Shown here piece by piece: positions 1 to 30,746 of a stretch of DNA of 30,746 nucleotides. Location of the stretch: assembly GCA_035573935.1 (NCBI GenBank), contig DATLZP010000115.1:1-30746 (forward strand), in the 5' to 3' direction. Below the pieces are notes generated by a model. That model saw nothing but the letters and a program-made list of their open reading frames with translations, did not search any database and was not told the origin of the DNA. The number at the start of each line of letters is the position of its first letter. Position 1 is the first letter of the stretch. The translations under genes were made by a program, and so were the position numbers. The stretch comes from Actinomycetota bacterium. GTDB taxonomy: Bacteria; Actinomycetota; UBA4738; HRBIN12.

Positions 1-244
1 CCAGCCGGTCGGCCGGATCGCCCCCCAGCGCGCGCCGCACGACCTCGACCCGGCGGGCCTCCGCCGCCTCCACCGCGGCCGCGAGGGCCGCGCGGGCCGC
101 GGCCTCCGAGAAGCCCTCGCTCCGGACGCCGGAGATGAGGACCAGGCGGGCCCGGCACCGCCGCGCCAAACGGACCGCGGCCCCCACCGCGGCCGCGGCC
201 GTGGGCGAGCCGTCGGTCCCCACGACGATCGTCCGATAGGCCAT
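1..244 (-). CDS. Universal stress protein (USP), N-terminal part; runs off the window edge
   Basis: Not in the ORF track. Hand translation from ATG 244: MAYRTIVVGTDGSPTAAAAV...RRALGGDPADRL, with the USP beta1 motif IVVGTDGS and GDPA. The ATG overlaps the upstream TGA (ATGA). Confidence 0.88.
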   Translation of the reverse strand, partial: MAYRTIVVGTDGSPTAAAAVGAAVRLARRCRARLVLISGVRSEGFSEAAARAALAAAVEAAEARRVEVVRRALGGDPADRL

Positions 245-1047
245 CAGCGGACCTCCAGGGTCCCCCTCATCGCCGGGTGGAGGTCGCACCGGAACGCGTA
301 GGTCCCGGCGTCGAGGGGTCCCACGACGTAGCGGGCGGTGCCCGGTCCGTCCACGAAGCCCCCCACGAACACGGCCCGCGAGAAGCCCTGGTCGGCATAG
401 ACCGCGACGTTGTGCGGCACGCCGGGTTCCCGGTTCGCGAACGCGATGACGAACGTTCGGCCGGCCGGCGCCGCCAGGCGATCGGTGGAGAACGACGTGG
501 AGTCGGCCGCCGACAGCTGCAGGCGCGGCGCGTCGGGCGGGACGGGCCGTTCGGACCCCGCCGTTCGCCCGCCGAGCCCGAGGCCGGGCTTGAACATCAT
601 CAGGTACAGGATCGCCACCAGCCCCAGCCCGCCGATCCAGGCCACGGCGAGGCCCGAGCCGGCCCGTCGCACCGCGGCGAACCCCTCGTCGGAGACGGCC
701 TCGGAGCCCTCCATCAGCGCCCGGGCCACGGTCCCCACGCGCACCGTGAACGGCTTCGCCATCGAATACATCGCGATCGACGTGACCACGAGGATCGCGA
801 TCGACGCCCAGATCCACGGCCTCCCCCACCAGCCCCCCAGGGTCGCCGCGACGATCCCGCCGACCAGGAGCACGCCGAGCGAGGCGTAGAAGGGCCCGAC
901 CGACGAGCCCGACAGCTCGACCAGGTCGGCCACCCGCCGGGGGTCCCGCTCGGCGCGGATCCGGAACAGCGCGAACATCGACACGCCGTGCGAGGCGAGG
1001 AAGGCGAAGACGCCGAGGAGGTGCACGAAGACCCACCAGCGGTACAC
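244..1047 (-). CDS. 4-TM membrane protein (DUF2269-like) fused to a C-terminal cupredoxin (type 1 copper) domain
   Basis: Four hydrophobic helices starting WWVFVHLLGVFAFLASHG. C-terminal PHNVAVY...YAFRCDLHPAMRGTLEV supplies His, Cys, His and Met ligands. SD GGAGGTGA lies before the GTG. The family name for the N-terminal part is tentative. Confidence 0.75.
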   Translation of the reverse strand: MYRWWVFVHLLGVFAFLASHGVSMFALFRIRAERDPRRVADLVELSGSSVGPFYASLGVLLVGGIVAATLGGWWGRPWIWASIAILVVTSIAMYSMAKPFTVRVGTVARALMEGSEAVSDEGFAAVRRAGSGLAVAWIGGLGLVAILYLMMFKPGLGLGGRTAGSERPVPPDAPRLQLSAADSTSFSTDRLAAPAGRTFVIAFANREPGVPHNVAVYADQGFSRAVFVGGFVDGPGTARYVVGPLDAGTYAFRCDLHPAMRGTLEVR

Positions 1048-1075
1048 GAACTCACCTCCCCGGGCGCGGTGGCGC

Positions 1076-1084
1076 AGCCTAGCA
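1076..1084 (-). promoter_or_regulatory. Extended -10 (TGC-TAGGCT) for the cupredoxin-fusion/USP pair
   Basis: TGnTAnnnT match about 30 nt upstream of the GTG at 1047. Confidence 0.55.
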
Positions 1085-1092
1085 GAGCCTCG

Positions 1093-1260
1093 TCAGCCCC
1101 GGCGGCCGATCTCGCCCACCCGCTGGGGAGCGGGGGCGCCTGCATCGGACCGGAGCGTCCGGAGCACCCGCCGCTCGATCACGAGGGCGATCGCCCCCAT
1201 CGCCGCCCCGAGCAGGGCGCGCTCCAGGCGCCGGAGGAGCCGCCCCCCGGGCCCGGTCAC
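1093..1260 (-). CDS. Small hypothetical protein, 55 aa, one hydrophobic stretch
   Basis: GTG 1260 overlaps the cyclase stop (GTGA). MTGPGGRLLRRLERALLGAAMGAIALVIERRVLR..., the in-frame tail of track ORF 1093..1551. Confidence 0.55.
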   Translation of the reverse strand: MTGPGGRLLRRLERALLGAAMGAIALVIERRVLRTLRSDAGAPAPQRVGEIGRRG

Positions 1261-2546
1261 GACGGCGCCTCCGCGCCCAGCACGCGGTGGACCTCCACCG
1301 GCTCCTCCCGCCCCCGGACGTGGCGGACCCCGGCCGGCTCGGCCCGGACGGCGGGCGCCGCCCTCACGGTGCTCGCCGCCGCCACGATCTCCCCGCCCTC
1401 CGCCTCGGCCTGCAGCCGGGAGGCCACGTTCACGGCGTCCCCCACCACCGTGTACTCGAGGCGGCCACCGCCCCCGACCGTGCCGGCGATGACGAGGCCG
1501 GTGTTCACCCCGATCCCCACGAGGAGCGGGGGGAGCCCCGGGATCCCCCACCCCTCGGCGTTCAGCTCCTCCTGACGGGCCTGCATGGCGAGGGCGCAGC
1601 GCAGCGCCCGTTCCGCGTGGTCGGGCTGGGGGTCCGGCGCCCCGAACACGGCCATCACCGCATCCCCCTGGAACTTGTCGATCGTCCCCCCGTGGGCCAG
1701 CACGACCTCCGCCATCGCGGAGAGGTGCCGCCCCACGACCGTCGCGACGTCCCGGGCCGGGAGCTGCTCGGCGAGCGTCGAGAACCCGCGGATGTCGGAG
1801 AACAGGACGGTCACCTCGACCTCCTGGGGCGCGATCGCCGTCTCCGGCCGGGCGGCCAAGAGGTCGGCGAGCTGCTGGGGGACGAAGGAGGCCAGGGTCC
1901 GACGCGAGGCGGCCTGCTCGACCACCGCGGCGTGCAGGCGCTTGAACTCGTCGATCAGGCCGCCATCCGCCCGCCCGGCCATCCGCCGGAACAGCTCGGT
2001 GACCCGCCGGTCCACGGCCTCCTGCGTCGTGCCGAGCTCCGCGGCCATCTCCGCGTAGCCCATGCCCCGGGCCATGAGGTCGAGGATCCGGCGGTCCTCC
2101 TCCGCCGCGTCCCGCCGTCCCGACAGGCGCTCGGCGATCGCCGGGTCCACCGCCGACCCCCCCGCCGCCACCTCCCGGATGGCCCGGACCAGCTCGTCCC
2201 CCTGGGCGATGCGGTCCTTCAGCAGGTAAGCGAGGCCGCTCTGGCCCTTCCCCAGGAGCGCGATGGCGTAGTCCTCGTCGTCGTGGGCCGAGAGGACGAC
2301 GACGCCGGTCCCGGGGTGCCGGCCCCGGATCTCGTGCGCGCAGTCGATCCCCTCCAGCCGGAAGTGGGGAGGCATCTTGATGTCGGTGACCACCACGTCC
2401 GGAACGGTGTCCGCGGCCGCGCGGAGCAGCCCGGGCGCGTCCGCCGCCACCCCCACCACCTCGATGTCCGGGAACGATTCGAGCAGGGCCCGCACGCCCT
2501 CCCGGACCAGGACGTTGTCCTCACCCAGCACGACCCGGATCGTCAC
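1257..2546 (-). CDS. Response regulator with REC, LuxR-like HTH remnant and class III adenylate cyclase domain (429 aa)
   Basis: REC: VVLGEDN, TDIKMP, VLSAH, YLLK. HTH-like: RILDLMARGMGYAEMAAELG. Cyclase: VLFSDIRGF, IDKFQGDAVMA, GVNTG, EYTVVGDAVNVASRL. Start set at GTG 2546 from SD GGAGG spacing (track uses 2552). Confidence 0.92.
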   Translation of the reverse strand: MTIRVVLGEDNVLVREGVRALLESFPDIEVVGVAADAPGLLRAAADTVPDVVVTDIKMPPHFRLEGIDCAHEIRGRHPGTGVVVLSAHDDEDYAIALLGKGQSGLAYLLKDRIAQGDELVRAIREVAAGGSAVDPAIAERLSGRRDAAEEDRRILDLMARGMGYAEMAAELGTTQEAVDRRVTELFRRMAGRADGGLIDEFKRLHAAVVEQAASRRTLASFVPQQLADLLAARPETAIAPQEVEVTVLFSDIRGFSTLAEQLPARDVATVVGRHLSAMAEVVLAHGGTIDKFQGDAVMAVFGAPDPQPDHAERALRCALAMQARQEELNAEGWGIPGLPPLLVGIGVNTGLVIAGTVGGGGRLEYTVVGDAVNVASRLQAEAEGGEIVAAASTVRAAPAVRAEPAGVRHVRGREEPVEVHRVLGAEAPS

Positions 2547-2614
2547 GCCCACCCCTCCCCGCCCGGCGCCCGCCCGGGGCCCGGCCGCTCGTCCGACGCG
2601 CCCGGCGCCCCGTG

Positions 2615-2620
2615 TAGCAT
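2615..2620 (+). promoter_or_regulatory. -10 element TAGCAT, probable leaderless promoter of the NarL-type regulator
   Basis: TANNNT 6 nt before GTG 2627, with no SD. Confidence 0.6.
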
Positions 2621-2626
2621 CGCCCC

Positions 2627-3295
2627 GTGGTCCGCGTCGTGTTCGCCGAGGATAACTACCTCGTGCGGGAGGGGACCGCCGCGCTCCTCTCCGCCCGCGA
2701 GGACGTGGATCTCGTGGCCACCGTGGGCGACCTCGACGGCCTGCTGGCCGCGGTCGCCGAGCACGGCCCGGAGGCCGTCCTCACCGACATCCGGATGCCC
2801 CCCACCCACACCACCGAGGGGATCCAGGCCGCGAAGAGGATCCGCGACGAGCACCCGGGCACCGGCGTCGTGGTCCTGTCCCAGTACGCGGAGGAGGAGT
2901 ACGCCTACGAGCTCCTGCGCGACGGCGCGGCCGGCCTCGGCTACCTGCTCAAGGAACGCGTGGCGGACGTGGACGAGGTGGTCCGGGCGCTCCACGAGGT
3001 GGCCCGCGGCGGCTCCGTCCTCGACCCGAAGGTGGTCGAGGCCCTCGTGGCCCGCAAGGACCGCCTGGCGCACTCCCCGCTGGCCCAGCTCACCGACCGG
3101 GAGCGCGAGGTCCTGGCGCACATGGCCGAGGGGAAGAACAACGCCGCGATCGCCAGGGCGATGTTCCTCACCGAGCGGGCCGTCGAGAAGCACATCAACT
3201 CGCTGTTCCACAAGCTCGGCCTGTCGGAGGAGCGTGAGATCCACCGCCGCGTGATGGCCGTCCTCACCTTCCTCCGGGAGGAGCCGGTCGGCTAG
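2627..3295 (+). CDS. NarL/LuxR-family response regulator (REC + HTH)
   Basis: AEDN, TDIRMP, VLSQY, YLLK; HTH LTDREREVLAHMAEGKNNAAIA...VEKHINSLFHKLG. Confidence 0.96.
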   Translation: MVRVVFAEDNYLVREGTAALLSAREDVDLVATVGDLDGLLAAVAEHGPEAVLTDIRMPPTHTTEGIQAAKRIRDEHPGTGVVVLSQYAEEEYAYELLRDGAAGLGYLLKERVADVDEVVRALHEVARGGSVLDPKVVEALVARKDRLAHSPLAQLTDREREVLAHMAEGKNNAAIARAMFLTERAVEKHINSLFHKLGLSEEREIHRRVMAVLTFLREEPVG

Positions 3296-3297
3296 GT

Positions 3298-3900
3298 TCA
3301 CGCCGCTCCCCCGGACCCGCGGCGGCCCGCCCACCCCTGGACCACGGCCAGGGAGAGGAGCGCCGTCGCCACGTACACCGGCGTGCCCACGAGCACCTGC
3401 AGCGCCATCTCCGAGAGCGTGGAGTGGGCCTCGACGTGCCGGGCGGCGACCGCGGGGTCGCGCCCGAAGACGGCCACGGCCAGCCGGGCCAGAGGGGTGC
3501 CCCGACCCACGAGGACGTCGTGGAGGAACGGCCCCGGCCCGGTCACCACGCCGAAGACCACGCCGACCAGGGCCACGTAGACCGCCGACGATGCCCGGCT
3601 CCCCTGGACCCCCACCCGGTGCACCGCGGCAAGGGCTCCGGGGAGGATCAGGAACAGGGCCGGGCTGAGGGCCAGGAAGCCCAGCGTGGAGTCGAACAGC
3701 CAGTGCCAGACGTCGGCGATCGGCGGGCCGGCCTCGCCCCGTTGGATCGCGTGGAGCCAGAACATCACCCCGCCGCCCGCGTACGCGAGCGAGGCGGAGG
3801 TCACGAGCAACGCGACCCACGCCAGCGGGCGCGCGTAGAAGGCGCGGATGCCCTGCCGGGCTCCCCGCCCGGCCCTGGAGATCGTCTCGACGGCGCTCAT
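3298..3900 (-). CDS. Hypothetical multi-pass membrane protein (200 aa)
   Basis: Strong SD AAAGGAGG before ATG 3900; about 4 hydrophobic segments; the 3' part of track ORF 3298..6489; convergent with the regulator. Confidence 0.8.
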   Translation of the reverse strand: MSAVETISRAGRGARQGIRAFYARPLAWVALLVTSASLAYAGGGVMFWLHAIQRGEAGPPIADVWHWLFDSTLGFLALSPALFLILPGALAAVHRVGVQGSRASSAVYVALVGVVFGVVTGPGPFLHDVLVGRGTPLARLAVAVFGRDPAVAARHVEAHSTLSEMALQVLVGTPVYVATALLSLAVVQGWAGRRGSGGAA

Positions 3901-3945
3901 GGTTCCTCCTTTCGATGCGAGGGACCCCGATCCGCCCCCCTCGAT

Positions 3946-3992
3946 CCACGGGCCGGGGCGCGAGGCCCACGGGCCGGGGCGCGAGGCCCCGG
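3946..3992. repeat. Perfect 21-nt tandem duplication (CCACGGGCCGGGGCGCGAGGC x2) overlapping a 7-bp hairpin right after the USP stop
   Basis: Copies at 3946-3966 and 3967-3987. Hairpin CCGGGGC-GCGAG-GCCCCGG at 3974-3992. Confidence 0.85.
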
Positions 3993-4403
3993 CTACTGCG
4001 CGCGGCGGGTGTCCACGATGAACACCGAGCACGGCGCGTGCTGCACGACGGCGTTCGGTACGCTGCCCAGGAACCACCGGCGCCTCCCGTGGGTCCCGCG
4101 GTTGCCGACGACGATCACGTCCACCCCCTCCTCGTCGGCCACCTGGCAGATCGTCTCGGCGGGATCGCCCGCCTCGGCCCGGGTCCGGACCTTCACGGCG
4201 GGGAACCGCGACGGCATCCGGGCCAGGTAGGCCTCCGGGTCCGGGACCTTCCCGGGGTCGAACACCTCCCGGGCATCGAGGGGCGGCCGGACGTAGAGCA
4301 CGAGCAGCTCCGCCTCCCTGGCTCCGGCCAGCGCGGCGGCGGTCTCCACCGCCAGGTCGGCCGCGGCCGAGGTGTCGGTCCCCACCAGCAGCTTCTGGAT
4401 CAT
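3993..4403 (-). CDS. Universal stress protein, single domain, ATP-binding type
   Basis: LLVGTDTS, GDPAETI, VIVVGNRG-x9-GS (G-2X-G-9X-GS), VVQHAPCSVFIV; SD GAGGAGG. Confidence 0.95.
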   Translation of the reverse strand: MIQKLLVGTDTSAAADLAVETAAALAGAREAELLVLYVRPPLDAREVFDPGKVPDPEAYLARMPSRFPAVKVRTRAEAGDPAETICQVADEEGVDVIVVGNRGTHGRRRWFLGSVPNAVVQHAPCSVFIVDTRRAQ

Positions 4404-4430
4404 CGCCCACCTCCTCGCGGTGCCGGCCCG

Positions 4431-4477
4431 ACCGTACGCCCCGTACCCGGACCGGCCCTAGCCGGGTGGCACCACTC
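4431..4477 (-). promoter_or_regulatory. USP promoter: -10 TACGGT plus upstream motif GAGTGGTGCCA
   Basis: TANNNT at 4436-4431. The 11-mer at 4467-4477 is identical to 15721-15731. Confidence 0.5.
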
Positions 4478-4608
4478 GTGAGAGGCTTGAGCGCCACCCC
4501 GGGCGGAAGGTTGCCGACGCGGCCCGGGGGAGGCAGCACGCGGCAGGGATGAGGGACTCCCCCCACGATGGTTCGGACCACACCCTTCCCGGGGCCGGAC
4601 CCGGAGGG

Positions 4609-4614
4609 CAGCAT
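4609..4614 (+). promoter_or_regulatory. -10-like CAGCAT, probable leaderless promoter of the kinase operon
   Basis: 6 nt before ATG 4621; same context (AGCATCGCSCC-RTG) as 2616-2629. Confidence 0.4.
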
Positions 4615-4620
4615 CGCGCC

Positions 4621-6723
4621 ATGACCGCACGGACGGCCTCTCGCCTGGCCTGGGCCGCGGTGGCCCTGTTCGCGGCGCTCGTCGCCAGCGGGCTCGCCCT
4701 CCTCGCCCGGAACGGACGGGGAGGCCTGGGCGGGAACCTCGCCATGGTCGTCGTCTTCGGATCGATCGTCGGGGTGGGGGCCCTCGTCGTCTCCCACCAG
4801 CCGGGGAACCCCATCGGATGGCTGTTCCTCTTCATCGGGACCGGCGCCGCGCTGAGCTTCGCCTCCGGGGAGTACGAGTTCCTGGCCTACGTGGCGGACC
4901 CCGCTCCGCCCCCGGGCCGGGCGATCGCCGCCTGGGTCTCCGGCTGGGCCTGGGTCGTGTCGATCGGCCCGATCATGACCTACGTTCCCCTCCTCTTCCC
5001 CGACGGCCGGCTGCCATCGCCCCGCTGGCGGCCGGTGGCGTGGGCGGCCGGTGCGCTGCTCCTCGTGTCCGCCCTCCTGTTCGCCGTGGCCGAGCGCCTG
5101 GAGATCACCGACGGGGTCCGGGTCCCCAACCCCTTCGGCCTGGTGGACCTCCCGGTGGCCTCCATCGACCAGGCGACCTTCCTCGCCTTCGTCGCGGTGG
5201 CCCTCCCCTCGGTCGCCGCCCTGATCGTGCGGTTCCGGAGGTCGACCGGCGAGGAGCGGCTCCGCCTCAAGTGGTTCACGTTCGGGATCGGGGTCCTGGC
5301 CGGGTTCTTCCTGTTCAGCGCGGCGGTCCAACTGCTCGGCCTGGGGGATGAGGTGCTCGGGGGGGACCTCATCGCGGCGGCCGCGTTCATGGCCGTCCCC
5401 GTGGGGGCGGGGATCGGGATCCTCCGCTACCAGCTCTTCGACATCGACCTCGTGATCCGGAAGACGGTCGTGTTCGGCCTCCTGGCCGCCTTCATCACGA
5501 TCGTCTACGGGGTCGTCGTGCTGGGGATCCCGGCCCTGGTGCTCGGCGTCCGGCCCACCGGGATGGGCGCGCTCCCCCTCGTGGCGGCGGTCGTGCTCGC
5601 GATCGCGTTCCAGCCCGTCCGCCGGCGGGCGCAGCACTGGGCGAACCGCCTCGTCTACGGGGAGCGGGCCACGCCCTACGAGGTCCTCTCGGAGTTCGCC
5701 CAGCGCATGAGCGGGACGTTCGCGGCGGAGGAGCTCCTGCCGCGGACGGCCCGGATCCTGAACGAGGGCACGGGGGCCGAGCGGACCGACGTGTGGCTGC
5801 GGGTGGGGGACGAGCTCCGGCCGGCCGCATCCTGGCCCTCCGGTGGACCCGAGCCCGGGCCGCTGCGGGTGGGGGCCGACGGCGAGCTGCCCCCGATCCC
5901 GGGCGCGGACGCCGCGTACCCCGTGCGACACCAGGACGAGCTGCTGGGCGCGGTCTCGATCCGCAAGCCTCGCGACGAGCCGATCACGGACACCGAGGAC
6001 CGGCTGCTGGCCCACGTCGCGGCCCAGGCCGGCCTCGTGCTGCGGAACGCTCGGCTCACCGAGGAGCTCCGGAGGACGATCGACGAGCTCCGGGCCTCCC
6101 GCCAGCGCCTGGTGACGGCCCAGGACGAGGAACGTCGGCGGCTGGAGCGGAACATCCACGACGGGGCCCAGCAGCAGCTCGTGGCCCTCACCGTGCAGCT
6201 CCGGCTCCTCGAGGAGCGGATCGGGCGGGACCCGGAGGGGGCGAGGGAGGCCGCGTCGCAGCTCCGGGGGGCGGCCGCCGAGGCCCTCGAGGACCTCCGG
6301 GACCTGGCCCGGGGGATCTACCCCCCGCTCCTCGCCGACAAGGGGCTCCCGGCGGCGATCGAGGCCCAGGCCCGCAGGTCGAACACCCCCATCGACGTTG
6401 AGGCGGACGGCGTGGCACGCCACCCGCCCCAGACGGAGGCCGCCGTCTACTTCTGCTGCCTCGAGGCGATCCAGAACGCGACGAAGCACGCGGGCGCGGC
6501 CCGCATCGTCGTCCGGATCTCGGAGGGGGATGGCGAGCTTCGCTTCGAGGTCGAGGACGACGGTCGGGGGTTCGAGCCGGCCGCGATCCCCCGAGGGACC
6601 GGGCTGCAGAACATGTCCGACCGGCTGGAGGCGCTGGGGGGCACCCTCGAGATCCGATCCGTCCCGGGCCGCGGCACGACGATCCGGGGACGGCTGCCCA
6701 CGGACGGGGGGCGGGCGGGATGA
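4621..6723 (+). CDS. Membrane sensor histidine kinase HK1 (multi-TM, GAF-like, HisKA_3, HATPase_c), 700 aa
   Basis: H-box ERRRLERNIHDGAQQQL (His codon 6157-6159), N-box EAIQNATKHA, DDGRGF, GTGLQNM. Start placed at ATG 4621. Confidence 0.93.
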   Translation: MTARTASRLAWAAVALFAALVASGLALLARNGRGGLGGNLAMVVVFGSIVGVGALVVSHQPGNPIGWLFLFIGTGAALSFASGEYEFLAYVADPAPPPGRAIAAWVSGWAWVVSIGPIMTYVPLLFPDGRLPSPRWRPVAWAAGALLLVSALLFAVAERLEITDGVRVPNPFGLVDLPVASIDQATFLAFVAVALPSVAALIVRFRRSTGEERLRLKWFTFGIGVLAGFFLFSAAVQLLGLGDEVLGGDLIAAAAFMAVPVGAGIGILRYQLFDIDLVIRKTVVFGLLAAFITIVYGVVVLGIPALVLGVRPTGMGALPLVAAVVLAIAFQPVRRRAQHWANRLVYGERATPYEVLSEFAQRMSGTFAAEELLPRTARILNEGTGAERTDVWLRVGDELRPAASWPSGGPEPGPLRVGADGELPPIPGADAAYPVRHQDELLGAVSIRKPRDEPITDTEDRLLAHVAAQAGLVLRNARLTEELRRTIDELRASRQRLVTAQDEERRRLERNIHDGAQQQLVALTVQLRLLEERIGRDPEGAREAASQLRGAAAEALEDLRDLARGIYPPLLADKGLPAAIEAQARRSNTPIDVEADGVARHPPQTEAAVYFCCLEAIQNATKHAGAARIVVRISEGDGELRFEVEDDGRGFEPAAIPRGTGLQNMSDRLEALGGTLEIRSVPGRGTTIRGRLPTDGGRAG

Positions 6724-8792
6724 GGCCGGGGACGGCCCGCGGGGTGGCGTGGGGCGCCTTCGGGACGGCCGTCGCCTCCGCGGCGGGAGGGATCGCGGTC
6801 AGCGTGGCGAGCGGAGCAGGGCGGGGCGAGGTCGGCGACCCGGTGATCGGCCTCGGGCTCCTCGTGTTCGGCACCGTCGGAGCCCTCGTCGCGTCGAGGC
6901 GGCCGGGGAACGCGATCGGATGGATCTTCGTGTCGGTGGCGCTCTTCATCGGTGTCATCGGCGCGCTCGAGGGGATCCAGGACCGCCTCGCCGCCGGCGG
7001 GGACTCATGGGCGGCGCTCGGGGAGGACGCCTCGCTCGCCGCCCGTCTCCTGGCCTGGATCGGCGGATGGGCCTGGGTCCCCTCCATCTTCGTCCCGACG
7101 ACGTTCCCCCTGCTGCTGTTCCCCGACGGCCGTCTGCCATCGCGCCGGTGGCGAGCCCTCTTCTGGGCGGCCGCGATCGGGCTCCCGGCGTTCTCGCTCT
7201 CGATGGCCTTCGATCCCTCGAACTACGGGGGTGGACGGCTCCCCCTGGGGATCCGCCCTCCTGGTCCCCTCGTGGCCGCCTCCGGGCTGGGAAGCCTCCT
7301 GCTGGTCGGCGGGGTGATCGGCGGAGGCGCGGCGGTGGTCACCCGGCTCCGGCGGTCCTCGGGCGAGGAGCGCCAGCAGATCAAGTGGCTCGCGTACGCC
7401 GGCGTCCTCGCCGCGGTCTGCCTCGTCGGGAGCTTCCTCACCGGGGGCATCCTCGCCGCCCTGGGCGTGGATGCCGCCGAGGGCACCGCGGTCGCCGACG
7501 TGCTGAACCTCGTCGTCCTCGTCTCGCTGCTCGCGCTCCCCATCGCCATGGGGTTCGCGATCCTCCGCTACCGCCTCTACGACATCGACCTGGTCATCCG
7601 GAAGACGGTCGTCTACGGGGCGCTCGCGGCGTTCATCACGCTCGTGTACGTGGGCGTCGTGGCCGGGATCGGGGCACTGATCGGGAGCCGCGGGAACGTC
7701 CTGCTGTCGGGGCTCGCCGCCGCGGTCGTCGCGGTGGCGTTCCAGCCGGTGCGCCACCGGGCCCAGCGCCTGGCGAACCGGCTCGTGTACGGGAGGCGGG
7801 CCACACCGTACGAGGTCCTCGCCGAGTTCTCCGCCCGGCTGGCCGGCTCCTACTCCCTCGACGACGTCCTGCCCCGCATGGCCCGCGTCCTCGCCGAGGG
7901 CACGGGCGCCGCCCGCGCGACGATCTGGCTCCGGTCGGCGCAGGGACACCGCGCCGCCGCCACCTGGCCGGCAGGCACCCACCCGGCACCGCTCGATCCC
8001 GGGTTCGAGGTCCGCCATCAGGGGGAGGTGCTCGGGGCGATCTCCGTCGCGACGCCCCCCGACGAGCCGCTCACACCGGTTCAGGAACAGCTGATCCGCG
8101 ACGTGGCCGGGCAGGCGGGGCTGGTGCTCCGGAACGTCCGGCTGATCGAGGACCTCCGGGCCTCCCGCCAGCGCCTCGTAGCCGCCCAGGACGAGGAACG
8201 TCGGCGGCTGGAGCGGAACATCCACGACGGGGCCCAGCAGCAGCTCGTGGCCCTCACGGTGCAGCTCCGGCTCCTCGAGCAGCGGATCGAGCGGGACCCG
8301 GAGGGGGCGAGGGAGGCCGCGGCCCAGCTCCGGGGAGCGGCCGCCGAGGCGCTCGAGGACCTCCGGGACCTGGCCCGGGGGATCTACCCCCCGCTCCTCG
8401 CGGACAAGGGGCTCCCGGCGGCGATCGAGGCCCAGGCCCGGAAGGCCCCGGTCCCGGTCAGGCTCCAGGCGGACGGCGTGGGGCGCTACCCCCGGGAGGC
8501 GGAGGCCGCCGTGTACTTCTGCGTCCTGGAGGCCCTCCAGAACGCGGCGAAGCACGCGGGGGGGTCGGAGGTCCGGGTCCGGCTGTGGGCCTCGGAAGGC
8601 GAGCTGGCCTTCGCCGTGGAGGACGACGGGCCGGGCTTCGACCCCTCCACCACCCCCCGGGGGGCCGGCCTCCAGAACATGGCCGATCGGATCGAGGCCC
8701 TGGGCGGCTCGCTCGAGGTCCGGAGCTTGCCCGGTGCGGGCACGACCGTGGCCGGGAGGCTGCCCACCCACCACTCGGAGGCGACGCCGTGA
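6720..8792 (+). CDS. Membrane sensor histidine kinase HK2, 690 aa
   Basis: ATGA overlap with HK1; ERNIHDGAQQQL, EALQNAAKHA, DDGPGF, GAGLQNM. Confidence 0.94.
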   Translation: MRPGTARGVAWGAFGTAVASAAGGIAVSVASGAGRGEVGDPVIGLGLLVFGTVGALVASRRPGNAIGWIFVSVALFIGVIGALEGIQDRLAAGGDSWAALGEDASLAARLLAWIGGWAWVPSIFVPTTFPLLLFPDGRLPSRRWRALFWAAAIGLPAFSLSMAFDPSNYGGGRLPLGIRPPGPLVAASGLGSLLLVGGVIGGGAAVVTRLRRSSGEERQQIKWLAYAGVLAAVCLVGSFLTGGILAALGVDAAEGTAVADVLNLVVLVSLLALPIAMGFAILRYRLYDIDLVIRKTVVYGALAAFITLVYVGVVAGIGALIGSRGNVLLSGLAAAVVAVAFQPVRHRAQRLANRLVYGRRATPYEVLAEFSARLAGSYSLDDVLPRMARVLAEGTGAARATIWLRSAQGHRAAATWPAGTHPAPLDPGFEVRHQGEVLGAISVATPPDEPLTPVQEQLIRDVAGQAGLVLRNVRLIEDLRASRQRLVAAQDEERRRLERNIHDGAQQQLVALTVQLRLLEQRIERDPEGAREAAAQLRGAAAEALEDLRDLARGIYPPLLADKGLPAAIEAQARKAPVPVRLQADGVGRYPREAEAAVYFCVLEALQNAAKHAGGSEVRVRLWASEGELAFAVEDDGPGFDPSTTPRGAGLQNMADRIEALGGSLEVRSLPGAGTTVAGRLPTHHSEATP

Positions 8793-10900
8793 CTCCACGC
8801 ACCGCCTCCCGCCTCGCGTGGTCGCTGTCCGGGGTATCCGCGACGGCGATGCTGCTCTCGTTGCTCGTCAGCCAGCTCCGCCAGGGTGGCAGCACCGGCT
8901 TCGGCACCATCGGCGTCGGCGCCGCACTCACGTTCCCCCTCGTCGGTGGGCTCGTGGGGTCCCGCCGCCCAGAGAACGCCATCGGATGGCTCCTCGGCGT
9001 GACCGGCTTTTCTCTCGGGATGGCGGCGTTCTCGCAGCAGTACTCCCACTACGCACTGATCGATCGGAGCGGTCTTCCGCTCGGCGACCTCGCGGCATGG
9101 GTGGGAACCTGGATCTGGCCCACCGGCATCGTGATCCTCTTCGTCTTCGCGCTCCTGCTCTTCCCCACTGGTCACCTTCCCTCGCGAAGGTGGCGCCCCG
9201 TGGCCTGGTTGGGCGGGCTGAGCACCGCTCTGGGGACGATCCCCGTGGCCATCACAGCGTGGCCCATCCGAGGCCCGATCCTGCTGGAGATCGGGGATGA
9301 TGCACCCGGCGCAGCGACCGCCGGTTTCAAGCTCGCCTTCGATCTCCAGGTCGCGGCCATCCTGCTGATGTTCGCGCTGGGGCTGGTCTCGGCGGTGTCG
9401 GTCGTGCTGCGGTTCAGGAGGTCGGCGGGAGAGGAGCGCCAGCAACTGAAGTGGTTCGCCCTCGGTGGTTCGCTCCTGGTCGTCGGTTTCATCCTCAATA
9501 GCCCACTGTTCCACCTCGGCGGCGACGTGCTCCCGGTCCTCCTCATCCCCCTCCTGCCTGCTGCCATCGGGATCGCCATCCTGAAGTACCGCCTCTACGA
9601 CATCGACGTCGTCATCAGCAAGGCGGTCCTCTTCGGCGCGCTCGCGGCCTTCATCACGGTCGTCTACGTGGGGGTCGTGGTCGGCGTGGGGTCGGTGCTC
9701 GGTAGGACCGAGCCCGACCTCACCCTCCAGGTGGCGGCGACGGCGCTCGTCGCGCTCGCGTTCCAGCCGGTGCGGGAGGGAGCCCGGCGGCTGGCGAACC
9801 GCCTGGTGTACGGGGAGCGGGCCGAGCCCTACGAGGTCCTCGCTCGATTCGCCTCCCGGGCCGCGGGGACGTACGCGACCGAGGACGTGCTCCCGCGCAC
9901 GGCGCGGGTGATCGGGGAGGGGACCGGCGCCGCCCGAGCCGAGGTGTGGCTCCGGGTGGGGGAGGAGCTCCGGCTCGGCGCGGCCTGGCCGGAGGACGGG
10001 GGCGGGCGCCCCCGGGCGCTCCCCATGGCCGACGGCCGGCTCCCGGAGGTCCCCGGCGCCACCGAGCTGGTGCCGGTCGCGCAGCGCGGGGAGCTCCTGG
10101 GCGCGGTGGCCGCCACGAAGCCACCGGGGGAGCCGCTCACGCCCGCCGAGGCGTCGCTCCTCGACGACCTGGCGAAGCAGGCCGGCCTGGTGCTCCGCAA
10201 CGCCCGGCTCACCGAGGAGCTCCGGGCCCGCCTGGAGCAGATCGCTGCCCGGGCGGAGGAGCTCCGGGCGTCCCGCCAGCGGATCGTGGCGGCGCACGAC
10301 GCGGAGCGGCGACGCCTTGAGCGGAACATCCACGACGGCGCGCAGCAGCACCTCGTGGCCCTCGCCGTCAAGCTCCGCCTGGCCCGGGAGCTCCTGGCTC
10401 GCGATCCGGGCCGGGCGGCCGCGCTCCTGGGGGAGCTCCGCGCCGAGATCGACCAGGCGCTCGAGACCCTCCGGGACCTGGCGGGTGGGATCTACCCGGC
10501 GGTCCTCGAGGAACGGGGCATCGCCGCGGCCCTGGAGGACCAGGCCGGACTGGCGGACGTCCCCGTGGAGATCGAGGGGGACGGCCTGGCCCGGTGGCCG
10601 ATCGAGACCGAGGCCGCGGTGTACTTCTCCTGCCTGGAGGCCCTGCAGAACGCGCTCAAGCACGCCGGGGCCCGCCGGGTCCGCATCCGGCTGACCGAGG
10701 CGGCGGGACACCTCCGCTTCTCCGTCGCCGACGACGGCAGGGGATTCGATCCCGCCACGGTCCCCGTGGGGGCCGGCCTCCGCAACATGGCGGACCGGGT
10801 GGAAGCGTTGGGGGGCCACCTCGAGGTCCGATCGGTCCCCGGCCTGGGGACGACGGTCGAGGGCGCCGTCCCCGTGGAGATCCCGGGGTCGGCCCGATGA
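8789..10900 (+). CDS. Membrane sensor histidine kinase HK3, 703 aa
   Basis: GTGA overlap with HK2; true start inside track ORF 6398..10900 (MTPRTASRLAW); ERNIHDGAQQHL, EALQNALKHA, DDGRGF, GAGLRNM. Confidence 0.93.
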   Translation: MTPRTASRLAWSLSGVSATAMLLSLLVSQLRQGGSTGFGTIGVGAALTFPLVGGLVGSRRPENAIGWLLGVTGFSLGMAAFSQQYSHYALIDRSGLPLGDLAAWVGTWIWPTGIVILFVFALLLFPTGHLPSRRWRPVAWLGGLSTALGTIPVAITAWPIRGPILLEIGDDAPGAATAGFKLAFDLQVAAILLMFALGLVSAVSVVLRFRRSAGEERQQLKWFALGGSLLVVGFILNSPLFHLGGDVLPVLLIPLLPAAIGIAILKYRLYDIDVVISKAVLFGALAAFITVVYVGVVVGVGSVLGRTEPDLTLQVAATALVALAFQPVREGARRLANRLVYGERAEPYEVLARFASRAAGTYATEDVLPRTARVIGEGTGAARAEVWLRVGEELRLGAAWPEDGGGRPRALPMADGRLPEVPGATELVPVAQRGELLGAVAATKPPGEPLTPAEASLLDDLAKQAGLVLRNARLTEELRARLEQIAARAEELRASRQRIVAAHDAERRRLERNIHDGAQQHLVALAVKLRLARELLARDPGRAAALLGELRAEIDQALETLRDLAGGIYPAVLEERGIAAALEDQAGLADVPVEIEGDGLARWPIETEAAVYFSCLEALQNALKHAGARRVRIRLTEAAGHLRFSVADDGRGFDPATVPVGAGLRNMADRVEALGGHLEVRSVPGLGTTVEGAVPVEIPGSAR

Positions 10901-12987
10901 GGTTCCGCGCGACCTCCGCCGTCGCGTGGGGCGCGTGGGCGGCCTTCGCCCTCGGCCTGGGCTGGACCCTCGCCGTCCGGGGACCGGCGCTCTCCGGGGA
11001 CCTGCTCCAGGACATCCCGCTGATCGTGGCCTTCTCCGCCTTCCCCACCGTCGGCGCCGTGGTGGCCTCGCGACGCCCCCGGAACCCGATCGGCTGGCTG
11101 TTCCTCGGGATCGGGGTCCTGGCCGCCGCGGGCGCCGCCAGCGAGACCTACGCCGACATGGCGCTTCCCCGTCCCGGGTCCCCTCCGATGCTCGCCGTCC
11201 TGGCCGCCTGGATCCAGGCCTGGTACTGGTACCCGCTCCTGGCCATGGCGACCGTGTTCCCGCTGCTCCTGTTCCCGGCGGGGCTGCCGTCCCGGCGCTG
11301 GCGACCGGTCCTGTGGCTGGCGGTGATCTCCGTCCTGGCGACCACGGCCGCCGCCGCGCTCCAGCCGACGCTGTCGGGGGGCGGGAGGACGATCCCGAAC
11401 CCGTTCGGCGTCCGGTGGACCGGCGCGCCGGACGTCGAGGAGACCGCGTTCTTCCAGGCGTTCTCGCTCGTGTTCGGGGGCACCCTGATGGCGGCCGCTG
11501 CCTCCCTCGTCGTGCGGTTCCGGCGGTCCCGGGGGGATGAGCGGCTCCAGCTCAAGTGGTTCGTCTTCGCGGCCGGCGTCCTCGCCGCGTCGATCATCCT
11601 GGCCACGGCCGTCCCCGCCTTCGACCGCTCCGCGGCCGGCGGGCTGATGACGGGGTTCGCGCTGGCGCTCATCCCCATCGCGTGCGGGATCGCGATCCTC
11701 AGGCACCGCCTCTACGACATCGACCTCGTCCTCAACCGGGCGGTGGTCTTCGGGGCGTTGGCCGCGTTCATCGGCGCCGTCTACGTGGCGATCGTGGTGG
11801 GGCTGGGATCCCTGGCCGGTCGGGTGGGCGAGCCGAGCGTGCCGCTCCAGATCGCGGCCACGGCGGTCGTCGCGGTGGCGTTCCAGCCGGTCCGGGAGCG
11901 GGTCCAGCGGCTCGCCAACCGGCTCGTGTACGGCGAGCGGGCCACCCCCTACGAGGTCATGGCCGGCTTCGCCCACCGCATGGCCGACACGCTGTCCGTG
12001 GACGAGACGCTGCCGGCCATGGCGGAGGTGGCGGCCCGAGGTGTCGGCGCCAGGTGGGGGCGGGTGGGCATCCGGCTCCGCGACGGCGGCGAGCGGGCGG
12101 CGAGCTGGCCCCCGGGAGCGCCGGAGCCTCCGGCCCCCATCGCCATCCCGGTCACGCACCGGGGTGAGCCGGTCGGGGAGATCGCCGTCGCCAAGGCGCC
12201 CGGCGACCCCCTCACGCCGGCCGAGCGGCGGCTGCTGGAGGACCTGGCCTCCCAGGCCGGCCTGGCCCTGCGGAACGCGGGGCTCGCCGCCGAGCTCGAG
12301 GCCCGGCTCGGGGAGCTCACGGCGCAGGCGGAGGACCTGCGCCGGTCCCGGGAGCGGCTGGTGACGGCCCGGGACGAGGAACGCCGGCGCCTGGAGCGGG
12401 AGATCCGGGAGGGCCCGGAGCGGCGCCTGCTCGCGATGCGCGCCGACGTGGACCGCGCGGCCCGCCTGGCGACGACCGACCCCGGGGCGGCCGGCGCCGT
12501 CCTCGACGACCTGGGGGCGCTCGCGAACACCACGCTCGAGGAGCTCCGGGACCTGGCCCGGGGGATCTACCCCCCGCTCCTCGCCGAGGAGGGCCTGCTG
12601 GCGGCGCTCCGGGCGCACGTCCGCAAGGCGGGGATCGCGGCCGAGATCTCCGCGGACGGCGGGTCGGCCGCCGCGCGCCTGGCCCCGGAGGTGGAGGCCG
12701 GGATCTACTTCTGCCTGGTCCACGCGCTCCGCAACGTGCAGCGGCACGCGGCCGGCGCCGCGGTCTCCGTGCGCATCTCGCGGGACGGCGACGGCGTCGG
12801 GTTCGAGGTCGTGGACCGGGGCCCGGGGTTCGATCCGGCCGCCACCCGGACCGGGCAGGGGCTCCAGGTGATGCGGGACCGGGTCGAGGCCCTGGGTGGC
12901 CGGCTCGACGTGTCGAGCGCGCCGGGCCGGGGCACCGTGGTCCGGGGCCGGATCCCGCTCGCCCTCGGAGCCGGGGCGGCCCCGTGA
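10897..12987 (+). CDS. Kinase-like sensor HK4 lacking the phosphoacceptor His (pseudokinase), 696 aa
   Basis: ATGA overlap with HK3. H-box reads EREIREGPERRL (His replaced by Arg, codon 12406-12408); N-box HALRNVQRHA; DRGPGF and GQGL retained. Confidence 0.88.
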   Translation: MRFRATSAVAWGAWAAFALGLGWTLAVRGPALSGDLLQDIPLIVAFSAFPTVGAVVASRRPRNPIGWLFLGIGVLAAAGAASETYADMALPRPGSPPMLAVLAAWIQAWYWYPLLAMATVFPLLLFPAGLPSRRWRPVLWLAVISVLATTAAAALQPTLSGGGRTIPNPFGVRWTGAPDVEETAFFQAFSLVFGGTLMAAAASLVVRFRRSRGDERLQLKWFVFAAGVLAASIILATAVPAFDRSAAGGLMTGFALALIPIACGIAILRHRLYDIDLVLNRAVVFGALAAFIGAVYVAIVVGLGSLAGRVGEPSVPLQIAATAVVAVAFQPVRERVQRLANRLVYGERATPYEVMAGFAHRMADTLSVDETLPAMAEVAARGVGARWGRVGIRLRDGGERAASWPPGAPEPPAPIAIPVTHRGEPVGEIAVAKAPGDPLTPAERRLLEDLASQAGLALRNAGLAAELEARLGELTAQAEDLRRSRERLVTARDEERRRLEREIREGPERRLLAMRADVDRAARLATTDPGAAGAVLDDLGALANTTLEELRDLARGIYPPLLAEEGLLAALRAHVRKAGIAAEISADGGSAAARLAPEVEAGIYFCLVHALRNVQRHAAGAAVSVRISRDGDGVGFEVVDRGPGFDPAATRTGQGLQVMRDRVEALGGRLDVSSAPGRGTVVRGRIPLALGAGAAP

Positions 12988-15192
12988 GCCGCGGCGCTCG
13001 CGCGGAGCCCCCGGAGCCACTCCCCGTCCCGACCGGGGGCGGCCCGGGAGGAGGACACGAGGCGAGCGAGCGGGGACGGAGGCGCCTCCCCTGGGTCGTG
13101 TGGGCGGTCGGCTTCCTCGTGATCTTCCCGGGAGCGATGGTCCTCGGGATCCGCAACGGCAGCCTCTCGCAGGACCCGATGCTCATCATGCTTTCCATCG
13201 GATTGGTGACCGGCTACGCCGCCGTCGGCGCGCTGGTGGCATCGAGGAGCTCGGTCCCGGTGATCGGCTGGCTCATGCTCGTCATCGGCGTGGGGTTCCT
13301 CCTCAGCGCGGCGGCCGCCGAGTACGTGATCTACGCGTACCGGACCGACCCGGGCGCTCTGCCCCTCCGGTCCGCGGTGGCCTGGCTGTGGAGCTGGATC
13401 GACGTGCCCGCGATCATCTCGGTGCTCTACCTCTTGCTCCTCTTCCCCACCGGGCGGGTGCCATCCCACAGGTGGCGGTCCCTCCCCCCCGTGATCGGCC
13501 TGTTCAGCCTCATGGCCGTGGCCGGCCAGGTCGTCCGATCGGCCCCGATCGAGCCGACCGATGGCGTCCGCGTCCCCAACCCGACCGCCGTGCCGGAGCT
13601 CGACGCGGCGGCCGACGCCATGCTCACGGCCGCCGCGTTCGTCCTGGTCCCCGCGGCGATCGCCTGCGCCATGGCCCCGGTGCTCCGGTTCCAACGCTCG
13701 ACGGGGGTGGAGCGTCAGCAGATCCGCTGGCTGGCCTTCGCGGTCGCGCTGGGCGGCGTCGCGCTGGTCGTGGTGCTGGTGAGCGGGATCGGCCTCGGTC
13801 CGAAAGAGACGGTCGTGAACGACGTGGCGTTCTTCGCGTTCTTCGCCTGCGTCGGCATCGGGATCCCCATCGCGGCCGGGGTGGCCGTCCTTCGGTACCG
13901 CCTCTACGCCCTGGACCTCGTGGTCCGGAAGACCCTGGTGTTCGGCTTGCTCGTCGTGTCGGCGTCGATCGCCTACGGCGCGGTCGTCGTCTCGATCGGG
14001 TTCCTGGTGGGGGAGCGCAACACCCCGCTCTCGATGTTCGCGCTCGGGATCGCGCTCGGAACCGCGTTCCCGCTCTTCCGGCGGCAGGCCACCCGGCTGG
14101 CCGACCGGATCGTGTACGGGCGGCGAGCCACGCCGTACGAGGTGCTCTCCGGCTTCGCGGAGCGGGTGGCGAGGACGTACGCGAGCGAGGACGTGCTCCC
14201 CCGGATGGCCCAGATCCTCGCCCAGGGGACCGGGGCCGAGGTGGCCCGGGTGTGGCTCCTGATGGGGCGGGAGCTCCGGGCCGAGGCGACGTGGCCGCCG
14301 GATGGGGGGCCCGCCGGTCCCGCCCGGGTCGCCGGCGACGCCCTCCCGGAGCTCCCCGGCGGCGAGCGGGCCTTCGAGGTGCGGCACCAGGGGGAGCTGC
14401 TCGGGGCGCTCAGCCTGCGGATGCCCCAGAGCGACTCCCTCGACCCGGCCCGGGAGAGGCTCGTGGCCGACCTCGCGTCCCAGGGCCGGGCTGGTCCTCC
14501 GGAACGTCCGGCTGATCCAGGAGCTCAGGGGGTCCCGACGTCGACTGGTCGCCGCCCAGGACGAGGAGCGCCGGCGGATCGAACGCAACCTCCACGACGG
14601 CGCGCAGCAGCAGCTGGTGGCGCTCTCCGTGCGGCTCCGCCTAGCGGAGCAGCTCGTCGAGCGGGATGCGGCCAAGGCCAAGGAGGCGATCGGGCGGATC
14701 CAGGCCGAGGCCACCGAGGCGCTCGAGAACCTCCGGGATCTGGCCCGGGGGATCTACCCGCCGCTCCTCGCCGACCGGGGGCTCCCCGCCGCCCTCGAGG
14801 CCCAGGCCCGGAAGGCGTCCCTCCCGGTGCGGGTGGAGGCCTCCGGGGTCGACCGCTACCCACGGGAGGTGGAATCCGCGGTCTACTTCTGCGTCCTCGA
14901 GGCCCTCCAGAACGCGGCGAAGTACGCCCGGGCCGAGCACGTGATGGTCCGGCTCTCCGCCGCGCACGACGAGCTGCGGTTCGAGGTCTCCGACGACGGT
15001 GCGGGGTTCGACCCGGGGTCCGCGCATGGCGGCACGGGGCTCCGGGGGATGGCCGACCGGGTGGAGGCCGTGGGCGGCTCCCTCCAGGTCCGCTCGGCCC
15101 CAGGGTCGGGGACCTCGGTCGTCGGACGGGTGCCGGTCGGCACGGGAGGGACGCGGGAGGACGGGCTCCATCCCGGTGGGACCACCGGCTAG
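12984..15192 (+). pseudogene. Sensor histidine kinase HK5 split by a +1 G insertion (about 735 aa if repaired): recent pseudogene or sequencing error
   Basis: GTGA overlap with HK4. The sensor/GAF half is in the frame of 12984. CAG-G-GCC at 14481-14487 shifts the rest (AGLVLRN...ERNLHDGAQQQL...EALQNAAKYA...DDGAGF) into the frame of ORF 14302..15192. Confidence 0.85.
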
Positions 15193-15201
15193 CCCCAGCG
15201 G

Positions 15202-15283
15202 CGTCTCCCGCGGCGGGGTCGGAAACCGGGCCGGCCCCCGCGGTGACCTCACGCCTGCGGCGGTGCCCTGGGGCGGGGAGACG
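15202..15283. terminator. GC-rich nested inverted repeats between convergent genes, possible bidirectional terminator
   Basis: CGTCTCCC (15202-15209) pairs with GGGAGACG (15276-15283), with inner stems; no U-tract. Confidence 0.3.
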
Positions 15284-15288
15284 TCGGA

Positions 15289-15666
15289 TCAGTCCGCGCC
15301 GGCCGTCGCGGCCGACCAGGCCTGCTCCAGCCGGTCGGGGGCGAACACCGCCTTCGGGATGTAGGCGGCGGCGCCGCACTCGGCGGCCCGGGGCGCGTAC
15401 TCCTCCTCCTCGTAGGTGGAGAGCAGGAGGACGACCACGGAGTCCCCCTCGGCCAGGATGCGCCGGGTGGCCTCCAGCCCATCGATCCCCGGGAGGTTCA
15501 CGTCCATCAGGACCAGGTCGGGCCGGAGCTCCCGGGCCTTCTCCACGGAGTCCTCGCCGGTCTCGGCCTCCCCCGCGACCTCGAAGCCCTCCGTGGCCTC
15601 CACCACCATCCGGGCGGCCAGGCGGAACGGCGCCTGGTCGTCCACGATCAGCACCCGGACGCTCAC
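15289..15666 (-). CDS. Single-domain response regulator (REC only), 125 aa
   Basis: MSVRVLIVDDQ, LVLMDVNLPGIDG, LLSTY, YIPK; SD GGAGGTGA before GTG 15666; no output domain. Confidence 0.93.
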   Translation of the reverse strand: MSVRVLIVDDQAPFRLAARMVVEATEGFEVAGEAETGEDSVEKARELRPDLVLMDVNLPGIDGLEATRRILAEGDSVVVLLLSTYEEEEYAPRAAECGAAAYIPKAVFAPDRLEQAWSAATAGAD

Positions 15667-15685
15667 GAGCGTCACCTCCACGCCA

Positions 15686-15731
15686 AGGTTCCCACCGGCC
15701 GGGCGTCCCGGCAGTGATGCTGGCACCACTC
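15686..15731 (-). promoter_or_regulatory. Promoter of the single-domain REC: GAACCT -10-like element plus an 8-2-8 inverted repeat
   Basis: AGTGATGC-TG-GCACCACT at 15713-15730 (7/8 symmetric), centred about 30 nt upstream of GAACCT (15691-15686). Confidence 0.5.
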
Positions 15732-15778
15732 CCCGGGAGGAGGAGGACGCCCCAGCCGTGTCCCCCCAGGGGCGGACG

Positions 15779-15889
15779 GCGTCGCCGGGGACGAGCCCCC
15801 GCCTACGGGGAAGGGGGAGGCGTGGCCGGGGGCGAGCCCCGGCCCACGGGGGAGGGGGAGACGAGCCCCGGCCTACGGGGGAGGGGGCG
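15779..15889. repeat. Tandem repeat: two 41-nt units plus a 29-nt partial unit that contains the holB stop codon
   Basis: 15779-15819 and 15820-15860 differ at 5 of 41 positions. 15861-15889 repeats the 29-nt core ACGAGCCCCGGCCTACGGGGGAGGGGG. Confidence 0.85.
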
Positions 15890-16994
15890 CGAGGTGGAGG
15901 AAGGCCTGCTCCAGGACGAGCCGGGGGTTCAGGTTGAGGTCCTCCGCCAGCGCCGCTCGGGCCTCCTCGATCGCCCCCATGGCCCGGGCGTCGGCGGCGA
16001 CGTCCCCCCGGCCGGGGTCACGGTCCACGTTGAGGAGCAGGTCGGGCCCCACCCCCACCGTGGCCGCCACGCGGTCGCGGAGCAGGGCGGAGCAGGCCAG
16101 GAGGACCCGGTCGAGGAAGTCCCGCTCGGCCCGGCGTTCCCGACGCCTCTGCCGGGTCTCGATCCGCCGGACGGCCCCCCGGTAGGCTTCCTCCACCCGC
16201 CCCGCCTCGTCCAGGAACGGCTCCAGCTCGGCGCGGAACTCCTCCTTGAGACCCTTCCGGTAGCCCTCCGCCGCCGCGAGGACGAGGTCCGCCGCGGCCA
16301 GGGCCCCGGCCGGTCCCTGGCTCGCCCGGCCCAGGGCCTCCACCGCCACCTCGCGGAAGTCCAGACCGCCGGCCGCCGCCAGGCGGCGAGCCCGCCCCAG
16401 GTTCCCGCCCGAGAGCCGGGCCGACAGCAGGGCCCGCTCGGCGGGGGCCCCCTCCGCCACGAGCGTCTCTACCACGAAGGCCTCCGCCAGCGGACGGAAC
16501 GAGACGACGTGGCACCGGGAGAGGACCGTCTCCGGGAGCTCGTGCGCCCGGGCCGAGAGGAGCAGGAGCACCGCGTCGGCCGGCGGCTCCTCCAGCACCT
16601 TCAGCAGGACGTCGGCCGCGGCCGGGTTCAGCCGATCGGCCTCCCGGATCACGAACACCTTGCGACCGGGCTCCGGCGCGGTCCGGTACGCGGGGTGCCA
16701 CACCTCCTCGCGGACCGTGTCCACGTGGATGTCGCGGCCCTCCGGTTCGACCAGGAACACGTTCGGGTGACGCTCGGCGAGCGCCAGCCGGCAGGAACGG
16801 CATGCGCCGCAGCCCCCCCGCCCGCAGAGGAGCGCCGCCACGAAGGCGCGGGCGGCGAGCTGCTTGCCGCTCCCCTCGGGCCCGGCCAGGACGTAGGCGT
16901 GGTGGGGCCGGGCCAAGGCCTGGGCCAGGAACCCGACGGCACGTTCCTGCCCCGGCACCGCGGCCAGGACCGGCGGGATCCGCTCAGGATCCAC
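15873..16994 (-). CDS. holB: DNA polymerase III subunit delta'
   Basis: HAYVLAGPEGSGK, Zn cluster C-x4-C-x2-C-x2-C, HPNV, KVFVIREADRLNPAAADVLLKVLEEPP, ETVLSRC; follows tmk. Confidence 0.93.
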   Translation of the reverse strand: MDPERIPPVLAAVPGQERAVGFLAQALARPHHAYVLAGPEGSGKQLAARAFVAALLCGRGGCGACRSCRLALAERHPNVFLVEPEGRDIHVDTVREEVWHPAYRTAPEPGRKVFVIREADRLNPAAADVLLKVLEEPPADAVLLLLSARAHELPETVLSRCHVVSFRPLAEAFVVETLVAEGAPAERALLSARLSGGNLGRARRLAAAGGLDFREVAVEALGRASQGPAGALAAADLVLAAAEGYRKGLKEEFRAELEPFLDEAGRVEEAYRGAVRRIETRQRRRERRAERDFLDRVLLACSALLRDRVAATVGVGPDLLLNVDRDPGRGDVAADARAMGAIEEARAALAEDLNLNPRLVLEQAFLHLAPPPP

Positions 16995-19011
16995 CGCGGC
17001 TCCCCTCCGAGTCCTCGAGCGCTCGCTGCAGCGCCGCCCGCACGTCGGCCGCGACCTCCTCCTCCGACCGGCCCGCGTCGATCACCACGAACCGTTCCGG
17101 GTGCTCCTCGGCGATCTTGAGGTAGGCGTCCGACACCTTGTCGAGGAAGGCCGTGCCCTCCGACTCGAACCGATCCGGCTCCTGGGCGATCCGCCGCAGC
17201 CCCTCCTCCGGCTCGAGGTGGAGGAGGATCACGAGGTCGGGGAACAGCCCCTGGGTGGCCCACACGTTCAGCGTGAGGACGTCCTGCTCCCCGAGTCCAC
17301 GGGCCCACCCCTGGTACGCCAGGGAGGAATCGATGTACCGGTCGCAGAGCACCACCTTGCCCTCGGCCAGCGCCGGGCGGATCACGGTGGCCACGTGTTG
17401 GGCCCGGGCCGCGGCGAACAGCAGGGCCTCCGTCCGGGGCTCGATCCTGCTCCCCGCGTCGAGGAGCAGCGCGCGCAGGTGGTCACCCACGGCGGTCCCC
17501 CCCGGCTCCCGGGTCACGAGCACGTCCCGGCCCCGGTCCCGGAGGAACGCCGCCGCCCGCTCGATCTGCGTGCCCTTCCCCGCCCCCTCCACGCCCTCGA
17601 AGACCACGAAGAGTCCGGCCGCCGGCGGGCGCTTCAGCTTGGGGATCAGCCCGAGCGGCTGGGGACGGGAGAGTCGGAAGCGGCGGAGGCCTCGGCGGGT
17701 GAACACGCCGGCCGCGACCACGCCGAGGCCGGCCGCGGCCAGGGCCAGGCGGGTCCCCGACAGGTCGAGCCGCTGTCCGCCGAGGTGGAACTCGTGGTCC
17801 CCCACGATCGCGGCGAGCGCCGGGAACGCGGCGAGGGAGAGGAAGAGCGCCAGCCGGGCCAGCACGGTGAGCGACCCGAAGGTCCGCCCCCGGTACTCGT
17901 CGGGGACGTTCTCCTGGAGCAGGACGTAGCCGGCCACCCACGTCGTGCCGCAGAAGAAGCCCAGGATCACGGTGAGCACGGAGGCGAGCGAGAGGTTCGG
18001 CATCGAGGCCAGCACGAACAGCGTGGCCGCGGCGGCGATCATCGAGCCCGCCACGACCCGGTCGGCGTCGATCGCCCGGACGGCCCTGGTGACCGCCGCC
18101 ATCCCCGATCCCATGCCGATCCCGAACGTGGTGACGAGCAGTCCCCAGCCCGCGCTCCCCGCCCCCAGCGTGCGGGTGACGAAGACCGGACCCAGGGCCA
18201 TCACGGCGCCCACCGCGCCGAAGGCCACGACGATCCCCGTCGTCATGGCCGAGGCCACCGAGTGCTCCCGGAGGAACCGCAGGCCCCCCAGCACGTCGCG
18301 ACCGATGGCCGAGAGTTCGAGCCGCTCCACCCGCTGGGCGTTCGGCGTCCGGATGGGGACCCCGGTCAGCATCACCGCGGAGAACAGGAACGTCCCGGCG
18401 TCGGCCCACAGCGCGAGGGCCTCGGGCCGCACGGCCAGGTACGGGATCCGGGCCGAGAGCCCCTCGGAGATGCCGGCCAGCGTGGCGAAGGCGGCGCCGC
18501 CCAGCGGGAGCATCCCGTAGGTGATGATCAGGCCGAGCGAGTTCGCGTTGGCCAGCTGGCGACGCGGCACGAGGCGGGGCAGGCTGGCGTCCCGGGCCGG
18601 CGTCCACAGCAGCGACAGGCATTCGATGGCGAACGACAGGAGGTAGATCGCCCACAGGGCGTCCAGGAACGGCATCGAGGAGTACATCGCGGCCCGGCCC
18701 ACGTCGGCCAGGATCATCACCCGCTTGCGGTCGAACCGGTCCACGATGGCTCCGGCCACCGGGCCGAAGACGACGGCCGGGAGCATCCGGGCGACCATGA
18801 CGCCGGAGACGGCGAACGCGGATCCCCCGGGGGTGCGTCCCAGCCGGGCCACCAGGGCCGTGACGGCCACGAACCCGACCCAGTCCCCGAACGCCGACAC
18901 GCTCATCGCGGCCAGGAGCCGGGAGAAGGGGGGATGGGTGAGGAGGTCGCGGAGGGTCGCCGAGCGGGTGCCGCGGAGCGCGGCCACCTCGTCGGCGTAC
19001 GCGCCGGCCAC
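16984..19011 (-). CDS. tmk: MFS transporter domain fused to C-terminal thymidylate kinase (675 aa)
   Basis: GTG 19011 overlaps the topA TAG. MFS motif GAIVDRFDRKRVM and about 12 TM. Tmk motifs FEGVEGAGKGTQ, TREPGGT, LLFAAARAQH, CDRYIDSSLAYQG. Confidence 0.93.
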   Translation of the reverse strand: MAGAYADEVAALRGTRSATLRDLLTHPPFSRLLAAMSVSAFGDWVGFVAVTALVARLGRTPGGSAFAVSGVMVARMLPAVVFGPVAGAIVDRFDRKRVMILADVGRAAMYSSMPFLDALWAIYLLSFAIECLSLLWTPARDASLPRLVPRRQLANANSLGLIITYGMLPLGGAAFATLAGISEGLSARIPYLAVRPEALALWADAGTFLFSAVMLTGVPIRTPNAQRVERLELSAIGRDVLGGLRFLREHSVASAMTTGIVVAFGAVGAVMALGPVFVTRTLGAGSAGWGLLVTTFGIGMGSGMAAVTRAVRAIDADRVVAGSMIAAAATLFVLASMPNLSLASVLTVILGFFCGTTWVAGYVLLQENVPDEYRGRTFGSLTVLARLALFLSLAAFPALAAIVGDHEFHLGGQRLDLSGTRLALAAAGLGVVAAGVFTRRGLRRFRLSRPQPLGLIPKLKRPPAAGLFVVFEGVEGAGKGTQIERAAAFLRDRGRDVLVTREPGGTAVGDHLRALLLDAGSRIEPRTEALLFAAARAQHVATVIRPALAEGKVVLCDRYIDSSLAYQGWARGLGEQDVLTLNVWATQGLFPDLVILLHLEPEEGLRRIAQEPDRFESEGTAFLDKVSDAYLKIAEEHPERFVVIDAGRSEEEVAADVRAALQRALEDSEGSRGGS

Positions 19012-21347
19012 TAGGCCTCCGCGGCCGCTCCGCCGGCTGCGGCCCGGGCCGCGTCCTCCGTCCGCCCGCCGACCGCCTGGACGACGTGCCCGCAGCTCGT
19101 GCACTTCGCCGAGCCGTCCCGTTCGAGCACCATGAGCGAGCCGCACTCCGGGCAGGGGTCCGGCACCGGTCGCTGTCCCACGGTGAAGTCGCACTCCGGG
19201 TAGCGGTTGCACCCGTAGAAGACGCTCCGCCGCCGCCCCCGGCGGGCCCGCCGTTCGACGAGCTCGCCCTCCCCGCAGCGCGGACAGGCGACGCCGGTCC
19301 TCCGCTCCTCCTTCTTGATGTACCGGCACTCGGGGTAGCCGGTGCACCCCACGAAGGGGCCGTAGCGGCCGAACTTCCTGGCCAGGGGGCGTCCGCACTC
19401 CGGGCAGGCCTCGTCCAGGACCTCGGGCTCCGGGCGCTCCTGGCCGTCCAGGTCGCGCGTGTACCGGCACTCCGGGTAGTTCCGGCAGCCGATGAACTTC
19501 CCGTGCCGCCCGAGCTTCACCACGAGCCGCCCGGGCTCCCGCCCCTCCTCGGGGCAGAGCGGGCAGAGCTCGTCGAGCTCCTCCTCGAACCGCTCGATCG
19601 CGCTCTCGTTCTTCTCCAGGAGCCGCTCGAACGGACCGTAGAACCCGTCGAGGACCTCGACCCAGCGGAGCTTGCCCTCCGCGATGTCGTCGAGCTCCTC
19701 CTCCATCCGGGCCGTGAACCGGACGTCCACGATGTCCGGGAAGAACTCCACGAGCAGGTCGGTCACCACCTCGCCCACGTCCTCCGGGTAGAAGCGCCGG
19801 TCCTCGAGCCGGACGTAGCCCCGATCGAGGAGCGTGGAGATGATGGACGCGTACGTCGAGGGACGCCCGATCCCCAGCTCCTCGAGCGTCTTCACCAGCG
19901 ATGCTTCCGAGTACCGGGGAGGGGGCTGCGTGAAGTGCTGGCCGGGCAGGACCTCGAGGAGGCGGAGGGCCTGGTCCGGGACCAGGCGGGGGAGGAGCGC
20001 CTCCTGCTCCTCCTCCGTGGGCTCGTCCCGGCCCTCGGTGTAGACCCGGCGGAACCCGTCGAACCGGAGCGTCTGCCCCGTGGCCCGCAGGAGGTACGTC
20101 GCGGCCCCGGCCACGGCCTCCACGTCCACGGACACCTGGTCGAAGACGGCCTCCCGCATCTGGGAGGCCACGGCCCGCTGCCAGATCAACCTGTACAGCC
20201 GGGCCTGATCGCGGTCCAGCGAATCCTCCAGCGCGTCGGGGTGGAACCGCTTGGGGGAGGTGGGGCGGATCGCCTCGTGGGCCTCCTGCGCCCCCCGCTG
20301 CTTCGTCCGGTAGCGACGGGGCTTGGGCAGCGCGTAGTCCGGGCCGAACTGGAGCCGGACCACCTCCGCCAGCTCGGCCAGGGCGCTCGCGGCGAGGTTC
20401 ACGGAGTCGGTTCGCATGTACGTGATCAGCCCCACCCGGCCCTCGCCCGGGAGGTCCACGCCCTCGTAGAGCTGCTGGGCGATCGTCATGGTCTTGCGGG
20501 CGGAGAACCCCAGCTTCCGGGCCGCCTCCTGCTGCAACGTGGACGTGGTGAACGGCGGGGCCGGCGTCCGCTTGACCTGCTTCTCCCGGACCTCCCGCAC
20601 CCTGTACGCGGCGGCCCGGAGGCGCTCGGCGTGGCCGGCGGCCTCCTCCTCCGAGCGGAGCAGCAGTCCCCGCTTCTCCGGCGACGCCGCGAGCTTCTCC
20701 TCCCCGATCTGGAGCAGGCGGGCCGTGAACGCCTCCTCCTCCCCGTCCGGGGCCAGGCGGGCGTCGATCGTCCAGTACTCGACGGGGGTGAAGGCCCGGA
20801 TCTCCCGCTCCCGGTCGACGATCAGCCGGAGCGCCACCGACTGCACGCGGCCCGCCGACAGGCCGGGGCGGACCTTCTTCCACAGGATCGGGGAGATCCC
20901 GTAGCCCACCAGCCGATCGAGAATCCGGCGGGCCTGCTGGGCCTCCACCAGCTTGAGGTCGATGGCCCGGGGGGCGCGGAACGCCTCCAGGATCGCGTCC
21001 TTCGTGATCTCGGTGAAGGTCACGCGCTTCGCGTCCTCGGCCGGAACGCCCAGGAGCTCGGCCACGTGGAAGGCGATGGCCTCCCCCTCCCGATCGAAGT
21101 CGGTGGCCAGCACCAGGTCGCCCGCCTTCCGATGGGCGGCGCGGAGCTCCCGGACGACCCGCTCCGAGTCCTCCGGCACCACGTACTCGGGCTCGAACTC
21201 CCGTTCGGTGTCCACCCCGAGCTTGCTCTTCGGCAGGTCGCGGACGTGCCCGTAGGAGGCGCGGACCGTGTACCCCTGTCCCAGGTACCGCTCCAGGGTC
21301 TTCGCCTTGGTCGGGGACTCCACGACGACCAGGGTCTTGGATGCCAT
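19011..21347 (-). CDS. topA: DNA topoisomerase I (type IA) with four C-terminal Cys4 zinc ribbons
   Basis: LVVVESPTKAK, ATDFDREGEAIA, SAGRVQS, ITYMRTDS (catalytic Tyr), GIGRPSTY; C-terminal CxxC...GCxxYPEC repeats. Confidence 0.98.
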   Translation of the reverse strand: MASKTLVVVESPTKAKTLERYLGQGYTVRASYGHVRDLPKSKLGVDTEREFEPEYVVPEDSERVVRELRAAHRKAGDLVLATDFDREGEAIAFHVAELLGVPAEDAKRVTFTEITKDAILEAFRAPRAIDLKLVEAQQARRILDRLVGYGISPILWKKVRPGLSAGRVQSVALRLIVDREREIRAFTPVEYWTIDARLAPDGEEEAFTARLLQIGEEKLAASPEKRGLLLRSEEEAAGHAERLRAAAYRVREVREKQVKRTPAPPFTTSTLQQEAARKLGFSARKTMTIAQQLYEGVDLPGEGRVGLITYMRTDSVNLAASALAELAEVVRLQFGPDYALPKPRRYRTKQRGAQEAHEAIRPTSPKRFHPDALEDSLDRDQARLYRLIWQRAVASQMREAVFDQVSVDVEAVAGAATYLLRATGQTLRFDGFRRVYTEGRDEPTEEEQEALLPRLVPDQALRLLEVLPGQHFTQPPPRYSEASLVKTLEELGIGRPSTYASIISTLLDRGYVRLEDRRFYPEDVGEVVTDLLVEFFPDIVDVRFTARMEEELDDIAEGKLRWVEVLDGFYGPFERLLEKNESAIERFEEELDELCPLCPEEGREPGRLVVKLGRHGKFIGCRNYPECRYTRDLDGQERPEPEVLDEACPECGRPLARKFGRYGPFVGCTGYPECRYIKKEERRTGVACPRCGEGELVERRARRGRRRSVFYGCNRYPECDFTVGQRPVPDPCPECGSLMVLERDGSAKCTSCGHVVQAVGGRTEDAARAAAGGAAAEA

Positions 21348-21399
21348 CACCGTTCCTCGATGCCTCGATGGGGGACCGCCGGGCGGGCCCCGGCGGCCC

Positions 21400-21408
21400 A
21401 CGGTACCA
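21400..21408 (-). promoter_or_regulatory. Extended -10 (TGG-TACCGT) of topA
   Basis: TGnTAnnnT about 50 nt upstream of the topA start. Confidence 0.55.
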
Positions 21409-21532
21409 CCGCCCCCCGCCGCGGAGGCTCAGGTGGCGGGGCCCGGGCGGTGAACGCCCGGCGCCGTTCCCGCTATTCCCTACCCCCTCCGGGGGCATGC
21501 GATGGCCCGGAGGAGGGAAGGTGGGGGCGGTG

Positions 21533-21538
21533 TACCGT
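21533..21538 (+). promoter_or_regulatory. -10 TACCGT of dedA-yihY
   Basis: TANNNT upstream of SD GGAGG (21552-21556) and GTG 21561. Confidence 0.5.
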
Positions 21539-21560
21539 GGGGCTCGGCGAGGGAGGCCGG

Positions 21561-22199
21561 GTGTTCGAGGCGGTCCAGGGCTTCATCGTGGAGGAGATCG
21601 GGCGGTACGGCTACCTGGCCGTCTTCGTCCTGATGGTGCTGGAGTCGGCGTGCGTCCCCATCCCCTCCGAGGTCACGATGCTGTTCGGCGGGGCCCTGGC
21701 CAGCCCGGGCTTCACCGGCCCCGGACGGGACCTGGACCTCGTGGCCGTGGGCCTGATCGGTGCCGTGGCGAACCTCCTGGGCTCCTGGATCGCGTACTGG
21801 GTGGGCTGGGTGGGCGGCCTTCCCCTGGCCCGGCGGTGGGGCCGGTACGTCCTGATCCGGCCCCACGAGATCGACCGGGCCCACGGGTGGTTCGAGCGTC
21901 ACGGCGAGGCCGCCGTGTTCTTCTCGCGGCTGCTCCCGGTGATCCGCACGTTCATCAGCCTCCCCGCCGGGGTGGCCCGGATGCCGTTCGGGCGCTTCAG
22001 CGTGTACACGCTGCTCGGCTGCCTCCCGTGGACGTTCGCCCTGGCCACCGTGGGCTTCTTCCTCGGTGAGAACTGGGCGGCGGCGGAGCGGGTGCTCCGT
22101 CCGGCGTCGTCGGCCATCGCCGCCGGGCTCCTCCTCGCCGCGGCCTGGTACGTGGCGCGCCGGGTCCGGGCGGCGCGGGCCGCGGAGCGGGAGCCCTAG
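21561..22199 (+). CDS. dedA: DedA family membrane protein
   Basis: GYLAVFVLMVLESACVPIPSE, FFSRLLPVIRTFISLPAG; the 3' part of track ORF 19086..22199. Confidence 0.93.
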   Translation: MFEAVQGFIVEEIGRYGYLAVFVLMVLESACVPIPSEVTMLFGGALASPGFTGPGRDLDLVAVGLIGAVANLLGSWIAYWVGWVGGLPLARRWGRYVLIRPHEIDRAHGWFERHGEAAVFFSRLLPVIRTFISLPAGVARMPFGRFSVYTLLGCLPWTFALATVGFFLGENWAAAERVLRPASSAIAAGLLLAAAWYVARRVRAARAAEREP

Positions 22200-22202
22200 G
22201 CG

Positions 22203-23054
22203 GTGGTGGGGCTGGGGCGACTGGTCGGCCGGCTGGAGCAGCGGGCCCGGAGGACGCCTGGGCTCTCCCTGGCCTTCGCCGTCGCCGAGCGGGCCGGGCG
22301 GGACGGGGTGGGCCCCATGGCCGCCGCCCTCACCTACTACACGTTCCTCTCGCTCTTCCCCCTCCTGTTGGTGGCCCTGTCGATCGTCGGGTTCCTGCTG
22401 CGGGATCCGGCCCAGCAGGCGGAGTGGACGCGCCGGCTGGCGGGGGCCATCCCAGGGATCGAGTCGCTCGTGGCGGAGAACCTCCGGAGCATCGTGCGGG
22501 GCCGGGCCGGGGCGGGGACCCTCGGTCTCATCGGCCTCCTCTGGGCGGCGGTGGGGGCGGCCGAGGTGGCCCGGGAGACGCTCGCCCGGATCCTCCGCCG
22601 TCCCGTGAGCAGCAACGTCTTCCTCCGGAAGCTGCGGGCGGCCGCGTCGCTCGGGCTGGTGGGGCTCCTCGGCCTGGGGTCCACGGTGGCCACCGCCCTG
22701 CTCGCGGCGGCCCCGGCCGGCCCCACCCGCCTGGCCGGGTACGTGGGGACGTTCGCCGTGGACACCGGCCTGTTCCTGCTGCTGTACCGCACGCTCACGC
22801 CCGGGTCCGGGCCGCCCTACCGGGACCTCATCCCGGCGGCGGCCGTGATGGGCGCGGGATGGACCGGCCTCAAGCTCGCCGGGGCCTGGTACGGGAGGCG
22901 CGTGGTGAGCCGCGCCACCGCCGTGTACGGGACCTTCGCCGCGGTCGTGGGGATCCTGGCCATCCTCCACATCGCGACCAGGCTCTTCCTGTACGGGGCC
23001 GAGCTGGCCGCCGTGCTGATGCAGCGTCGCCGGGAGGGCCGGGAGACGCCCTGA
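22203..23054 (+). CDS. YihY/BrkB family inner membrane protein
   Basis: AAALTYYTFLSLFPLL, LLLYRTLTP, YGTFAAVVGIL...LFLYGAEL. Confidence 0.9.
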   Translation: MVGLGRLVGRLEQRARRTPGLSLAFAVAERAGRDGVGPMAAALTYYTFLSLFPLLLVALSIVGFLLRDPAQQAEWTRRLAGAIPGIESLVAENLRSIVRGRAGAGTLGLIGLLWAAVGAAEVARETLARILRRPVSSNVFLRKLRAAASLGLVGLLGLGSTVATALLAAAPAGPTRLAGYVGTFAVDTGLFLLLYRTLTPGSGPPYRDLIPAAAVMGAGWTGLKLAGAWYGRRVVSRATAVYGTFAAVVGILAILHIATRLFLYGAELAAVLMQRRREGRETP

Positions 23055-23061
23055 GCCTCGC

Positions 23062-23610
23062 TCAGGCCAGCTCGATCTCCGGGGCCACCTCCTGCAGGCC
23101 CTCGATGGCCACGGCCAGGAACTCCTCGAGCGGGATCCCCAGCGAGTCCTCCACCGACGTGACCTCCTCGCGGTTCACGCCGGGGGCGAACGCCTTCTCC
23201 TTCAGCTTCTTCTTCACCGACGAGACCTTCATCCCCACCGCCCGTTCCGGCCGGACCAGGGCCGCCGCCACCAGCAGCCCGGCGACGGCGTCGGCGTGGA
23301 CCACGGCCCTGGACATCAGGTCGGTGCGGTAGGCCTCCTGGGCGTGGGCCAGGACCGCGTTCACCACGCGTTCGTCCACCCCGGCCTCCCGGAGCCACTC
23401 CGCGGCGAGGAACGCGTGCCGGTCCGGGTCGTCGTGGGTCCGGTCCTGGTCCAGGTCGTGGAACAGGCCGGCCAAACCCCAGAGATCCTCGTCCTGGCCG
23501 AACCGGCGGGCCAGCGCCCGCATCACGCCCTCCACCGAGATGAGGTGCCGGACCGTGGTCTCCTTCTCCGCCTTCTCCCGGACCAGCGCACGCGCGGCGT
23601 CCCGCTCCAT
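23062..23610 (-). CDS. HD/HDIG-domain metal-dependent hydrolase of unknown substrate (182 aa)
   Basis: H22, H51-D52 (GLFHDLD), H65, H89, D107; tail KKKLKEKAFAPGVNRE; ATG overlaps the transporter TGA (TGATG). Confidence 0.88.
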   Translation of the reverse strand: MERDAARALVREKAEKETTVRHLISVEGVMRALARRFGQDEDLWGLAGLFHDLDQDRTHDDPDRHAFLAAEWLREAGVDERVVNAVLAHAQEAYRTDLMSRAVVHADAVAGLLVAAALVRPERAVGMKVSSVKKKLKEKAFAPGVNREEVTSVEDSLGIPLEEFLAVAIEGLQEVAPEIELA

Positions 23611-25964
23611 CACCGTCCCTCCGATCGTCCGGCCGGATCGCCCGCCCCGGCCGACATGGCCCCGGGGGCCAGATGGTACGGCACGCTCGTCACCACCACC
23701 CGCGGCTCGAACAGGAGGAGGCGCTTGAAGTAGAACGCCGTCTGGTTGTGGAGCAGCTGCTCCCACCAGCGGTCCACGACGAACTCCGGGAGCACGACCG
23801 TGACGATCGTGTCCCCCCGACCGGTGTGGGACCGGATCTCCTCCAGGAGCGGCGGCCCCAGGTCCCGGAACGGGGCCTCCACCAGGGCGAGCGGGACGTC
23901 GATCCGGCGCCGGTGCCACTCCTCGACCAGGGGCCCCGCCTCCTCCGGGTCGGTGACGAAGGAGACGGCCTCCAGCACGGCGGGCCGGAGCGACTTCGCG
24001 TAGATCAGGGCCCGGGCCGTGGCGTCGTGGACCGCGGCGACCGGGACCAGCACGACGCTCCGTCTGGGCTCCACCGGGTGCCGGAGGTGGGCCGCGGCCT
24101 CCGCCACCTCCTGCGGGAGGAGGGGGACGTTCGTCACGACCACGCCGGGCTCGAAGAGCAGGGACGTCTTCAGGACGAGCGCCCGCCGGGCACCGAGGGG
24201 GGCGAGGAGGCTCCGTCCCGGGATCTCCTCGGGGATCACGACCGTGATGAAGTCGTCGGGCCGGCGGGGGATCGAGCGCAGGTAGGCCCGGAGGGCACGG
24301 ACCGGGTGCTCGGCGGCCCCCGGGAGCGGCTCCAGCGGCCCCAGGCGAGGGACGGAGGCCGCCCAGGCCTCCGCGTGCTCCCCGAAGCGGTCGGAGGGAC
24401 CCACGTACAGGGGGACCACCCGCTCCGGGCGCACCGCCAGGAGGTAGGCGACGGCGTCGGCGGTGGCCGGCCCCACGTCCTGCACCAGGAGGACGAACGT
24501 GTTGGCGGCCTCCGCGGTGGCGGAGAGCTGCCTGGCCCGGAGGAGGCGCCCGATCCGCTCGTAGTGCCGCTGCACGGCGACGAAGAACGACACGATCACG
24601 GGGATGGCCGCGATCACGATCCAGGCCCCCCGGGTGAACTTCGTGATCGTCACGATGACGAGGACGATCCCGGTGACGACGGCGCCCACCCCGTTGATCA
24701 CCGCGCTCCGCCTCCACCCCTCGGTGCGCTGGCGGAGCCACCGGCGCACCATCCCGGCCTGGGAGAGCGTGAACGCGGTGAACACGCCCACCACGTACAG
24801 CTGGATCAGGCGCGTGAGCTCCGCGTCGAACGCCCAGATGAGGAGGATGGCCAGCAGGGCCAGGGCGATCACCCCGTTGGAGAAGACCAGCCGGTCGCCC
24901 CGGTTCCGGAACTGGGCCGGCATGAACCGGTCACGGGCCAGGATCGACGACAGCCGGGGGAAGTCCTGGTAGGCGGTGTTCGCGGCCAGCACGAGGATCC
25001 CGGCCGTCGTGGCCTGGAGCGCCGCGAAGAGGGGACCGCCGCCGAAGACGGTCTCTCCGATCTGGGCCAAGACGGACGTGTGGAGGGCGATCTCCTCGTT
25101 CGTCCGGACGTGGAGGGCCTGCGCCAGCCAGGTGATGCCGAGGAACATCGTGACGCTCATCGCGCCCATGATGGCGAGGGTCGCCGCGGCGTTCCTCGCC
25201 TGGGGTCGGCGGAAGGCGCCCACCCCGTCGGCGATCGCCTCCACGCCCGTCAGGGCGGTGGATCCCGAGGCGAAGGCCCGAAGCACGAGGAACGCCGTGA
25301 GGGGGGCCTCGGCGGCGAGCGGGAGGTCGGCGGTCTCGGCCAGGGGACAGCCCCCGAGGCACCGGGCCAAGCCGGTGAGGAGCGTGATCCCCACCATGGC
25401 CACGAACCCGTACGTGGGGACGGCGAACAGCATCCCCGCTTCCCTCACCCCTCGGAGGTTGGCCAACGAGACGAGCCCCACCAGGGCCACCGCCATCGCC
25501 ACCCGGTGCTCGGCCAGGCCGGGGAGCGCGGAGGTGATGGCGATCGTCCCCGCCGTGATGGAGACGGCGACGGTGAGGACGTAGTCGGAGAGGATGGCGG
25601 CGGCCGCCACGAGCCCCGGGACCGTGCCCAGGTTCTCCCGGGCCACGATGTACGAGCCGCCGCCACGGGGGTAGGCCCGGACCGTCTGCCGGTAGGACGT
25701 GACCACCACCAGGAGCAGCGCGGCGATGGCCAGGGCGATCGGCAGCTTGAGGGAGAGGGCCCCCGCCCCGGCCAGCACCAGGACGAGCATCATCTCCTCG
25801 GTGGCGTAGGCGTTCGACGACAGGGGGTCGGAGGAGAAGACGGGGAGGGCGAGGAACTTCGGCAGGAGCTGGTGCTCCTGCTTGTGGGTGGCGAGGGCCC
25901 GCCCCACCAGGAGGCGCTTCACCAGCTCCCGCACGGGGGGGCGTCCGCGGAGGGTCGTGGCCAC
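23610..25964 (-). CDS. APC-superfamily KimA/YdaO-like K+/H+ symporter with a tandemly duplicated cytosolic domain (784 aa)
   Basis: TM1 FSSDPLSSNAY and TM6 ALTGVEAIADG match the KimA K+- and proton-site motifs; ANTAYQDFPRL; two copies of the C-terminal domain. Confidence 0.85.
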   Translation of the reverse strand: MATTLRGRPPVRELVKRLLVGRALATHKQEHQLLPKFLALPVFSSDPLSSNAYATEEMMLVLVLAGAGALSLKLPIALAIAALLLVVVTSYRQTVRAYPRGGGSYIVARENLGTVPGLVAAAAILSDYVLTVAVSITAGTIAITSALPGLAEHRVAMAVALVGLVSLANLRGVREAGMLFAVPTYGFVAMVGITLLTGLARCLGGCPLAETADLPLAAEAPLTAFLVLRAFASGSTALTGVEAIADGVGAFRRPQARNAAATLAIMGAMSVTMFLGITWLAQALHVRTNEEIALHTSVLAQIGETVFGGGPLFAALQATTAGILVLAANTAYQDFPRLSSILARDRFMPAQFRNRGDRLVFSNGVIALALLAILLIWAFDAELTRLIQLYVVGVFTAFTLSQAGMVRRWLRQRTEGWRRSAVINGVGAVVTGIVLVIVTITKFTRGAWIVIAAIPVIVSFFVAVQRHYERIGRLLRARQLSATAEAANTFVLLVQDVGPATADAVAYLLAVRPERVVPLYVGPSDRFGEHAEAWAASVPRLGPLEPLPGAAEHPVRALRAYLRSIPRRPDDFITVVIPEEIPGRSLLAPLGARRALVLKTSLLFEPGVVVTNVPLLPQEVAEAAAHLRHPVEPRRSVVLVPVAAVHDATARALIYAKSLRPAVLEAVSFVTDPEEAGPLVEEWHRRRIDVPLALVEAPFRDLGPPLLEEIRSHTGRGDTIVTVVLPEFVVDRWWEQLLHNQTAFYFKRLLLFEPRVVVTSVPYHLAPGAMSAGAGDPAGRSEGR

Positions 25965-25972
25965 GGCTCCGG

Positions 25973-25978
25973 AGCCTA
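25973..25978 (-). promoter_or_regulatory. -10 TAGGCT, probable leaderless or very short-leader promoter of the KimA-like gene
   Basis: TANNNT 8 nt before GTG 25964. Confidence 0.55.
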
Positions 25979-26037
25979 GCGTCGGCGGTGGAGAGGGTCG
26001 AGGCAGGGATGGGGCGCGCGCCCGGGGCGGGTCGCGC

Positions 26038-26043
26038 TACGCT
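26038..26043 (+). promoter_or_regulatory. -10 TACGCT, probable leaderless or very short-leader promoter of the trkA pair
   Basis: TANNNT 8 nt before ATG 26052, with no SD. Confidence 0.55.
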
Positions 26044-26051
26044 TACCACCC

Positions 26052-26711
26052 ATGCGGGTGGTCATCATGGGCTGCGGGCGGGTGGGCGCCCTCCTCACCG
26101 TTGAGCTGGCCACCGCCGGGCACGAGGTCACGATCATCGACAAGCGGCCCGAGGCCTTCGACCGCCTCCCCCCTGGGTTCGAGGCCAGGACCGTGGTGGG
26201 CCTGGGATTCGACCGGGAGGTCCTGGAGGAGGCCGGGATCAAGGACGCGGACGCGTTCGTCGCCGTCTCGAGCGGGGACAACTCCAACATCGTCTCGGCC
26301 CGGGTGGCCCGGGAGCACTACCACGTGCCCGCGGTGATCGCCCGGATCTTCGACCCCCGACGGGCCGAGATCTACGAGCGCCTGAACATCCCCACGGTGG
26401 CGAGCGTCCGGTGGGCCGTGAAGCAGATCGTCGCCATGCTCTTCCACGCCCGGGAGGAGATCAAGGAGACGCTGGCGGGCGGGGACCTGTTCCGGATGCG
26501 CGTCCGGGTCCCTCCCCACCTGGTGGGGAAGAAGGTGCGGGCGATGGAGGCGGAGGGCAGGATCCTGGTGGGCGGCGTGGACCGGGGGGGGCACGGCTTC
26601 ATCCCCGACGCGTCCAGCACGTTCCAGGAGGGCGACTACGCGCAGCTGTTCGTCCATCGGGACGCCCTCGACCTCCTGGACGAGCTCCTCGAGCCGCTGG
26701 CCGAGCACTGA
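26052..26711 (+). CDS. trkA: TrkA-family RCK (TrkA_N + TrkA_C) potassium uptake regulator 1
   Basis: VIMGCGRVG Rossmann motif, VIIDK, EAGIKDADAFVAV, GDNSNI, VIARIFDP. Confidence 0.93.
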   Translation: MRVVIMGCGRVGALLTVELATAGHEVTIIDKRPEAFDRLPPGFEARTVVGLGFDREVLEEAGIKDADAFVAVSSGDNSNIVSARVAREHYHVPAVIARIFDPRRAEIYERLNIPTVASVRWAVKQIVAMLFHAREEIKETLAGGDLFRMRVRVPPHLVGKKVRAMEAEGRILVGGVDRGGHGFIPDASSTFQEGDYAQLFVHRDALDLLDELLEPLAEH

Positions 26712-26721
26712 GGGGGGCGGC

Positions 26722-27438
26722 GTGCGGGTCGTGATCAGCGGCGCCGGGGCGGTGGGGCGGCATCTGGCGGCGGACCTCGCCGAGCGGGGCCACGCCGTCA
26801 CCGTGATCGAGCAGGACCCGGCCACCGTGGAGCGCCTGCAGGGGTGGACCGACAAGGTGACGGTCGTGCTGGGCGACGCCTGCGAGCCGTGGGTGCTGGA
26901 GAAGGCCGACCTGGGGACGGCGGACGTCCTCGTGGCCGCGACCGGGGATGACGAGGACAACCTCGTGACCTCGCTCCTGGCGAAGCAGGAGTTCGGGGTC
27001 CCTCGGGTCCTGGCCCGCGTGAACCACCCCCGGAACGAGTGGCTGTTCAACGAGCAGTGGGGGGTGGACGCCGCCGTCTCGCCCCCCCACATCCTCACGG
27101 CCATGGTGGAGGAGGCCGTCACGGTCGGCGACCTGGTCCGCCTGATGCGCCTGGAGGGCGGCCGGATCGCCATCGTCGAGATGACGCTCCCCGCGGAGTC
27201 GCCCAACGCCGGACGCCCGCTGTACGAGCTCCGGCTGCCGCCGGATTCCGCGATCGTGGCCATCCTCCGGGAGGGGCACGTCGTGATCCCCCAGCCCGAG
27301 ACGGTCCTCACCGCGGGGGACGAGGTCGTCGCGCTCTCCGGGCCCGAGAGCGAGGCCGCGCTGCGGATGGCGGTCGTGGGGGAGGGGGCACCGGGCGCCG
27401 CGCCCCCCGGCCCGGACGAGGGAACCGCCTCCATCTAG
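26722..27438 (+). CDS. trkA: TrkA-family RCK potassium uptake regulator 2
   Basis: VISGAGAVG, GDACEP, ATGDDEDNL, ARVNHPRN, AILREG, VLTAGDEVV. Confidence 0.93.
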   Translation: MRVVISGAGAVGRHLAADLAERGHAVTVIEQDPATVERLQGWTDKVTVVLGDACEPWVLEKADLGTADVLVAATGDDEDNLVTSLLAKQEFGVPRVLARVNHPRNEWLFNEQWGVDAAVSPPHILTAMVEEAVTVGDLVRLMRLEGGRIAIVEMTLPAESPNAGRPLYELRLPPDSAIVAILREGHVVIPQPETVLTAGDEVVALSGPESEAALRMAVVGEGAPGAAPPGPDEGTASI

Positions 27439-27452
27439 CTCCGGACGAACCT

Positions 27453-27510
27453 CGGCCCCCTCCGCGGAGGGGGCCGTCGGTTCCTTCGGTCCGCCGGGGA
27501 CGCGCCCCGG
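27453..27510. terminator. Perfect 24-bp palindrome plus a second hairpin between convergent genes
   Basis: CGGCCCCCTCCGCGGAGGGGGCCG (27453-27476), extendable by GAACC/GGTTC; CCGGGG-ACGCG-CCCCGG (27494-27510). Confidence 0.65.
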
Positions 27511-27515
27511 AGGCT

Positions 27516-27971
27516 TCATCCGTCGCCGGGATGCCCGTTCCCGGGGTGGTCGCCGCCCGGGCCGTGACCCGGGGAGCCGTGGCCGGACGAGCCGGCTTCG
27601 CCGGCAGCGGCCTCGGCCTTCGCCGCCAGGAGGGCGGCCGCGCGCGCCAGCCCGGCGTTCGGGTGGTCCTCCAGGTTCGCCCCCACCCGGCAGGCCGCGT
27701 TCTCCAGGCCGGTCTTCCCCTCGCACGCGGCGAACCGCTCGCTGCCGGACGTGCGCTCTCCCTCCCCGCCCTCCTCCACGACGGTCGGGGACGCGGAGGG
27801 GCTCGGCGACGGGGACACCTCGGGCGTCGGCGAGGGCGATGCGGGGGGCGAGATCGTGACCTCCGGGGTCACCGTCGGTTCGGGCCCCTCGCCGCCGGGG
27901 GCGGCGCTCGCCACGGCGGCGGCGACGGCCGCCACCACGAGCGCCGAGAGCAGGGAACGGATGAGCTTCAT
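27516..27971 (-). CDS. Secreted hypothetical protein (151 aa): signal peptide, Pro/Ser/Thr linker, two-Cys core, Gly/His-rich tail
   Basis: MKLIRSLLSALVVAAVAAAVASA-APG..., SPSPTPEVSPSPSPS, CEGKTGLENAAC, GHGSPGHGPGGDHPGNGHPG; start at ATG 27971 inside track ORF 27516..28178. Confidence 0.75.
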   Translation of the reverse strand: MKLIRSLLSALVVAAVAAAVASAAPGGEGPEPTVTPEVTISPPASPSPTPEVSPSPSPSASPTVVEEGGEGERTSGSERFAACEGKTGLENAACRVGANLEDHPNAGLARAAALLAAKAEAAAGEAGSSGHGSPGHGPGGDHPGNGHPGDG

Positions 27972-27978
27972 GGAGGAC

Positions 27979-28007
27979 GTATCGGCCGCTCGGGCCCGGA
28001 CCTTGAG
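27979..28007 (-). promoter_or_regulatory. Sigma28 (FliA/WhiG)-like promoter CTCA-N17-GCCGATAC
   Basis: CTCA at 28007-28004; GCCGATAC at 27986-27979, 7 nt before ATG 27971. Confidence 0.4.
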
Positions 28008-28054
28008 CCCCGGCCCACGCCGACATGGCCCGCCCGGACCACCCCGGGCCGCCC

Positions 28055-28414
28055 TCAGGCGGCGAACTCGAAGGAGGGGTTCACCATCTTCCGGCCGCCC
28101 CGCTGTTCGGCCACCACGCCCTCCACGATGACGCGGGTCCCGAGCGAGAGCCCCGGGATCTGGCGCCTGCCCATCCACACCACGGCGATCTCGCCGGTGC
28201 CGTCGGTGATCAGCGCCTCGAGCGATTCGAAGCCCTCGACCGGGCGGAGCGTGATCCGCTTGACGATCCCGGCCAGCTTCACCCGGCGCCGGAGGGGGGC
28301 GAAGCGGATCGGCACCGCGCCGGGCACCGTCGTCGCCCAGGCCCGGATCTCCTCCGCGAGGCGCTCCTCGTCGGACTCGGCGAGCCGACGGAGGAGGCGC
28401 CGGACCGCGTCCAT
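28055..28414 (-). CDS. Small OB-fold nucleic-acid-binding protein (RecG-wedge-like)
   Basis: VKLAGIVKRI...LEALITDGTGEIAVVWMGRRQIPGLSLGTRVIVEGVV...MVNPSFE. Confidence 0.85.
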   Translation of the reverse strand: MDAVRRLLRRLAESDEERLAEEIRAWATTVPGAVPIRFAPLRRRVKLAGIVKRITLRPVEGFESLEALITDGTGEIAVVWMGRRQIPGLSLGTRVIVEGVVAEQRGGRKMVNPSFEFAA

Positions 28415-28421
28415 GGAGGGG

Positions 28422-30680
28422 TCAGGGGACCGGCGCCGTCTCCCGGGAGGGCTCGGGCGCCACGAGCGCCTGGGCCCGCCGCGACTTCGAGTACCAGATC
28501 GCCGCGGCCAGCACGACGGCGGCCGCCGCCGCCACCGCCACCCGGACCGCCGTGTCGTCCGCGAACTCCACGACCAGCGGGGCGATCAGGAGGGCCACCA
28601 GGTTCATCACCTTGATCAGCGGGTTGAGGGCGGGACCGGCGGTGTCCTTGAACGGGTCGCCGACCGTGTCCCCGATGACCGCGGCCTTGTGCTGGTCGCT
28701 CCCCTTGCCGCCGAAGTGCCCCTCCTCGATGAACTTCTTCGCGTTGTCCCACGAGCCGCCGGAGTTGGCGAGCATCACGGCGAGGAGCTGGCCGGTGAGG
28801 ATGGCGCCGGCCAGGAACGCCCCGAGCGCCTCCGCCTCGAAGAGGAACCCCACGACGATCGGGGACAGCACGGCCAGGAGCCCCGGGGTCATGAGCTCCC
28901 GCAGCGAGGTCCGCGTGCAGATGTCCACGACCCGCGCGTAGTCCGGCTTCTCCTTGAAGTCCATGATCCCCGGGTGCCGGCGGAACTGGTCCCGTACCTC
29001 CACCACGACCTGGGAGGCGGCCCTCCCCACGGCCCGGATGGCGAGCGAGGAGAACAGGAAGGCCACGGACCCCCCCACGAGCAGCCCCACCAGGACCTGC
29101 GGCTGGTCCACCCGGATCCCCAGGAACCGGAACCCCGCTTCCTTGAGGGCCTCCTCGAACGACCCGAACAGCGAGGTCGCGGCGAGGACCGCGGTGGCGA
29201 TGGCCATGCCCTTCGTGATGGCCTTCGTCGAGTTGCCCACCGCGTCCAGGCCCCCCAGGATCTCGGCCGGCCGGCCCTCGAACTCCCCCGACATCTCGGC
29301 GATCCCCTGGGCGTTGTCCGAGACCGGACCGTACGTGTCCATCGAGACCACGACCCCCACGGTCGTGAGCATCCCCATCCCGGTGAGCGAGATGAAGTAC
29401 AGCCGCTCCGCGGTCGAATCCCCGAGCAGGAAGGCCGCGATCACCGACCCCGCGATCACGAGCACCGACCACACCGTGGACTCCAGCCCCACCGAGAACC
29501 CGGAGAGGATCGTGGTGGCCGGGCCGGTGACCGTGGACTCCGCGATCTCCTGCACCGGCCGGTACTTCGTGTCGGTGAAGTACTGCGTGAGGATCTGGAT
29601 CACCGAGGCCAGGACCAGGCCGAACAGCACGGCCCACGCCGGCCGGAGGTCGCGCATGTACACCTGGGAGACCGCGAACACCGCGATCGCCGACAGCCCG
29701 GCCGACAGGAAGAAGCCGCGGTTGATCGCCTTCATCCCGTGCTCGGTCTCGCTCCGGGGCGTCACCCCCAGGATGCCCACGATCGACGTGATCACGCCGA
29801 TCGCCCGGACGAAGAGGGGGAACATGACGCCGGCGATCGCGCCCACCTCGCTGTCGGCGAAGGCCGCCGCCCCCAGGATCAGCGAGGCGACCAGCGTGAC
29901 CTCGTAGGACTCGAACAGGTCGGCCGCCATCCCCGCGCAATCGCCGACGTTGTCCCCCACGTTGTCGGCGATCGTGGCCGCGTTGCGGGGATCGTCCTCC
30001 GGGATCCCCTGCTCGACCTTGCCGACGAGGTCCGCGCCGACGTCGGCGGCCTTCGTGTAGATGCCCCCGCCGACCCGCATGAACATCGCGAGGAGGGCAC
30101 CGCCGAACCCGAAGCCGACCAGCACGCTCGTGGCGTCCTGCTCGTAGATCAGGAGGATCGCGGTCGCCCCGAACAGGCCGAGGCCCACCGTGAACATCCC
30201 GGCCACGCCGCCCGCCCGGAACGCGATCCGGAGGGCCCGGCGGAGGCCCGTCTCCCGGGCGGCGTTCGCCGTCCGCACGTTGGCCCGGACCGCGAGCCAC
30301 ATCCCCGCGTAGCCCGTCACCGCGCTGAACCCGGCCCCCAGGATGAACGCGAGCGAGCGGCCGGCCCGGATGAACAGGTCGCCGTGCGCGGCGTTCGCGG
30401 GGACCGGCAGCAGGAAGAAGATGGCCACCGTGAGCAGCGCGAGGAAGATGCCCAGGGTGCGGAACTGCCGGTTCAGGTAGGCCCGGGCGCCCTCCTGGAT
30501 GGCCCGGGCGATCTCCCGCATCCGCTCCGTCCCCTCGGGGGCGGCGAGCACCTCGCGGACGAGGGAGTAGGCGAAGGCCAGAGCCAGGACCGAGATGACC
30601 AGGATCACCCAGAGCGCGTTCCGCTCGAACGCGCCGAAGACGGCCTCGATCGCGCCGCCCTCTTGGGCCAGGACGTGCAT
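28422..30680 (-). CDS. hppA: Membrane-bound proton-translocating pyrophosphatase, K+-independent type
   Basis: GGIYTKAADVGADLVGKVEQGIPEDDPRN, DNVGDNVGD, GNSTKAITKG (Lys/Thr signature), WDNAKK, GDTVGDPFKDTAGP; SD GAGGAGG. Confidence 0.96.
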   Translation of the reverse strand: MHVLAQEGGAIEAVFGAFERNALWVILVISVLALAFAYSLVREVLAAPEGTERMREIARAIQEGARAYLNRQFRTLGIFLALLTVAIFFLLPVPANAAHGDLFIRAGRSLAFILGAGFSAVTGYAGMWLAVRANVRTANAARETGLRRALRIAFRAGGVAGMFTVGLGLFGATAILLIYEQDATSVLVGFGFGGALLAMFMRVGGGIYTKAADVGADLVGKVEQGIPEDDPRNAATIADNVGDNVGDCAGMAADLFESYEVTLVASLILGAAAFADSEVGAIAGVMFPLFVRAIGVITSIVGILGVTPRSETEHGMKAINRGFFLSAGLSAIAVFAVSQVYMRDLRPAWAVLFGLVLASVIQILTQYFTDTKYRPVQEIAESTVTGPATTILSGFSVGLESTVWSVLVIAGSVIAAFLLGDSTAERLYFISLTGMGMLTTVGVVVSMDTYGPVSDNAQGIAEMSGEFEGRPAEILGGLDAVGNSTKAITKGMAIATAVLAATSLFGSFEEALKEAGFRFLGIRVDQPQVLVGLLVGGSVAFLFSSLAIRAVGRAASQVVVEVRDQFRRHPGIMDFKEKPDYARVVDICTRTSLRELMTPGLLAVLSPIVVGFLFEAEALGAFLAGAILTGQLLAVMLANSGGSWDNAKKFIEEGHFGGKGSDQHKAAVIGDTVGDPFKDTAGPALNPLIKVMNLVALLIAPLVVEFADDTAVRVAVAAAAAVVLAAAIWYSKSRRAQALVAPEPSRETAPVP

Positions 30681-30733
30681 GGAACCCTCCTCGGACGAAG
30701 TCGCAGGTCGGGACGGGAGCCCGCGGGAGGCCC

Positions 30734-30739
30734 ATGATA
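30734..30739 (-). promoter_or_regulatory. -10 TATCAT of hppA
   Basis: TANNNT about 54 nt upstream of ATG 30680; the -35 region lies outside the window. Confidence 0.55.
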
Positions 30740-30746
30740 GCTCGAC

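What the first reader, a model, noticed from the sequence alone, without database searches (positions are those of the whole stretch)
1..15731. Multi-input signalling island: five coupled sensor kinases feeding three receivers, one of them an adenylate cyclase
Seen: five paralogous TM-GAF-HisKA_3-HATPase genes in one run, each start overlapping the previous stop by 4 nt (6720/6723, 8789/8792, 10897/10900, 12984/12987). No regulator lies inside the run. It is flanked by a NarL-type regulator, a REC-HTH-cyclase, a stand-alone REC and two USPs. Established: most two-component loci pair one kinase with one regulator, and HisKA_3 kinases phosphorylate NarL-type receivers. Inference: this is a many-to-few network in which diversified membrane sensors share a phosphotransfer interface and drive both transcription and cAMP synthesis. 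I know of no characterised locus with this composition, but I cannot search.
Basis: partly seen in the sequence, partly recalled or inferred. Interest (0 to 1): 0.85.

Follow-up and report, generated by a model that had tools for sequence, protein, structure and literature searches.

The report
Conserved multi-kinase island with cAMP output
An uncultured soil actinobacterium carries a row of five related membrane sensor kinases (three intact, one a conserved dead-kinase type, one frameshifted) beside three receiver proteins, one of which makes cAMP. The same gene set recurs in at least 90 related genomes, so it looks like a real, unstudied many-sensors-to-few-outputs signalling system.

Summary
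Five paralogous 10-TM–GAF–HisKA_3–HATPase genes lie head to tail with ATGA/GTGA overlaps. They are flanked by a REC–HTH–class IIIb adenylate cyclase, a NarL-type regulator, a single-domain receiver and two USPs.

- **K4** lacks the phospho-His, the DxxxQ motif and the N-box Glu. It belongs to a conserved pseudokinase clade.
- **K5** carries a +1 frameshift at 14483-14485. Two metagenomes show it; a strain about 3% diverged does not.

The interpretation gains strong comparative support. In 80 related soil MAG loci the cyclase/regulator pair, the USP and the lone receiver are conserved at 72-91% identity. They are flanked by 1 to 6 or more kinases that are only 40-53% identical to the window's. 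The window's five kinases are old paralogues, not recent copies. The phosphotransfer helices are nearly invariant across 190 kinases, while the membrane sensors vary. The same four-part set recurs, reshuffled, in other Actinomycetota families.

Phosphotransfer itself is untested. This scan has seen the same family on other genomes, and I found no description of it in the papers searched. Verdict: a new variant of a known kind (a multikinase network).

The parts
1..244 (-). Second universal stress protein gene. Only the N-terminal ~81 codons are present because the contig ends here. Its ATG overlaps the stop codon of the cupredoxin gene.
   Evidence: Translation of the - strand gives MAYRTIVVGTDGS..., a typical USP start. 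Relatives carry CUP-USP-USP downstream of the cyclase side.
244..1047 (-). Membrane protein made of DUF2269 and a cupredoxin domain, downstream of the cyclase gene. Probably part of the output regulon or operon.
   Evidence: Pfam PF10027 and PF13473. The same gene lies on the cyclase side in L038, L069, L070, L072, L073 and other loci.
1257..2552 (-). Response regulator with an adenylate cyclase output: REC (5-125), NarL-like HTH (about 151-195), linker, then a class IIIb cyclase domain (245-420).
   Evidence: Pfam Response_reg and Guanylate_cyc. Residues 7-192 align to NarL, DevR and VraR, and the cyclase domain aligns to Cya2, CyaB and CyaC. Catalytic residues D254, D297, K293, T368, N375 and R379 are all present, as is the phospho-Asp motif TDIKMP. 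Orthologues are 67-91% identical across the order.
2553..2626 (.). Divergent 74-bp intergenic region. TAGCAT at 2615-2620, then 6 nt, then the regulator's GTG. This looks like a conserved -10 box for a leaderless regulator mRNA.
   Evidence: 71 orthologous intergenic regions all keep TA(C/G)CAT followed by 6 nt and the start codon. The promoter reading is an inference.
2627..3295 (+). NarL/FixJ-type response regulator (REC plus GerE HTH). It is the unfused sibling of the cyclase protein.
   Evidence: Pfam Response_reg and GerE. It is 45-47% identical to residues 4-192 of the cyclase protein. It lies divergently next to the cyclase gene in 77 of 80 loci.
3298..3903 (-). 201-aa polytopic membrane protein with no family match. 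It is a genus-level insertion between the regulator and the USP, not part of the conserved core.
   Evidence: No Pfam or NCBIfam hit. Among the 80 loci it was found only in the same-genus locus L038.
3993..4403 (-). Universal stress protein with a nucleotide-binding motif, divergent from the kinase array.
   Evidence: Pfam Usp, E 1.6e-32. G-x2-G-x9-G-S motif GNRGTHGRRRWFLGS. Present at this position in 72 loci.
4404..4548 (.). Divergent USP/K1 intergenic region, presumably holding the promoter of the kinase array. It includes a palindrome at 4465-4476 that matches a conserved GGGTGC-TG-GCACCC element upstream of the USP in relatives.
   Evidence: Alignment of orthologous regions. The palindrome is not enriched in the window (4 matches against 1.5 expected). 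Its function is unknown.
4549..6723 (+). K1: intact 10-TM–GAF–HisKA_3–HATPase sensor kinase.
   Evidence: Pfam. AlphaFold2 model with pLDDT 87 and 10 TM helices. H537 and the DxxxQ motif are present. An 81-82% identical orthologue exists in the same-genus locus L038.
6720..8792 (+). K2: intact sensor kinase. Its DHp-coding segment is homogenised with that of K1.
   Evidence: Pfam. ATGA overlap with K1. Nucleotide identity to K1 is 90-97% over K1 residues 510-592 and 46-83% elsewhere.
8789..10900 (+). K3: intact sensor kinase from a separate old paralogue clade.
   Evidence: Pfam. GTGA overlap. Tree placement.
10897..12987 (+). K4: full-length pseudokinase. His is replaced by Arg, DxxxQ is lost and the N-box Glu is replaced by His. 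The sensor, GAF, G1 and G2 parts are kept.
   Evidence: Alignment. K4 sits in a 12-member clade (support 99) in which 9 members lack the His and none keeps the N-box Glu where that region is present.
12984..15192 (+). K5: sensor kinase of the type that normally lies next to the lone receiver. In this strain a +1 frameshift (an extra G at 14483-14485) breaks it between the GAF and DHp domains.
   Evidence: Translations and sequence. Read through the break, it has HisKA_3 and HATPase_c. Contigs from runs X1 and X2 keep the extra G, while a contig from run X4 lacks one base there. Most of its tree clade abuts the lone REC.
15289..15729 (-). Single-domain response regulator (REC only), convergent with K5 and downstream of holB.
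   Evidence: Pfam Response_reg, E 8e-25. The acidic pair, the phospho-Asp motif (MDVNLP), S/T and K are all present. Orthologues are 73-87% identical and abut a kinase end in 30 of 34 loci. Outside the order it clusters with the regulator and the cyclase.

Best explanation
This is one copy of a lineage-wide multikinase two-component system found in uncultured soil Actinomycetota.

The proposed mechanism:
- **Inputs.** Several old paralogues of one kinase family have diversified 10-helix membrane sensor domains and a cytoplasmic GAF domain. They keep an almost frozen HisKA_3 phosphotransfer helix pair.
- **Outputs.** All kinases can therefore phosphorylate, and through the DxxxQ motif dephosphorylate, the same small set of receivers. 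These are a NarL-type transcription factor; its sibling, in which REC and HTH are fused to a class IIIb adenylate cyclase, so phosphorylation-driven dimerisation would switch on cAMP synthesis; and a single-domain receiver that most likely acts as a phosphate sink or modulator.
- **Pseudokinase.** A conserved pseudokinase paralogue (the K4 type) probably modulates the others by heterodimerising or by competing for receivers.
- **This strain.** K1-K3 are canonical, K4 is the pseudokinase, K5 is inactivated by a frameshift, and the kinases usually found downstream of the cyclase gene are missing.

Shown here: gene content, residues, conservation, co-occurrence and shared interface signatures. 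Inferred: phosphotransfer to all three receivers, activation of the cyclase, the roles of K4 and the lone REC, and co-transcription of the array.
For: **Anatomy**
- Domains and the 4-nt overlaps.
- All three receivers keep the full set of phosphorylation residues.
- The cyclase has all six class III catalytic residues with a Lys/Thr substrate pair.

**Co-occurrence**
- In 80 loci from other species the order is tmk-holB-REC-[K]n-USP-RR<>CYC-[K]m. The regulator is adjacent in 77 loci and the USP in 72. The REC abuts a kinase in 30 of 34 loci. Complete loci hold 1-6 kinases.
- Full-length cyclase orthologues are present in about 28 of 41 relatives across 8 families.
- In 9 of 10 loci sampled from other families of the phylum, the cyclase again clusters with at least one of kinase, REC or regulator, and with all three in 5, but in a shuffled order.

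**Shared interface**
- Across 190 kinases the DHp helices have 0.5-0.6 bits of entropy, against 2.5-3.0 for the sensor domain. The consensus is the same on the regulator side and the cyclase side.
- K1 and K2 share a gene-conversion tract exactly over the DHp segment.
- In the window's own genome only the array kinases carry ERNIHDGAQQQLVAL, and only the regulator and the cyclase carry EDNxLVREG...TDIxMPP.

**Age of the array**
- K1-K5 fall in five different old clades. K5's clade is the REC-adjacent one, and K4's clade is a conserved pseudokinase lineage.
Against: - No phosphotransfer, expression or cAMP data exist. The organisms are uncultured and no RNA data were examined.
- The lone REC has a different helix-1 signature (DDQxPFRxAAR) from the other two receivers, so it may be served differently.
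- The window lacks the cyclase-side kinase clades that accompany the cyclase in most relatives. Its cyclase may therefore be under-served here.
- Two of the five array members are not working kinases in this strain.
- The sensed signals are unknown. The sensor fold has no solved relative.
Confidence: 0.65

Rival explanations
1. The array kinases serve only the NarL-type regulator. In this genome the cyclase fusion has lost its dedicated downstream kinases and is effectively orphaned, or is driven by small phospho-donors. The lone REC belongs functionally to the holB-tmk-topA unit rather than to the island.
For: - Cyclase-side kinases form their own clades, and the window has none of them.
- The REC lies co-directionally downstream of holB.
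- The cyclase and regulator receivers differ at a few helix-1 positions.
Against: - The DHp consensus of cyclase-side and regulator-side kinases is the same at nearly every position.
- The REC domains of the cyclase and the regulator share a private signature.
- Outside the order the REC travels with the regulator, cyclase and kinase genes, not with holB.
Confidence: 0.15
2. In this strain the array is a decaying set of redundant paralogues (K4 dead, K5 frameshifted) rather than an integrated multi-input device.
For: - K4 lacks the His and the catalytic Glu.
- The K5 frameshift appears in contigs from two independent runs.
- Copy number varies from 1 to 6 or more between genomes.
Against: - K4-type pseudokinases are full-length and are retained as a clade in at least 9 other genomes, and also outside the order.
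- K5 is intact in a strain about 3% diverged, and its orthologues are widespread.
- The paralogues are old and hold conserved positions in the array.
Confidence: 0.1
3. Each kinase is insulated and pairs one-to-one with a distinct partner encoded elsewhere. On this view the clustering with these receivers is coincidental.
For: One-to-one pairing is the general rule for two-component systems (established knowledge).
Against: - The H-box helix is nearly identical in K1, K2, K3 and K5 and differs from that of all 13 or more other HisKA_3 kinases in the genome.
- The gene set co-occurs in about 90 loci across families despite rearrangement.
Confidence: 0.05

Closest known systems
Multikinase networks, for example KinA-E to Spo0F in Bacillus subtilis, LuxN/LuxQ/CqsS to LuxU in Vibrio, and GacS/RetS/LadS in Pseudomonas (my own knowledge; GacS/RetS is described as a multikinase network in PMC8498467)
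   Same: Several sensor kinases converge on a few receivers. One catalytically atypical kinase may modulate the others, as RetS does by disturbing GacS dimerisation.
   Different: - Here the kinases are paralogues of one family, encoded side by side with overlapping genes.
- They are HisKA_3 type with no Hpt relay.
- The outputs fork into a transcription factor, a cAMP synthase and a lone receiver.
- Nothing has been tested experimentally.
DosS/DosT-DosR of Mycobacterium tuberculosis and NarX/NarQ-NarL/NarP of E. coli (my own knowledge; DevR, NarL and DosS/DosT appear among the hits)
   Same: Two or more HisKA_3 kinases, with GAF domains in the Dos system, feed NarL-type regulators. USP genes are associated, as they are in the DosR regulon.
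   Different: - The kinases here are polytopic membrane proteins with one GAF domain, not soluble tandem-GAF heme sensors.
- There are up to six or more paralogues.
- One of the regulators carries a cyclase.
- No NCBIfam equivalog model passes its cut-off.
HrrSA/ChrSA heme systems of Corynebacterium and the ChrS pseudokinase variant (PMC9491836, abstract only)
   Same: They are actinobacterial paralogous kinases that cross-talk to their regulators. A pseudokinase version has a physiological effect. The regulator ChrA is among the structural hits.
   Different: - Those are two separate kinase-regulator pairs, not a tandem array with shared receivers.
- The pseudokinase there is a laboratory or strain variant, whereas here it is a conserved clade.
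Receiver-regulated class III cyclases, for example cyanobacterial CyaC, and the class IIIb cyclases CyaB of P. aeruginosa and Cya2 (PDB 1wc0, 3r5g, 2w01)
   Same: A class IIIb catalytic domain with a Lys/Thr substrate pair, and regulation through an N-terminal receiver.
   Different: - Here a complete NarL-like REC plus HTH precedes the cyclase.
- The protein has an unfused sibling encoded head to head.
- The kinases are separate proteins.
Polytopic-membrane quorum-sensing kinases ComP and LuxN, and the HisKA_7TM (PF16927) sensor module
   Same: The overall architecture is similar: a multi-helix membrane sensor with short loops, followed by a transmitter. ComP and LuxN are the second to fourth Swiss-Prot structural hits. 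HisKA_7TM proteins match the sensor model at TM 0.53-0.56.
   Different: - There is no sequence-level membership: Pfam finds nothing in residues 1-360.
- The sensor has ten helices, not seven to nine.
- The ligand is unknown.

Membership tests
HisKA_3 (NarX/DesK-type) sensor histidine kinases | HisKA_3 dimerisation domain with a phospho-accepting His in the H-box | tested here: met
   K1, K2, K3 and K5 have PF07730 hits and the motif ERN(I/L)HDG. K4 matches the domain but has Arg at the His position, so K4 itself does not meet this feature.
HisKA_3 (NarX/DesK-type) sensor histidine kinases | HATPase_c domain with the N-box Glu and Asn and the G1 and G2 boxes | tested here: met
   K1-K3 and K5 have LEAxQN, DDGxGF and GxGLxxxxxRxxxxGG. 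K4 keeps N, G1 and G2 but has His in place of the Glu.
HisKA_3 (NarX/DesK-type) sensor histidine kinases | DxxxQ phosphatase motif directly after the His | tested here: met
   HDGAQQ is present in K1, K2, K3 and K5 and is nearly invariant across the 190 kinases. It is lost in the whole K4 clade.
HisKA_3 (NarX/DesK-type) sensor histidine kinases | Uninterrupted reading frame | tested here: not met
   This applies to K5 only: a +1 frameshift at 14483-14485. K1-K4 are uninterrupted.
NarL/FixJ response regulators | REC domain with an acidic pair, a phospho-Asp, S/T and K, plus a C-terminal GerE/LuxR HTH | tested here: met
   The regulator at 2627-3295 has PF00072 and PF00196 and all phosphorylation residues. 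The cyclase protein aligns to NarL through residue 192, but GerE was not among its Pfam hits at E ≤ 0.01.
Class III adenylate cyclases, subclass IIIb | Two metal-binding Asp, a substrate-specifying Lys plus Thr (Asp in IIIa), and transition-state Asn and Arg | tested here: met
   D254, D297, K293, T368, N375 and R379, read from alignments to Cya2, CyaB and CyaC. The assignment of roles rests on my knowledge of the family.
Class III adenylate cyclases, subclass IIIb | Dimeric enzyme that makes cAMP | not testable with these tools
   This needs an enzyme assay.
Multikinase network (several kinases feeding shared receivers) | Kinases share the receiver-contacting residues, and these differ from other systems in the same cell | tested here: met
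Multikinase network (several kinases feeding shared receivers) | Kinases and receivers co-occur across genomes | tested here: met
   80 loci in the order and 9 of 10 loci from other families.
Multikinase network (several kinases feeding shared receivers) | Demonstrated phosphotransfer from several kinases to one receiver | not testable with these tools
   This needs in vitro phosphotransfer profiling.
DosS/DosT-DosR type hypoxia/redox system | Soluble kinases with tandem GAF domains, the first of which binds heme | tested here: not met
   The kinases have 10 TM helices and a single GAF domain. Heme ligands were not examined.
HisKA_7TM (PF16927) membrane sensor module | Match to the Pfam model | tested here: not met
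   Pfam finds nothing in residues 1-360. There is only a structural resemblance at TM 0.53-0.56 and a weak Atlas lead at 0.82.
Nucleotide-binding USP (UspFG type) | USP fold with a G-x2-G-x9-G(S/T) motif | tested here: met
   PF00582 at E 1.6e-32. Motif GNRGTHGRRRWFLGS. The ligand (ATP or cAMP) was not tested.

The most novel reading that the evidence does not exclude
The island is a combinatorial sensory array. Because all paralogues keep the same DHp dimerisation and phosphotransfer helices, which gene conversion helps maintain, they may form heterodimers with each other and with the conserved pseudokinase. A handful of genes would then give many sensor combinations. Their summed kinase/phosphatase balance would be split three ways: into transcription, into cAMP, and into a receiver sink that sets the threshold. 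Copy-number turnover of the sensors would tune each soil lineage to its niche while the receiver core stays frozen.
Probability: 0.2. Interest if true: 0.8.

Novelty: new variant of a known kind. Interest (0 to 1): 0.55.

Why it matters
Most two-component systems are one kinase paired with one regulator. The few well-studied many-to-one networks were found piecemeal and are scattered around their genomes. Here the whole network sits in one compact locus. It has conserved receivers, a variable number of sensor paralogues and a built-in pseudokinase, and it occurs in about ninety natural variants.

That makes several questions testable with purified proteins and comparative data:
- How interface residues freeze when partners are shared.
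- How pseudokinases are kept.
- How one phosphorylation signal is split between gene regulation and a second messenger.

It also points to cAMP as a major stress or dormancy signal in an abundant, uncultured group of soil Actinomycetota.

Tried and rejected
- **Sensor fold.** The AlphaFold2 model of the sensor alone is confident (pLDDT 87.7, pTM 0.81). It has no significant PDB match: best E 0.03, TM below 0.45, generic GPCR-like bundles. I draw no ligand inference from it.
- **Named families.** No NCBIfam equivalog passes its cut-off for any island protein. The Atlas gives only 'hypothetical protein' clusters for the sensor.
- **Shared operator.** The palindrome conserved upstream of the USP (GGTGSTGSCACC) has 4 matches in the window against 1.5 expected, and 5 of 100 shuffles reach 4. 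That is not evidence for a shared operator at both ends of the array.
- **Promoter and terminator scans.** The consensus scans found nothing in this 75% GC sequence, so they say nothing about operon structure.
- **CYC<>RR intergenic motif.** I first considered the conserved motif here as an operator. It fits a -10 box for a leaderless regulator mRNA better.
- **DosR-like reading.** Rejected as a membership claim, because the architecture differs.
- **Literature.** Searches found no paper on this locus or on a REC-HTH-cyclase. The held text of the 2004 actinobacterial cyclase survey mentions no receiver, but that text is short.
- **Complex prediction.** I did not run one. A pass against unrelated control proteins would not separate cognate from non-cognate receivers.
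- **K5 break.** I considered that it might be an assembly error. I rejected this because independently assembled contigs from two runs in different studies keep the extra base.

Full report
**What is in the window.**
The window is a whole 30.7-kb contig of a soil metagenome-assembled genome (2.3 Mb in 419 contigs, 81% complete, 75% GC). GC3 frame analysis and Pfam give this map of the island:

| Coordinates | Strand | Gene |
|---|---|---|
| 1-244 | - | partial USP |
| 244-1047 | - | DUF2269-cupredoxin membrane protein |
| 1257-2552 | - | REC-HTH-cyclase |
| 2627-3295 | + | REC-GerE regulator |
| 3298-3903 | - | membrane protein with no family |
| 3993-4403 | - | USP |
| 4549-15192 | + | five kinase genes |
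| 15289-15729 | - | lone REC |

The conserved holB, MFS-tmk and topA genes follow. The four kinase junctions are ATGA, GTGA, ATGA and GTGA overlaps. The homologous N-termini of the proteins begin exactly at those starts.

**Two corrections to 'five kinases'.**
- **K5 is frameshifted.** Its frame changes between the GAF domain and the DHp domain. The sequence tcc cag ggc cgg has one G too many compared with the expected S-Q-A-G-L-V-L-R-N. The kinase domains appear only when the gene is read as 12984-14483~14485-15189.
- **The frameshift is real but strain-specific.** Independently assembled contigs of two public runs from different studies keep the extra G (X1, no differences over 13607-14517, depth about 21; X2, depth 3.7). 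A contig from a third study (X4), about 3% diverged, lacks one base at 14483 and so has an open frame. I read this as a real, strain-level lesion rather than an assembly error.
- **K4 is a pseudokinase.** It is full length but has IREG instead of IHDG. It has lost the DxxxQ phosphatase motif and has His in place of the N-box Glu.

Only K1-K3 are canonical.

**The receivers.**
- All three receivers keep the acidic pair, the phospho-Asp, the S/T and the Lys.
- The cyclase protein aligns to NarL, DevR and VraR through residue 192. It is 45-47% identical to the neighbouring regulator over REC plus HTH. It is therefore a NarL-type regulator with a cyclase attached.
- Its catalytic domain is closest to Cya2, CyaB and CyaC. 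It has both metal Asp (D254, D297), Lys293 with Thr368 at the substrate positions, and Asn375 and Arg379. This is the class IIIb adenylate-specific pattern; assigning the roles rests on my knowledge of the family.
- Across 73 orthologues its REC is the most conserved part (0.31 bits), followed by the cyclase (0.66 bits). The HTH is still constrained (0.86 bits).
- Its recognition helix is a conservative variant of the sibling's: AVDRRVTELFRRM against AVEKHINSLFHKL. Earlier notes of this scan called the HTH a relic. I can only say that it is conserved and that DNA binding is undecided.

**Comparative evidence.**
- **The kinase family is expanded.** With K1 as query, 36 of 41 related genomes hold full-length family members, up to 17 matches per genome and often in tandem rows.
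- **The cyclase is conserved.** Its protein has a full-length orthologue of 67-91% identity in about 28 of the 41 relatives, spread over eight families, usually as a single copy. It sits head to head with the regulator in all of them.
- **The 80 loci.** I fetched 80 loci from other species. All are uncultured, mostly soil, 'Actinomycetota bacterium' MAGs, one labelled Solirubrobacterales. I mapped the window's proteins onto them.
- **The gene order is conserved.** It reads tmk, holB, REC, a leftward row of kinases, USP, regulator, cyclase, a rightward row of kinases, and often cupredoxin and USP genes.
- **Counts.** The regulator is adjacent in 77 of 80 loci and the USP in 72. The REC abuts a kinase end in 30 of 34. 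Complete loci hold 1 to 6 kinases. Larger arrays are cut off by the 10-kb flanks.
- **Identity to the window.** It is 72-91% for the cyclase, 74-92% for the regulator and 73-87% for the REC, but only 40-53% for the kinases, apart from the same-genus K1 orthologue in L038 at 81%.
- **This window's variant.** It has five kinases on the regulator side and none on the cyclase side. The same-genus locus L038 shares that arrangement.

**Age and structure of the array.**
A tree of 190 full-length kinases puts K1-K5 in five different old clades.
- Cyclase-side kinases form clades of their own, which the window lacks.
- K5 belongs to a clade whose members mostly lie next to the lone REC, as K5 does.
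- K4 belongs to a 12-member clade (support 99). Nine members lack the His. All have lost DxxxQ, and wherever the N-box region is present its Glu is replaced (Gln in ten, His in K4), yet all remain full length.
- His-less copies also occur outside the order.

The array is therefore an old, position-conserved set of paralogues that includes a maintained pseudokinase. It is not a recent amplification.

**Shared phosphotransfer interface.**
- Across the 190 kinases the first DHp helix (residues 533-553 of K1) and the start of the second (579-600) are almost invariant, at 0.5-0.6 bits. The consensus is the same on both sides of the locus.
- The membrane sensor runs at 2.5-3.0 bits, apart from three conserved cytoplasmic-loop motifs.
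- K1 and K2 are 90-97% identical in DNA exactly over the DHp segment and 46-83% elsewhere. That is a gene-conversion tract.
- In the window's own genome, 13 or more other HisKA_3 kinases have a quite different H-box helix. Other NarL-type receivers lack the EDNxLVREG...TDIxMPP signature shared by the regulator and the cyclase.
- The same three signatures persist in other families of the phylum. In 9 of the 10 loci sampled there, the cyclase again sits with at least one of kinase, REC or regulator, and with all three in 5, but in a different order.

Retention of the neighbourhood through rearrangement, together with a private and frozen interface, is what a shared-partner network predicts. The lone REC has its own conserved signature, so its relation to the kinases is the least certain link.

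**The sensor.**
- AlphaFold2 with a 79-sequence alignment gives a confident model (pLDDT 87). It shows ten transmembrane helices, one short beta-hairpin outer loop (181-193), a GAF domain, a long signalling helix and a DHp-CA transmitter.
- The sensor alone has no significant solved relative.
- Among AlphaFold clusters it matches other HisKA_3 kinases, stand-alone membrane proteins and HisKA_7TM proteins at TM 0.5-0.66.
- The whole model's nearest reviewed proteins include ComP and LuxN.

The signal is unknown. Short loops suggest a membrane-borne or small-molecule cue.

**Mechanism proposed.**
Several sensors with a common transmitter set the phosphorylation level of three receivers:
- the regulator, which controls transcription and probably comes from a leaderless mRNA with a conserved TA(C/G)CAT box 6 nt before the start codon;
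- the regulator-cyclase fusion, in which phosphorylation-driven dimerisation would assemble the obligate cyclase dimer and make cAMP;
- the lone REC, acting as a sink or modulator.

The K4-type pseudokinase probably acts through heterodimers or competition. The nucleotide-motif USPs and the cupredoxin protein are likely targets or effectors. All of this is inference from anatomy and conservation. No step has been measured.

**Comparison with known systems and novelty.**
- Multikinase networks, cross-talking HisKA_3 pairs (NarXQ/NarLP, DosST/DosR, HrrSA/ChrSA), histidine pseudokinases and receiver-regulated class IIIb cyclases are all known.
- What I have not found described is the combination: a compact, lineage-wide locus of tandem paralogous sensors with a frozen interface, a conserved pseudokinase, and outputs split between a transcription factor, its cyclase-bearing sibling and a lone receiver.
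- Other agents of this scan met the same family on other genomes and reached similar verdicts.
- I therefore rate it a new variant of a known kind, of moderate to good interest.

**Caveat on sources.**
The tallies include three unpublished genomes (G023, G029, G153). No conclusion here depends on them alone. The 80-locus analysis uses public records only.

Noticed in passing
window 16984-19014 (-): One 676-aa reading frame joins an MFS transporter domain (residues 26-392) to a thymidylate kinase (472-657). Relatives match it at 63-69% identity over 98-99% of its length, so the fusion seems conserved in the lineage.
   Followed up: partly
window 2608-2629; L021-L099 CYC<>RR intergenic regions: The regulator gene appears to be leaderless. 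A conserved TA(C/G)CAT hexamer lies exactly 6 nt before its start codon in 71 loci, and the whole divergent intergenic region is only 26-74 bp long.
   Followed up: partly
window 4465-4476; USP upstream regions of L021-L073: A conserved palindrome GGGTGC-TG-GCACCC lies about 65 nt upstream of a TACGGT -10-like box before the USP gene. The window has a variant (GGTGG-CA-CCACT on the + strand) in which both arms changed so that they still pair. The binding protein is unknown.
   Followed up: partly
L105:11442-11738 (-) and L100:14389-14676 (+): Kinase paralogues without the phospho-His (IREG and LNDG) also occur in genomes of other families. In L105 the His-less copy lies next to the lone REC.
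   Followed up: no
window 6088-6372 versus 8154-8438: K1 and K2 share a gene-conversion tract over the DHp-coding segment: 90-97% nucleotide identity against 46-83% elsewhere.
   Followed up: yes
window 23610-25964 (-): A 784-aa amino-acid-permease-type protein (AA_permease_2) with a long C-terminal extension sits next to two TrkA-N/TrkA-C genes (26052-26711 and 26722-27438). A sibling note reads it as a KimA-like K+ transporter with a duplicated regulatory domain.
   Followed up: no
L022, L026, L042, L044, L045, L048, L068 and other MFD loci: Kinase genes in many Microflora Danica MAGs appear in several frame-shifted pieces. This probably reflects assembly indel errors rather than biology (not checked), so kinase counts from those records are approximate.
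   Followed up: no

What the first reader, a model, noticed from the sequence alone, without database searches (positions are those of the whole stretch)
1257..3295. REC-HTH-adenylate cyclase apparently built from a duplicate of the divergent NarL regulator
Seen: the two REC domains share EDNxLVREG, TDIxMPP, EGI, HPGTGVVVLS, GLxYLLKxR and ExVRAxxEVAxGGSxxDP. The fusion keeps a drifted LuxR-type HTH before the cyclase. The starts are only 80 nt apart, head to head. The cyclase retains both metal Asp (SD, GD), the Lys of DKF, a Thr at the second purine-specifying position, and the N/R pair (NVASR). Established: Lys with Asp/Thr marks ATP-specific class III cyclases, and REC helix 1 largely sets kinase specificity. 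Inference: the same kinases switch on a transcription factor and a cAMP source in parallel, and the HTH may now serve as a dimerisation linker.
Basis: partly seen in the sequence, partly recalled or inferred. Interest (0 to 1): 0.72.

Follow-up and report, generated by a model that had tools for sequence, protein, structure and literature searches.

The report
Receiver-regulated adenylate cyclase with relic HTH
This gene encodes a two-component response regulator whose output is a complete cAMP-making enzyme, joined through a worn-down NarL-type DNA-binding domain. It belongs to an old, widespread and unstudied family of soil Actinomycetota, and it is not a recent copy of the regulator gene next to it.

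Summary
Window 1257-2546(-) encodes REC, a LuxR/GerE-like HTH, a cyclase transducer helix and a class III cyclase. All six catalytic residues (D253, D297, K293, T368, N375, R379) and all receiver phospho-site residues are present. It lies head to head, 80 nt apart, with a NarL-type regulator at 2627-3295(+), which is 45% identical over 196 residues.

The fusion arose once and long ago. REC+HTH of all fusions sampled, from at least four families of the phylum, form one clade (100/99) inside one NarL subfamily. A lineage-specific duplication of the neighbour is rejected (AU p = 5e-5). An ancient sister relation is neither shown nor rejected (p = 0.30).

The gene pair, a USP gene and arrays of TM-GAF-HisKA_3 kinases are syntenic in most of 80 related species. 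In most relatives the cyclase heads its own kinase operon. Here it does not, so the five-kinase array beside NarL is its most likely input.

The HTH keeps its fold and core, but its exposed recognition-helix residues have drifted. It is probably a transducer, not a DNA reader.

New here: separate proteins join the same sensor-GAF module directly to the same cyclase subfamily.

This scan found the family before on other DNA. I found no paper on it.

The parts
1257..2546 (-). Gene for the REC - relic HTH - CTE - class III cyclase response regulator. It is 429 aa from the GTG at 2546; an alternative upstream GTG at 2552 gives 431 aa, and that numbering is used in this report.
   Evidence: ORF and GC3; Pfam; 429-aa database record and thousands of full-length homologues; SD GGAGG at 2554-2558 on the minus strand.
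2163..2546 (-). Receiver domain (residues 3-130). Acidic pocket E11/D12, phospho-acceptor D57, S88, Y109, K112.
   Evidence: Pfam PF00072, 55 bits. All six residues are invariant in 78 orthologues. AF2 gives a (beta-alpha)5 fold.
1920..2108 (-). Relic LuxR/GerE-type HTH (residues 149-211). Helices 151-161, 166-173 and 177-192, plus an alpha10-like helix from 198.
   Evidence: hhalign 95.9% against the neighbour family's GerE; Foldseek matches to full-length NarL-family regulators; core conserved, exposed recognition-helix residues relaxed; Pfam GerE not hit.
1833..1919 (-). Helical linker with the cyclase transducer element (residues 212-240; RRTLASFVPQQ at 217-227).
   Evidence: It aligns to the CTE region of Cya2 in 6fht, residues 514-524, and the CTE is described in PMC5995499. 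Homology with sensor-GAF-cyclase proteins starts here.
1278..1832 (-). Class III cyclase catalytic domain (residues 241-425). Metal Asp D253 and D297; substrate K293 and T368; transition-state N375 and R379.
   Evidence: Pfam PF00211, 86 bits; PDB sequence hits Cya2 2w01/6fht at E 1e-37 and CyaB 3r5g at E 2e-33; residue conservation.
2547..2626 (.). 80-nt divergent intergenic region. It carries a TAGCAT (TANNNT) hexamer at 2615-2620, 6 nt before the narL GTG, which suggests a leaderless narL transcript.
   Evidence: Sequence. The spacer is 23-89 nt (median 38) in 68 loci, and a TANNNT hexamer is found at that place in 65 of 68. Promoter function is inferred.
2627..3295 (+). Canonical NarL-type response regulator (REC + GerE), the conserved divergent neighbour.
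   Evidence: Pfam. A full-length orthologue lies head to head in 67 of 75 loci with enough upstream sequence. Its recognition helix is invariant in 69 orthologues.
3993..4403 (-). Universal stress protein gene, a conserved member of the locus.
   Evidence: Pfam Usp, 113 bits; present between narL and the kinase array in most related loci.
4621..15192 (+). Five tandem, start/stop-overlapping sensor kinases (multi-TM sensor - GAF - HisKA_3 - HATPase_c): 4621-6723, 6720-8792, 8789-10900, 10897-12987 and 12984-15192. The fourth lacks the phospho-His. The fifth changes frame near 14482.
   Evidence: Pfam; DHp motifs; frames. These are the only kinases of this family found in the assembly.
15289..15723 (-). 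Stand-alone single-domain receiver at the far end of the kinase array.
   Evidence: Pfam Response_reg, 88 bits. It is 60% identical to the extra C-terminal receiver fused to a distant cyclase homologue, P0246.

Best explanation
The gene encodes a response regulator that makes cAMP. Its first ~211 residues are a complete NarL-type regulator: a receiver plus a four-helix GerE fold. That regulator was fused once, long ago, at the end of its last helix to the transducer helix and catalytic domain of a class III adenylate cyclase. I infer the following mechanism. A membrane kinase of the TM-GAF-HisKA_3 family phosphorylates D57. As in NarL-family regulators, this frees and dimerises the C-terminal helical module. 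The relic HTH and its last helix then line up the two transducer helices, so the two cyclase domains form the head-to-tail dimer with two ATP sites. The HTH no longer needs to read DNA. The neighbouring NarL is the unfused transcription-factor branch of the same subfamily and sits in the same conserved locus. In most relatives each of the two regulators has adjacent kinases of one family with indistinguishable DHp helices. In this genome the cyclase has no kinase of its own nearby, so the five-kinase array beside NarL most likely drives both transcription and cAMP synthesis. Shown here: the anatomy, catalytic and phospho-site residues, single ancient origin, synteny, and relaxed DNA-contact residues. 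Inferred: activation by phosphorylation, which kinases act, and loss of DNA binding.
For: Domains and residues. N-terminal 215 residues fold like full-length LiaR, VraR, RcsB, DesR and NarL. HTH homologous to GerE. In the cyclase family the HTH core and several surface residues (T176, E178, D181, T185, F188, H207) are invariant, but R182, R183, R189 and R190 are replaced by G, S, T or Q in a quarter to almost half of 78 orthologues. The equivalent K188, H189, H195 and K196 are invariant in all 69 neighbour orthologues. Single origin of all fusions (100/99) within one NarL subfamily (100/99). Family spread: more than 150 species genomes carry a relative; thousands of full-length homologues at 78-91% identity; more distant full-length forms at 44-50%. 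Conserved locus of kinases-usp-narL, then divergently cyclase-kinases. Proteins P0252 and P0256 join the same sensor-GAF module (40% identical to the window's kinases, E 1e-76 to 2e-78) directly to CTE plus cyclase that is 58-61% identical to this one. This links the kinase sensors and this cyclase subfamily in one pathway. No column in the DHp-CA region separates cyclase-side from NarL-side kinases. The genome has at least 10 cNMP-binding domains to read cAMP.
Against: No biochemical data exist for any member. Nothing computed here shows the direction of regulation (activation or inhibition by phosphorylation), ATP use, or dimerisation. Basic residues are still common on the recognition helix (R182 in 58 of 78 orthologues, R190 in 55 of 78), so non-specific or residual DNA binding is not excluded. 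The assembly is 81% complete, so a cyclase-side kinase could lie on a missing contig. Cyclase-side and NarL-side kinases separate on the tree with a single label change, although the branch has no support (SH-aLRT 3). That could mean two insulated pathways. Interdomain geometry in the full-length AF2 model is uncertain (pTM 0.49, linker pLDDT below 50).
Confidence: 0.7

Rival explanations
1. The ancestor of all fusions arose by tandem, head-to-head duplication of the ancestor of the neighbouring NarL, followed by capture of a cyclase module. The two genes are then true sisters that have stayed adjacent ever since.
For: They are mutual best paralogues within genomes: 133 bits against 85 for the next, and 148 against 109. 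Adjacency is conserved across the order. More distant fusions still lie within 0.5-17 kb of a NarL of the same group and a kinase of the same family. The AU test does not reject all fusions plus the neighbour clade (p 0.29-0.30).
Against: The best trees do not join them. In the REC tree the neighbour groups, weakly, with stand-alone NarLs of other families; in the REC+HTH tree the backbone is a polytomy. Stand-alone NarLs in genomes without fusions are as similar to the cyclase REC as the neighbour is (50-55%). The recent, lineage-specific form is rejected (p 5e-5).
Confidence: 0.3
2. Two insulated pathways. The kinases downstream of the cyclase are its cognate partners and the NarL-side kinases serve only NarL. 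In this genome the cyclase would then be an orphan, fed by a kinase on a missing contig or by small phosphodonors, and not by the five-kinase array.
For: In 55 of 68 loci with enough downstream sequence the cyclase is followed on the same strand by one to three kinases. The side label needs only one change on a tree of 164 kinase DHp-CA domains. There are two family-wide fixed differences in receiver helix 1: V14 against Y, and V20 against T.
Against: The separating branch is very short and unsupported (SH-aLRT 3), and no DHp-CA column discriminates the two sets. The nearest relatives (L018, L001) also lack cyclase-side kinases. No other kinase of the family was found in this assembly.
Confidence: 0.3
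3. A bifunctional protein. The HTH still binds DNA, so the protein is both a transcription factor and a cyclase, for example a DNA-tethered local source of cAMP or an autoregulator of the divergent promoter.
For: The GerE fold, its hydrophobic core and part of the recognition helix (T175, T176, E178, V180, D181, V184, T185) are strongly conserved. Arginines remain common on the exposed face. The intergenic region shared with narL is tiny.
Against: The exposed recognition-helix positions vary, with G, S, T or Q replacing Arg in a quarter to almost half of orthologues, while they are invariant in the true transcription factor next door. Pfam GerE does not recognise the domain. Some homologues (P0250, P0261, P0292) appear to lack the HTH stretch altogether. 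The last helix is continuous with the cyclase transducer helix, which would constrain the DNA-bound dimer geometry.
Confidence: 0.12
4. Phosphorylation inhibits the cyclase rather than activating it, or the receiver mainly acts as a phosphate sink competing with NarL. Kinase activity would then lower cAMP or merely tune NarL output.
For: Sequence alone does not fix the sign of regulation. Engineered sensor-Cya2 fusions can be activated or inversely regulated depending on linker register (PMC5995499). A stand-alone receiver also sits in the locus.
Against: A complete, strongly conserved catalytic set and CTE argue that regulated cAMP output is the selected function. NarL-family receivers generally promote dimerisation on phosphorylation (established knowledge), and class III cyclases need a dimer.
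Confidence: 0.15

Closest known systems
Receiver-regulated class III adenylate cyclases, e.g. cyanobacterial CyaC (Spirulina/Anabaena) and Dictyostelium ACR (PMC3009899)
   Same: A two-component receiver controls a class III cyclase domain in the same polypeptide. The Lys/Thr substrate pair is of the ATP-using type.
   Different: Those proteins have no NarL-type HTH between receiver and cyclase and are hybrid, multi-domain proteins. Here a whole NarL-type regulator is the input module and the receiver belongs to a NarL subfamily. My knowledge of CyaC is from memory and was not tested here.
NarL/FixJ-family response regulators with solved full-length structures (LiaR 5hev, VraR 4gvp, RcsB, DesR 4ldz, NarL 1rnl, DosR 3c3w)
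   Same: Residues 1-215 fold like them over about 200-220 aligned columns. The phospho-site residues are the same and the GerE-type helices are homologous.
   Different: Pfam GerE is not detected. Exposed recognition-helix residues are not conserved. The C-terminal helix runs on into a cyclase transducer helix instead of ending the protein.
Cya2 of Synechocystis (2w01) and its engineered E488K phytochrome fusion (6fht), and CyaB of P. aeruginosa (3r5g)
   Same: These are the best solved sequence relatives of the catalytic domain plus CTE (E 1e-37 to 2e-33). The Lys at the Cya2 E488 position matches the adenylate-cyclase variant.
   Different: Different sensors: CHASE2, phytochrome and MASE2-type membrane modules, against a phospho-receiver here. 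Cya2 itself is a guanylate cyclase (Glu/Gly pair).
Rec-GGDEF diguanylate cyclases (e.g. DgcR, PMC8041772; PleD, WspR)
   Same: The logic is the same: a receiver phosphorylated by a kinase controls a second-messenger cyclase that must dimerise, through a helical linker.
   Different: A different catalytic fold and messenger (c-di-GMP), and no relic DNA-binding domain in between.
Mycobacterial cyclase-ATPase-TPR-LuxR proteins (the CHD+LuxR class in the actinobacterial LuxR census, PMC3466318)
   Same: They combine a class III cyclase domain and a LuxR-type HTH in one actinobacterial protein.
   Different: The order is the opposite (cyclase N-terminal, HTH C-terminal), there is no receiver, and the HTH is intact. 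That census of 53 genomes lists no REC+LuxR+CHD architecture.
DevR/DosR-DevS/DosT system of Mycobacterium tuberculosis
   Same: The locus logic is similar: a NarL-type regulator, a USP gene and GAF-HisKA_3 kinases together.
   Different: The Dos kinases are soluble tandem-GAF haem sensors; here they are multi-TM proteins with a single GAF in arrays. No cyclase-bearing regulator belongs to the Dos system. This resemblance is recalled from knowledge and was not tested.

Membership tests
Class III nucleotidyl cyclase (Pfam PF00211) | Profile match above the curated cut-off | tested here: met
   85.9 bits against a cut-off of 21.9, residues 245-417. PDB relatives at E 1e-37.
Class III nucleotidyl cyclase (Pfam PF00211) | Two metal-binding Asp, and the transition-state Asn and Arg | tested here: met
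   D253, D297, N375 and R379 align to the canonical positions. All are invariant in 78 orthologues.
Class III nucleotidyl cyclase (Pfam PF00211) | ATP-type substrate pair (Lys plus Asp/Thr) | tested here: met
   K293 aligns with Cya2 E488 (K in the adenylate-cyclase variant 6fht). T368 aligns with the second specificity position. K is present in 77 of 78 orthologues and T in 78 of 78. Many distant homologues have Gln instead of Lys.
Class III nucleotidyl cyclase (Pfam PF00211) | Homodimer with catalytic activity | not testable with these tools
Enzyme assays are needed.
Two-component receiver (Pfam PF00072) | Profile match, acidic pocket, phospho-Asp, Ser/Thr, Tyr/Phe and Lys switch residues | tested here: met
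   55.1 bits against a cut-off of 30.2. E11, D12, D57, S88, Y109 and K112 are invariant in 78 orthologues. Phosphorylation itself is not testable here.
NarL/FixJ response regulators (REC + LuxR/GerE HTH, PF00196) | GerE profile match | tested here: not met
   There is no GerE hit at E <= 1 for P0001, only weak HTH_28 and Sigma70_r4_2 hits. P0244, P0246 and P0247 have none at E <= 0.01 either.
NarL/FixJ response regulators (REC + LuxR/GerE HTH, PF00196) | Homology and fold of the C-terminal helical domain | tested here: met
   hhalign gives 95.9%, E 6e-9 over 46 columns. Foldseek matches full-length NarL-family regulators at E 1e-11 to 1e-8. REC+HTH nest inside a NarL subfamily (100/99).
NarL/FixJ response regulators (REC + LuxR/GerE HTH, PF00196) | Conserved DNA-contacting residues on the recognition helix | tested here: not met
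   The exposed positions 182, 183, 186, 189 and 190 are variable among orthologues. The neighbour's equivalents are invariant. DNA binding itself is not testable here.
   AU test on REC+HTH: delta lnL 54, p 4.8e-5. On REC only, p 0.056.
Ancient sister of the adjacent NarL lineage | All fusions plus the neighbour lineage form one clade, excluding other NarLs | tested here: inconclusive
   This is not the best tree, but it is not rejected: p-AU 0.29 and 0.30. The backbone is a polytomy.

The most novel reading that the evidence does not exclude
The relic HTH is an exapted, phosphorylation-operated dimerisation clutch. The NarL activation mechanism, in which the receiver releases the GerE domain and that domain pairs through its last helix, has been re-used to zip the cyclase transducer helices. 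Arrays of interchangeable TM-GAF sensors can then drive a transcription factor and a cAMP source from one locus. The same sensor and cyclase modules also occur as a one-component sensor-GAF-cyclase. The family would then be a natural case of swapping between one-component and two-component wiring of the same pathway.
Probability: 0.35. Interest if true: 0.6.

Novelty: new variant of a known kind. Interest (0 to 1): 0.45.

Why it matters
Receiver-controlled cyclases are known. Here, though, a whole transcription-factor-type regulator serves as the input module of an enzyme, and its DNA-binding domain has been kept as a structural part. That gives a natural test case for how NarL-type activation, meaning domain release and dimerisation, can be coupled to a different output. 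It also shows how domain relics persist.

The locus joins a transcription factor, a cAMP source, a stress protein and up to a dozen related sensor kinases in abundant soil Actinomycetota that have never been cultured. The matching one-component sensor-GAF-cyclase proteins give an independent argument that these kinases and this cyclase work in one pathway.

The practical value is modest. It offers a compact phospho-switchable adenylate cyclase for synthetic signalling, and better annotation for thousands of metagenomic genes.

Tried and rejected
- **Search for stand-alone relatives.** I searched the 5.8-billion-protein set with residues 1-215 alone to find the nearest stand-alone NarLs. The result was swamped by fragments and frameshifted copies of the fusion family and gave no outgroups. 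I sampled whole genomes instead.
- **REC-only phylogeny.** With 155 columns it could not decide between the hypotheses (AU p 0.056 and 0.29). Adding the HTH columns resolved the recent-duplication question.
- **Kinase specificity columns.** I looked for columns separating cyclase-side from NarL-side kinases in the DHp-CA region and found none. The separating branch has no support.
- **Receiver helix 1 as evidence for shared kinases.** The neighbour shares 11 of 19 positions with the cyclase in that stretch, but an unrelated receiver of the same genome shares 10. I do not rely on this argument.
- **Sensor-GAF-cyclase in relatives.** I searched 41 relatives for the full-length one-component form. 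Only split matches turned up, to kinases and to the fusion.
- **Literature.** Three full-text searches and two papers read found no description of a REC-LuxR-cyclase family.
- **Second copy of the fusion.** I considered a second copy in this genome, as seen in same-genus MAGs (L001/L018). None was found in this 81%-complete assembly.
Full report
**What is there.** The window is contig C115 of an 81%-complete, 2.3-Mb MAG with about 74% G+C. It belongs to uncultured Actinomycetota (record titles). Two ORFs with coding-type GC3 lie head to head.

P0001 (1257-2552(-), 431 aa) hits Pfam Response_reg at residues 8-112 and Guanylate_cyc at 245-417. Between them there are only sub-threshold HTH hits, and GerE is not among them. 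P0002 (2627-3295(+), 222 aa) is a canonical REC+GerE regulator. The two are 45% identical over 196 residues (E 6e-52), and the alignment runs through the HTH.

Orthologues and the 429-aa database record begin at the GTG at 2546 (MTIRVV...). A GGAGG lies 7 nt upstream of it. I keep the 431-residue numbering below.

**Cyclase.** The closest solved relatives by sequence are Cya2 of Synechocystis (2w01, and its engineered fusion 6fht; E about 1e-37) and CyaB of P. aeruginosa (3r5g; E 2e-33).
- In those alignments D253 (FSDIRGF) and D297 (GDAVM) are the metal ligands.
- K293 (IDKF) sits at the position of Cya2 E488. The E488K change there turns Cya2 into an adenylate cyclase (PMC5995499).
- T368 (EYTVVG) is at the second specificity position.
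- N375 and R379 (NVASR) are the transition-state pair.

Among 78 orthologues all are invariant, except for one K293E. Residues 217-227 (RRTLASFVPQQ) align with the cyclase transducer element (CTE) of Cya2.

ATP use is a sound inference from established class III rules, but it is not shown.

**Receiver and HTH.** E11, D12, D57, S88, Y109 and K112 are invariant in 78 orthologues, so the receiver looks phospho-competent.

The stretch 149-194 is homologous to the first three GerE helices of the neighbour's family (hhalign 95.9%, E 6e-9). An AF2 model of residues 1-215 (pLDDT 84) is matched over about 200-220 columns by full-length NarL-family regulators: LiaR, VraR, RcsB, ChrA, DesR, NarL and DosR.

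The full-length model (pLDDT 78, pTM 0.49) shows HTH helices at 151-161, 166-173 and 177-192. These are followed by a long helix at 198-223, a helix at 226-234, and the cyclase domain from 243.

Clear homology to sensor-GAF-cyclase proteins begins at about residue 212. The join therefore lies at the end of an alpha10-like helix that runs straight into the CTE. That this helix is the GerE alpha10 rests only on a weak MAFFT alignment and is an inference.

**Is the HTH still a DNA reader?** Across 78 orthologues the mean frequency of the commonest residue per column is:

| Region | Mean frequency |
|---|---|
| REC | 0.91 |
| HTH | 0.78 |
| Linker | 0.68 |
| Cyclase | 0.83 |

. The HTH is therefore under constraint.

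The pattern, however, is not that of a DNA reader. The hydrophobic core and some polar residues (T176, E178, D181, T185, F188, H207) are invariant, while the exposed recognition-helix positions vary:
- R182: 58 R, 11 G, 7 S.
- R183: 43 R, 32 Q.
- R189: 43 R, 10 G, 10 T.
- R190: 55 R, 12 G.

In the neighbour's family the equivalent K188, H189, N191, S192, H195 and K196 are invariant in all 69 sequences. Some homologues seem to lack the HTH stretch entirely (P0250, P0261, P0292). I conclude the fold is kept as a structural or transducer element, and conserved sequence-specific DNA binding is unlikely. This is an inference from conservation.

**How old is the fusion, and is it a copy of the neighbour?**
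- Full-length homologues at 78-91% identity number in the thousands.
- More than 150 species-level genomes carry a relative.
- Clusters at 44-50% identity with the same architecture also exist (P0244, P0246, P0247).
- In a sample of 121 genomes of the phylum, window-type fusions occur in the window's own family (4 of 4) and in a second family of the order. More distant fusions occur in at least two further families.
- Stand-alone NarLs in genomes without any fusion are 50-55% identical to the cyclase receiver, the same as the neighbour's 54%. The listed motifs are therefore subfamily signatures.

Within genomes the two are each other's best paralogues.

A REC-only tree (81 rows) puts both in one subfamily (100/99) but does not join them. 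A REC+HTH tree (64 rows, 224 columns, LG+C20) puts all 14 fusions in one clade (100/99, stem 0.64). That clade sits inside the subfamily (100/99 against outgroup NarLs), and the backbone is unresolved.

AU tests give the following:
- A clade of window-type fusions plus neighbours is rejected (delta lnL 54, p 4.8e-5).
- A clade of all fusions plus neighbours is not rejected (p 0.30) (REC-only values are).

So there was one ancient fusion of a NarL of this subfamily. A recent local duplication is excluded. An ancient tandem duplication remains possible but unproven.

**The locus.** I examined 80 related loci.
- A full-length orthologue of the NarL lies head to head with the cyclase in 67 of 75 loci with enough upstream sequence. 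The spacers are 23-89 nt, median 38.
- A TANNNT hexamer lies 6-7 nt before the narL start in 65 of 68 loci (TAGCAT at 2615-2620 here). This suggests a leaderless narL mRNA whose promoter overlaps the 5' end of the cyclase gene (inference).
- Beyond narL lie a convergent USP gene and then one to several kinases.
- In 55 of 68 loci with enough downstream sequence the cyclase gene is followed on its own strand by one to three kinases.
- All these kinases are multi-TM sensor - GAF - HisKA_3 - HATPase_c proteins.

The window and its nearest relatives (L018 at 91%, L001 at 87%) differ. Here a DUF2269-cupredoxin gene follows the cyclase, and all five kinases sit on the NarL side.

On a tree of 164 DHp-CA domains the side label needs only one change. 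The branch is very short and unsupported (SH-aLRT 3), however, and no column separates the two sets. The DHp helices have the same consensus.

No other kinase of this family was found in the assembly. In this genome the NarL-side array is therefore the most likely input to both regulators, but the assembly is incomplete and specificity was not measurable.

Similarity in receiver helix 1 is not a strong argument. The neighbour shares 11 of 19 positions with the cyclase in that stretch, and another receiver of this genome shares 10. Two differences are fixed family-wide: V14 against Y, and V20 against T.

**A fused form links the kinase sensors to this cyclase.** The closest relatives of the CTE plus cyclase part (58-61% identity) are 715-720-aa proteins, P0252 and P0256. 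Their first roughly 490 residues are 40% identical (E 1e-76 to 2e-78) to the sensor-GAF part of the window's kinases.

The same sensor family and the same cyclase subfamily therefore occur as a one-component protein elsewhere. They lie on metagenome contigs without informative context, and no full-length match was found in 41 relatives. This supports a functional link between these kinases and this cyclase.

A second hint comes from the distant homologue P0246. It carries an extra C-terminal receiver that is 60% identical to the stand-alone receiver at 15289-15723(-). That protein is known from a single 4-kb contig.

**Mechanism proposed.** A TM-GAF-HisKA_3 kinase phosphorylates D57. As in NarL-family regulators, this releases and pairs the C-terminal helical module. 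Its last helix is continuous with the CTE, so pairing sets the two cyclase domains into the active head-to-tail dimer.

cAMP is then read by some of the at least 10 cNMP-binding domains encoded in the genome. The genome also holds about ten class III cyclase domains. Every step from phosphorylation onward is inferred.

**Comparison with what is known.** Receiver-controlled class III cyclases and Rec-GGDEF cyclases are established kinds. A NarL-derived input with a retained relic HTH was not described in the papers I could search. A census of LuxR architectures in 53 actinobacterial genomes lists CHD+LuxR but no REC+LuxR+CHD.

Automatic annotation already names these genes 'class 3 adenylate cyclase / NarL family response regulator'. 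This scan has reported the family several times on other genomes, with follow-ups reaching the same general reading.

I rate it a new variant of a known kind, of moderate interest.
- The single-origin tree and AU tests.
- The quantified relaxation of the recognition helix against the neighbour.
- The side-specific kinase analysis.
- The one-component sensor-GAF-cyclase link.

**Data note.** The tallies include three genomes flagged unpublished (G049, G121, G141). No sequence from them was fetched or used in any tree or alignment.

Noticed in passing
window 12984-15192 (+), break near 14475-14490: The fifth tandem kinase changes reading frame. The sensor-GAF part reads in one frame up to about 14483 and the DHp-CA part in another from about 14482, inside a G/C run (cagggccggg). 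This is either an assembly indel or a real pseudogene.
   Followed up: partly
window 10897-12987 (+): The fourth kinase has EIREG where its paralogues have NIHDG, so the phospho-accepting His is replaced by Arg. Orthologues in the same array position form their own starred clade of 7 in the kinase tree.
   Followed up: partly
window 15289-15723 (-) and L148:1962-3647: The stand-alone receiver at the end of the kinase array is 60% identical (E 2e-44) to an extra receiver fused to the C-terminus of a distant REC-HTH-cyclase homologue (P0246, 561 aa). That homologue is known from one metagenome contig only.
   Followed up: partly
L141:482-2629, L142:1619-3781, L143:67-2229: One-component proteins join the kinase-type multi-TM sensor and GAF directly to the same cyclase subfamily (P0256, P0252). 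No full-length match was found in 41 relatives of the window's genome.
   Followed up: partly
window 2615-2620 (+), and the same place in L002-L080: A conserved TANNNT hexamer lies 6-7 nt upstream of the narL start codon in 65 of 68 loci. This suggests a leaderless narL transcript whose promoter overlaps the start of the cyclase gene.
   Followed up: partly
window 244-1047 (-); L001, L018, and further downstream in L049-L078: A DUF2269 membrane domain fused to a cupredoxin-like domain follows the cyclase directly here and in the nearest relatives. In several other loci it lies after the cyclase-side kinase, followed by a second USP-like gene. It is thus a recurrent member of the wider locus.
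   Followed up: no
L001/L018, L022/L038, L023/L025: Some related MAGs carry two copies of the cyclase-NarL pair on different contigs. One of the 78 orthologues has Glu instead of the substrate Lys (K293E). Many distant homologues have Gln at that position, so nucleotide specificity may vary in the wider family.
   Followed up: no
genomes G150, G137, G141: The TM-GAF-HisKA_3 kinase family is greatly expanded in some relatives, with up to 14 matches in one genome, often in long tandem runs.
   Followed up: no

What the first reader, a model, noticed from the sequence alone, without database searches (positions are those of the whole stretch)
6088..8438. DHp-coding segment homogenised between HK1 and HK2 while flanks diverge
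Seen (hand alignment): 6088-6372 versus 8154-8438 is 285 nt with 12 mismatches and 4 amino-acid changes in 95. It includes a 74-nt identical run that shares the rare codons GAA CGT. The adjacent ATPase and sensor regions are far more divergent, and HK3 and HK5 differ at silent sites in the same segment. Established: the DHp sets dimerisation and regulator specificity. Inference: recent gene conversion limited to the DHp keeps different sensors wired to the same receivers. Protein-level selection alone would not explain the silent-site identity.
Basis: partly seen in the sequence, partly recalled or inferred. Interest (0 to 1): 0.7.

Follow-up and report, generated by a model that had tools for sequence, protein, structure and literature searches.

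The report
Gene conversion between neighbouring sensor kinases
Two neighbouring sensor-kinase genes in an uncultured soil actinobacterium share a nearly identical 285-base stretch because one gene's dimerisation/phosphotransfer domain was copied over the other's; this is a clean but fairly ordinary gene conversion, not shown to be a device for keeping signalling wires together.

Summary
6088-6372 and 8154-8438 differ at 12 of 285 bases, with a 74-nt identical run. The flanks of the same two genes are 59-69% identical.

The window is one contig of a fragmented metagenome-assembled genome (GC 74%, GC3 about 97%). It carries five 4-bp-overlapping HisKA_3 kinase paralogues, HK1 to HK5.

- **Silent sites:** codons for identical amino acids match in 85/91 cases inside the tract and 172/287 outside it. 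dS is 0.11 inside and 0.5-0.8 outside.
- **Trees with two same-genus genomes:** upstream of the tract, HK2 groups with its orthologues (100%). Inside the tract it groups with HK1 of its own genome (99%), next to the HK1 orthologues.
- **Shared derived codons:** the rare GAA CGT pair occurs only in these two copies.

So HK1's DHp overwrote HK2's after the species split.

The functional reading is not supported. The sister genomes keep a divergent HK2 DHp core. They also carry other tracts, in the ATPase domain and with different ends. The tract ends lie in conserved motif blocks, which recombination mechanics alone explains.

Shared regulator specificity and heterodimerisation of HK1 and HK2 are inferred consequences and were not tested. 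An assembly artefact is unlikely but not fully excluded.

The parts
4549..6723 (+). HK1: membrane sensor, GAF, HisKA_3 and HATPase_c kinase; donor of the tract
   Evidence: Pfam, GC3 frame, orthologues in G001 at 80-81% protein identity
6088..6374 (+). HK1 copy of the tract (aa 514-609): S-helix end, whole DHp and the start of the DHp-CA linker
   Evidence: HisKA_3 at 6130-6327
6720..8792 (+). HK2: paralogous kinase whose start overlaps the HK1 stop by 4 bp; recipient of the tract
   Evidence: regions flanking the tract are orthologous to G001 and G002 HK2
8154..8440 (+). HK2 copy of the tract; HK1-type sequence that keeps the ancestral HK1-type residues at all four amino-acid differences
6190..6279 (+). 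Variable DHp core (C-terminal half of helix 1, hairpin loop, N-terminal half of helix 2), the only part where the conversion changed much information
   Evidence: HK1-type versus unconverted HK2-type is 40-67% identical here and 83-97% in the blocks 6085-6189 and 6280-6325
6058..6087 (+). Linker indel (HK1 has 7 more residues than HK2) directly left of the tract; likely left-hand barrier to heteroduplex
   Evidence: protein alignment
8789..10900 (+). HK3, unconverted paralogue
10897..12987 (+). HK4, paralogue without the phospho-accepting His (IREG instead of IHDG)
12984..15192 (+). HK5, paralogue with a +1 frameshift (extra G at 14484) just before its DHp
2627..3295 (+). NarL/LuxR-type response regulator, the only one next to the array
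   Evidence: Pfam REC + GerE
1257..2552 (-). Receiver-cyclase response regulator
   Evidence: Pfam
15289..15729 (-). Stand-alone receiver protein
   Evidence: Pfam

Best explanation
A single ectopic, non-reciprocal homologous recombination (gene conversion) took place between two tandem paralogues 2066 bp apart. About 290 bp of HK1, the whole DHp four-helix-bundle module, was copied over the corresponding part of HK2. It happened in the lineage of this genome after it split from the two other known species of the genus. The exchange was anchored on two blocks that all paralogues conserve: the H-box region at 6085-6189 and the helix-2 'LRDLARGIYPP' region at 6280-6325. On the left it stopped at a 21-nt linker indel. 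On the right it stopped where the divergent DHp-CA linker begins. The variable core between the anchors (about 30 codons) was carried along. Shown: the tract, its silent-site identity, its direction and its relative age. Inferred: the RecA-type mechanism, and the consequence that HK1 and HK2 now share regulator specificity and may heterodimerise. The same array in relatives shows other such exchanges with other end points. The DHp limit here therefore reflects where homology allowed resolution, not a dedicated wiring mechanism.
For: There are 12 mismatches in 285 nt, against 59-69% identity in the flanks. Codon identity at identical residues is 85/91 inside and 172/287 outside, p = 1.7e-10. 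The maximal-fragment permutation test gives 120.5 against 14.1 +/- 3.0. Tract dS is 0.11, flanks 0.51-0.77 and orthologues 0.36-0.46. In the ML trees the upstream 5400-6087 HK2 orthologue clade has 100% support. The tract clade (W_HK1, W_HK2) has 99% support and sits next to G001 HK1a/b, with G1_HK2 and G2_HK2 elsewhere. GAA CGT CGG CGG CTG is found only in W_HK1 and W_HK2 among 14 sequences. In the tract W_HK2 is 86% identical to G001 HK1a but 79% and 76% to its own orthologues; upstream the figures are 72% against 85% and 82%. Independent k=31 contigs of run X1 bridge the left tract end in both genes (5893-6131 with 0 differences, 7847-8213 with 1 difference). No exact run in the tract exceeds 74 nt, so reads of 100 nt or more and large assembly k-mers tell the copies apart.
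Against: The genome is a fragmented short-read metagenome bin (419 contigs, 81% complete). No listed independent contig spans the discriminating core 6190-6279 / 8256-8345 together with unique flanks. In run X1 the window-type sequence at 6377-6487 has a depth of only 3.9, while a recombinant contig has 14.7, so the right-hand end in HK1 may differ between haplotypes. With GC3 near 97%, background silent-site identity is already 50-70%, so the dS values are rough. The donor could be the HK1 of a closely related strain rather than of the same chromosome.
Confidence: 0.86

Rival explanations
1. One reading: conversion of the DHp is selectively maintained so that different sensors stay wired to the same receivers (concerted evolution of the specificity module).
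For: The tract matches the DHp domain almost exactly. Five kinases share one adjacent NarL-type regulator, one receiver-cyclase and one single receiver. HK2's copy has no amino-acid change since the event.
Against: Both same-genus genomes keep a divergent HK2 DHp core. HK3, HK4 and HK5 are not homogenised. Other tracts in G001, G017 and L184 lie in or reach into the ATPase domain. The tract ends coincide with conserved sequence blocks and an indel, which is a neutral mechanical explanation. Since the event HK1 itself has gained 4 amino-acid changes in the DHp, so the copies are diverging, not being held together.
Confidence: 0.1
2. Assembly artefact: the HK1-type tract in HK2 (or the reverse) is a chimeric path through a strain variant in a metagenome assembly.
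For: The source is a fragmented bin of short-read contigs. Run X1 holds at least one alternative in-register HK2/HK1 join and mixed depths over the region.
Against: The two copies differ at 12 sites, so this is not a collapse. Unconverted HK1-type and HK2-type sequences share exact runs of only 14-44 nt at the tract edges, too short for two graph crossings at the usual final k. The independent k=31 contigs join each gene's unique upstream flank to its own variant of the tract start. No alternative contig for this region exists in the bin.
Confidence: 0.04
3. No recombination: strong purifying selection plus extreme codon bias keeps the DHp alike in HK1 and HK2.
For: The DHp is the best-conserved part of the family and GC3 is about 97%.
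Against: The other nine pairs show 0.46-0.67 codon identity at identical residues in the same segment. HK2's orthologues differ strongly there. The shared codons are rare ones, against the bias.
Confidence: 0.01

Closest known systems
Ectopic gene conversion between bacterial paralogues (for example tufA/tufB, rRNA operons, tandem surface-protein genes; own knowledge, review by Santoyo and Romero 2005)
   Same: A non-reciprocal copy of a short tract between nearby paralogues. It is detected by silent-site identity, mosaic identity profiles and gene-tree/species-tree conflict.
   Different: Here the donor and recipient were only about 65-70% identical overall. The tract is short (about 290 bp), is anchored on two conserved motif blocks and replaces one functional module of a signalling protein.
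Domain shuffling / within-gene recombination in two-component systems (Pao and Saier 1995 and others, as cited in bioRxiv 10.1101/2020.09.30.321588; Alm et al. 2006, own knowledge)
   Same: Modules of kinases and regulators are exchanged by recombination. In this genus the sensor domains of HK2, HK3 and HK5 are also non-orthologous between species, while the rest of each gene is orthologous.
   Different: The described cases mostly concern sensor or effector domains over long evolutionary distances. Here the DHp alone is exchanged, between adjacent genes, and the event can be dated within a genus. Three library searches found no paper describing a DHp-limited conversion.
HisKA_3 (NarL-partner) kinases such as DesK, VraS/LiaS, DevS/DosT
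   Same: HisKA_3 DHp with the HDxxxQ H-box plus HATPase_c. The best solved match is DesK (7ssj, E = 7e-12), and the ATPase part also matches DevS and DosT. GAF precedes the DHp as in DevS.
   Different: There is a large N-terminal multi-pass membrane sensor with no Pfam match. The genes sit in tandem arrays of up to about 9, with up to 17 matches to HK1 per genome in this order.
Insulation of paralogous kinases after duplication (Capra et al. 2012; Ashenberg et al. 2011; own knowledge)
   Same: It concerns the same residues, at the base of DHp helix 1, the loop and the start of helix 2, which set partner and dimer specificity.
   Different: Those studies describe divergence after whole-gene duplication. 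Here an already diverged DHp was reset to its neighbour's state, which would re-create cross-talk.

Membership tests
Ectopic gene conversion tract | Local identity between paralogues far above that of the flanks, beyond chance | tested here: met
   95.8% against 59-69%; permutation score 120.5 against 14.1 +/- 3.0
Ectopic gene conversion tract | Identity extends to synonymous sites | tested here: met
   85/91 against 172/287 codons; dS 0.11 against 0.5-0.8
Ectopic gene conversion tract | Tree conflict: paralogues of one genome group together in the tract, orthologues group together in the flanks | tested here: met
   99% and 100% bootstrap
Ectopic gene conversion tract | Shared derived states absent from orthologues of both genes | tested here: met
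   GAA CGT ... CTG only in W_HK1 and W_HK2
Ectopic gene conversion tract | Both copies physically confirmed with their flanks by independent reads | tested here: inconclusive
   The left ends are bridged by contigs of run X1. The core and the right end of HK1 are not, and an alternative join was seen.
HisKA_3 histidine kinase | HisKA_3 DHp domain with phospho-accepting His | tested here: met
   PF07730 at 55-57 bits in HK1 and HK2, over the cut-off; IHDGAQQ present. Not met in HK4 (IREG).
HisKA_3 histidine kinase | HATPase_c catalytic domain | tested here: met
   PF02518 at 50-52 bits
HisKA_3 histidine kinase | Phosphotransfer to a NarL/LuxR-type regulator | not testable with these tools
   Only adjacency: a REC-GerE gene at 2627-3295
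Concerted evolution (maintained homogenisation) of the DHp | Homogenised DHp recurs in related genomes or across the array | tested here: not met
   The G001 and G002 HK2 cores are divergent and HK3 to HK5 are not homogenised

The most novel reading that the evidence does not exclude
The kinase arrays of this actinobacterial order evolve as cassette systems. Sensor, DHp and ATPase modules are repeatedly swapped between neighbours at conserved motif blocks, so inputs are re-routed in single steps. After the DHp reset seen here, HK1 (four amino-acid changes at the base of the bundle, none in HK2) is re-insulating itself from HK2.
Probability: 0.2. Interest if true: 0.7.

Novelty: new member of a known kind. 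Interest (0 to 1): 0.42.

Why it matters
Partner specificity of two-component kinases is usually thought to change by a few point mutations after duplication. This is a dated natural case in which the whole specificity and dimerisation module of one kinase was replaced in one step by its neighbour's. That should merge two previously separate inputs onto one output, or create heterodimers. The sister species still carry the unconverted state. The pair HK2 (this genome) and HK2 (G001/G002) is therefore a ready-made natural experiment for testing how DHp replacement rewires signalling. As a mechanism it is ordinary gene conversion.

Tried and rejected
1. Searching the JGI metagenome contigs and the GTDB species genomes with HK2 and HK1 for strain-level relatives gave only paralogue-level hits (59% identity or less) apart from the G001 contig.

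2. A survey of 72 further multi-kinase loci for long recent tracts found few: one of 281 nt at 92.9% in the ATPase domain and three of 129-153 nt at 90-95% over the H-box region. The short H-box hits may be conservation rather than conversion, so they were not counted as events.

3. Runs X2 to X4 hold only short or relative-level pieces and say nothing about this organism.

4. The k=31 contigs cannot phase the tract core with its flanks. The lack of cover at 6132-6481 and 8214-8375 is not evidence.

5. I considered 'HK2 is a recent duplicate of HK1 whose flanks were replaced' and rejected it. Upstream of the tract HK2 groups with the G001 and G002 HK2 orthologues at 100% support. Downstream it is closest to G001 HK1b (0.85), then G002 HK2 (0.77), and that tree is poorly supported.

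6. I sent no complex prediction or structure job, because no binding claim is made.
Full report
**Context.** The window is the whole of contig C115, the longest contig of a fragmented metagenome-assembled genome: 419 contigs, 2.31 Mb, GC 74%, 81% complete. Third codon positions are about 97% G or C. Long spurious ORFs therefore abound, and silent sites are already 50-70% identical between any two paralogues.

Frame-specific GC, tblastn and Pfam give five tandem kinase genes on the + strand:
- HK1, 4549-6723
- HK2, 6720-8792
- HK3, 8789-10900
- HK4, 10897-12987
- HK5, 12984-15192

Each start overlaps the previous stop by 4 bp (ATGA or GTGA). Each gene encodes a multi-pass membrane sensor, a GAF-like region, a HisKA_3 DHp and HATPase_c. 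The closest solved relative is DesK.

The array is flanked by a NarL-type regulator (2627-3295), a receiver-cyclase (1257-2552, minus strand), a USP gene and a single-receiver gene (15289-15729, minus strand). Then come holB, an MFS-tmk ORF and topA. Record titles of relatives call them uncultured soil Actinomycetota.

**The observation.** 6088-6372 and 8154-8438 align without gaps, with 12 mismatches in 285 nt and 4 amino-acid differences in 95. The longest identical run is 6118-6191, 74 nt. A 90-nt sliding window jumps from 0.62-0.69 to 0.94-0.98 and falls back to 0.72-0.81.

At codons that encode the same residue, 85 of 91 are identical inside the tract and 172 of 287 outside (p = 1.7e-10). 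For all other pairs and regions this fraction is 0.46-0.75.

I ran a Sawyer-type maximal-fragment test on the 1305 polymorphic sites of the five-gene alignment. HK1/HK2 scores 120.5 over fragment 6090-6373, against a permutation mean of 14.1 (sd 3.0, maximum 32.1). No other pair exceeds 22.

**What it is.** Two species of the same genus are held. G001 has HK1 in two versions (a and b), plus HK2, HK3 and HK4. G002 has HK2 to HK5.

- **Identity to orthologues.** Upstream of the tract (5400-6087) W_HK2 is 85% identical to G001 HK2, 82% to G002 HK2 and 68-72% to any HK1. Inside the tract it is 96% identical to W_HK1, 86% and 83% to G001 HK1a and HK1b, and only 79% and 76% to its own orthologues.
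- **Trees.** ML trees show the same conflict. Upstream, every orthologue group is a clade (98-100%). In the tract (W_HK1, W_HK2) is a 99% clade beside G001 HK1a/b, with G1_HK2 and G2_HK2 elsewhere.
- **Shared derived codons.** GAA CGT and the following CTG are found only in W_HK1 and W_HK2 among 14 sequences. All the others have GAG CGC or CGG there, except W_HK4, which has GAA CGC.
- **Relative age.** dS is 0.11 in the tract, 0.74 upstream and 0.51 downstream, and 0.36-0.46 between orthologues.

The event is therefore an HK1-to-HK2 conversion. It is younger than the split from G001 by roughly a factor of four, though these clocks are crude.

**Why the tract is where it is.** I compared HK1-type sequences with the unconverted HK2 of G002. 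There are two conserved blocks, 6085-6189 (83-97% identity, exact runs of 20-29 nt) and 6280-6325 (83-97%). They flank a variable core, 6190-6279, at 40-67% identity.

The tract equals left block plus core plus right block. On its left lies a 21-nt indel in the linker. On its right lies the divergent DHp-CA linker. The next conserved block, the N-box at about 6430-6486, is where other junctions fall (see below). The DHp limit is thus what homology-dependent recombination would give without any selection.

**Is it a DHp-specific rule?** No.
- **G001, HK1a and HK2.** They are only 48-65% identical in the DHp core but 98.9% identical over the last 282 nt of their contigs (equivalent to 6290-6563). 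The contig overlaps (51 nt and 141 nt, from a k141 assembly) show that the identity continues to about 6654. That tract runs from the end of helix 2 through most of the ATPase domain.
- **G001, HK1b.** It carries an ATPase segment that is 87-97% identical to W_HK2.
- **G001, HK4.** It carries an HK5-like C-terminal part.
- **Other genomes.** Among about 95 kinase genes in arrays of 21 genomes, and 72 further multi-kinase loci, the long high-identity tracts are few. Most lie in the ATPase domain: G017 with 196 nt at 91.8%, and L184 with 281 nt at 92.9%.
- **Sensor domains.** They are also mosaic. The N-terminal about 260 residues of HK3 have no orthologue in G001 or G002, although the rest of the gene is 80-82% identical at the DNA level. 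The same holds for HK2 and HK5 against G002.

**Assembly check.** No other contig of the bin carries this region.

Run X1 holds 73% of the sampled words of 5600-8900. Its independent k=31 contigs include 5893-6131 (0 differences) and 7847-8213 (1 difference). These join each gene's unique upstream sequence to its own variant of the tract start. The core is not phased by these contigs.

One 1440-nt contig at the organism's depth (14.7) joins 8376-8547 to 6482-7749. This is exactly in register (offset 2066), at a point where the two genes share only 13 nt. The window-type sequence at 6377-6487 has a depth of 3.9. This looks like a second haplotype in which HK1 carries HK2-type sequence up to the N-box, or a hybrid gene from unequal crossing-over. 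I could not resolve which.

A collapse is excluded by the 12 differences. A double chimera is unlikely, because unconverted HK1-type and HK2-type sequences share exact runs of only 14-44 nt.

**Function.** It is established (own knowledge: Skerker 2008, Ashenberg 2011, Capra and Laub 2012) that the base of the DHp sets regulator and dimer specificity. The conversion changed about 20 residues of HK2 there to HK1's. My inference is that HK1 and HK2 now share partners and may heterodimerise, whereas their ancestors probably did not.

All four amino-acid differences in the tract are derived in W_HK1. W_HK2 keeps the ancestral HK1-type residues. This is compatible with relaxed or diversifying change in HK1 after the event, but the numbers are too small to test.

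The genome has 19 HisKA_3 matches and 24 GerE matches. Only one NarL-type regulator lies next to the five kinases.

**Literature.** Three full-text searches found no description of a DHp-limited conversion between tandem kinases. Within-gene recombination in two-component proteins is a known theme.

**Verdict.** This is a real, well-supported and datable gene conversion, an instance of a known process. The proposed wiring-maintenance function is not supported.

Noticed in passing
window:14472-14490: HK5 has a +1 frameshift (an extra G at 14484 in CAG-G-GCC) directly before its DHp. Upstream it reads in frame 3 and downstream in frame 1. G002's HK5 is intact. This is either a pseudogene or a sequencing or assembly error.
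   Followed up: partly
window:10897-12987: HK4 lacks the phospho-accepting His (IREGPERR instead of IHDGAQQQ) and the N-box Glu. The His loss is conserved in G001 and G002, so HK4 is an old, retained pseudokinase. In G001 its C-terminal part is HK5-like and has the normal N-box.
   Followed up: partly
window:8789-9566 (also 6720-7361 and 12984-13860): The sensor domains are not orthologous between species of the genus, while the rest of each gene is. HK3's N-terminal 260 residues have no match above 47% in any fetched locus and none above 41% in the genome arrays searched, G001 and G002 included. HK2 and HK5 likewise have none in G002. This suggests sensor-module replacement.
   Followed up: partly
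L031:12758-13039 vs L032:1836-2117; L032:1-141 vs L033:4190-4330: In the sister genome G001, HK1a and HK2 share a near-identical tract from the end of the DHp through most of the ATPase domain. The contigs break exactly at this repeat.
   Followed up: yes
window:8376-8547 joined to 6482-7749 (run X1): An independent contig of a public metagenome run crosses from HK2 to HK1 in register inside the N-box region, at the organism's depth. It may be a second recombinant haplotype or an unequal-crossover hybrid.
   Followed up: partly
L044 (G018:C122:1-19000) and tallies: This kinase family is greatly expanded in the order: up to 17 matches per 2-4 Mb genome and tandem runs of up to 9 genes.
   Followed up: partly
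window:16984-18960 (-): One open frame carries an MFS transporter domain followed by thymidylate kinase, between holB and topA. This is an apparent membrane-anchored Tmk fusion.
   Followed up: no
window:6040-6087, 8106-8153, 10200-10261: The GAF-to-DHp linkers differ by whole heptads: HK2 and HK5 are shortest, HK1 has 7 more residues, and HK3 and HK4 have 14 more. The HK1/HK2 tract starts right after this indel.
   Followed up: partly

What the first reader, a model, noticed from the sequence alone, without database searches (positions are those of the whole stretch)
10897..12987. Embedded pseudokinase: phospho-His and phosphatase motif both lost
Seen: NIHDGAQQQL in the paralogues becomes EIREGPERRL (His to Arg at 12406-12408; DxxxQ lost). 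The N-box Glu is replaced by His, while N, G1 and G2 remain. The ORF is full length, its sensor is intact and it is coupled on both sides. Established: HisKA_3 kinases need the His for autophosphorylation and DxxxQ for phosphatase activity. Inference: HK4 acts by heterodimerising, as an allosteric input, a dominant-negative brake or an ATP-binding trans partner. The clustered changes argue against a sequencing error.
Basis: partly seen in the sequence, partly recalled or inferred. Interest (0 to 1): 0.7.

Follow-up and report, generated by a model that had tools for sequence, protein, structure and literature searches.

The report
Conserved histidine-less sensor kinase partner
The fourth of five back-to-back membrane sensor-kinase genes has permanently lost the histidine it would need to signal, yet it is kept under normal selection in dozens of uncultured soil Actinomycetota, always directly behind one particular active sister kinase, so it is a working "dead" kinase that most likely regulates or completes that sister.

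Summary
HK4 (10897-12987) is a full-length HisKA_3-type sensor kinase paralogue. Arg (CGG, 12406-12408) replaces the phospho-acceptor His, the DxxxQ phosphatase motif is gone, the N-box Glu is His, and N, G1 and G2 are intact.

It is neither an error nor a decaying gene.
- It belongs to one old clade of His-less paralogues (SH-aLRT 100) found in 60 of 79 species-level genome loci.
- dN/dS is 0.22-0.40, similar to its active neighbour.
- ATP-binding residues are conserved, but the regulator-docking helix has lost its conservation.

The clade is sister to the HK3-type kinase. Both share an invariant 43-residue GAF-to-H-box linker, while other paralogues have 29 or 36 residues. The pseudokinase gene nearly always directly follows the HK3-type gene, usually with an ATGA or GTGA overlap.

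Best reading (0.6): HK4 is an ATP-binding, non-phosphorylatable partner of HK3 specifically, most likely in a mixed dimer. Physical interaction is not shown; the complex prediction gave only weak support.

This scan found the same family before on other DNA (e1-1242136, e1-1212094, e1-2483806, e1-4596354). My three literature searches found no description of it, and no NCBIfam model reaches its cut-off. It is a new variant of the known class of histidine pseudokinases (DivL, PsmA, FasB/FasC-like pairs).

The parts
10897..12987 (+). HK4: histidine-less HisKA_3-type sensor kinase paralogue (pseudokinase), 696 aa
   Evidence: Open frame. Pfam HisKA_3 27.6 bits, HATPase_c 47.8, GAF. Member of the His-less clade.
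10897..11901 (+). Membrane sensor region of HK4 (residues 1-335, about nine predicted helices). No Pfam family.
   Evidence: AF2 model helices 3-307. Aligns with the paralogues. dN/dS 0.14 against the 95% relative. Equally distant from all paralogue classes.
11902..12291 (+). Linker helix and GAF domain (residues 336-465)
   Evidence: Pfam GAF/GAF_2. dN/dS 0.14-0.21.
12292..12621 (+). Signalling helix and DHp domain (residues 466-575). The GAF-to-H-box linker is 43 residues, as in HK3.
   Evidence: Continuous helix 441-527 plus 529-554. Linker 43 aa in 38/38 HK4-type and 53/53 HK3-type. dN/dS 0.17-0.30.
12406..12408 (+). Arg504 (CGG) at the phospho-acceptor His position
   Evidence: Arg in 38 of 63 degenerate paralogues of the species-level loci; otherwise Ser, Gln, Glu, Asn or His.
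12409..12423 (+). E505-G-P-E-R509: the DxxxQ phosphatase motif is replaced. E505 and G506 are nearly invariant in the clade and Pro507 is common.
12622..12984 (+). CA (HATPase_c) domain. N-box His609 (12721-12723) and Asn613 (12733-12735), G1 D640-F645 (12814-12831), G2 G653-M659 (12853-12873).
   Evidence: N613, D640, G642, G644, F645 and G655 are invariant in the clade alignment A2. Nearest solved relatives: DevS/DosT CA and DesK DHp-CA.
8789..10900 (+). HK3: canonical sister kinase (H-box NIHDGAQQH), the proposed partner
   Evidence: Sister clade. 62 of 65 HK3-type genes with a visible downstream gene are followed by a degenerate partner.
10897..10900 (+). ATGA overlap of the HK3 stop and the HK4 start
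   Evidence: An ATGA or GTGA overlap is a candidate start in 13 of the 14 orthologues whose 5' end is on the contig.
12984..12987 (+). GTGA overlap of the HK4 stop and the HK5 start
12984..15192 (+). HK5: canonical paralogue, interrupted in this strain by one extra base near 14483
   Evidence: Run X1 (which may be the source sample) and run X2 of a second study carry the extra base; a related strain and L044 do not.
4549..8792 (+). HK1 (4549-6723) and HK2 (6720-8792): canonical paralogues of the same array
2627..3295 (+). NarL/LuxR-type response regulator of the island
   Evidence: Pfam Response_reg + GerE. Conserved position in 11 related islands.
15289..15729 (-). Stand-alone receiver protein at the distal end of the array
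   Evidence: Conserved next to holB in related islands.
1257..2552 (-). Receiver-adenylate cyclase, divergent from the NarL regulator
   Evidence: Conserved synteny.
3993..4403 (-). Universal stress protein between the regulator and the array

Best explanation
HK4 is a maintained histidine pseudokinase.

**Shown**
- It has lost the phospho-acceptor His (Arg504), the DxxxQ phosphatase motif and the conservation of the regulator-docking helix.
- It keeps its membrane sensor, GAF domain, dimerisation helices and the residues that bind ATP.
- It belongs to an old orthologous clade that arose with the HK3-type kinase from one duplication.
- It is almost always encoded immediately after that kinase, usually with overlapping stop and start codons.

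**Inferred**
- HK4 and HK3 assemble as they are made into a mixed complex, most simply a DHp heterodimer held in register by their equally long 43-residue signalling helices.
- That complex would have two different membrane sensors but only one phosphorylatable His and one regulator-docking face, both on HK3.
- HK4 then sets HK3's kinase/phosphatase balance according to a second input. It would do so either allosterically or by lending its ATP-loaded CA domain to HK3's His in trans, as proposed for FasB/FasC.
- HK3 passes phosphate to the shared NarL-type regulator and the other receivers of the island.
For: **1. The loss of catalytic residues is real.**

**2. One clade.**
- His-less paralogues form one side of a branch with SH-aLRT 100 when the H-box columns are left out (62 rows, cytoplasmic part, 88 rows).
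- They group with the HK3-type clade at 96.

**3. Selection.**
- dN/dS is 0.22 against a 95% identical relative (dS 0.105), and 0.28-0.31 within the genus.
- For the same genome pairs HK4 against HK3 gives 0.31/0.43, 0.28/0.36, 0.40/0.45 and 0.36/0.26.
- End branches are as long as those of active paralogues.

**4. Spread.**
- About 100 of the best 120 database relatives carry R, S, Q or E at the His position, together with N-box Glu to Gln.
- 60 of 79 species-level loci hold such a paralogue.

**5. What is kept and what is lost.**
- N613, D640, G642, G644, F645 and G655 are invariant in the clade.
- Entropy of DHp helix 1 is 1.38, against 0.44 in HK3-type and 0.79 in other paralogues. All other regions are equally constrained.

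**6. Pairing with HK3.**
- 62 of 65 HK3-type genes with a visible downstream gene are followed by a degenerate partner.
- In genome G015 the stretch fetched holds only these two kinase genes of the family.
- An ATGA or GTGA overlap is a candidate start in 13 of the 14 orthologues whose 5' end is on the contig.
- The linker is 43 aa in 38/38 HK4-type, 14/14 other degenerate partners and 53/53 HK3-type. Other paralogues have 29 (59 cases), 36 (20) or 43 (3).

**7. Complex prediction of the two DHp-CA parts: weak support.**
- ipSAE was 0.55 and the best of 3 controls 0.00.
- The mark was reached by 58 of 80 solved complexes and by 2 of 110 mismatched pairs.
- At 0.60 or under, only 7 of those 80 solved complexes reached it, as did both mismatches that passed.
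- Runs agree in at least 94% of contacts, and partner pLDDT is at least 80.
- Solved kinase dimers exist, so the pass may come from memory.

**8. Precedent.** FasB/FasC are tandem kinase-like proteins that heterodimerise. One supplies the His and the other the ATPase domain (PMC12675982).
Against: - No experiment or strong computation shows that HK3 and HK4 touch. The complex score is weak, and any two kinases of this family might score alike.
- The shared 43-residue linker and the adjacency may simply be inherited from the duplication that made the two genes.
- HK3 keeps every residue needed to work alone as a homodimer, so it does not visibly depend on HK4.
- In a second family of the order (G025, G032) another canonical kinase gene lies between HK3 and the His-less gene.
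- About one in eight clade members keep a His at the site (DIHEGPE type), so loss of the His is not universal.
- In MAGs labelled Dormibacterota or Chloroflexota the degenerate partner has also lost the N-box Asn. ATP binding therefore cannot be essential to the shared function.
- Full-length trees place the window's genus unstably, because its membrane domain is equally distant from all classes.
Confidence: 0.6

Rival explanations
1. DivL-like reverse sensor. HK4 forms homodimers whose DHp-CA module binds the phosphorylated stand-alone receiver (15289-15729) or another receiver of the island. It passes that information back, through its own helices, to the active kinases of the array.
For: - A single-domain receiver is conserved at the end of the array in most of the related islands fetched.
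- DivL is a His-less kinase that reads DivK~P in this way (PMC4211667).
- The ATP-binding domain of HK4 is conserved.
Against: - The helix-1 surface that docks receivers is the one part of HK4 that has lost conservation: entropy 1.38 against 0.44-0.79.
- This model does not explain the strict adjacency and the equal linker with HK3 in particular.
Confidence: 0.14
2. General dominant-negative brake or scaffold. HK4 mixes with any kinase of the array (HK1, HK2, HK3, HK5) or sequesters the shared regulator, damping the whole island rather than pairing with HK3.
For: - All paralogues share nearly identical DHp cores, and the array is probably one transcript with coupled translation.
- Paralogous HisKA_3 kinases HrrS and ChrS can heterodimerise (PMC9491836).
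Against: - Linker lengths differ by one or two heptads between HK4 (43) and most other paralogues (29 or 36). This would put the GAF and DHp domains out of register in mixed dimers.
- Array size varies from 2 to 9 kinases while the HK3-HK4 pair stays.
- The regulator-docking helix is not conserved.
Confidence: 0.12
3. HK4 is still a kinase of another kind. Its intact ATP site phosphorylates a different residue, for example the clade-specific His574 or a Ser/Thr, or another protein.
For: - ATP-binding residues are invariant.
- His574 is nearly invariant in the clade, where active paralogues have Gln.
- Some clade members keep a His at position 504.
Against: - The N-box Glu is Gln in the clade and His here, and the N-box Lys is Arg. 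These are changes at catalytic positions.
- No alternative acceptor lies in helix 1.
- In other phyla the partner has lost the N-box altogether.
- The position of His574 relative to the ATP site could not be measured here.
Confidence: 0.07
4. Decaying pseudogene or sequencing/assembly error.
For: - The neighbouring HK5 carries a real frameshift in this strain.
- The array shows recombination and remodelling.
Against: - The frame is open and full length.
- dN/dS is 0.22-0.40.
- The same substitutions occur in a monophyletic clade across 60 species-level loci.
- A contig of run X1 (which may be the source sample) is identical over the H-box.
Confidence: 0.01

Closest known systems
FasB/FasC of group A Streptococcus (FasBCAX system; PMC12675982)
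   Same: - Two adjacent kinase-like membrane proteins.
- Two-hybrid data show heterodimers, not homodimers.
- Only one partner's His is needed, and the other partner's DHp plus ATPase domain is sufficient. This is the model for an 'ATP-binding trans partner'.
   Different: - It is a different kinase subfamily and regulator type (ComE-like).
- Degeneracy there is complementary: the FasC kinase domain is dispensable. Here HK3 keeps a complete ATPase domain.
- No multi-kinase array.
- The Fas interaction is shown by experiment. Here it is inferred.
DivL of Caulobacter crescentus (PMC4211667; bioRxiv 10.1101/812529)
   Same: - A conserved histidine-kinase fold without the phospho-acceptor His.
- It acts without kinase activity.
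- It controls a true kinase (CckA).
- A single-domain receiver is part of the circuit.
   Different: - DivL has Tyr at the site, belongs to the HisKA type, has PAS sensors and is not encoded next to its target.
- Its DHp surface binds DivK~P. In HK4 that surface is the least conserved part.
PsmA of Streptomyces venezuelae (PMC12963549)
   Same: An actinobacterial histidine pseudokinase conserved across a lineage. The residue at the His position is variable and the phosphatase motif is lost.
   Different: - PsmA is a cytoplasmic hybrid HisKA-type protein.
- Its ATP-binding motifs are also degenerate.
- It works with DivIVA at hyphal tips.
- HK4 is a membrane HisKA_3 protein with conserved ATP-binding residues, and it sits in a kinase array.
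RetS-GacS of Pseudomonas aeruginosa (PMC8498467) and HrrS-ChrS of Corynebacterium glutamicum (PMC9491836)
   Same: One sensor kinase regulates another by direct DHp contact. ChrS and HrrS are HisKA_3 paralogues that heterodimerise, and a laboratory-evolved ChrS pseudokinase changes signalling.
   Different: - RetS keeps its His and is unlinked to gacS.
- The ChrS pseudokinase is a laboratory frameshift that removes the ATPase domain, not a natural conserved family.
DesK, DevS/DosT, NarX-type HisKA_3 sensor kinases
   Same: These are the nearest solved relatives by sequence and fold: DevS CA E 4.5e-9, DesK E 7e-7, and DesK DHp-CA at Foldseek E 2.7e-8. They share the DHp-CA architecture and short ATP lid.
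   Different: They are active kinases and phosphatases with His and DxxxQ. HK4 has neither.

Membership tests
HisKA_3 (PF07730) sensor histidine kinases | Sequence match to the HisKA_3 DHp model above the gathering score | tested here: met
   27.6 bits against a cut-off of 24. The paralogues score 50.8-57.3. Most orthologues have no precomputed PF07730 hit.
HisKA_3 (PF07730) sensor histidine kinases | Phospho-acceptor His in the H-box | tested here: not met
   Arg504, CGG at 12406-12408.
HisKA_3 (PF07730) sensor histidine kinases | DxxxQ phosphatase motif directly after the His | tested here: not met
   E505-G-P-E-R509. The role of the motif is established knowledge from NarX work, not tested here.
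HisKA_3 (PF07730) sensor histidine kinases | HATPase_c domain with N, G1 and G2 boxes | tested here: met
   HATPase_c 47.8 bits. N613, D640xGxGF and G653xG are present and invariant in the clade. The N-box Glu is changed to His (Gln in the clade).
HisKA_3 (PF07730) sensor histidine kinases | ATP-dependent autophosphorylation and phosphotransfer to a NarL-type regulator | not testable with these tools
   Needs biochemistry.
Bacterial histidine pseudokinases (DivL, PsmA class) | Histidine-kinase fold lacking a phosphorylatable His at the H-box | tested here: met
Bacterial histidine pseudokinases (DivL, PsmA class) | Maintained by purifying selection across a lineage, not a decaying gene | tested here: met
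   dN/dS 0.22-0.40. Monophyletic clade with normal branch lengths. Found in 60 of 79 loci.
Bacterial histidine pseudokinases (DivL, PsmA class) | Biological function independent of autokinase activity | not testable with these tools
   Needs genetics and biochemistry.
Heterodimeric tandem kinase pairs (FasB/FasC type) | Two kinase-like genes adjacent and co-transcribed | tested here: met
   ATGA overlap. Adjacency holds in 62 of 65 cases. Co-transcription is inferred.
Heterodimeric tandem kinase pairs (FasB/FasC type) | Complementary requirement: the His of one partner, the ATPase domain of the other | tested here: inconclusive
   HK4 lacks the His and keeps ATP-binding residues. HK3, however, keeps both His and a complete ATPase domain.
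Heterodimeric tandem kinase pairs (FasB/FasC type) | Physical heterodimerisation preferred over homodimerisation | tested here: inconclusive
   Complex prediction gave weak support (0.55, best control 0.00) and cannot tell hetero- from homodimer preference. Equal 43-residue linkers are compatible with it.
HK4-type His-less clade of the actinobacterial kinase arrays (defined in this scan) | Non-His residue followed by E/D-G-P at the H-box; Arg492 and Gln495 upstream; His574 | tested here: met
   R504-E-G-P, Arg492 and His574 are present. Position 495 is Glu here, not Gln.
HK4-type His-less clade of the actinobacterial kinase arrays (defined in this scan) | N-box Gln...Asn with Arg in place of Lys (LQAxQNVxRHA) | tested here: met
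   LVHALRNVQRHA: Asn and Arg are kept. The Gln position is His in this lineage only, and Gln in genome G002 of the same genus.
HK4-type His-less clade of the actinobacterial kinase arrays (defined in this scan) | Encoded directly downstream of an HK3-type (NIHDGAQQH) kinase; 43-residue GAF-to-H-box linker | tested here: met

The most novel reading that the evidence does not exclude
HK3 and HK4 form an obligate asymmetric heterodimer. It would be a natural two-sensor, one-histidine kinase in which the dead subunit binds ATP and either phosphorylates the live subunit's His in trans or acts as a nucleotide-dependent allosteric switch. Two different membrane inputs would then be combined before any phosphate is passed on. 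This design would have been conserved since before the split of bacterial families, and in further degraded form across phyla.
Probability: 0.3. Interest if true: 0.75.

Novelty: new variant of a known kind. Interest (0 to 1): 0.55.

Why it matters
Dead kinases that control live ones are a major theme in eukaryotic signalling. Few bacterial histidine-kinase examples are known, each from a single model organism.

This family offers a natural, widespread and strictly paired case:
- the same substitution pattern (His to Arg, catalytic Glu to Gln, ATP pocket kept) recurs in dozens of species;
- the gene sits next to an active sister that can serve as an internal control.

It makes directly testable whether bacterial sensor kinases can work as designed heterodimers, how two sensors are combined upstream of one regulator, and whether nucleotide binding without catalysis has a regulatory role in this fold.

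It also matters for annotation. These genes are currently named 'sensor histidine kinase' or 'ATP-binding protein' and counted as active kinases.

Tried and rejected
- **Sequencing or assembly error at the H-box: rejected.** A contig of run X1 (which may be the source sample) and the orthologues agree.
- **Decaying pseudogene: rejected**.
- **Independent recent loss of His in this genus: considered.** A FastTree tree and a quick full-length tree placed the window's genus near HK3-type sequences.
  - The tree with the His-less group held together is 42.6 log-likelihood units better (p-AU 0.83).
  - The cytoplasmic-only tree unites the group at 100.
  - The instability comes from the membrane domain, which is equally far from all classes.
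- **First H-box regular expression.** It found nothing because of a mistake in the pattern. It was corrected.
- **dN/dS for HK2 against G002.** My coordinates were out of frame, so the value is discarded.
- **HK3 against L044.** Its dN/dS of 0.64 is not a measure of selection, because the first 250 residues are not orthologous.
- **NCBIfam.** No equivalog reaches its cut-off for HK4 or HK3.
- **Foldseek of the whole model.** It gave only kinase-core matches and nothing for the membrane sensor.
- **RNA evidence.** No RNA holder was listed for the stretch, so expression was not assessed.

Full report
**Setting**

The window is contig C115 of an 81%-complete metagenome-assembled genome (2.3 Mb, 419 contigs, about 75% G+C). 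Close relatives are all uncultured Actinomycetota from soil and sediment.

Five paralogous membrane sensor-kinase genes lie head to tail on the + strand:
- HK1, 4549-6723
- HK2, 6720-8792
- HK3, 8789-10900
- HK4, 10897-12987
- HK5, 12984-15192

Each has a multi-helix membrane region without a Pfam family, a GAF domain, a HisKA_3 DHp domain and HATPase_c.

The array is flanked upstream by a receiver-adenylate cyclase (1257-2552, minus strand), a NarL-type regulator (2627-3295) and a universal stress protein (3993-4403, minus strand). Downstream lie a stand-alone receiver (15289-15729, minus strand), holB and topA.

**Check of the observation**

- HK4 is an open 696-codon frame.
- Its start overlaps the HK3 stop (ATGA, 10897-10900). 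Its stop overlaps the HK5 start (GTGA, 12984-12987).
- In the alignment of the five paralogues the H-box NIHDGAQQ(Q/H)L becomes EIREGPERRL.
- The phospho-acceptor position is Arg504, codon CGG at 12406-12408. Asp505 is Glu and Gln509 is Arg, so the DxxxQ motif is gone.
- The N-box reads LVHALRN against LEALQN: the Glu is replaced by His609 and Asn613 is kept.
- G1 (D640-x-G-x-G-F) and G2 (G653-x-G-L) are intact.
- The HisKA_3 score falls to 27.6 bits, from 50.8-57.3 in the paralogues. It still lies above the gathering score of 24.
- A contig of run X1, assembled separately by Logan, is identical over 12307-12471; that run may be the source sample.

One point needs correcting. HK5, named as a possible partner, is split by one extra base near 14483. 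Contigs of two runs from two studies carry the extra base; one of them (X1) may be the source sample. A related strain and the 95%-identical locus L044 lack it and have an intact 697-codon gene.

**A conserved clade, not an accident**

A search of 41 related genomes found the kinase family in 34 of them, usually in several copies.
- In the 13 arrays I fetched, each has exactly one paralogue without the His. All other paralogues have a nearly invariant ERN(I/L)HDGAQQQLVAL.
- With the H-box columns left out, the 14 His-less proteins form one side of a branch (SH-aLRT 100). They group at 96 with the 14 HK3-type proteins (H-box NIHDGAQQH), apart from the other 34 paralogues.
- End branches are of ordinary length, about 0.5 in both groups.

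In the 5.8-billion-protein collection, about 100 of the best 120 relatives carry Arg at the His position, or less often Ser, Gln or Glu. They also share a set of other changes:
- Glu-Gly-Pro after the site;
- Arg and Gln before it;
- N-box Glu to Gln and Lys to Arg (LQAxQNVxRHA);
- G2 reading GMGxQIM.

Most of these proteins have no precomputed HisKA_3 hit.

In one genome per species, 60 of 79 loci recovered by two conserved peptides hold such a paralogue. The residue at the site is Arg in 38, Ser in 8, His in 8, Gln in 4, Glu in 4 and Asn in 1. Forty keep the N-box Gln...Asn pattern.

The window's own change of the N-box Glu to His is private to its lineage. Genome G002 of the same genus has Gln.

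**A caveat on the trees**

A FastTree tree and a quick full-length tree placed the window's genus near HK3-type sequences. Three results resolve this.
- The tree that holds all His-less proteins together is 42.6 log-likelihood units better than the one the free search found (p-AU 0.83).
- The membrane domain of the window's HK4 is equally distant from all classes. Its cytoplasmic part is clearly closest to the His-less clade.
- A tree of residues 336-690 without the H-box unites all 40 His-less rows at SH-aLRT 100.

**Selection**
- Against the 95%-identical relative L044, dN/dS is 0.22 (dS 0.105). By region it is 0.14 in the membrane sensor, 0.20 in the GAF part, 0.30 in the DHp and 0.44 in the ATPase domain.
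- Against the two genomes of the same genus it is 0.31 and 0.28, and the DHp part gives 0.17 and 0.23.
- For the same genome pairs the active neighbour HK3 gives 0.43 and 0.36. Two more distant pairs give 0.40 against 0.45, and 0.36 against 0.26.

The pseudokinase is therefore about as constrained as its live sister.

**What is kept and what is lost**

I compared column entropy in 38 His-less, 53 HK3-type and 82 other paralogues. The membrane sensor, GAF, signalling helix, DHp helix 2 and the ATPase domain are equally constrained in all three groups.

The one exception is DHp helix 1 from the H-box onwards (residues 491-525). Its entropy is 1.38 in the His-less clade, against 0.44 in HK3-type and 0.79 in the others.

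From established knowledge of kinase-regulator complexes such as DesK-DesR, this helix carries the acceptor His, the phosphatase motif and the residues that dock the response regulator. The clade has thus lost all three functions of that surface together.

In contrast, Asn613, Asp640, Gly642, Gly644, Phe645 and Gly655 are invariant in the clade alignment. Nucleotide binding is therefore probably retained in this lineage. This is an inference from motifs and was not measured.

The Glu-to-Gln change at the N-box position corresponds to the catalytic Glu of GHKL ATPases. There, from my own knowledge, it is the classical substitution that keeps ATP binding and stops catalysis. I did not test whether that applies to this family.

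His574 is nearly invariant in the clade, where active paralogues have Gln. I could not measure its distance from the ATP site.

**Pairing with HK3**
- Sister clades, one of each per array.
- Adjacency. Of 65 HK3-type genes with a visible downstream gene, 62 are followed directly by a degenerate paralogue. All 8 His-keeping clade members also follow an HK3-type gene. Some loci are counted twice because they were fetched twice.
- Array size ranges from two to nine kinases, and the pair persists. In G015 the stretch fetched holds only the pair.
- Of the 14 orthologues whose 5' end is on the contig, 13 have a candidate start in an ATGA or GTGA overlap with the upstream stop.
- Linker length. Between the end of the GAF domain and the H-box there are exactly 43 residues in 38 of 38 His-less proteins, in 14 of 14 further degenerate partners and in 53 of 53 HK3-type proteins. 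The other paralogues have 29 (59 cases), 36 (20) or 43 (3), which are steps of one heptad. Another first-stage note on this window (e1-5296849) had pointed to heptad steps.

A parallel coiled coil joining two different subunits needs equal lengths, so HK3 and HK4 are compatible with each other and with few others. Shared descent could explain the equality too.

**Complex prediction**

I sent HK3 residues 462-703 and HK4 residues 450-696 to the complex predictor, each with an alignment. The result was weak support.
- ipSAE was 0.55, and the best of three controls was 0.00.
- The mark was reached by 58 of 80 solved complexes and by 2 of 110 mismatched pairs.
- At 0.60 or under, only 7 of those 80 solved complexes reached it, as did both mismatches that passed.
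- The runs agree in at least 94% of contacts, and the partner's pLDDT is at least 80.

Dimers of this fold are solved, so the pass may reflect likeness. It cannot separate hetero- from homodimers.

**Structure**

The AlphaFold2 model has a mean pLDDT of 77.9. It shows about nine membrane helices, a small GAF-like domain, one continuous helix from 441 to 527 through the signalling helix and DHp helix 1, helix 2, and an ATPase domain.

The nearest solved structures are the DesK cytoplasmic parts (Foldseek E 2.7e-8). By sequence the nearest are the DevS and DosT ATPase domains, and DesK.

**Wider context**

The island order is conserved in most of the 13 related stretches fetched, across two families of the order. 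The order is receiver-cyclase, NarL regulator, stress protein, kinase array, stand-alone receiver, holB.

In MAGs labelled Dormibacterota or Chloroflexota, an HK3-type kinase is also flanked by degenerate partners. These have lost both the His and the N-box Asn. Whatever the partners have in common therefore cannot need ATP binding. This favours an allosteric role as the ancestral function. ATP binding would then be an added feature of the actinobacterial clade.

**Mechanism**

*Shown:* loss of the acceptor, the phosphatase motif and the conservation of the docking surface; retention of the sensor, the dimerisation helices and the ATP-pocket residues; purifying selection; strict pairing with HK3.

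*Inferred:* HK3 and HK4 assemble as they are translated into a mixed complex with two sensors, one His and one docking face. HK4 tunes HK3 either allosterically or by trans-phosphorylation.

I put 0.6 on this partner model as a whole. The rivals are:

| Rival | Confidence |
|---|---|
| DivL-like reader of a phosphorylated receiver | 0.14 |
| General brake or scaffold for the whole array | 0.12 |
| Kinase with another acceptor | 0.07 |
| Decay or error | 0.01 |

**Comparison with what is known**

Histidine pseudokinases are a recognised but small class.
- DivL: PMC4211667.
- PsmA: PMC12963549, read. Its ATP motifs are also degenerate.
- The laboratory-evolved ChrS variant, and HrrS-ChrS heterodimers: PMC9491836.
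- RetS-GacS: PMC8498467.
- FasB/FasC, the closest functional precedent: tandem kinase-like proteins that heterodimerise. FasC supplies the His and FasB supplies the ATPase domain (PMC12675982).

From memory, not checked here:
- The split Rv0600c/Rv0601c kinase of Mycobacterium tuberculosis is another two-protein kinase.
- Collins and Childers reviewed two-component pseudoenzymes in 2021.

HK4 fails two defining features of an active HisKA_3 kinase, the His and DxxxQ. It meets the definition of a pseudokinase.

My three literature searches did not turn up a natural, conserved HisKA_3 pseudokinase family paired with an active sister. No NCBIfam equivalog reaches its cut-off.

**Earlier notes of this scan**

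The same family was found before on other DNA, with follow-up reports that reached similar conclusions (e1-1242136, e1-1212094, e1-2483806, e1-4596354). I tested the shared claims myself here: clade, selection and pairing.

To my knowledge of those summaries, this report adds:
- the invariant 43-residue linker shared only with HK3-type;
- the selective loss of conservation in helix 1;
- the clade-wide Glu-to-Gln and Lys-to-Arg changes with an otherwise invariant ATP pocket;
- the status of HK5 in this strain.

**Unpublished data**

Genome G023 was flagged as unpublished. It entered only the tally and one canonical row of the alignment. No claim in this report rests on it.

**Verdict**

The protein is a real, conserved pseudokinase of a known kind in a new family and arrangement. 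The partner is most likely HK3, and the mode of action is open.

Noticed in passing
window 14478-14486 (HK5, 12984-15192): HK5 is split by one extra base (the reading cag-G-gcc near 14483). Contigs of run X1 (which may be the source sample) and of run X2 from a second study carry it. A related soil strain (X3, X4) and locus L044 lack it and have an intact 697-codon gene. It looks like a recent real frameshift in this population rather than an assembly error.
   Followed up: partly
L044:1519-3630 against window 8789-10900: The HK3 of the 95%-related contig shares about 94% identity over the C-terminal 400 residues, but only 20-40% over the first 250 residues. This points to a swapped membrane sensor through recombination among paralogues. 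The same contig has a 259-aa kinase remnant upstream and an IS3-type transposase gene after HK5.
   Followed up: partly
L003:3-1931 / L046:2400-4328 (genome G001): The HK4 orthologue of G001 has the His-less H-box (EIREGPERQ) but a canonical N-box and G1 (LEALQNVAKYA, DDGVGF). Its ATPase domain is only 41% identical to the window's, and the contig ends there. This is either gene conversion from a neighbouring paralogue or a chimeric assembly.
   Followed up: no
L059, L080, L092, L093, L099, L102, L105, L110, L112, L117: In MAGs labelled Dormibacterota or Chloroflexota, an HK3-type kinase (NIHDGAQQH) is flanked by one or two degenerate partners. These have lost both the His (EIRAGVQ-like) and the N-box Asn, yet keep the 43-residue linker. 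The live/dead pair thus spans phyla, with deeper decay of the ATPase domain there.
   Followed up: partly
window 1257-16994 and loci L031-L042: The whole island is syntenic across two families of the order: receiver-cyclase, divergent NarL regulator, stress protein, kinase array of 2-9 genes, stand-alone receiver, holB. Only the number of kinases varies.
   Followed up: partly
window 12616-12618 (His574 of HK4): A His that is nearly invariant in the His-less clade (AHxRKxG) where active paralogues have Gln. It lies in the first helix after the DHp domain. It is a candidate for a clade-specific function or an alternative acceptor, and its geometry was not measurable here.
   Followed up: no
L061, L073, L087, L095, L097, L098, L114; proteins P0055, P0086: Members nested inside the His-less clade carry a His at the site (DIHEGPE) together with the clade's Gln N-box. 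They are scattered in the tree, which suggests repeated Arg/His exchanges (CGN/CAY) at a position that is no longer fixed.
   Followed up: partly
all arrays: GAF-to-H-box linkers of the whole kinase family come in three lengths only: 29, 36 and 43 residues. These are exact heptad steps.
   Followed up: yes
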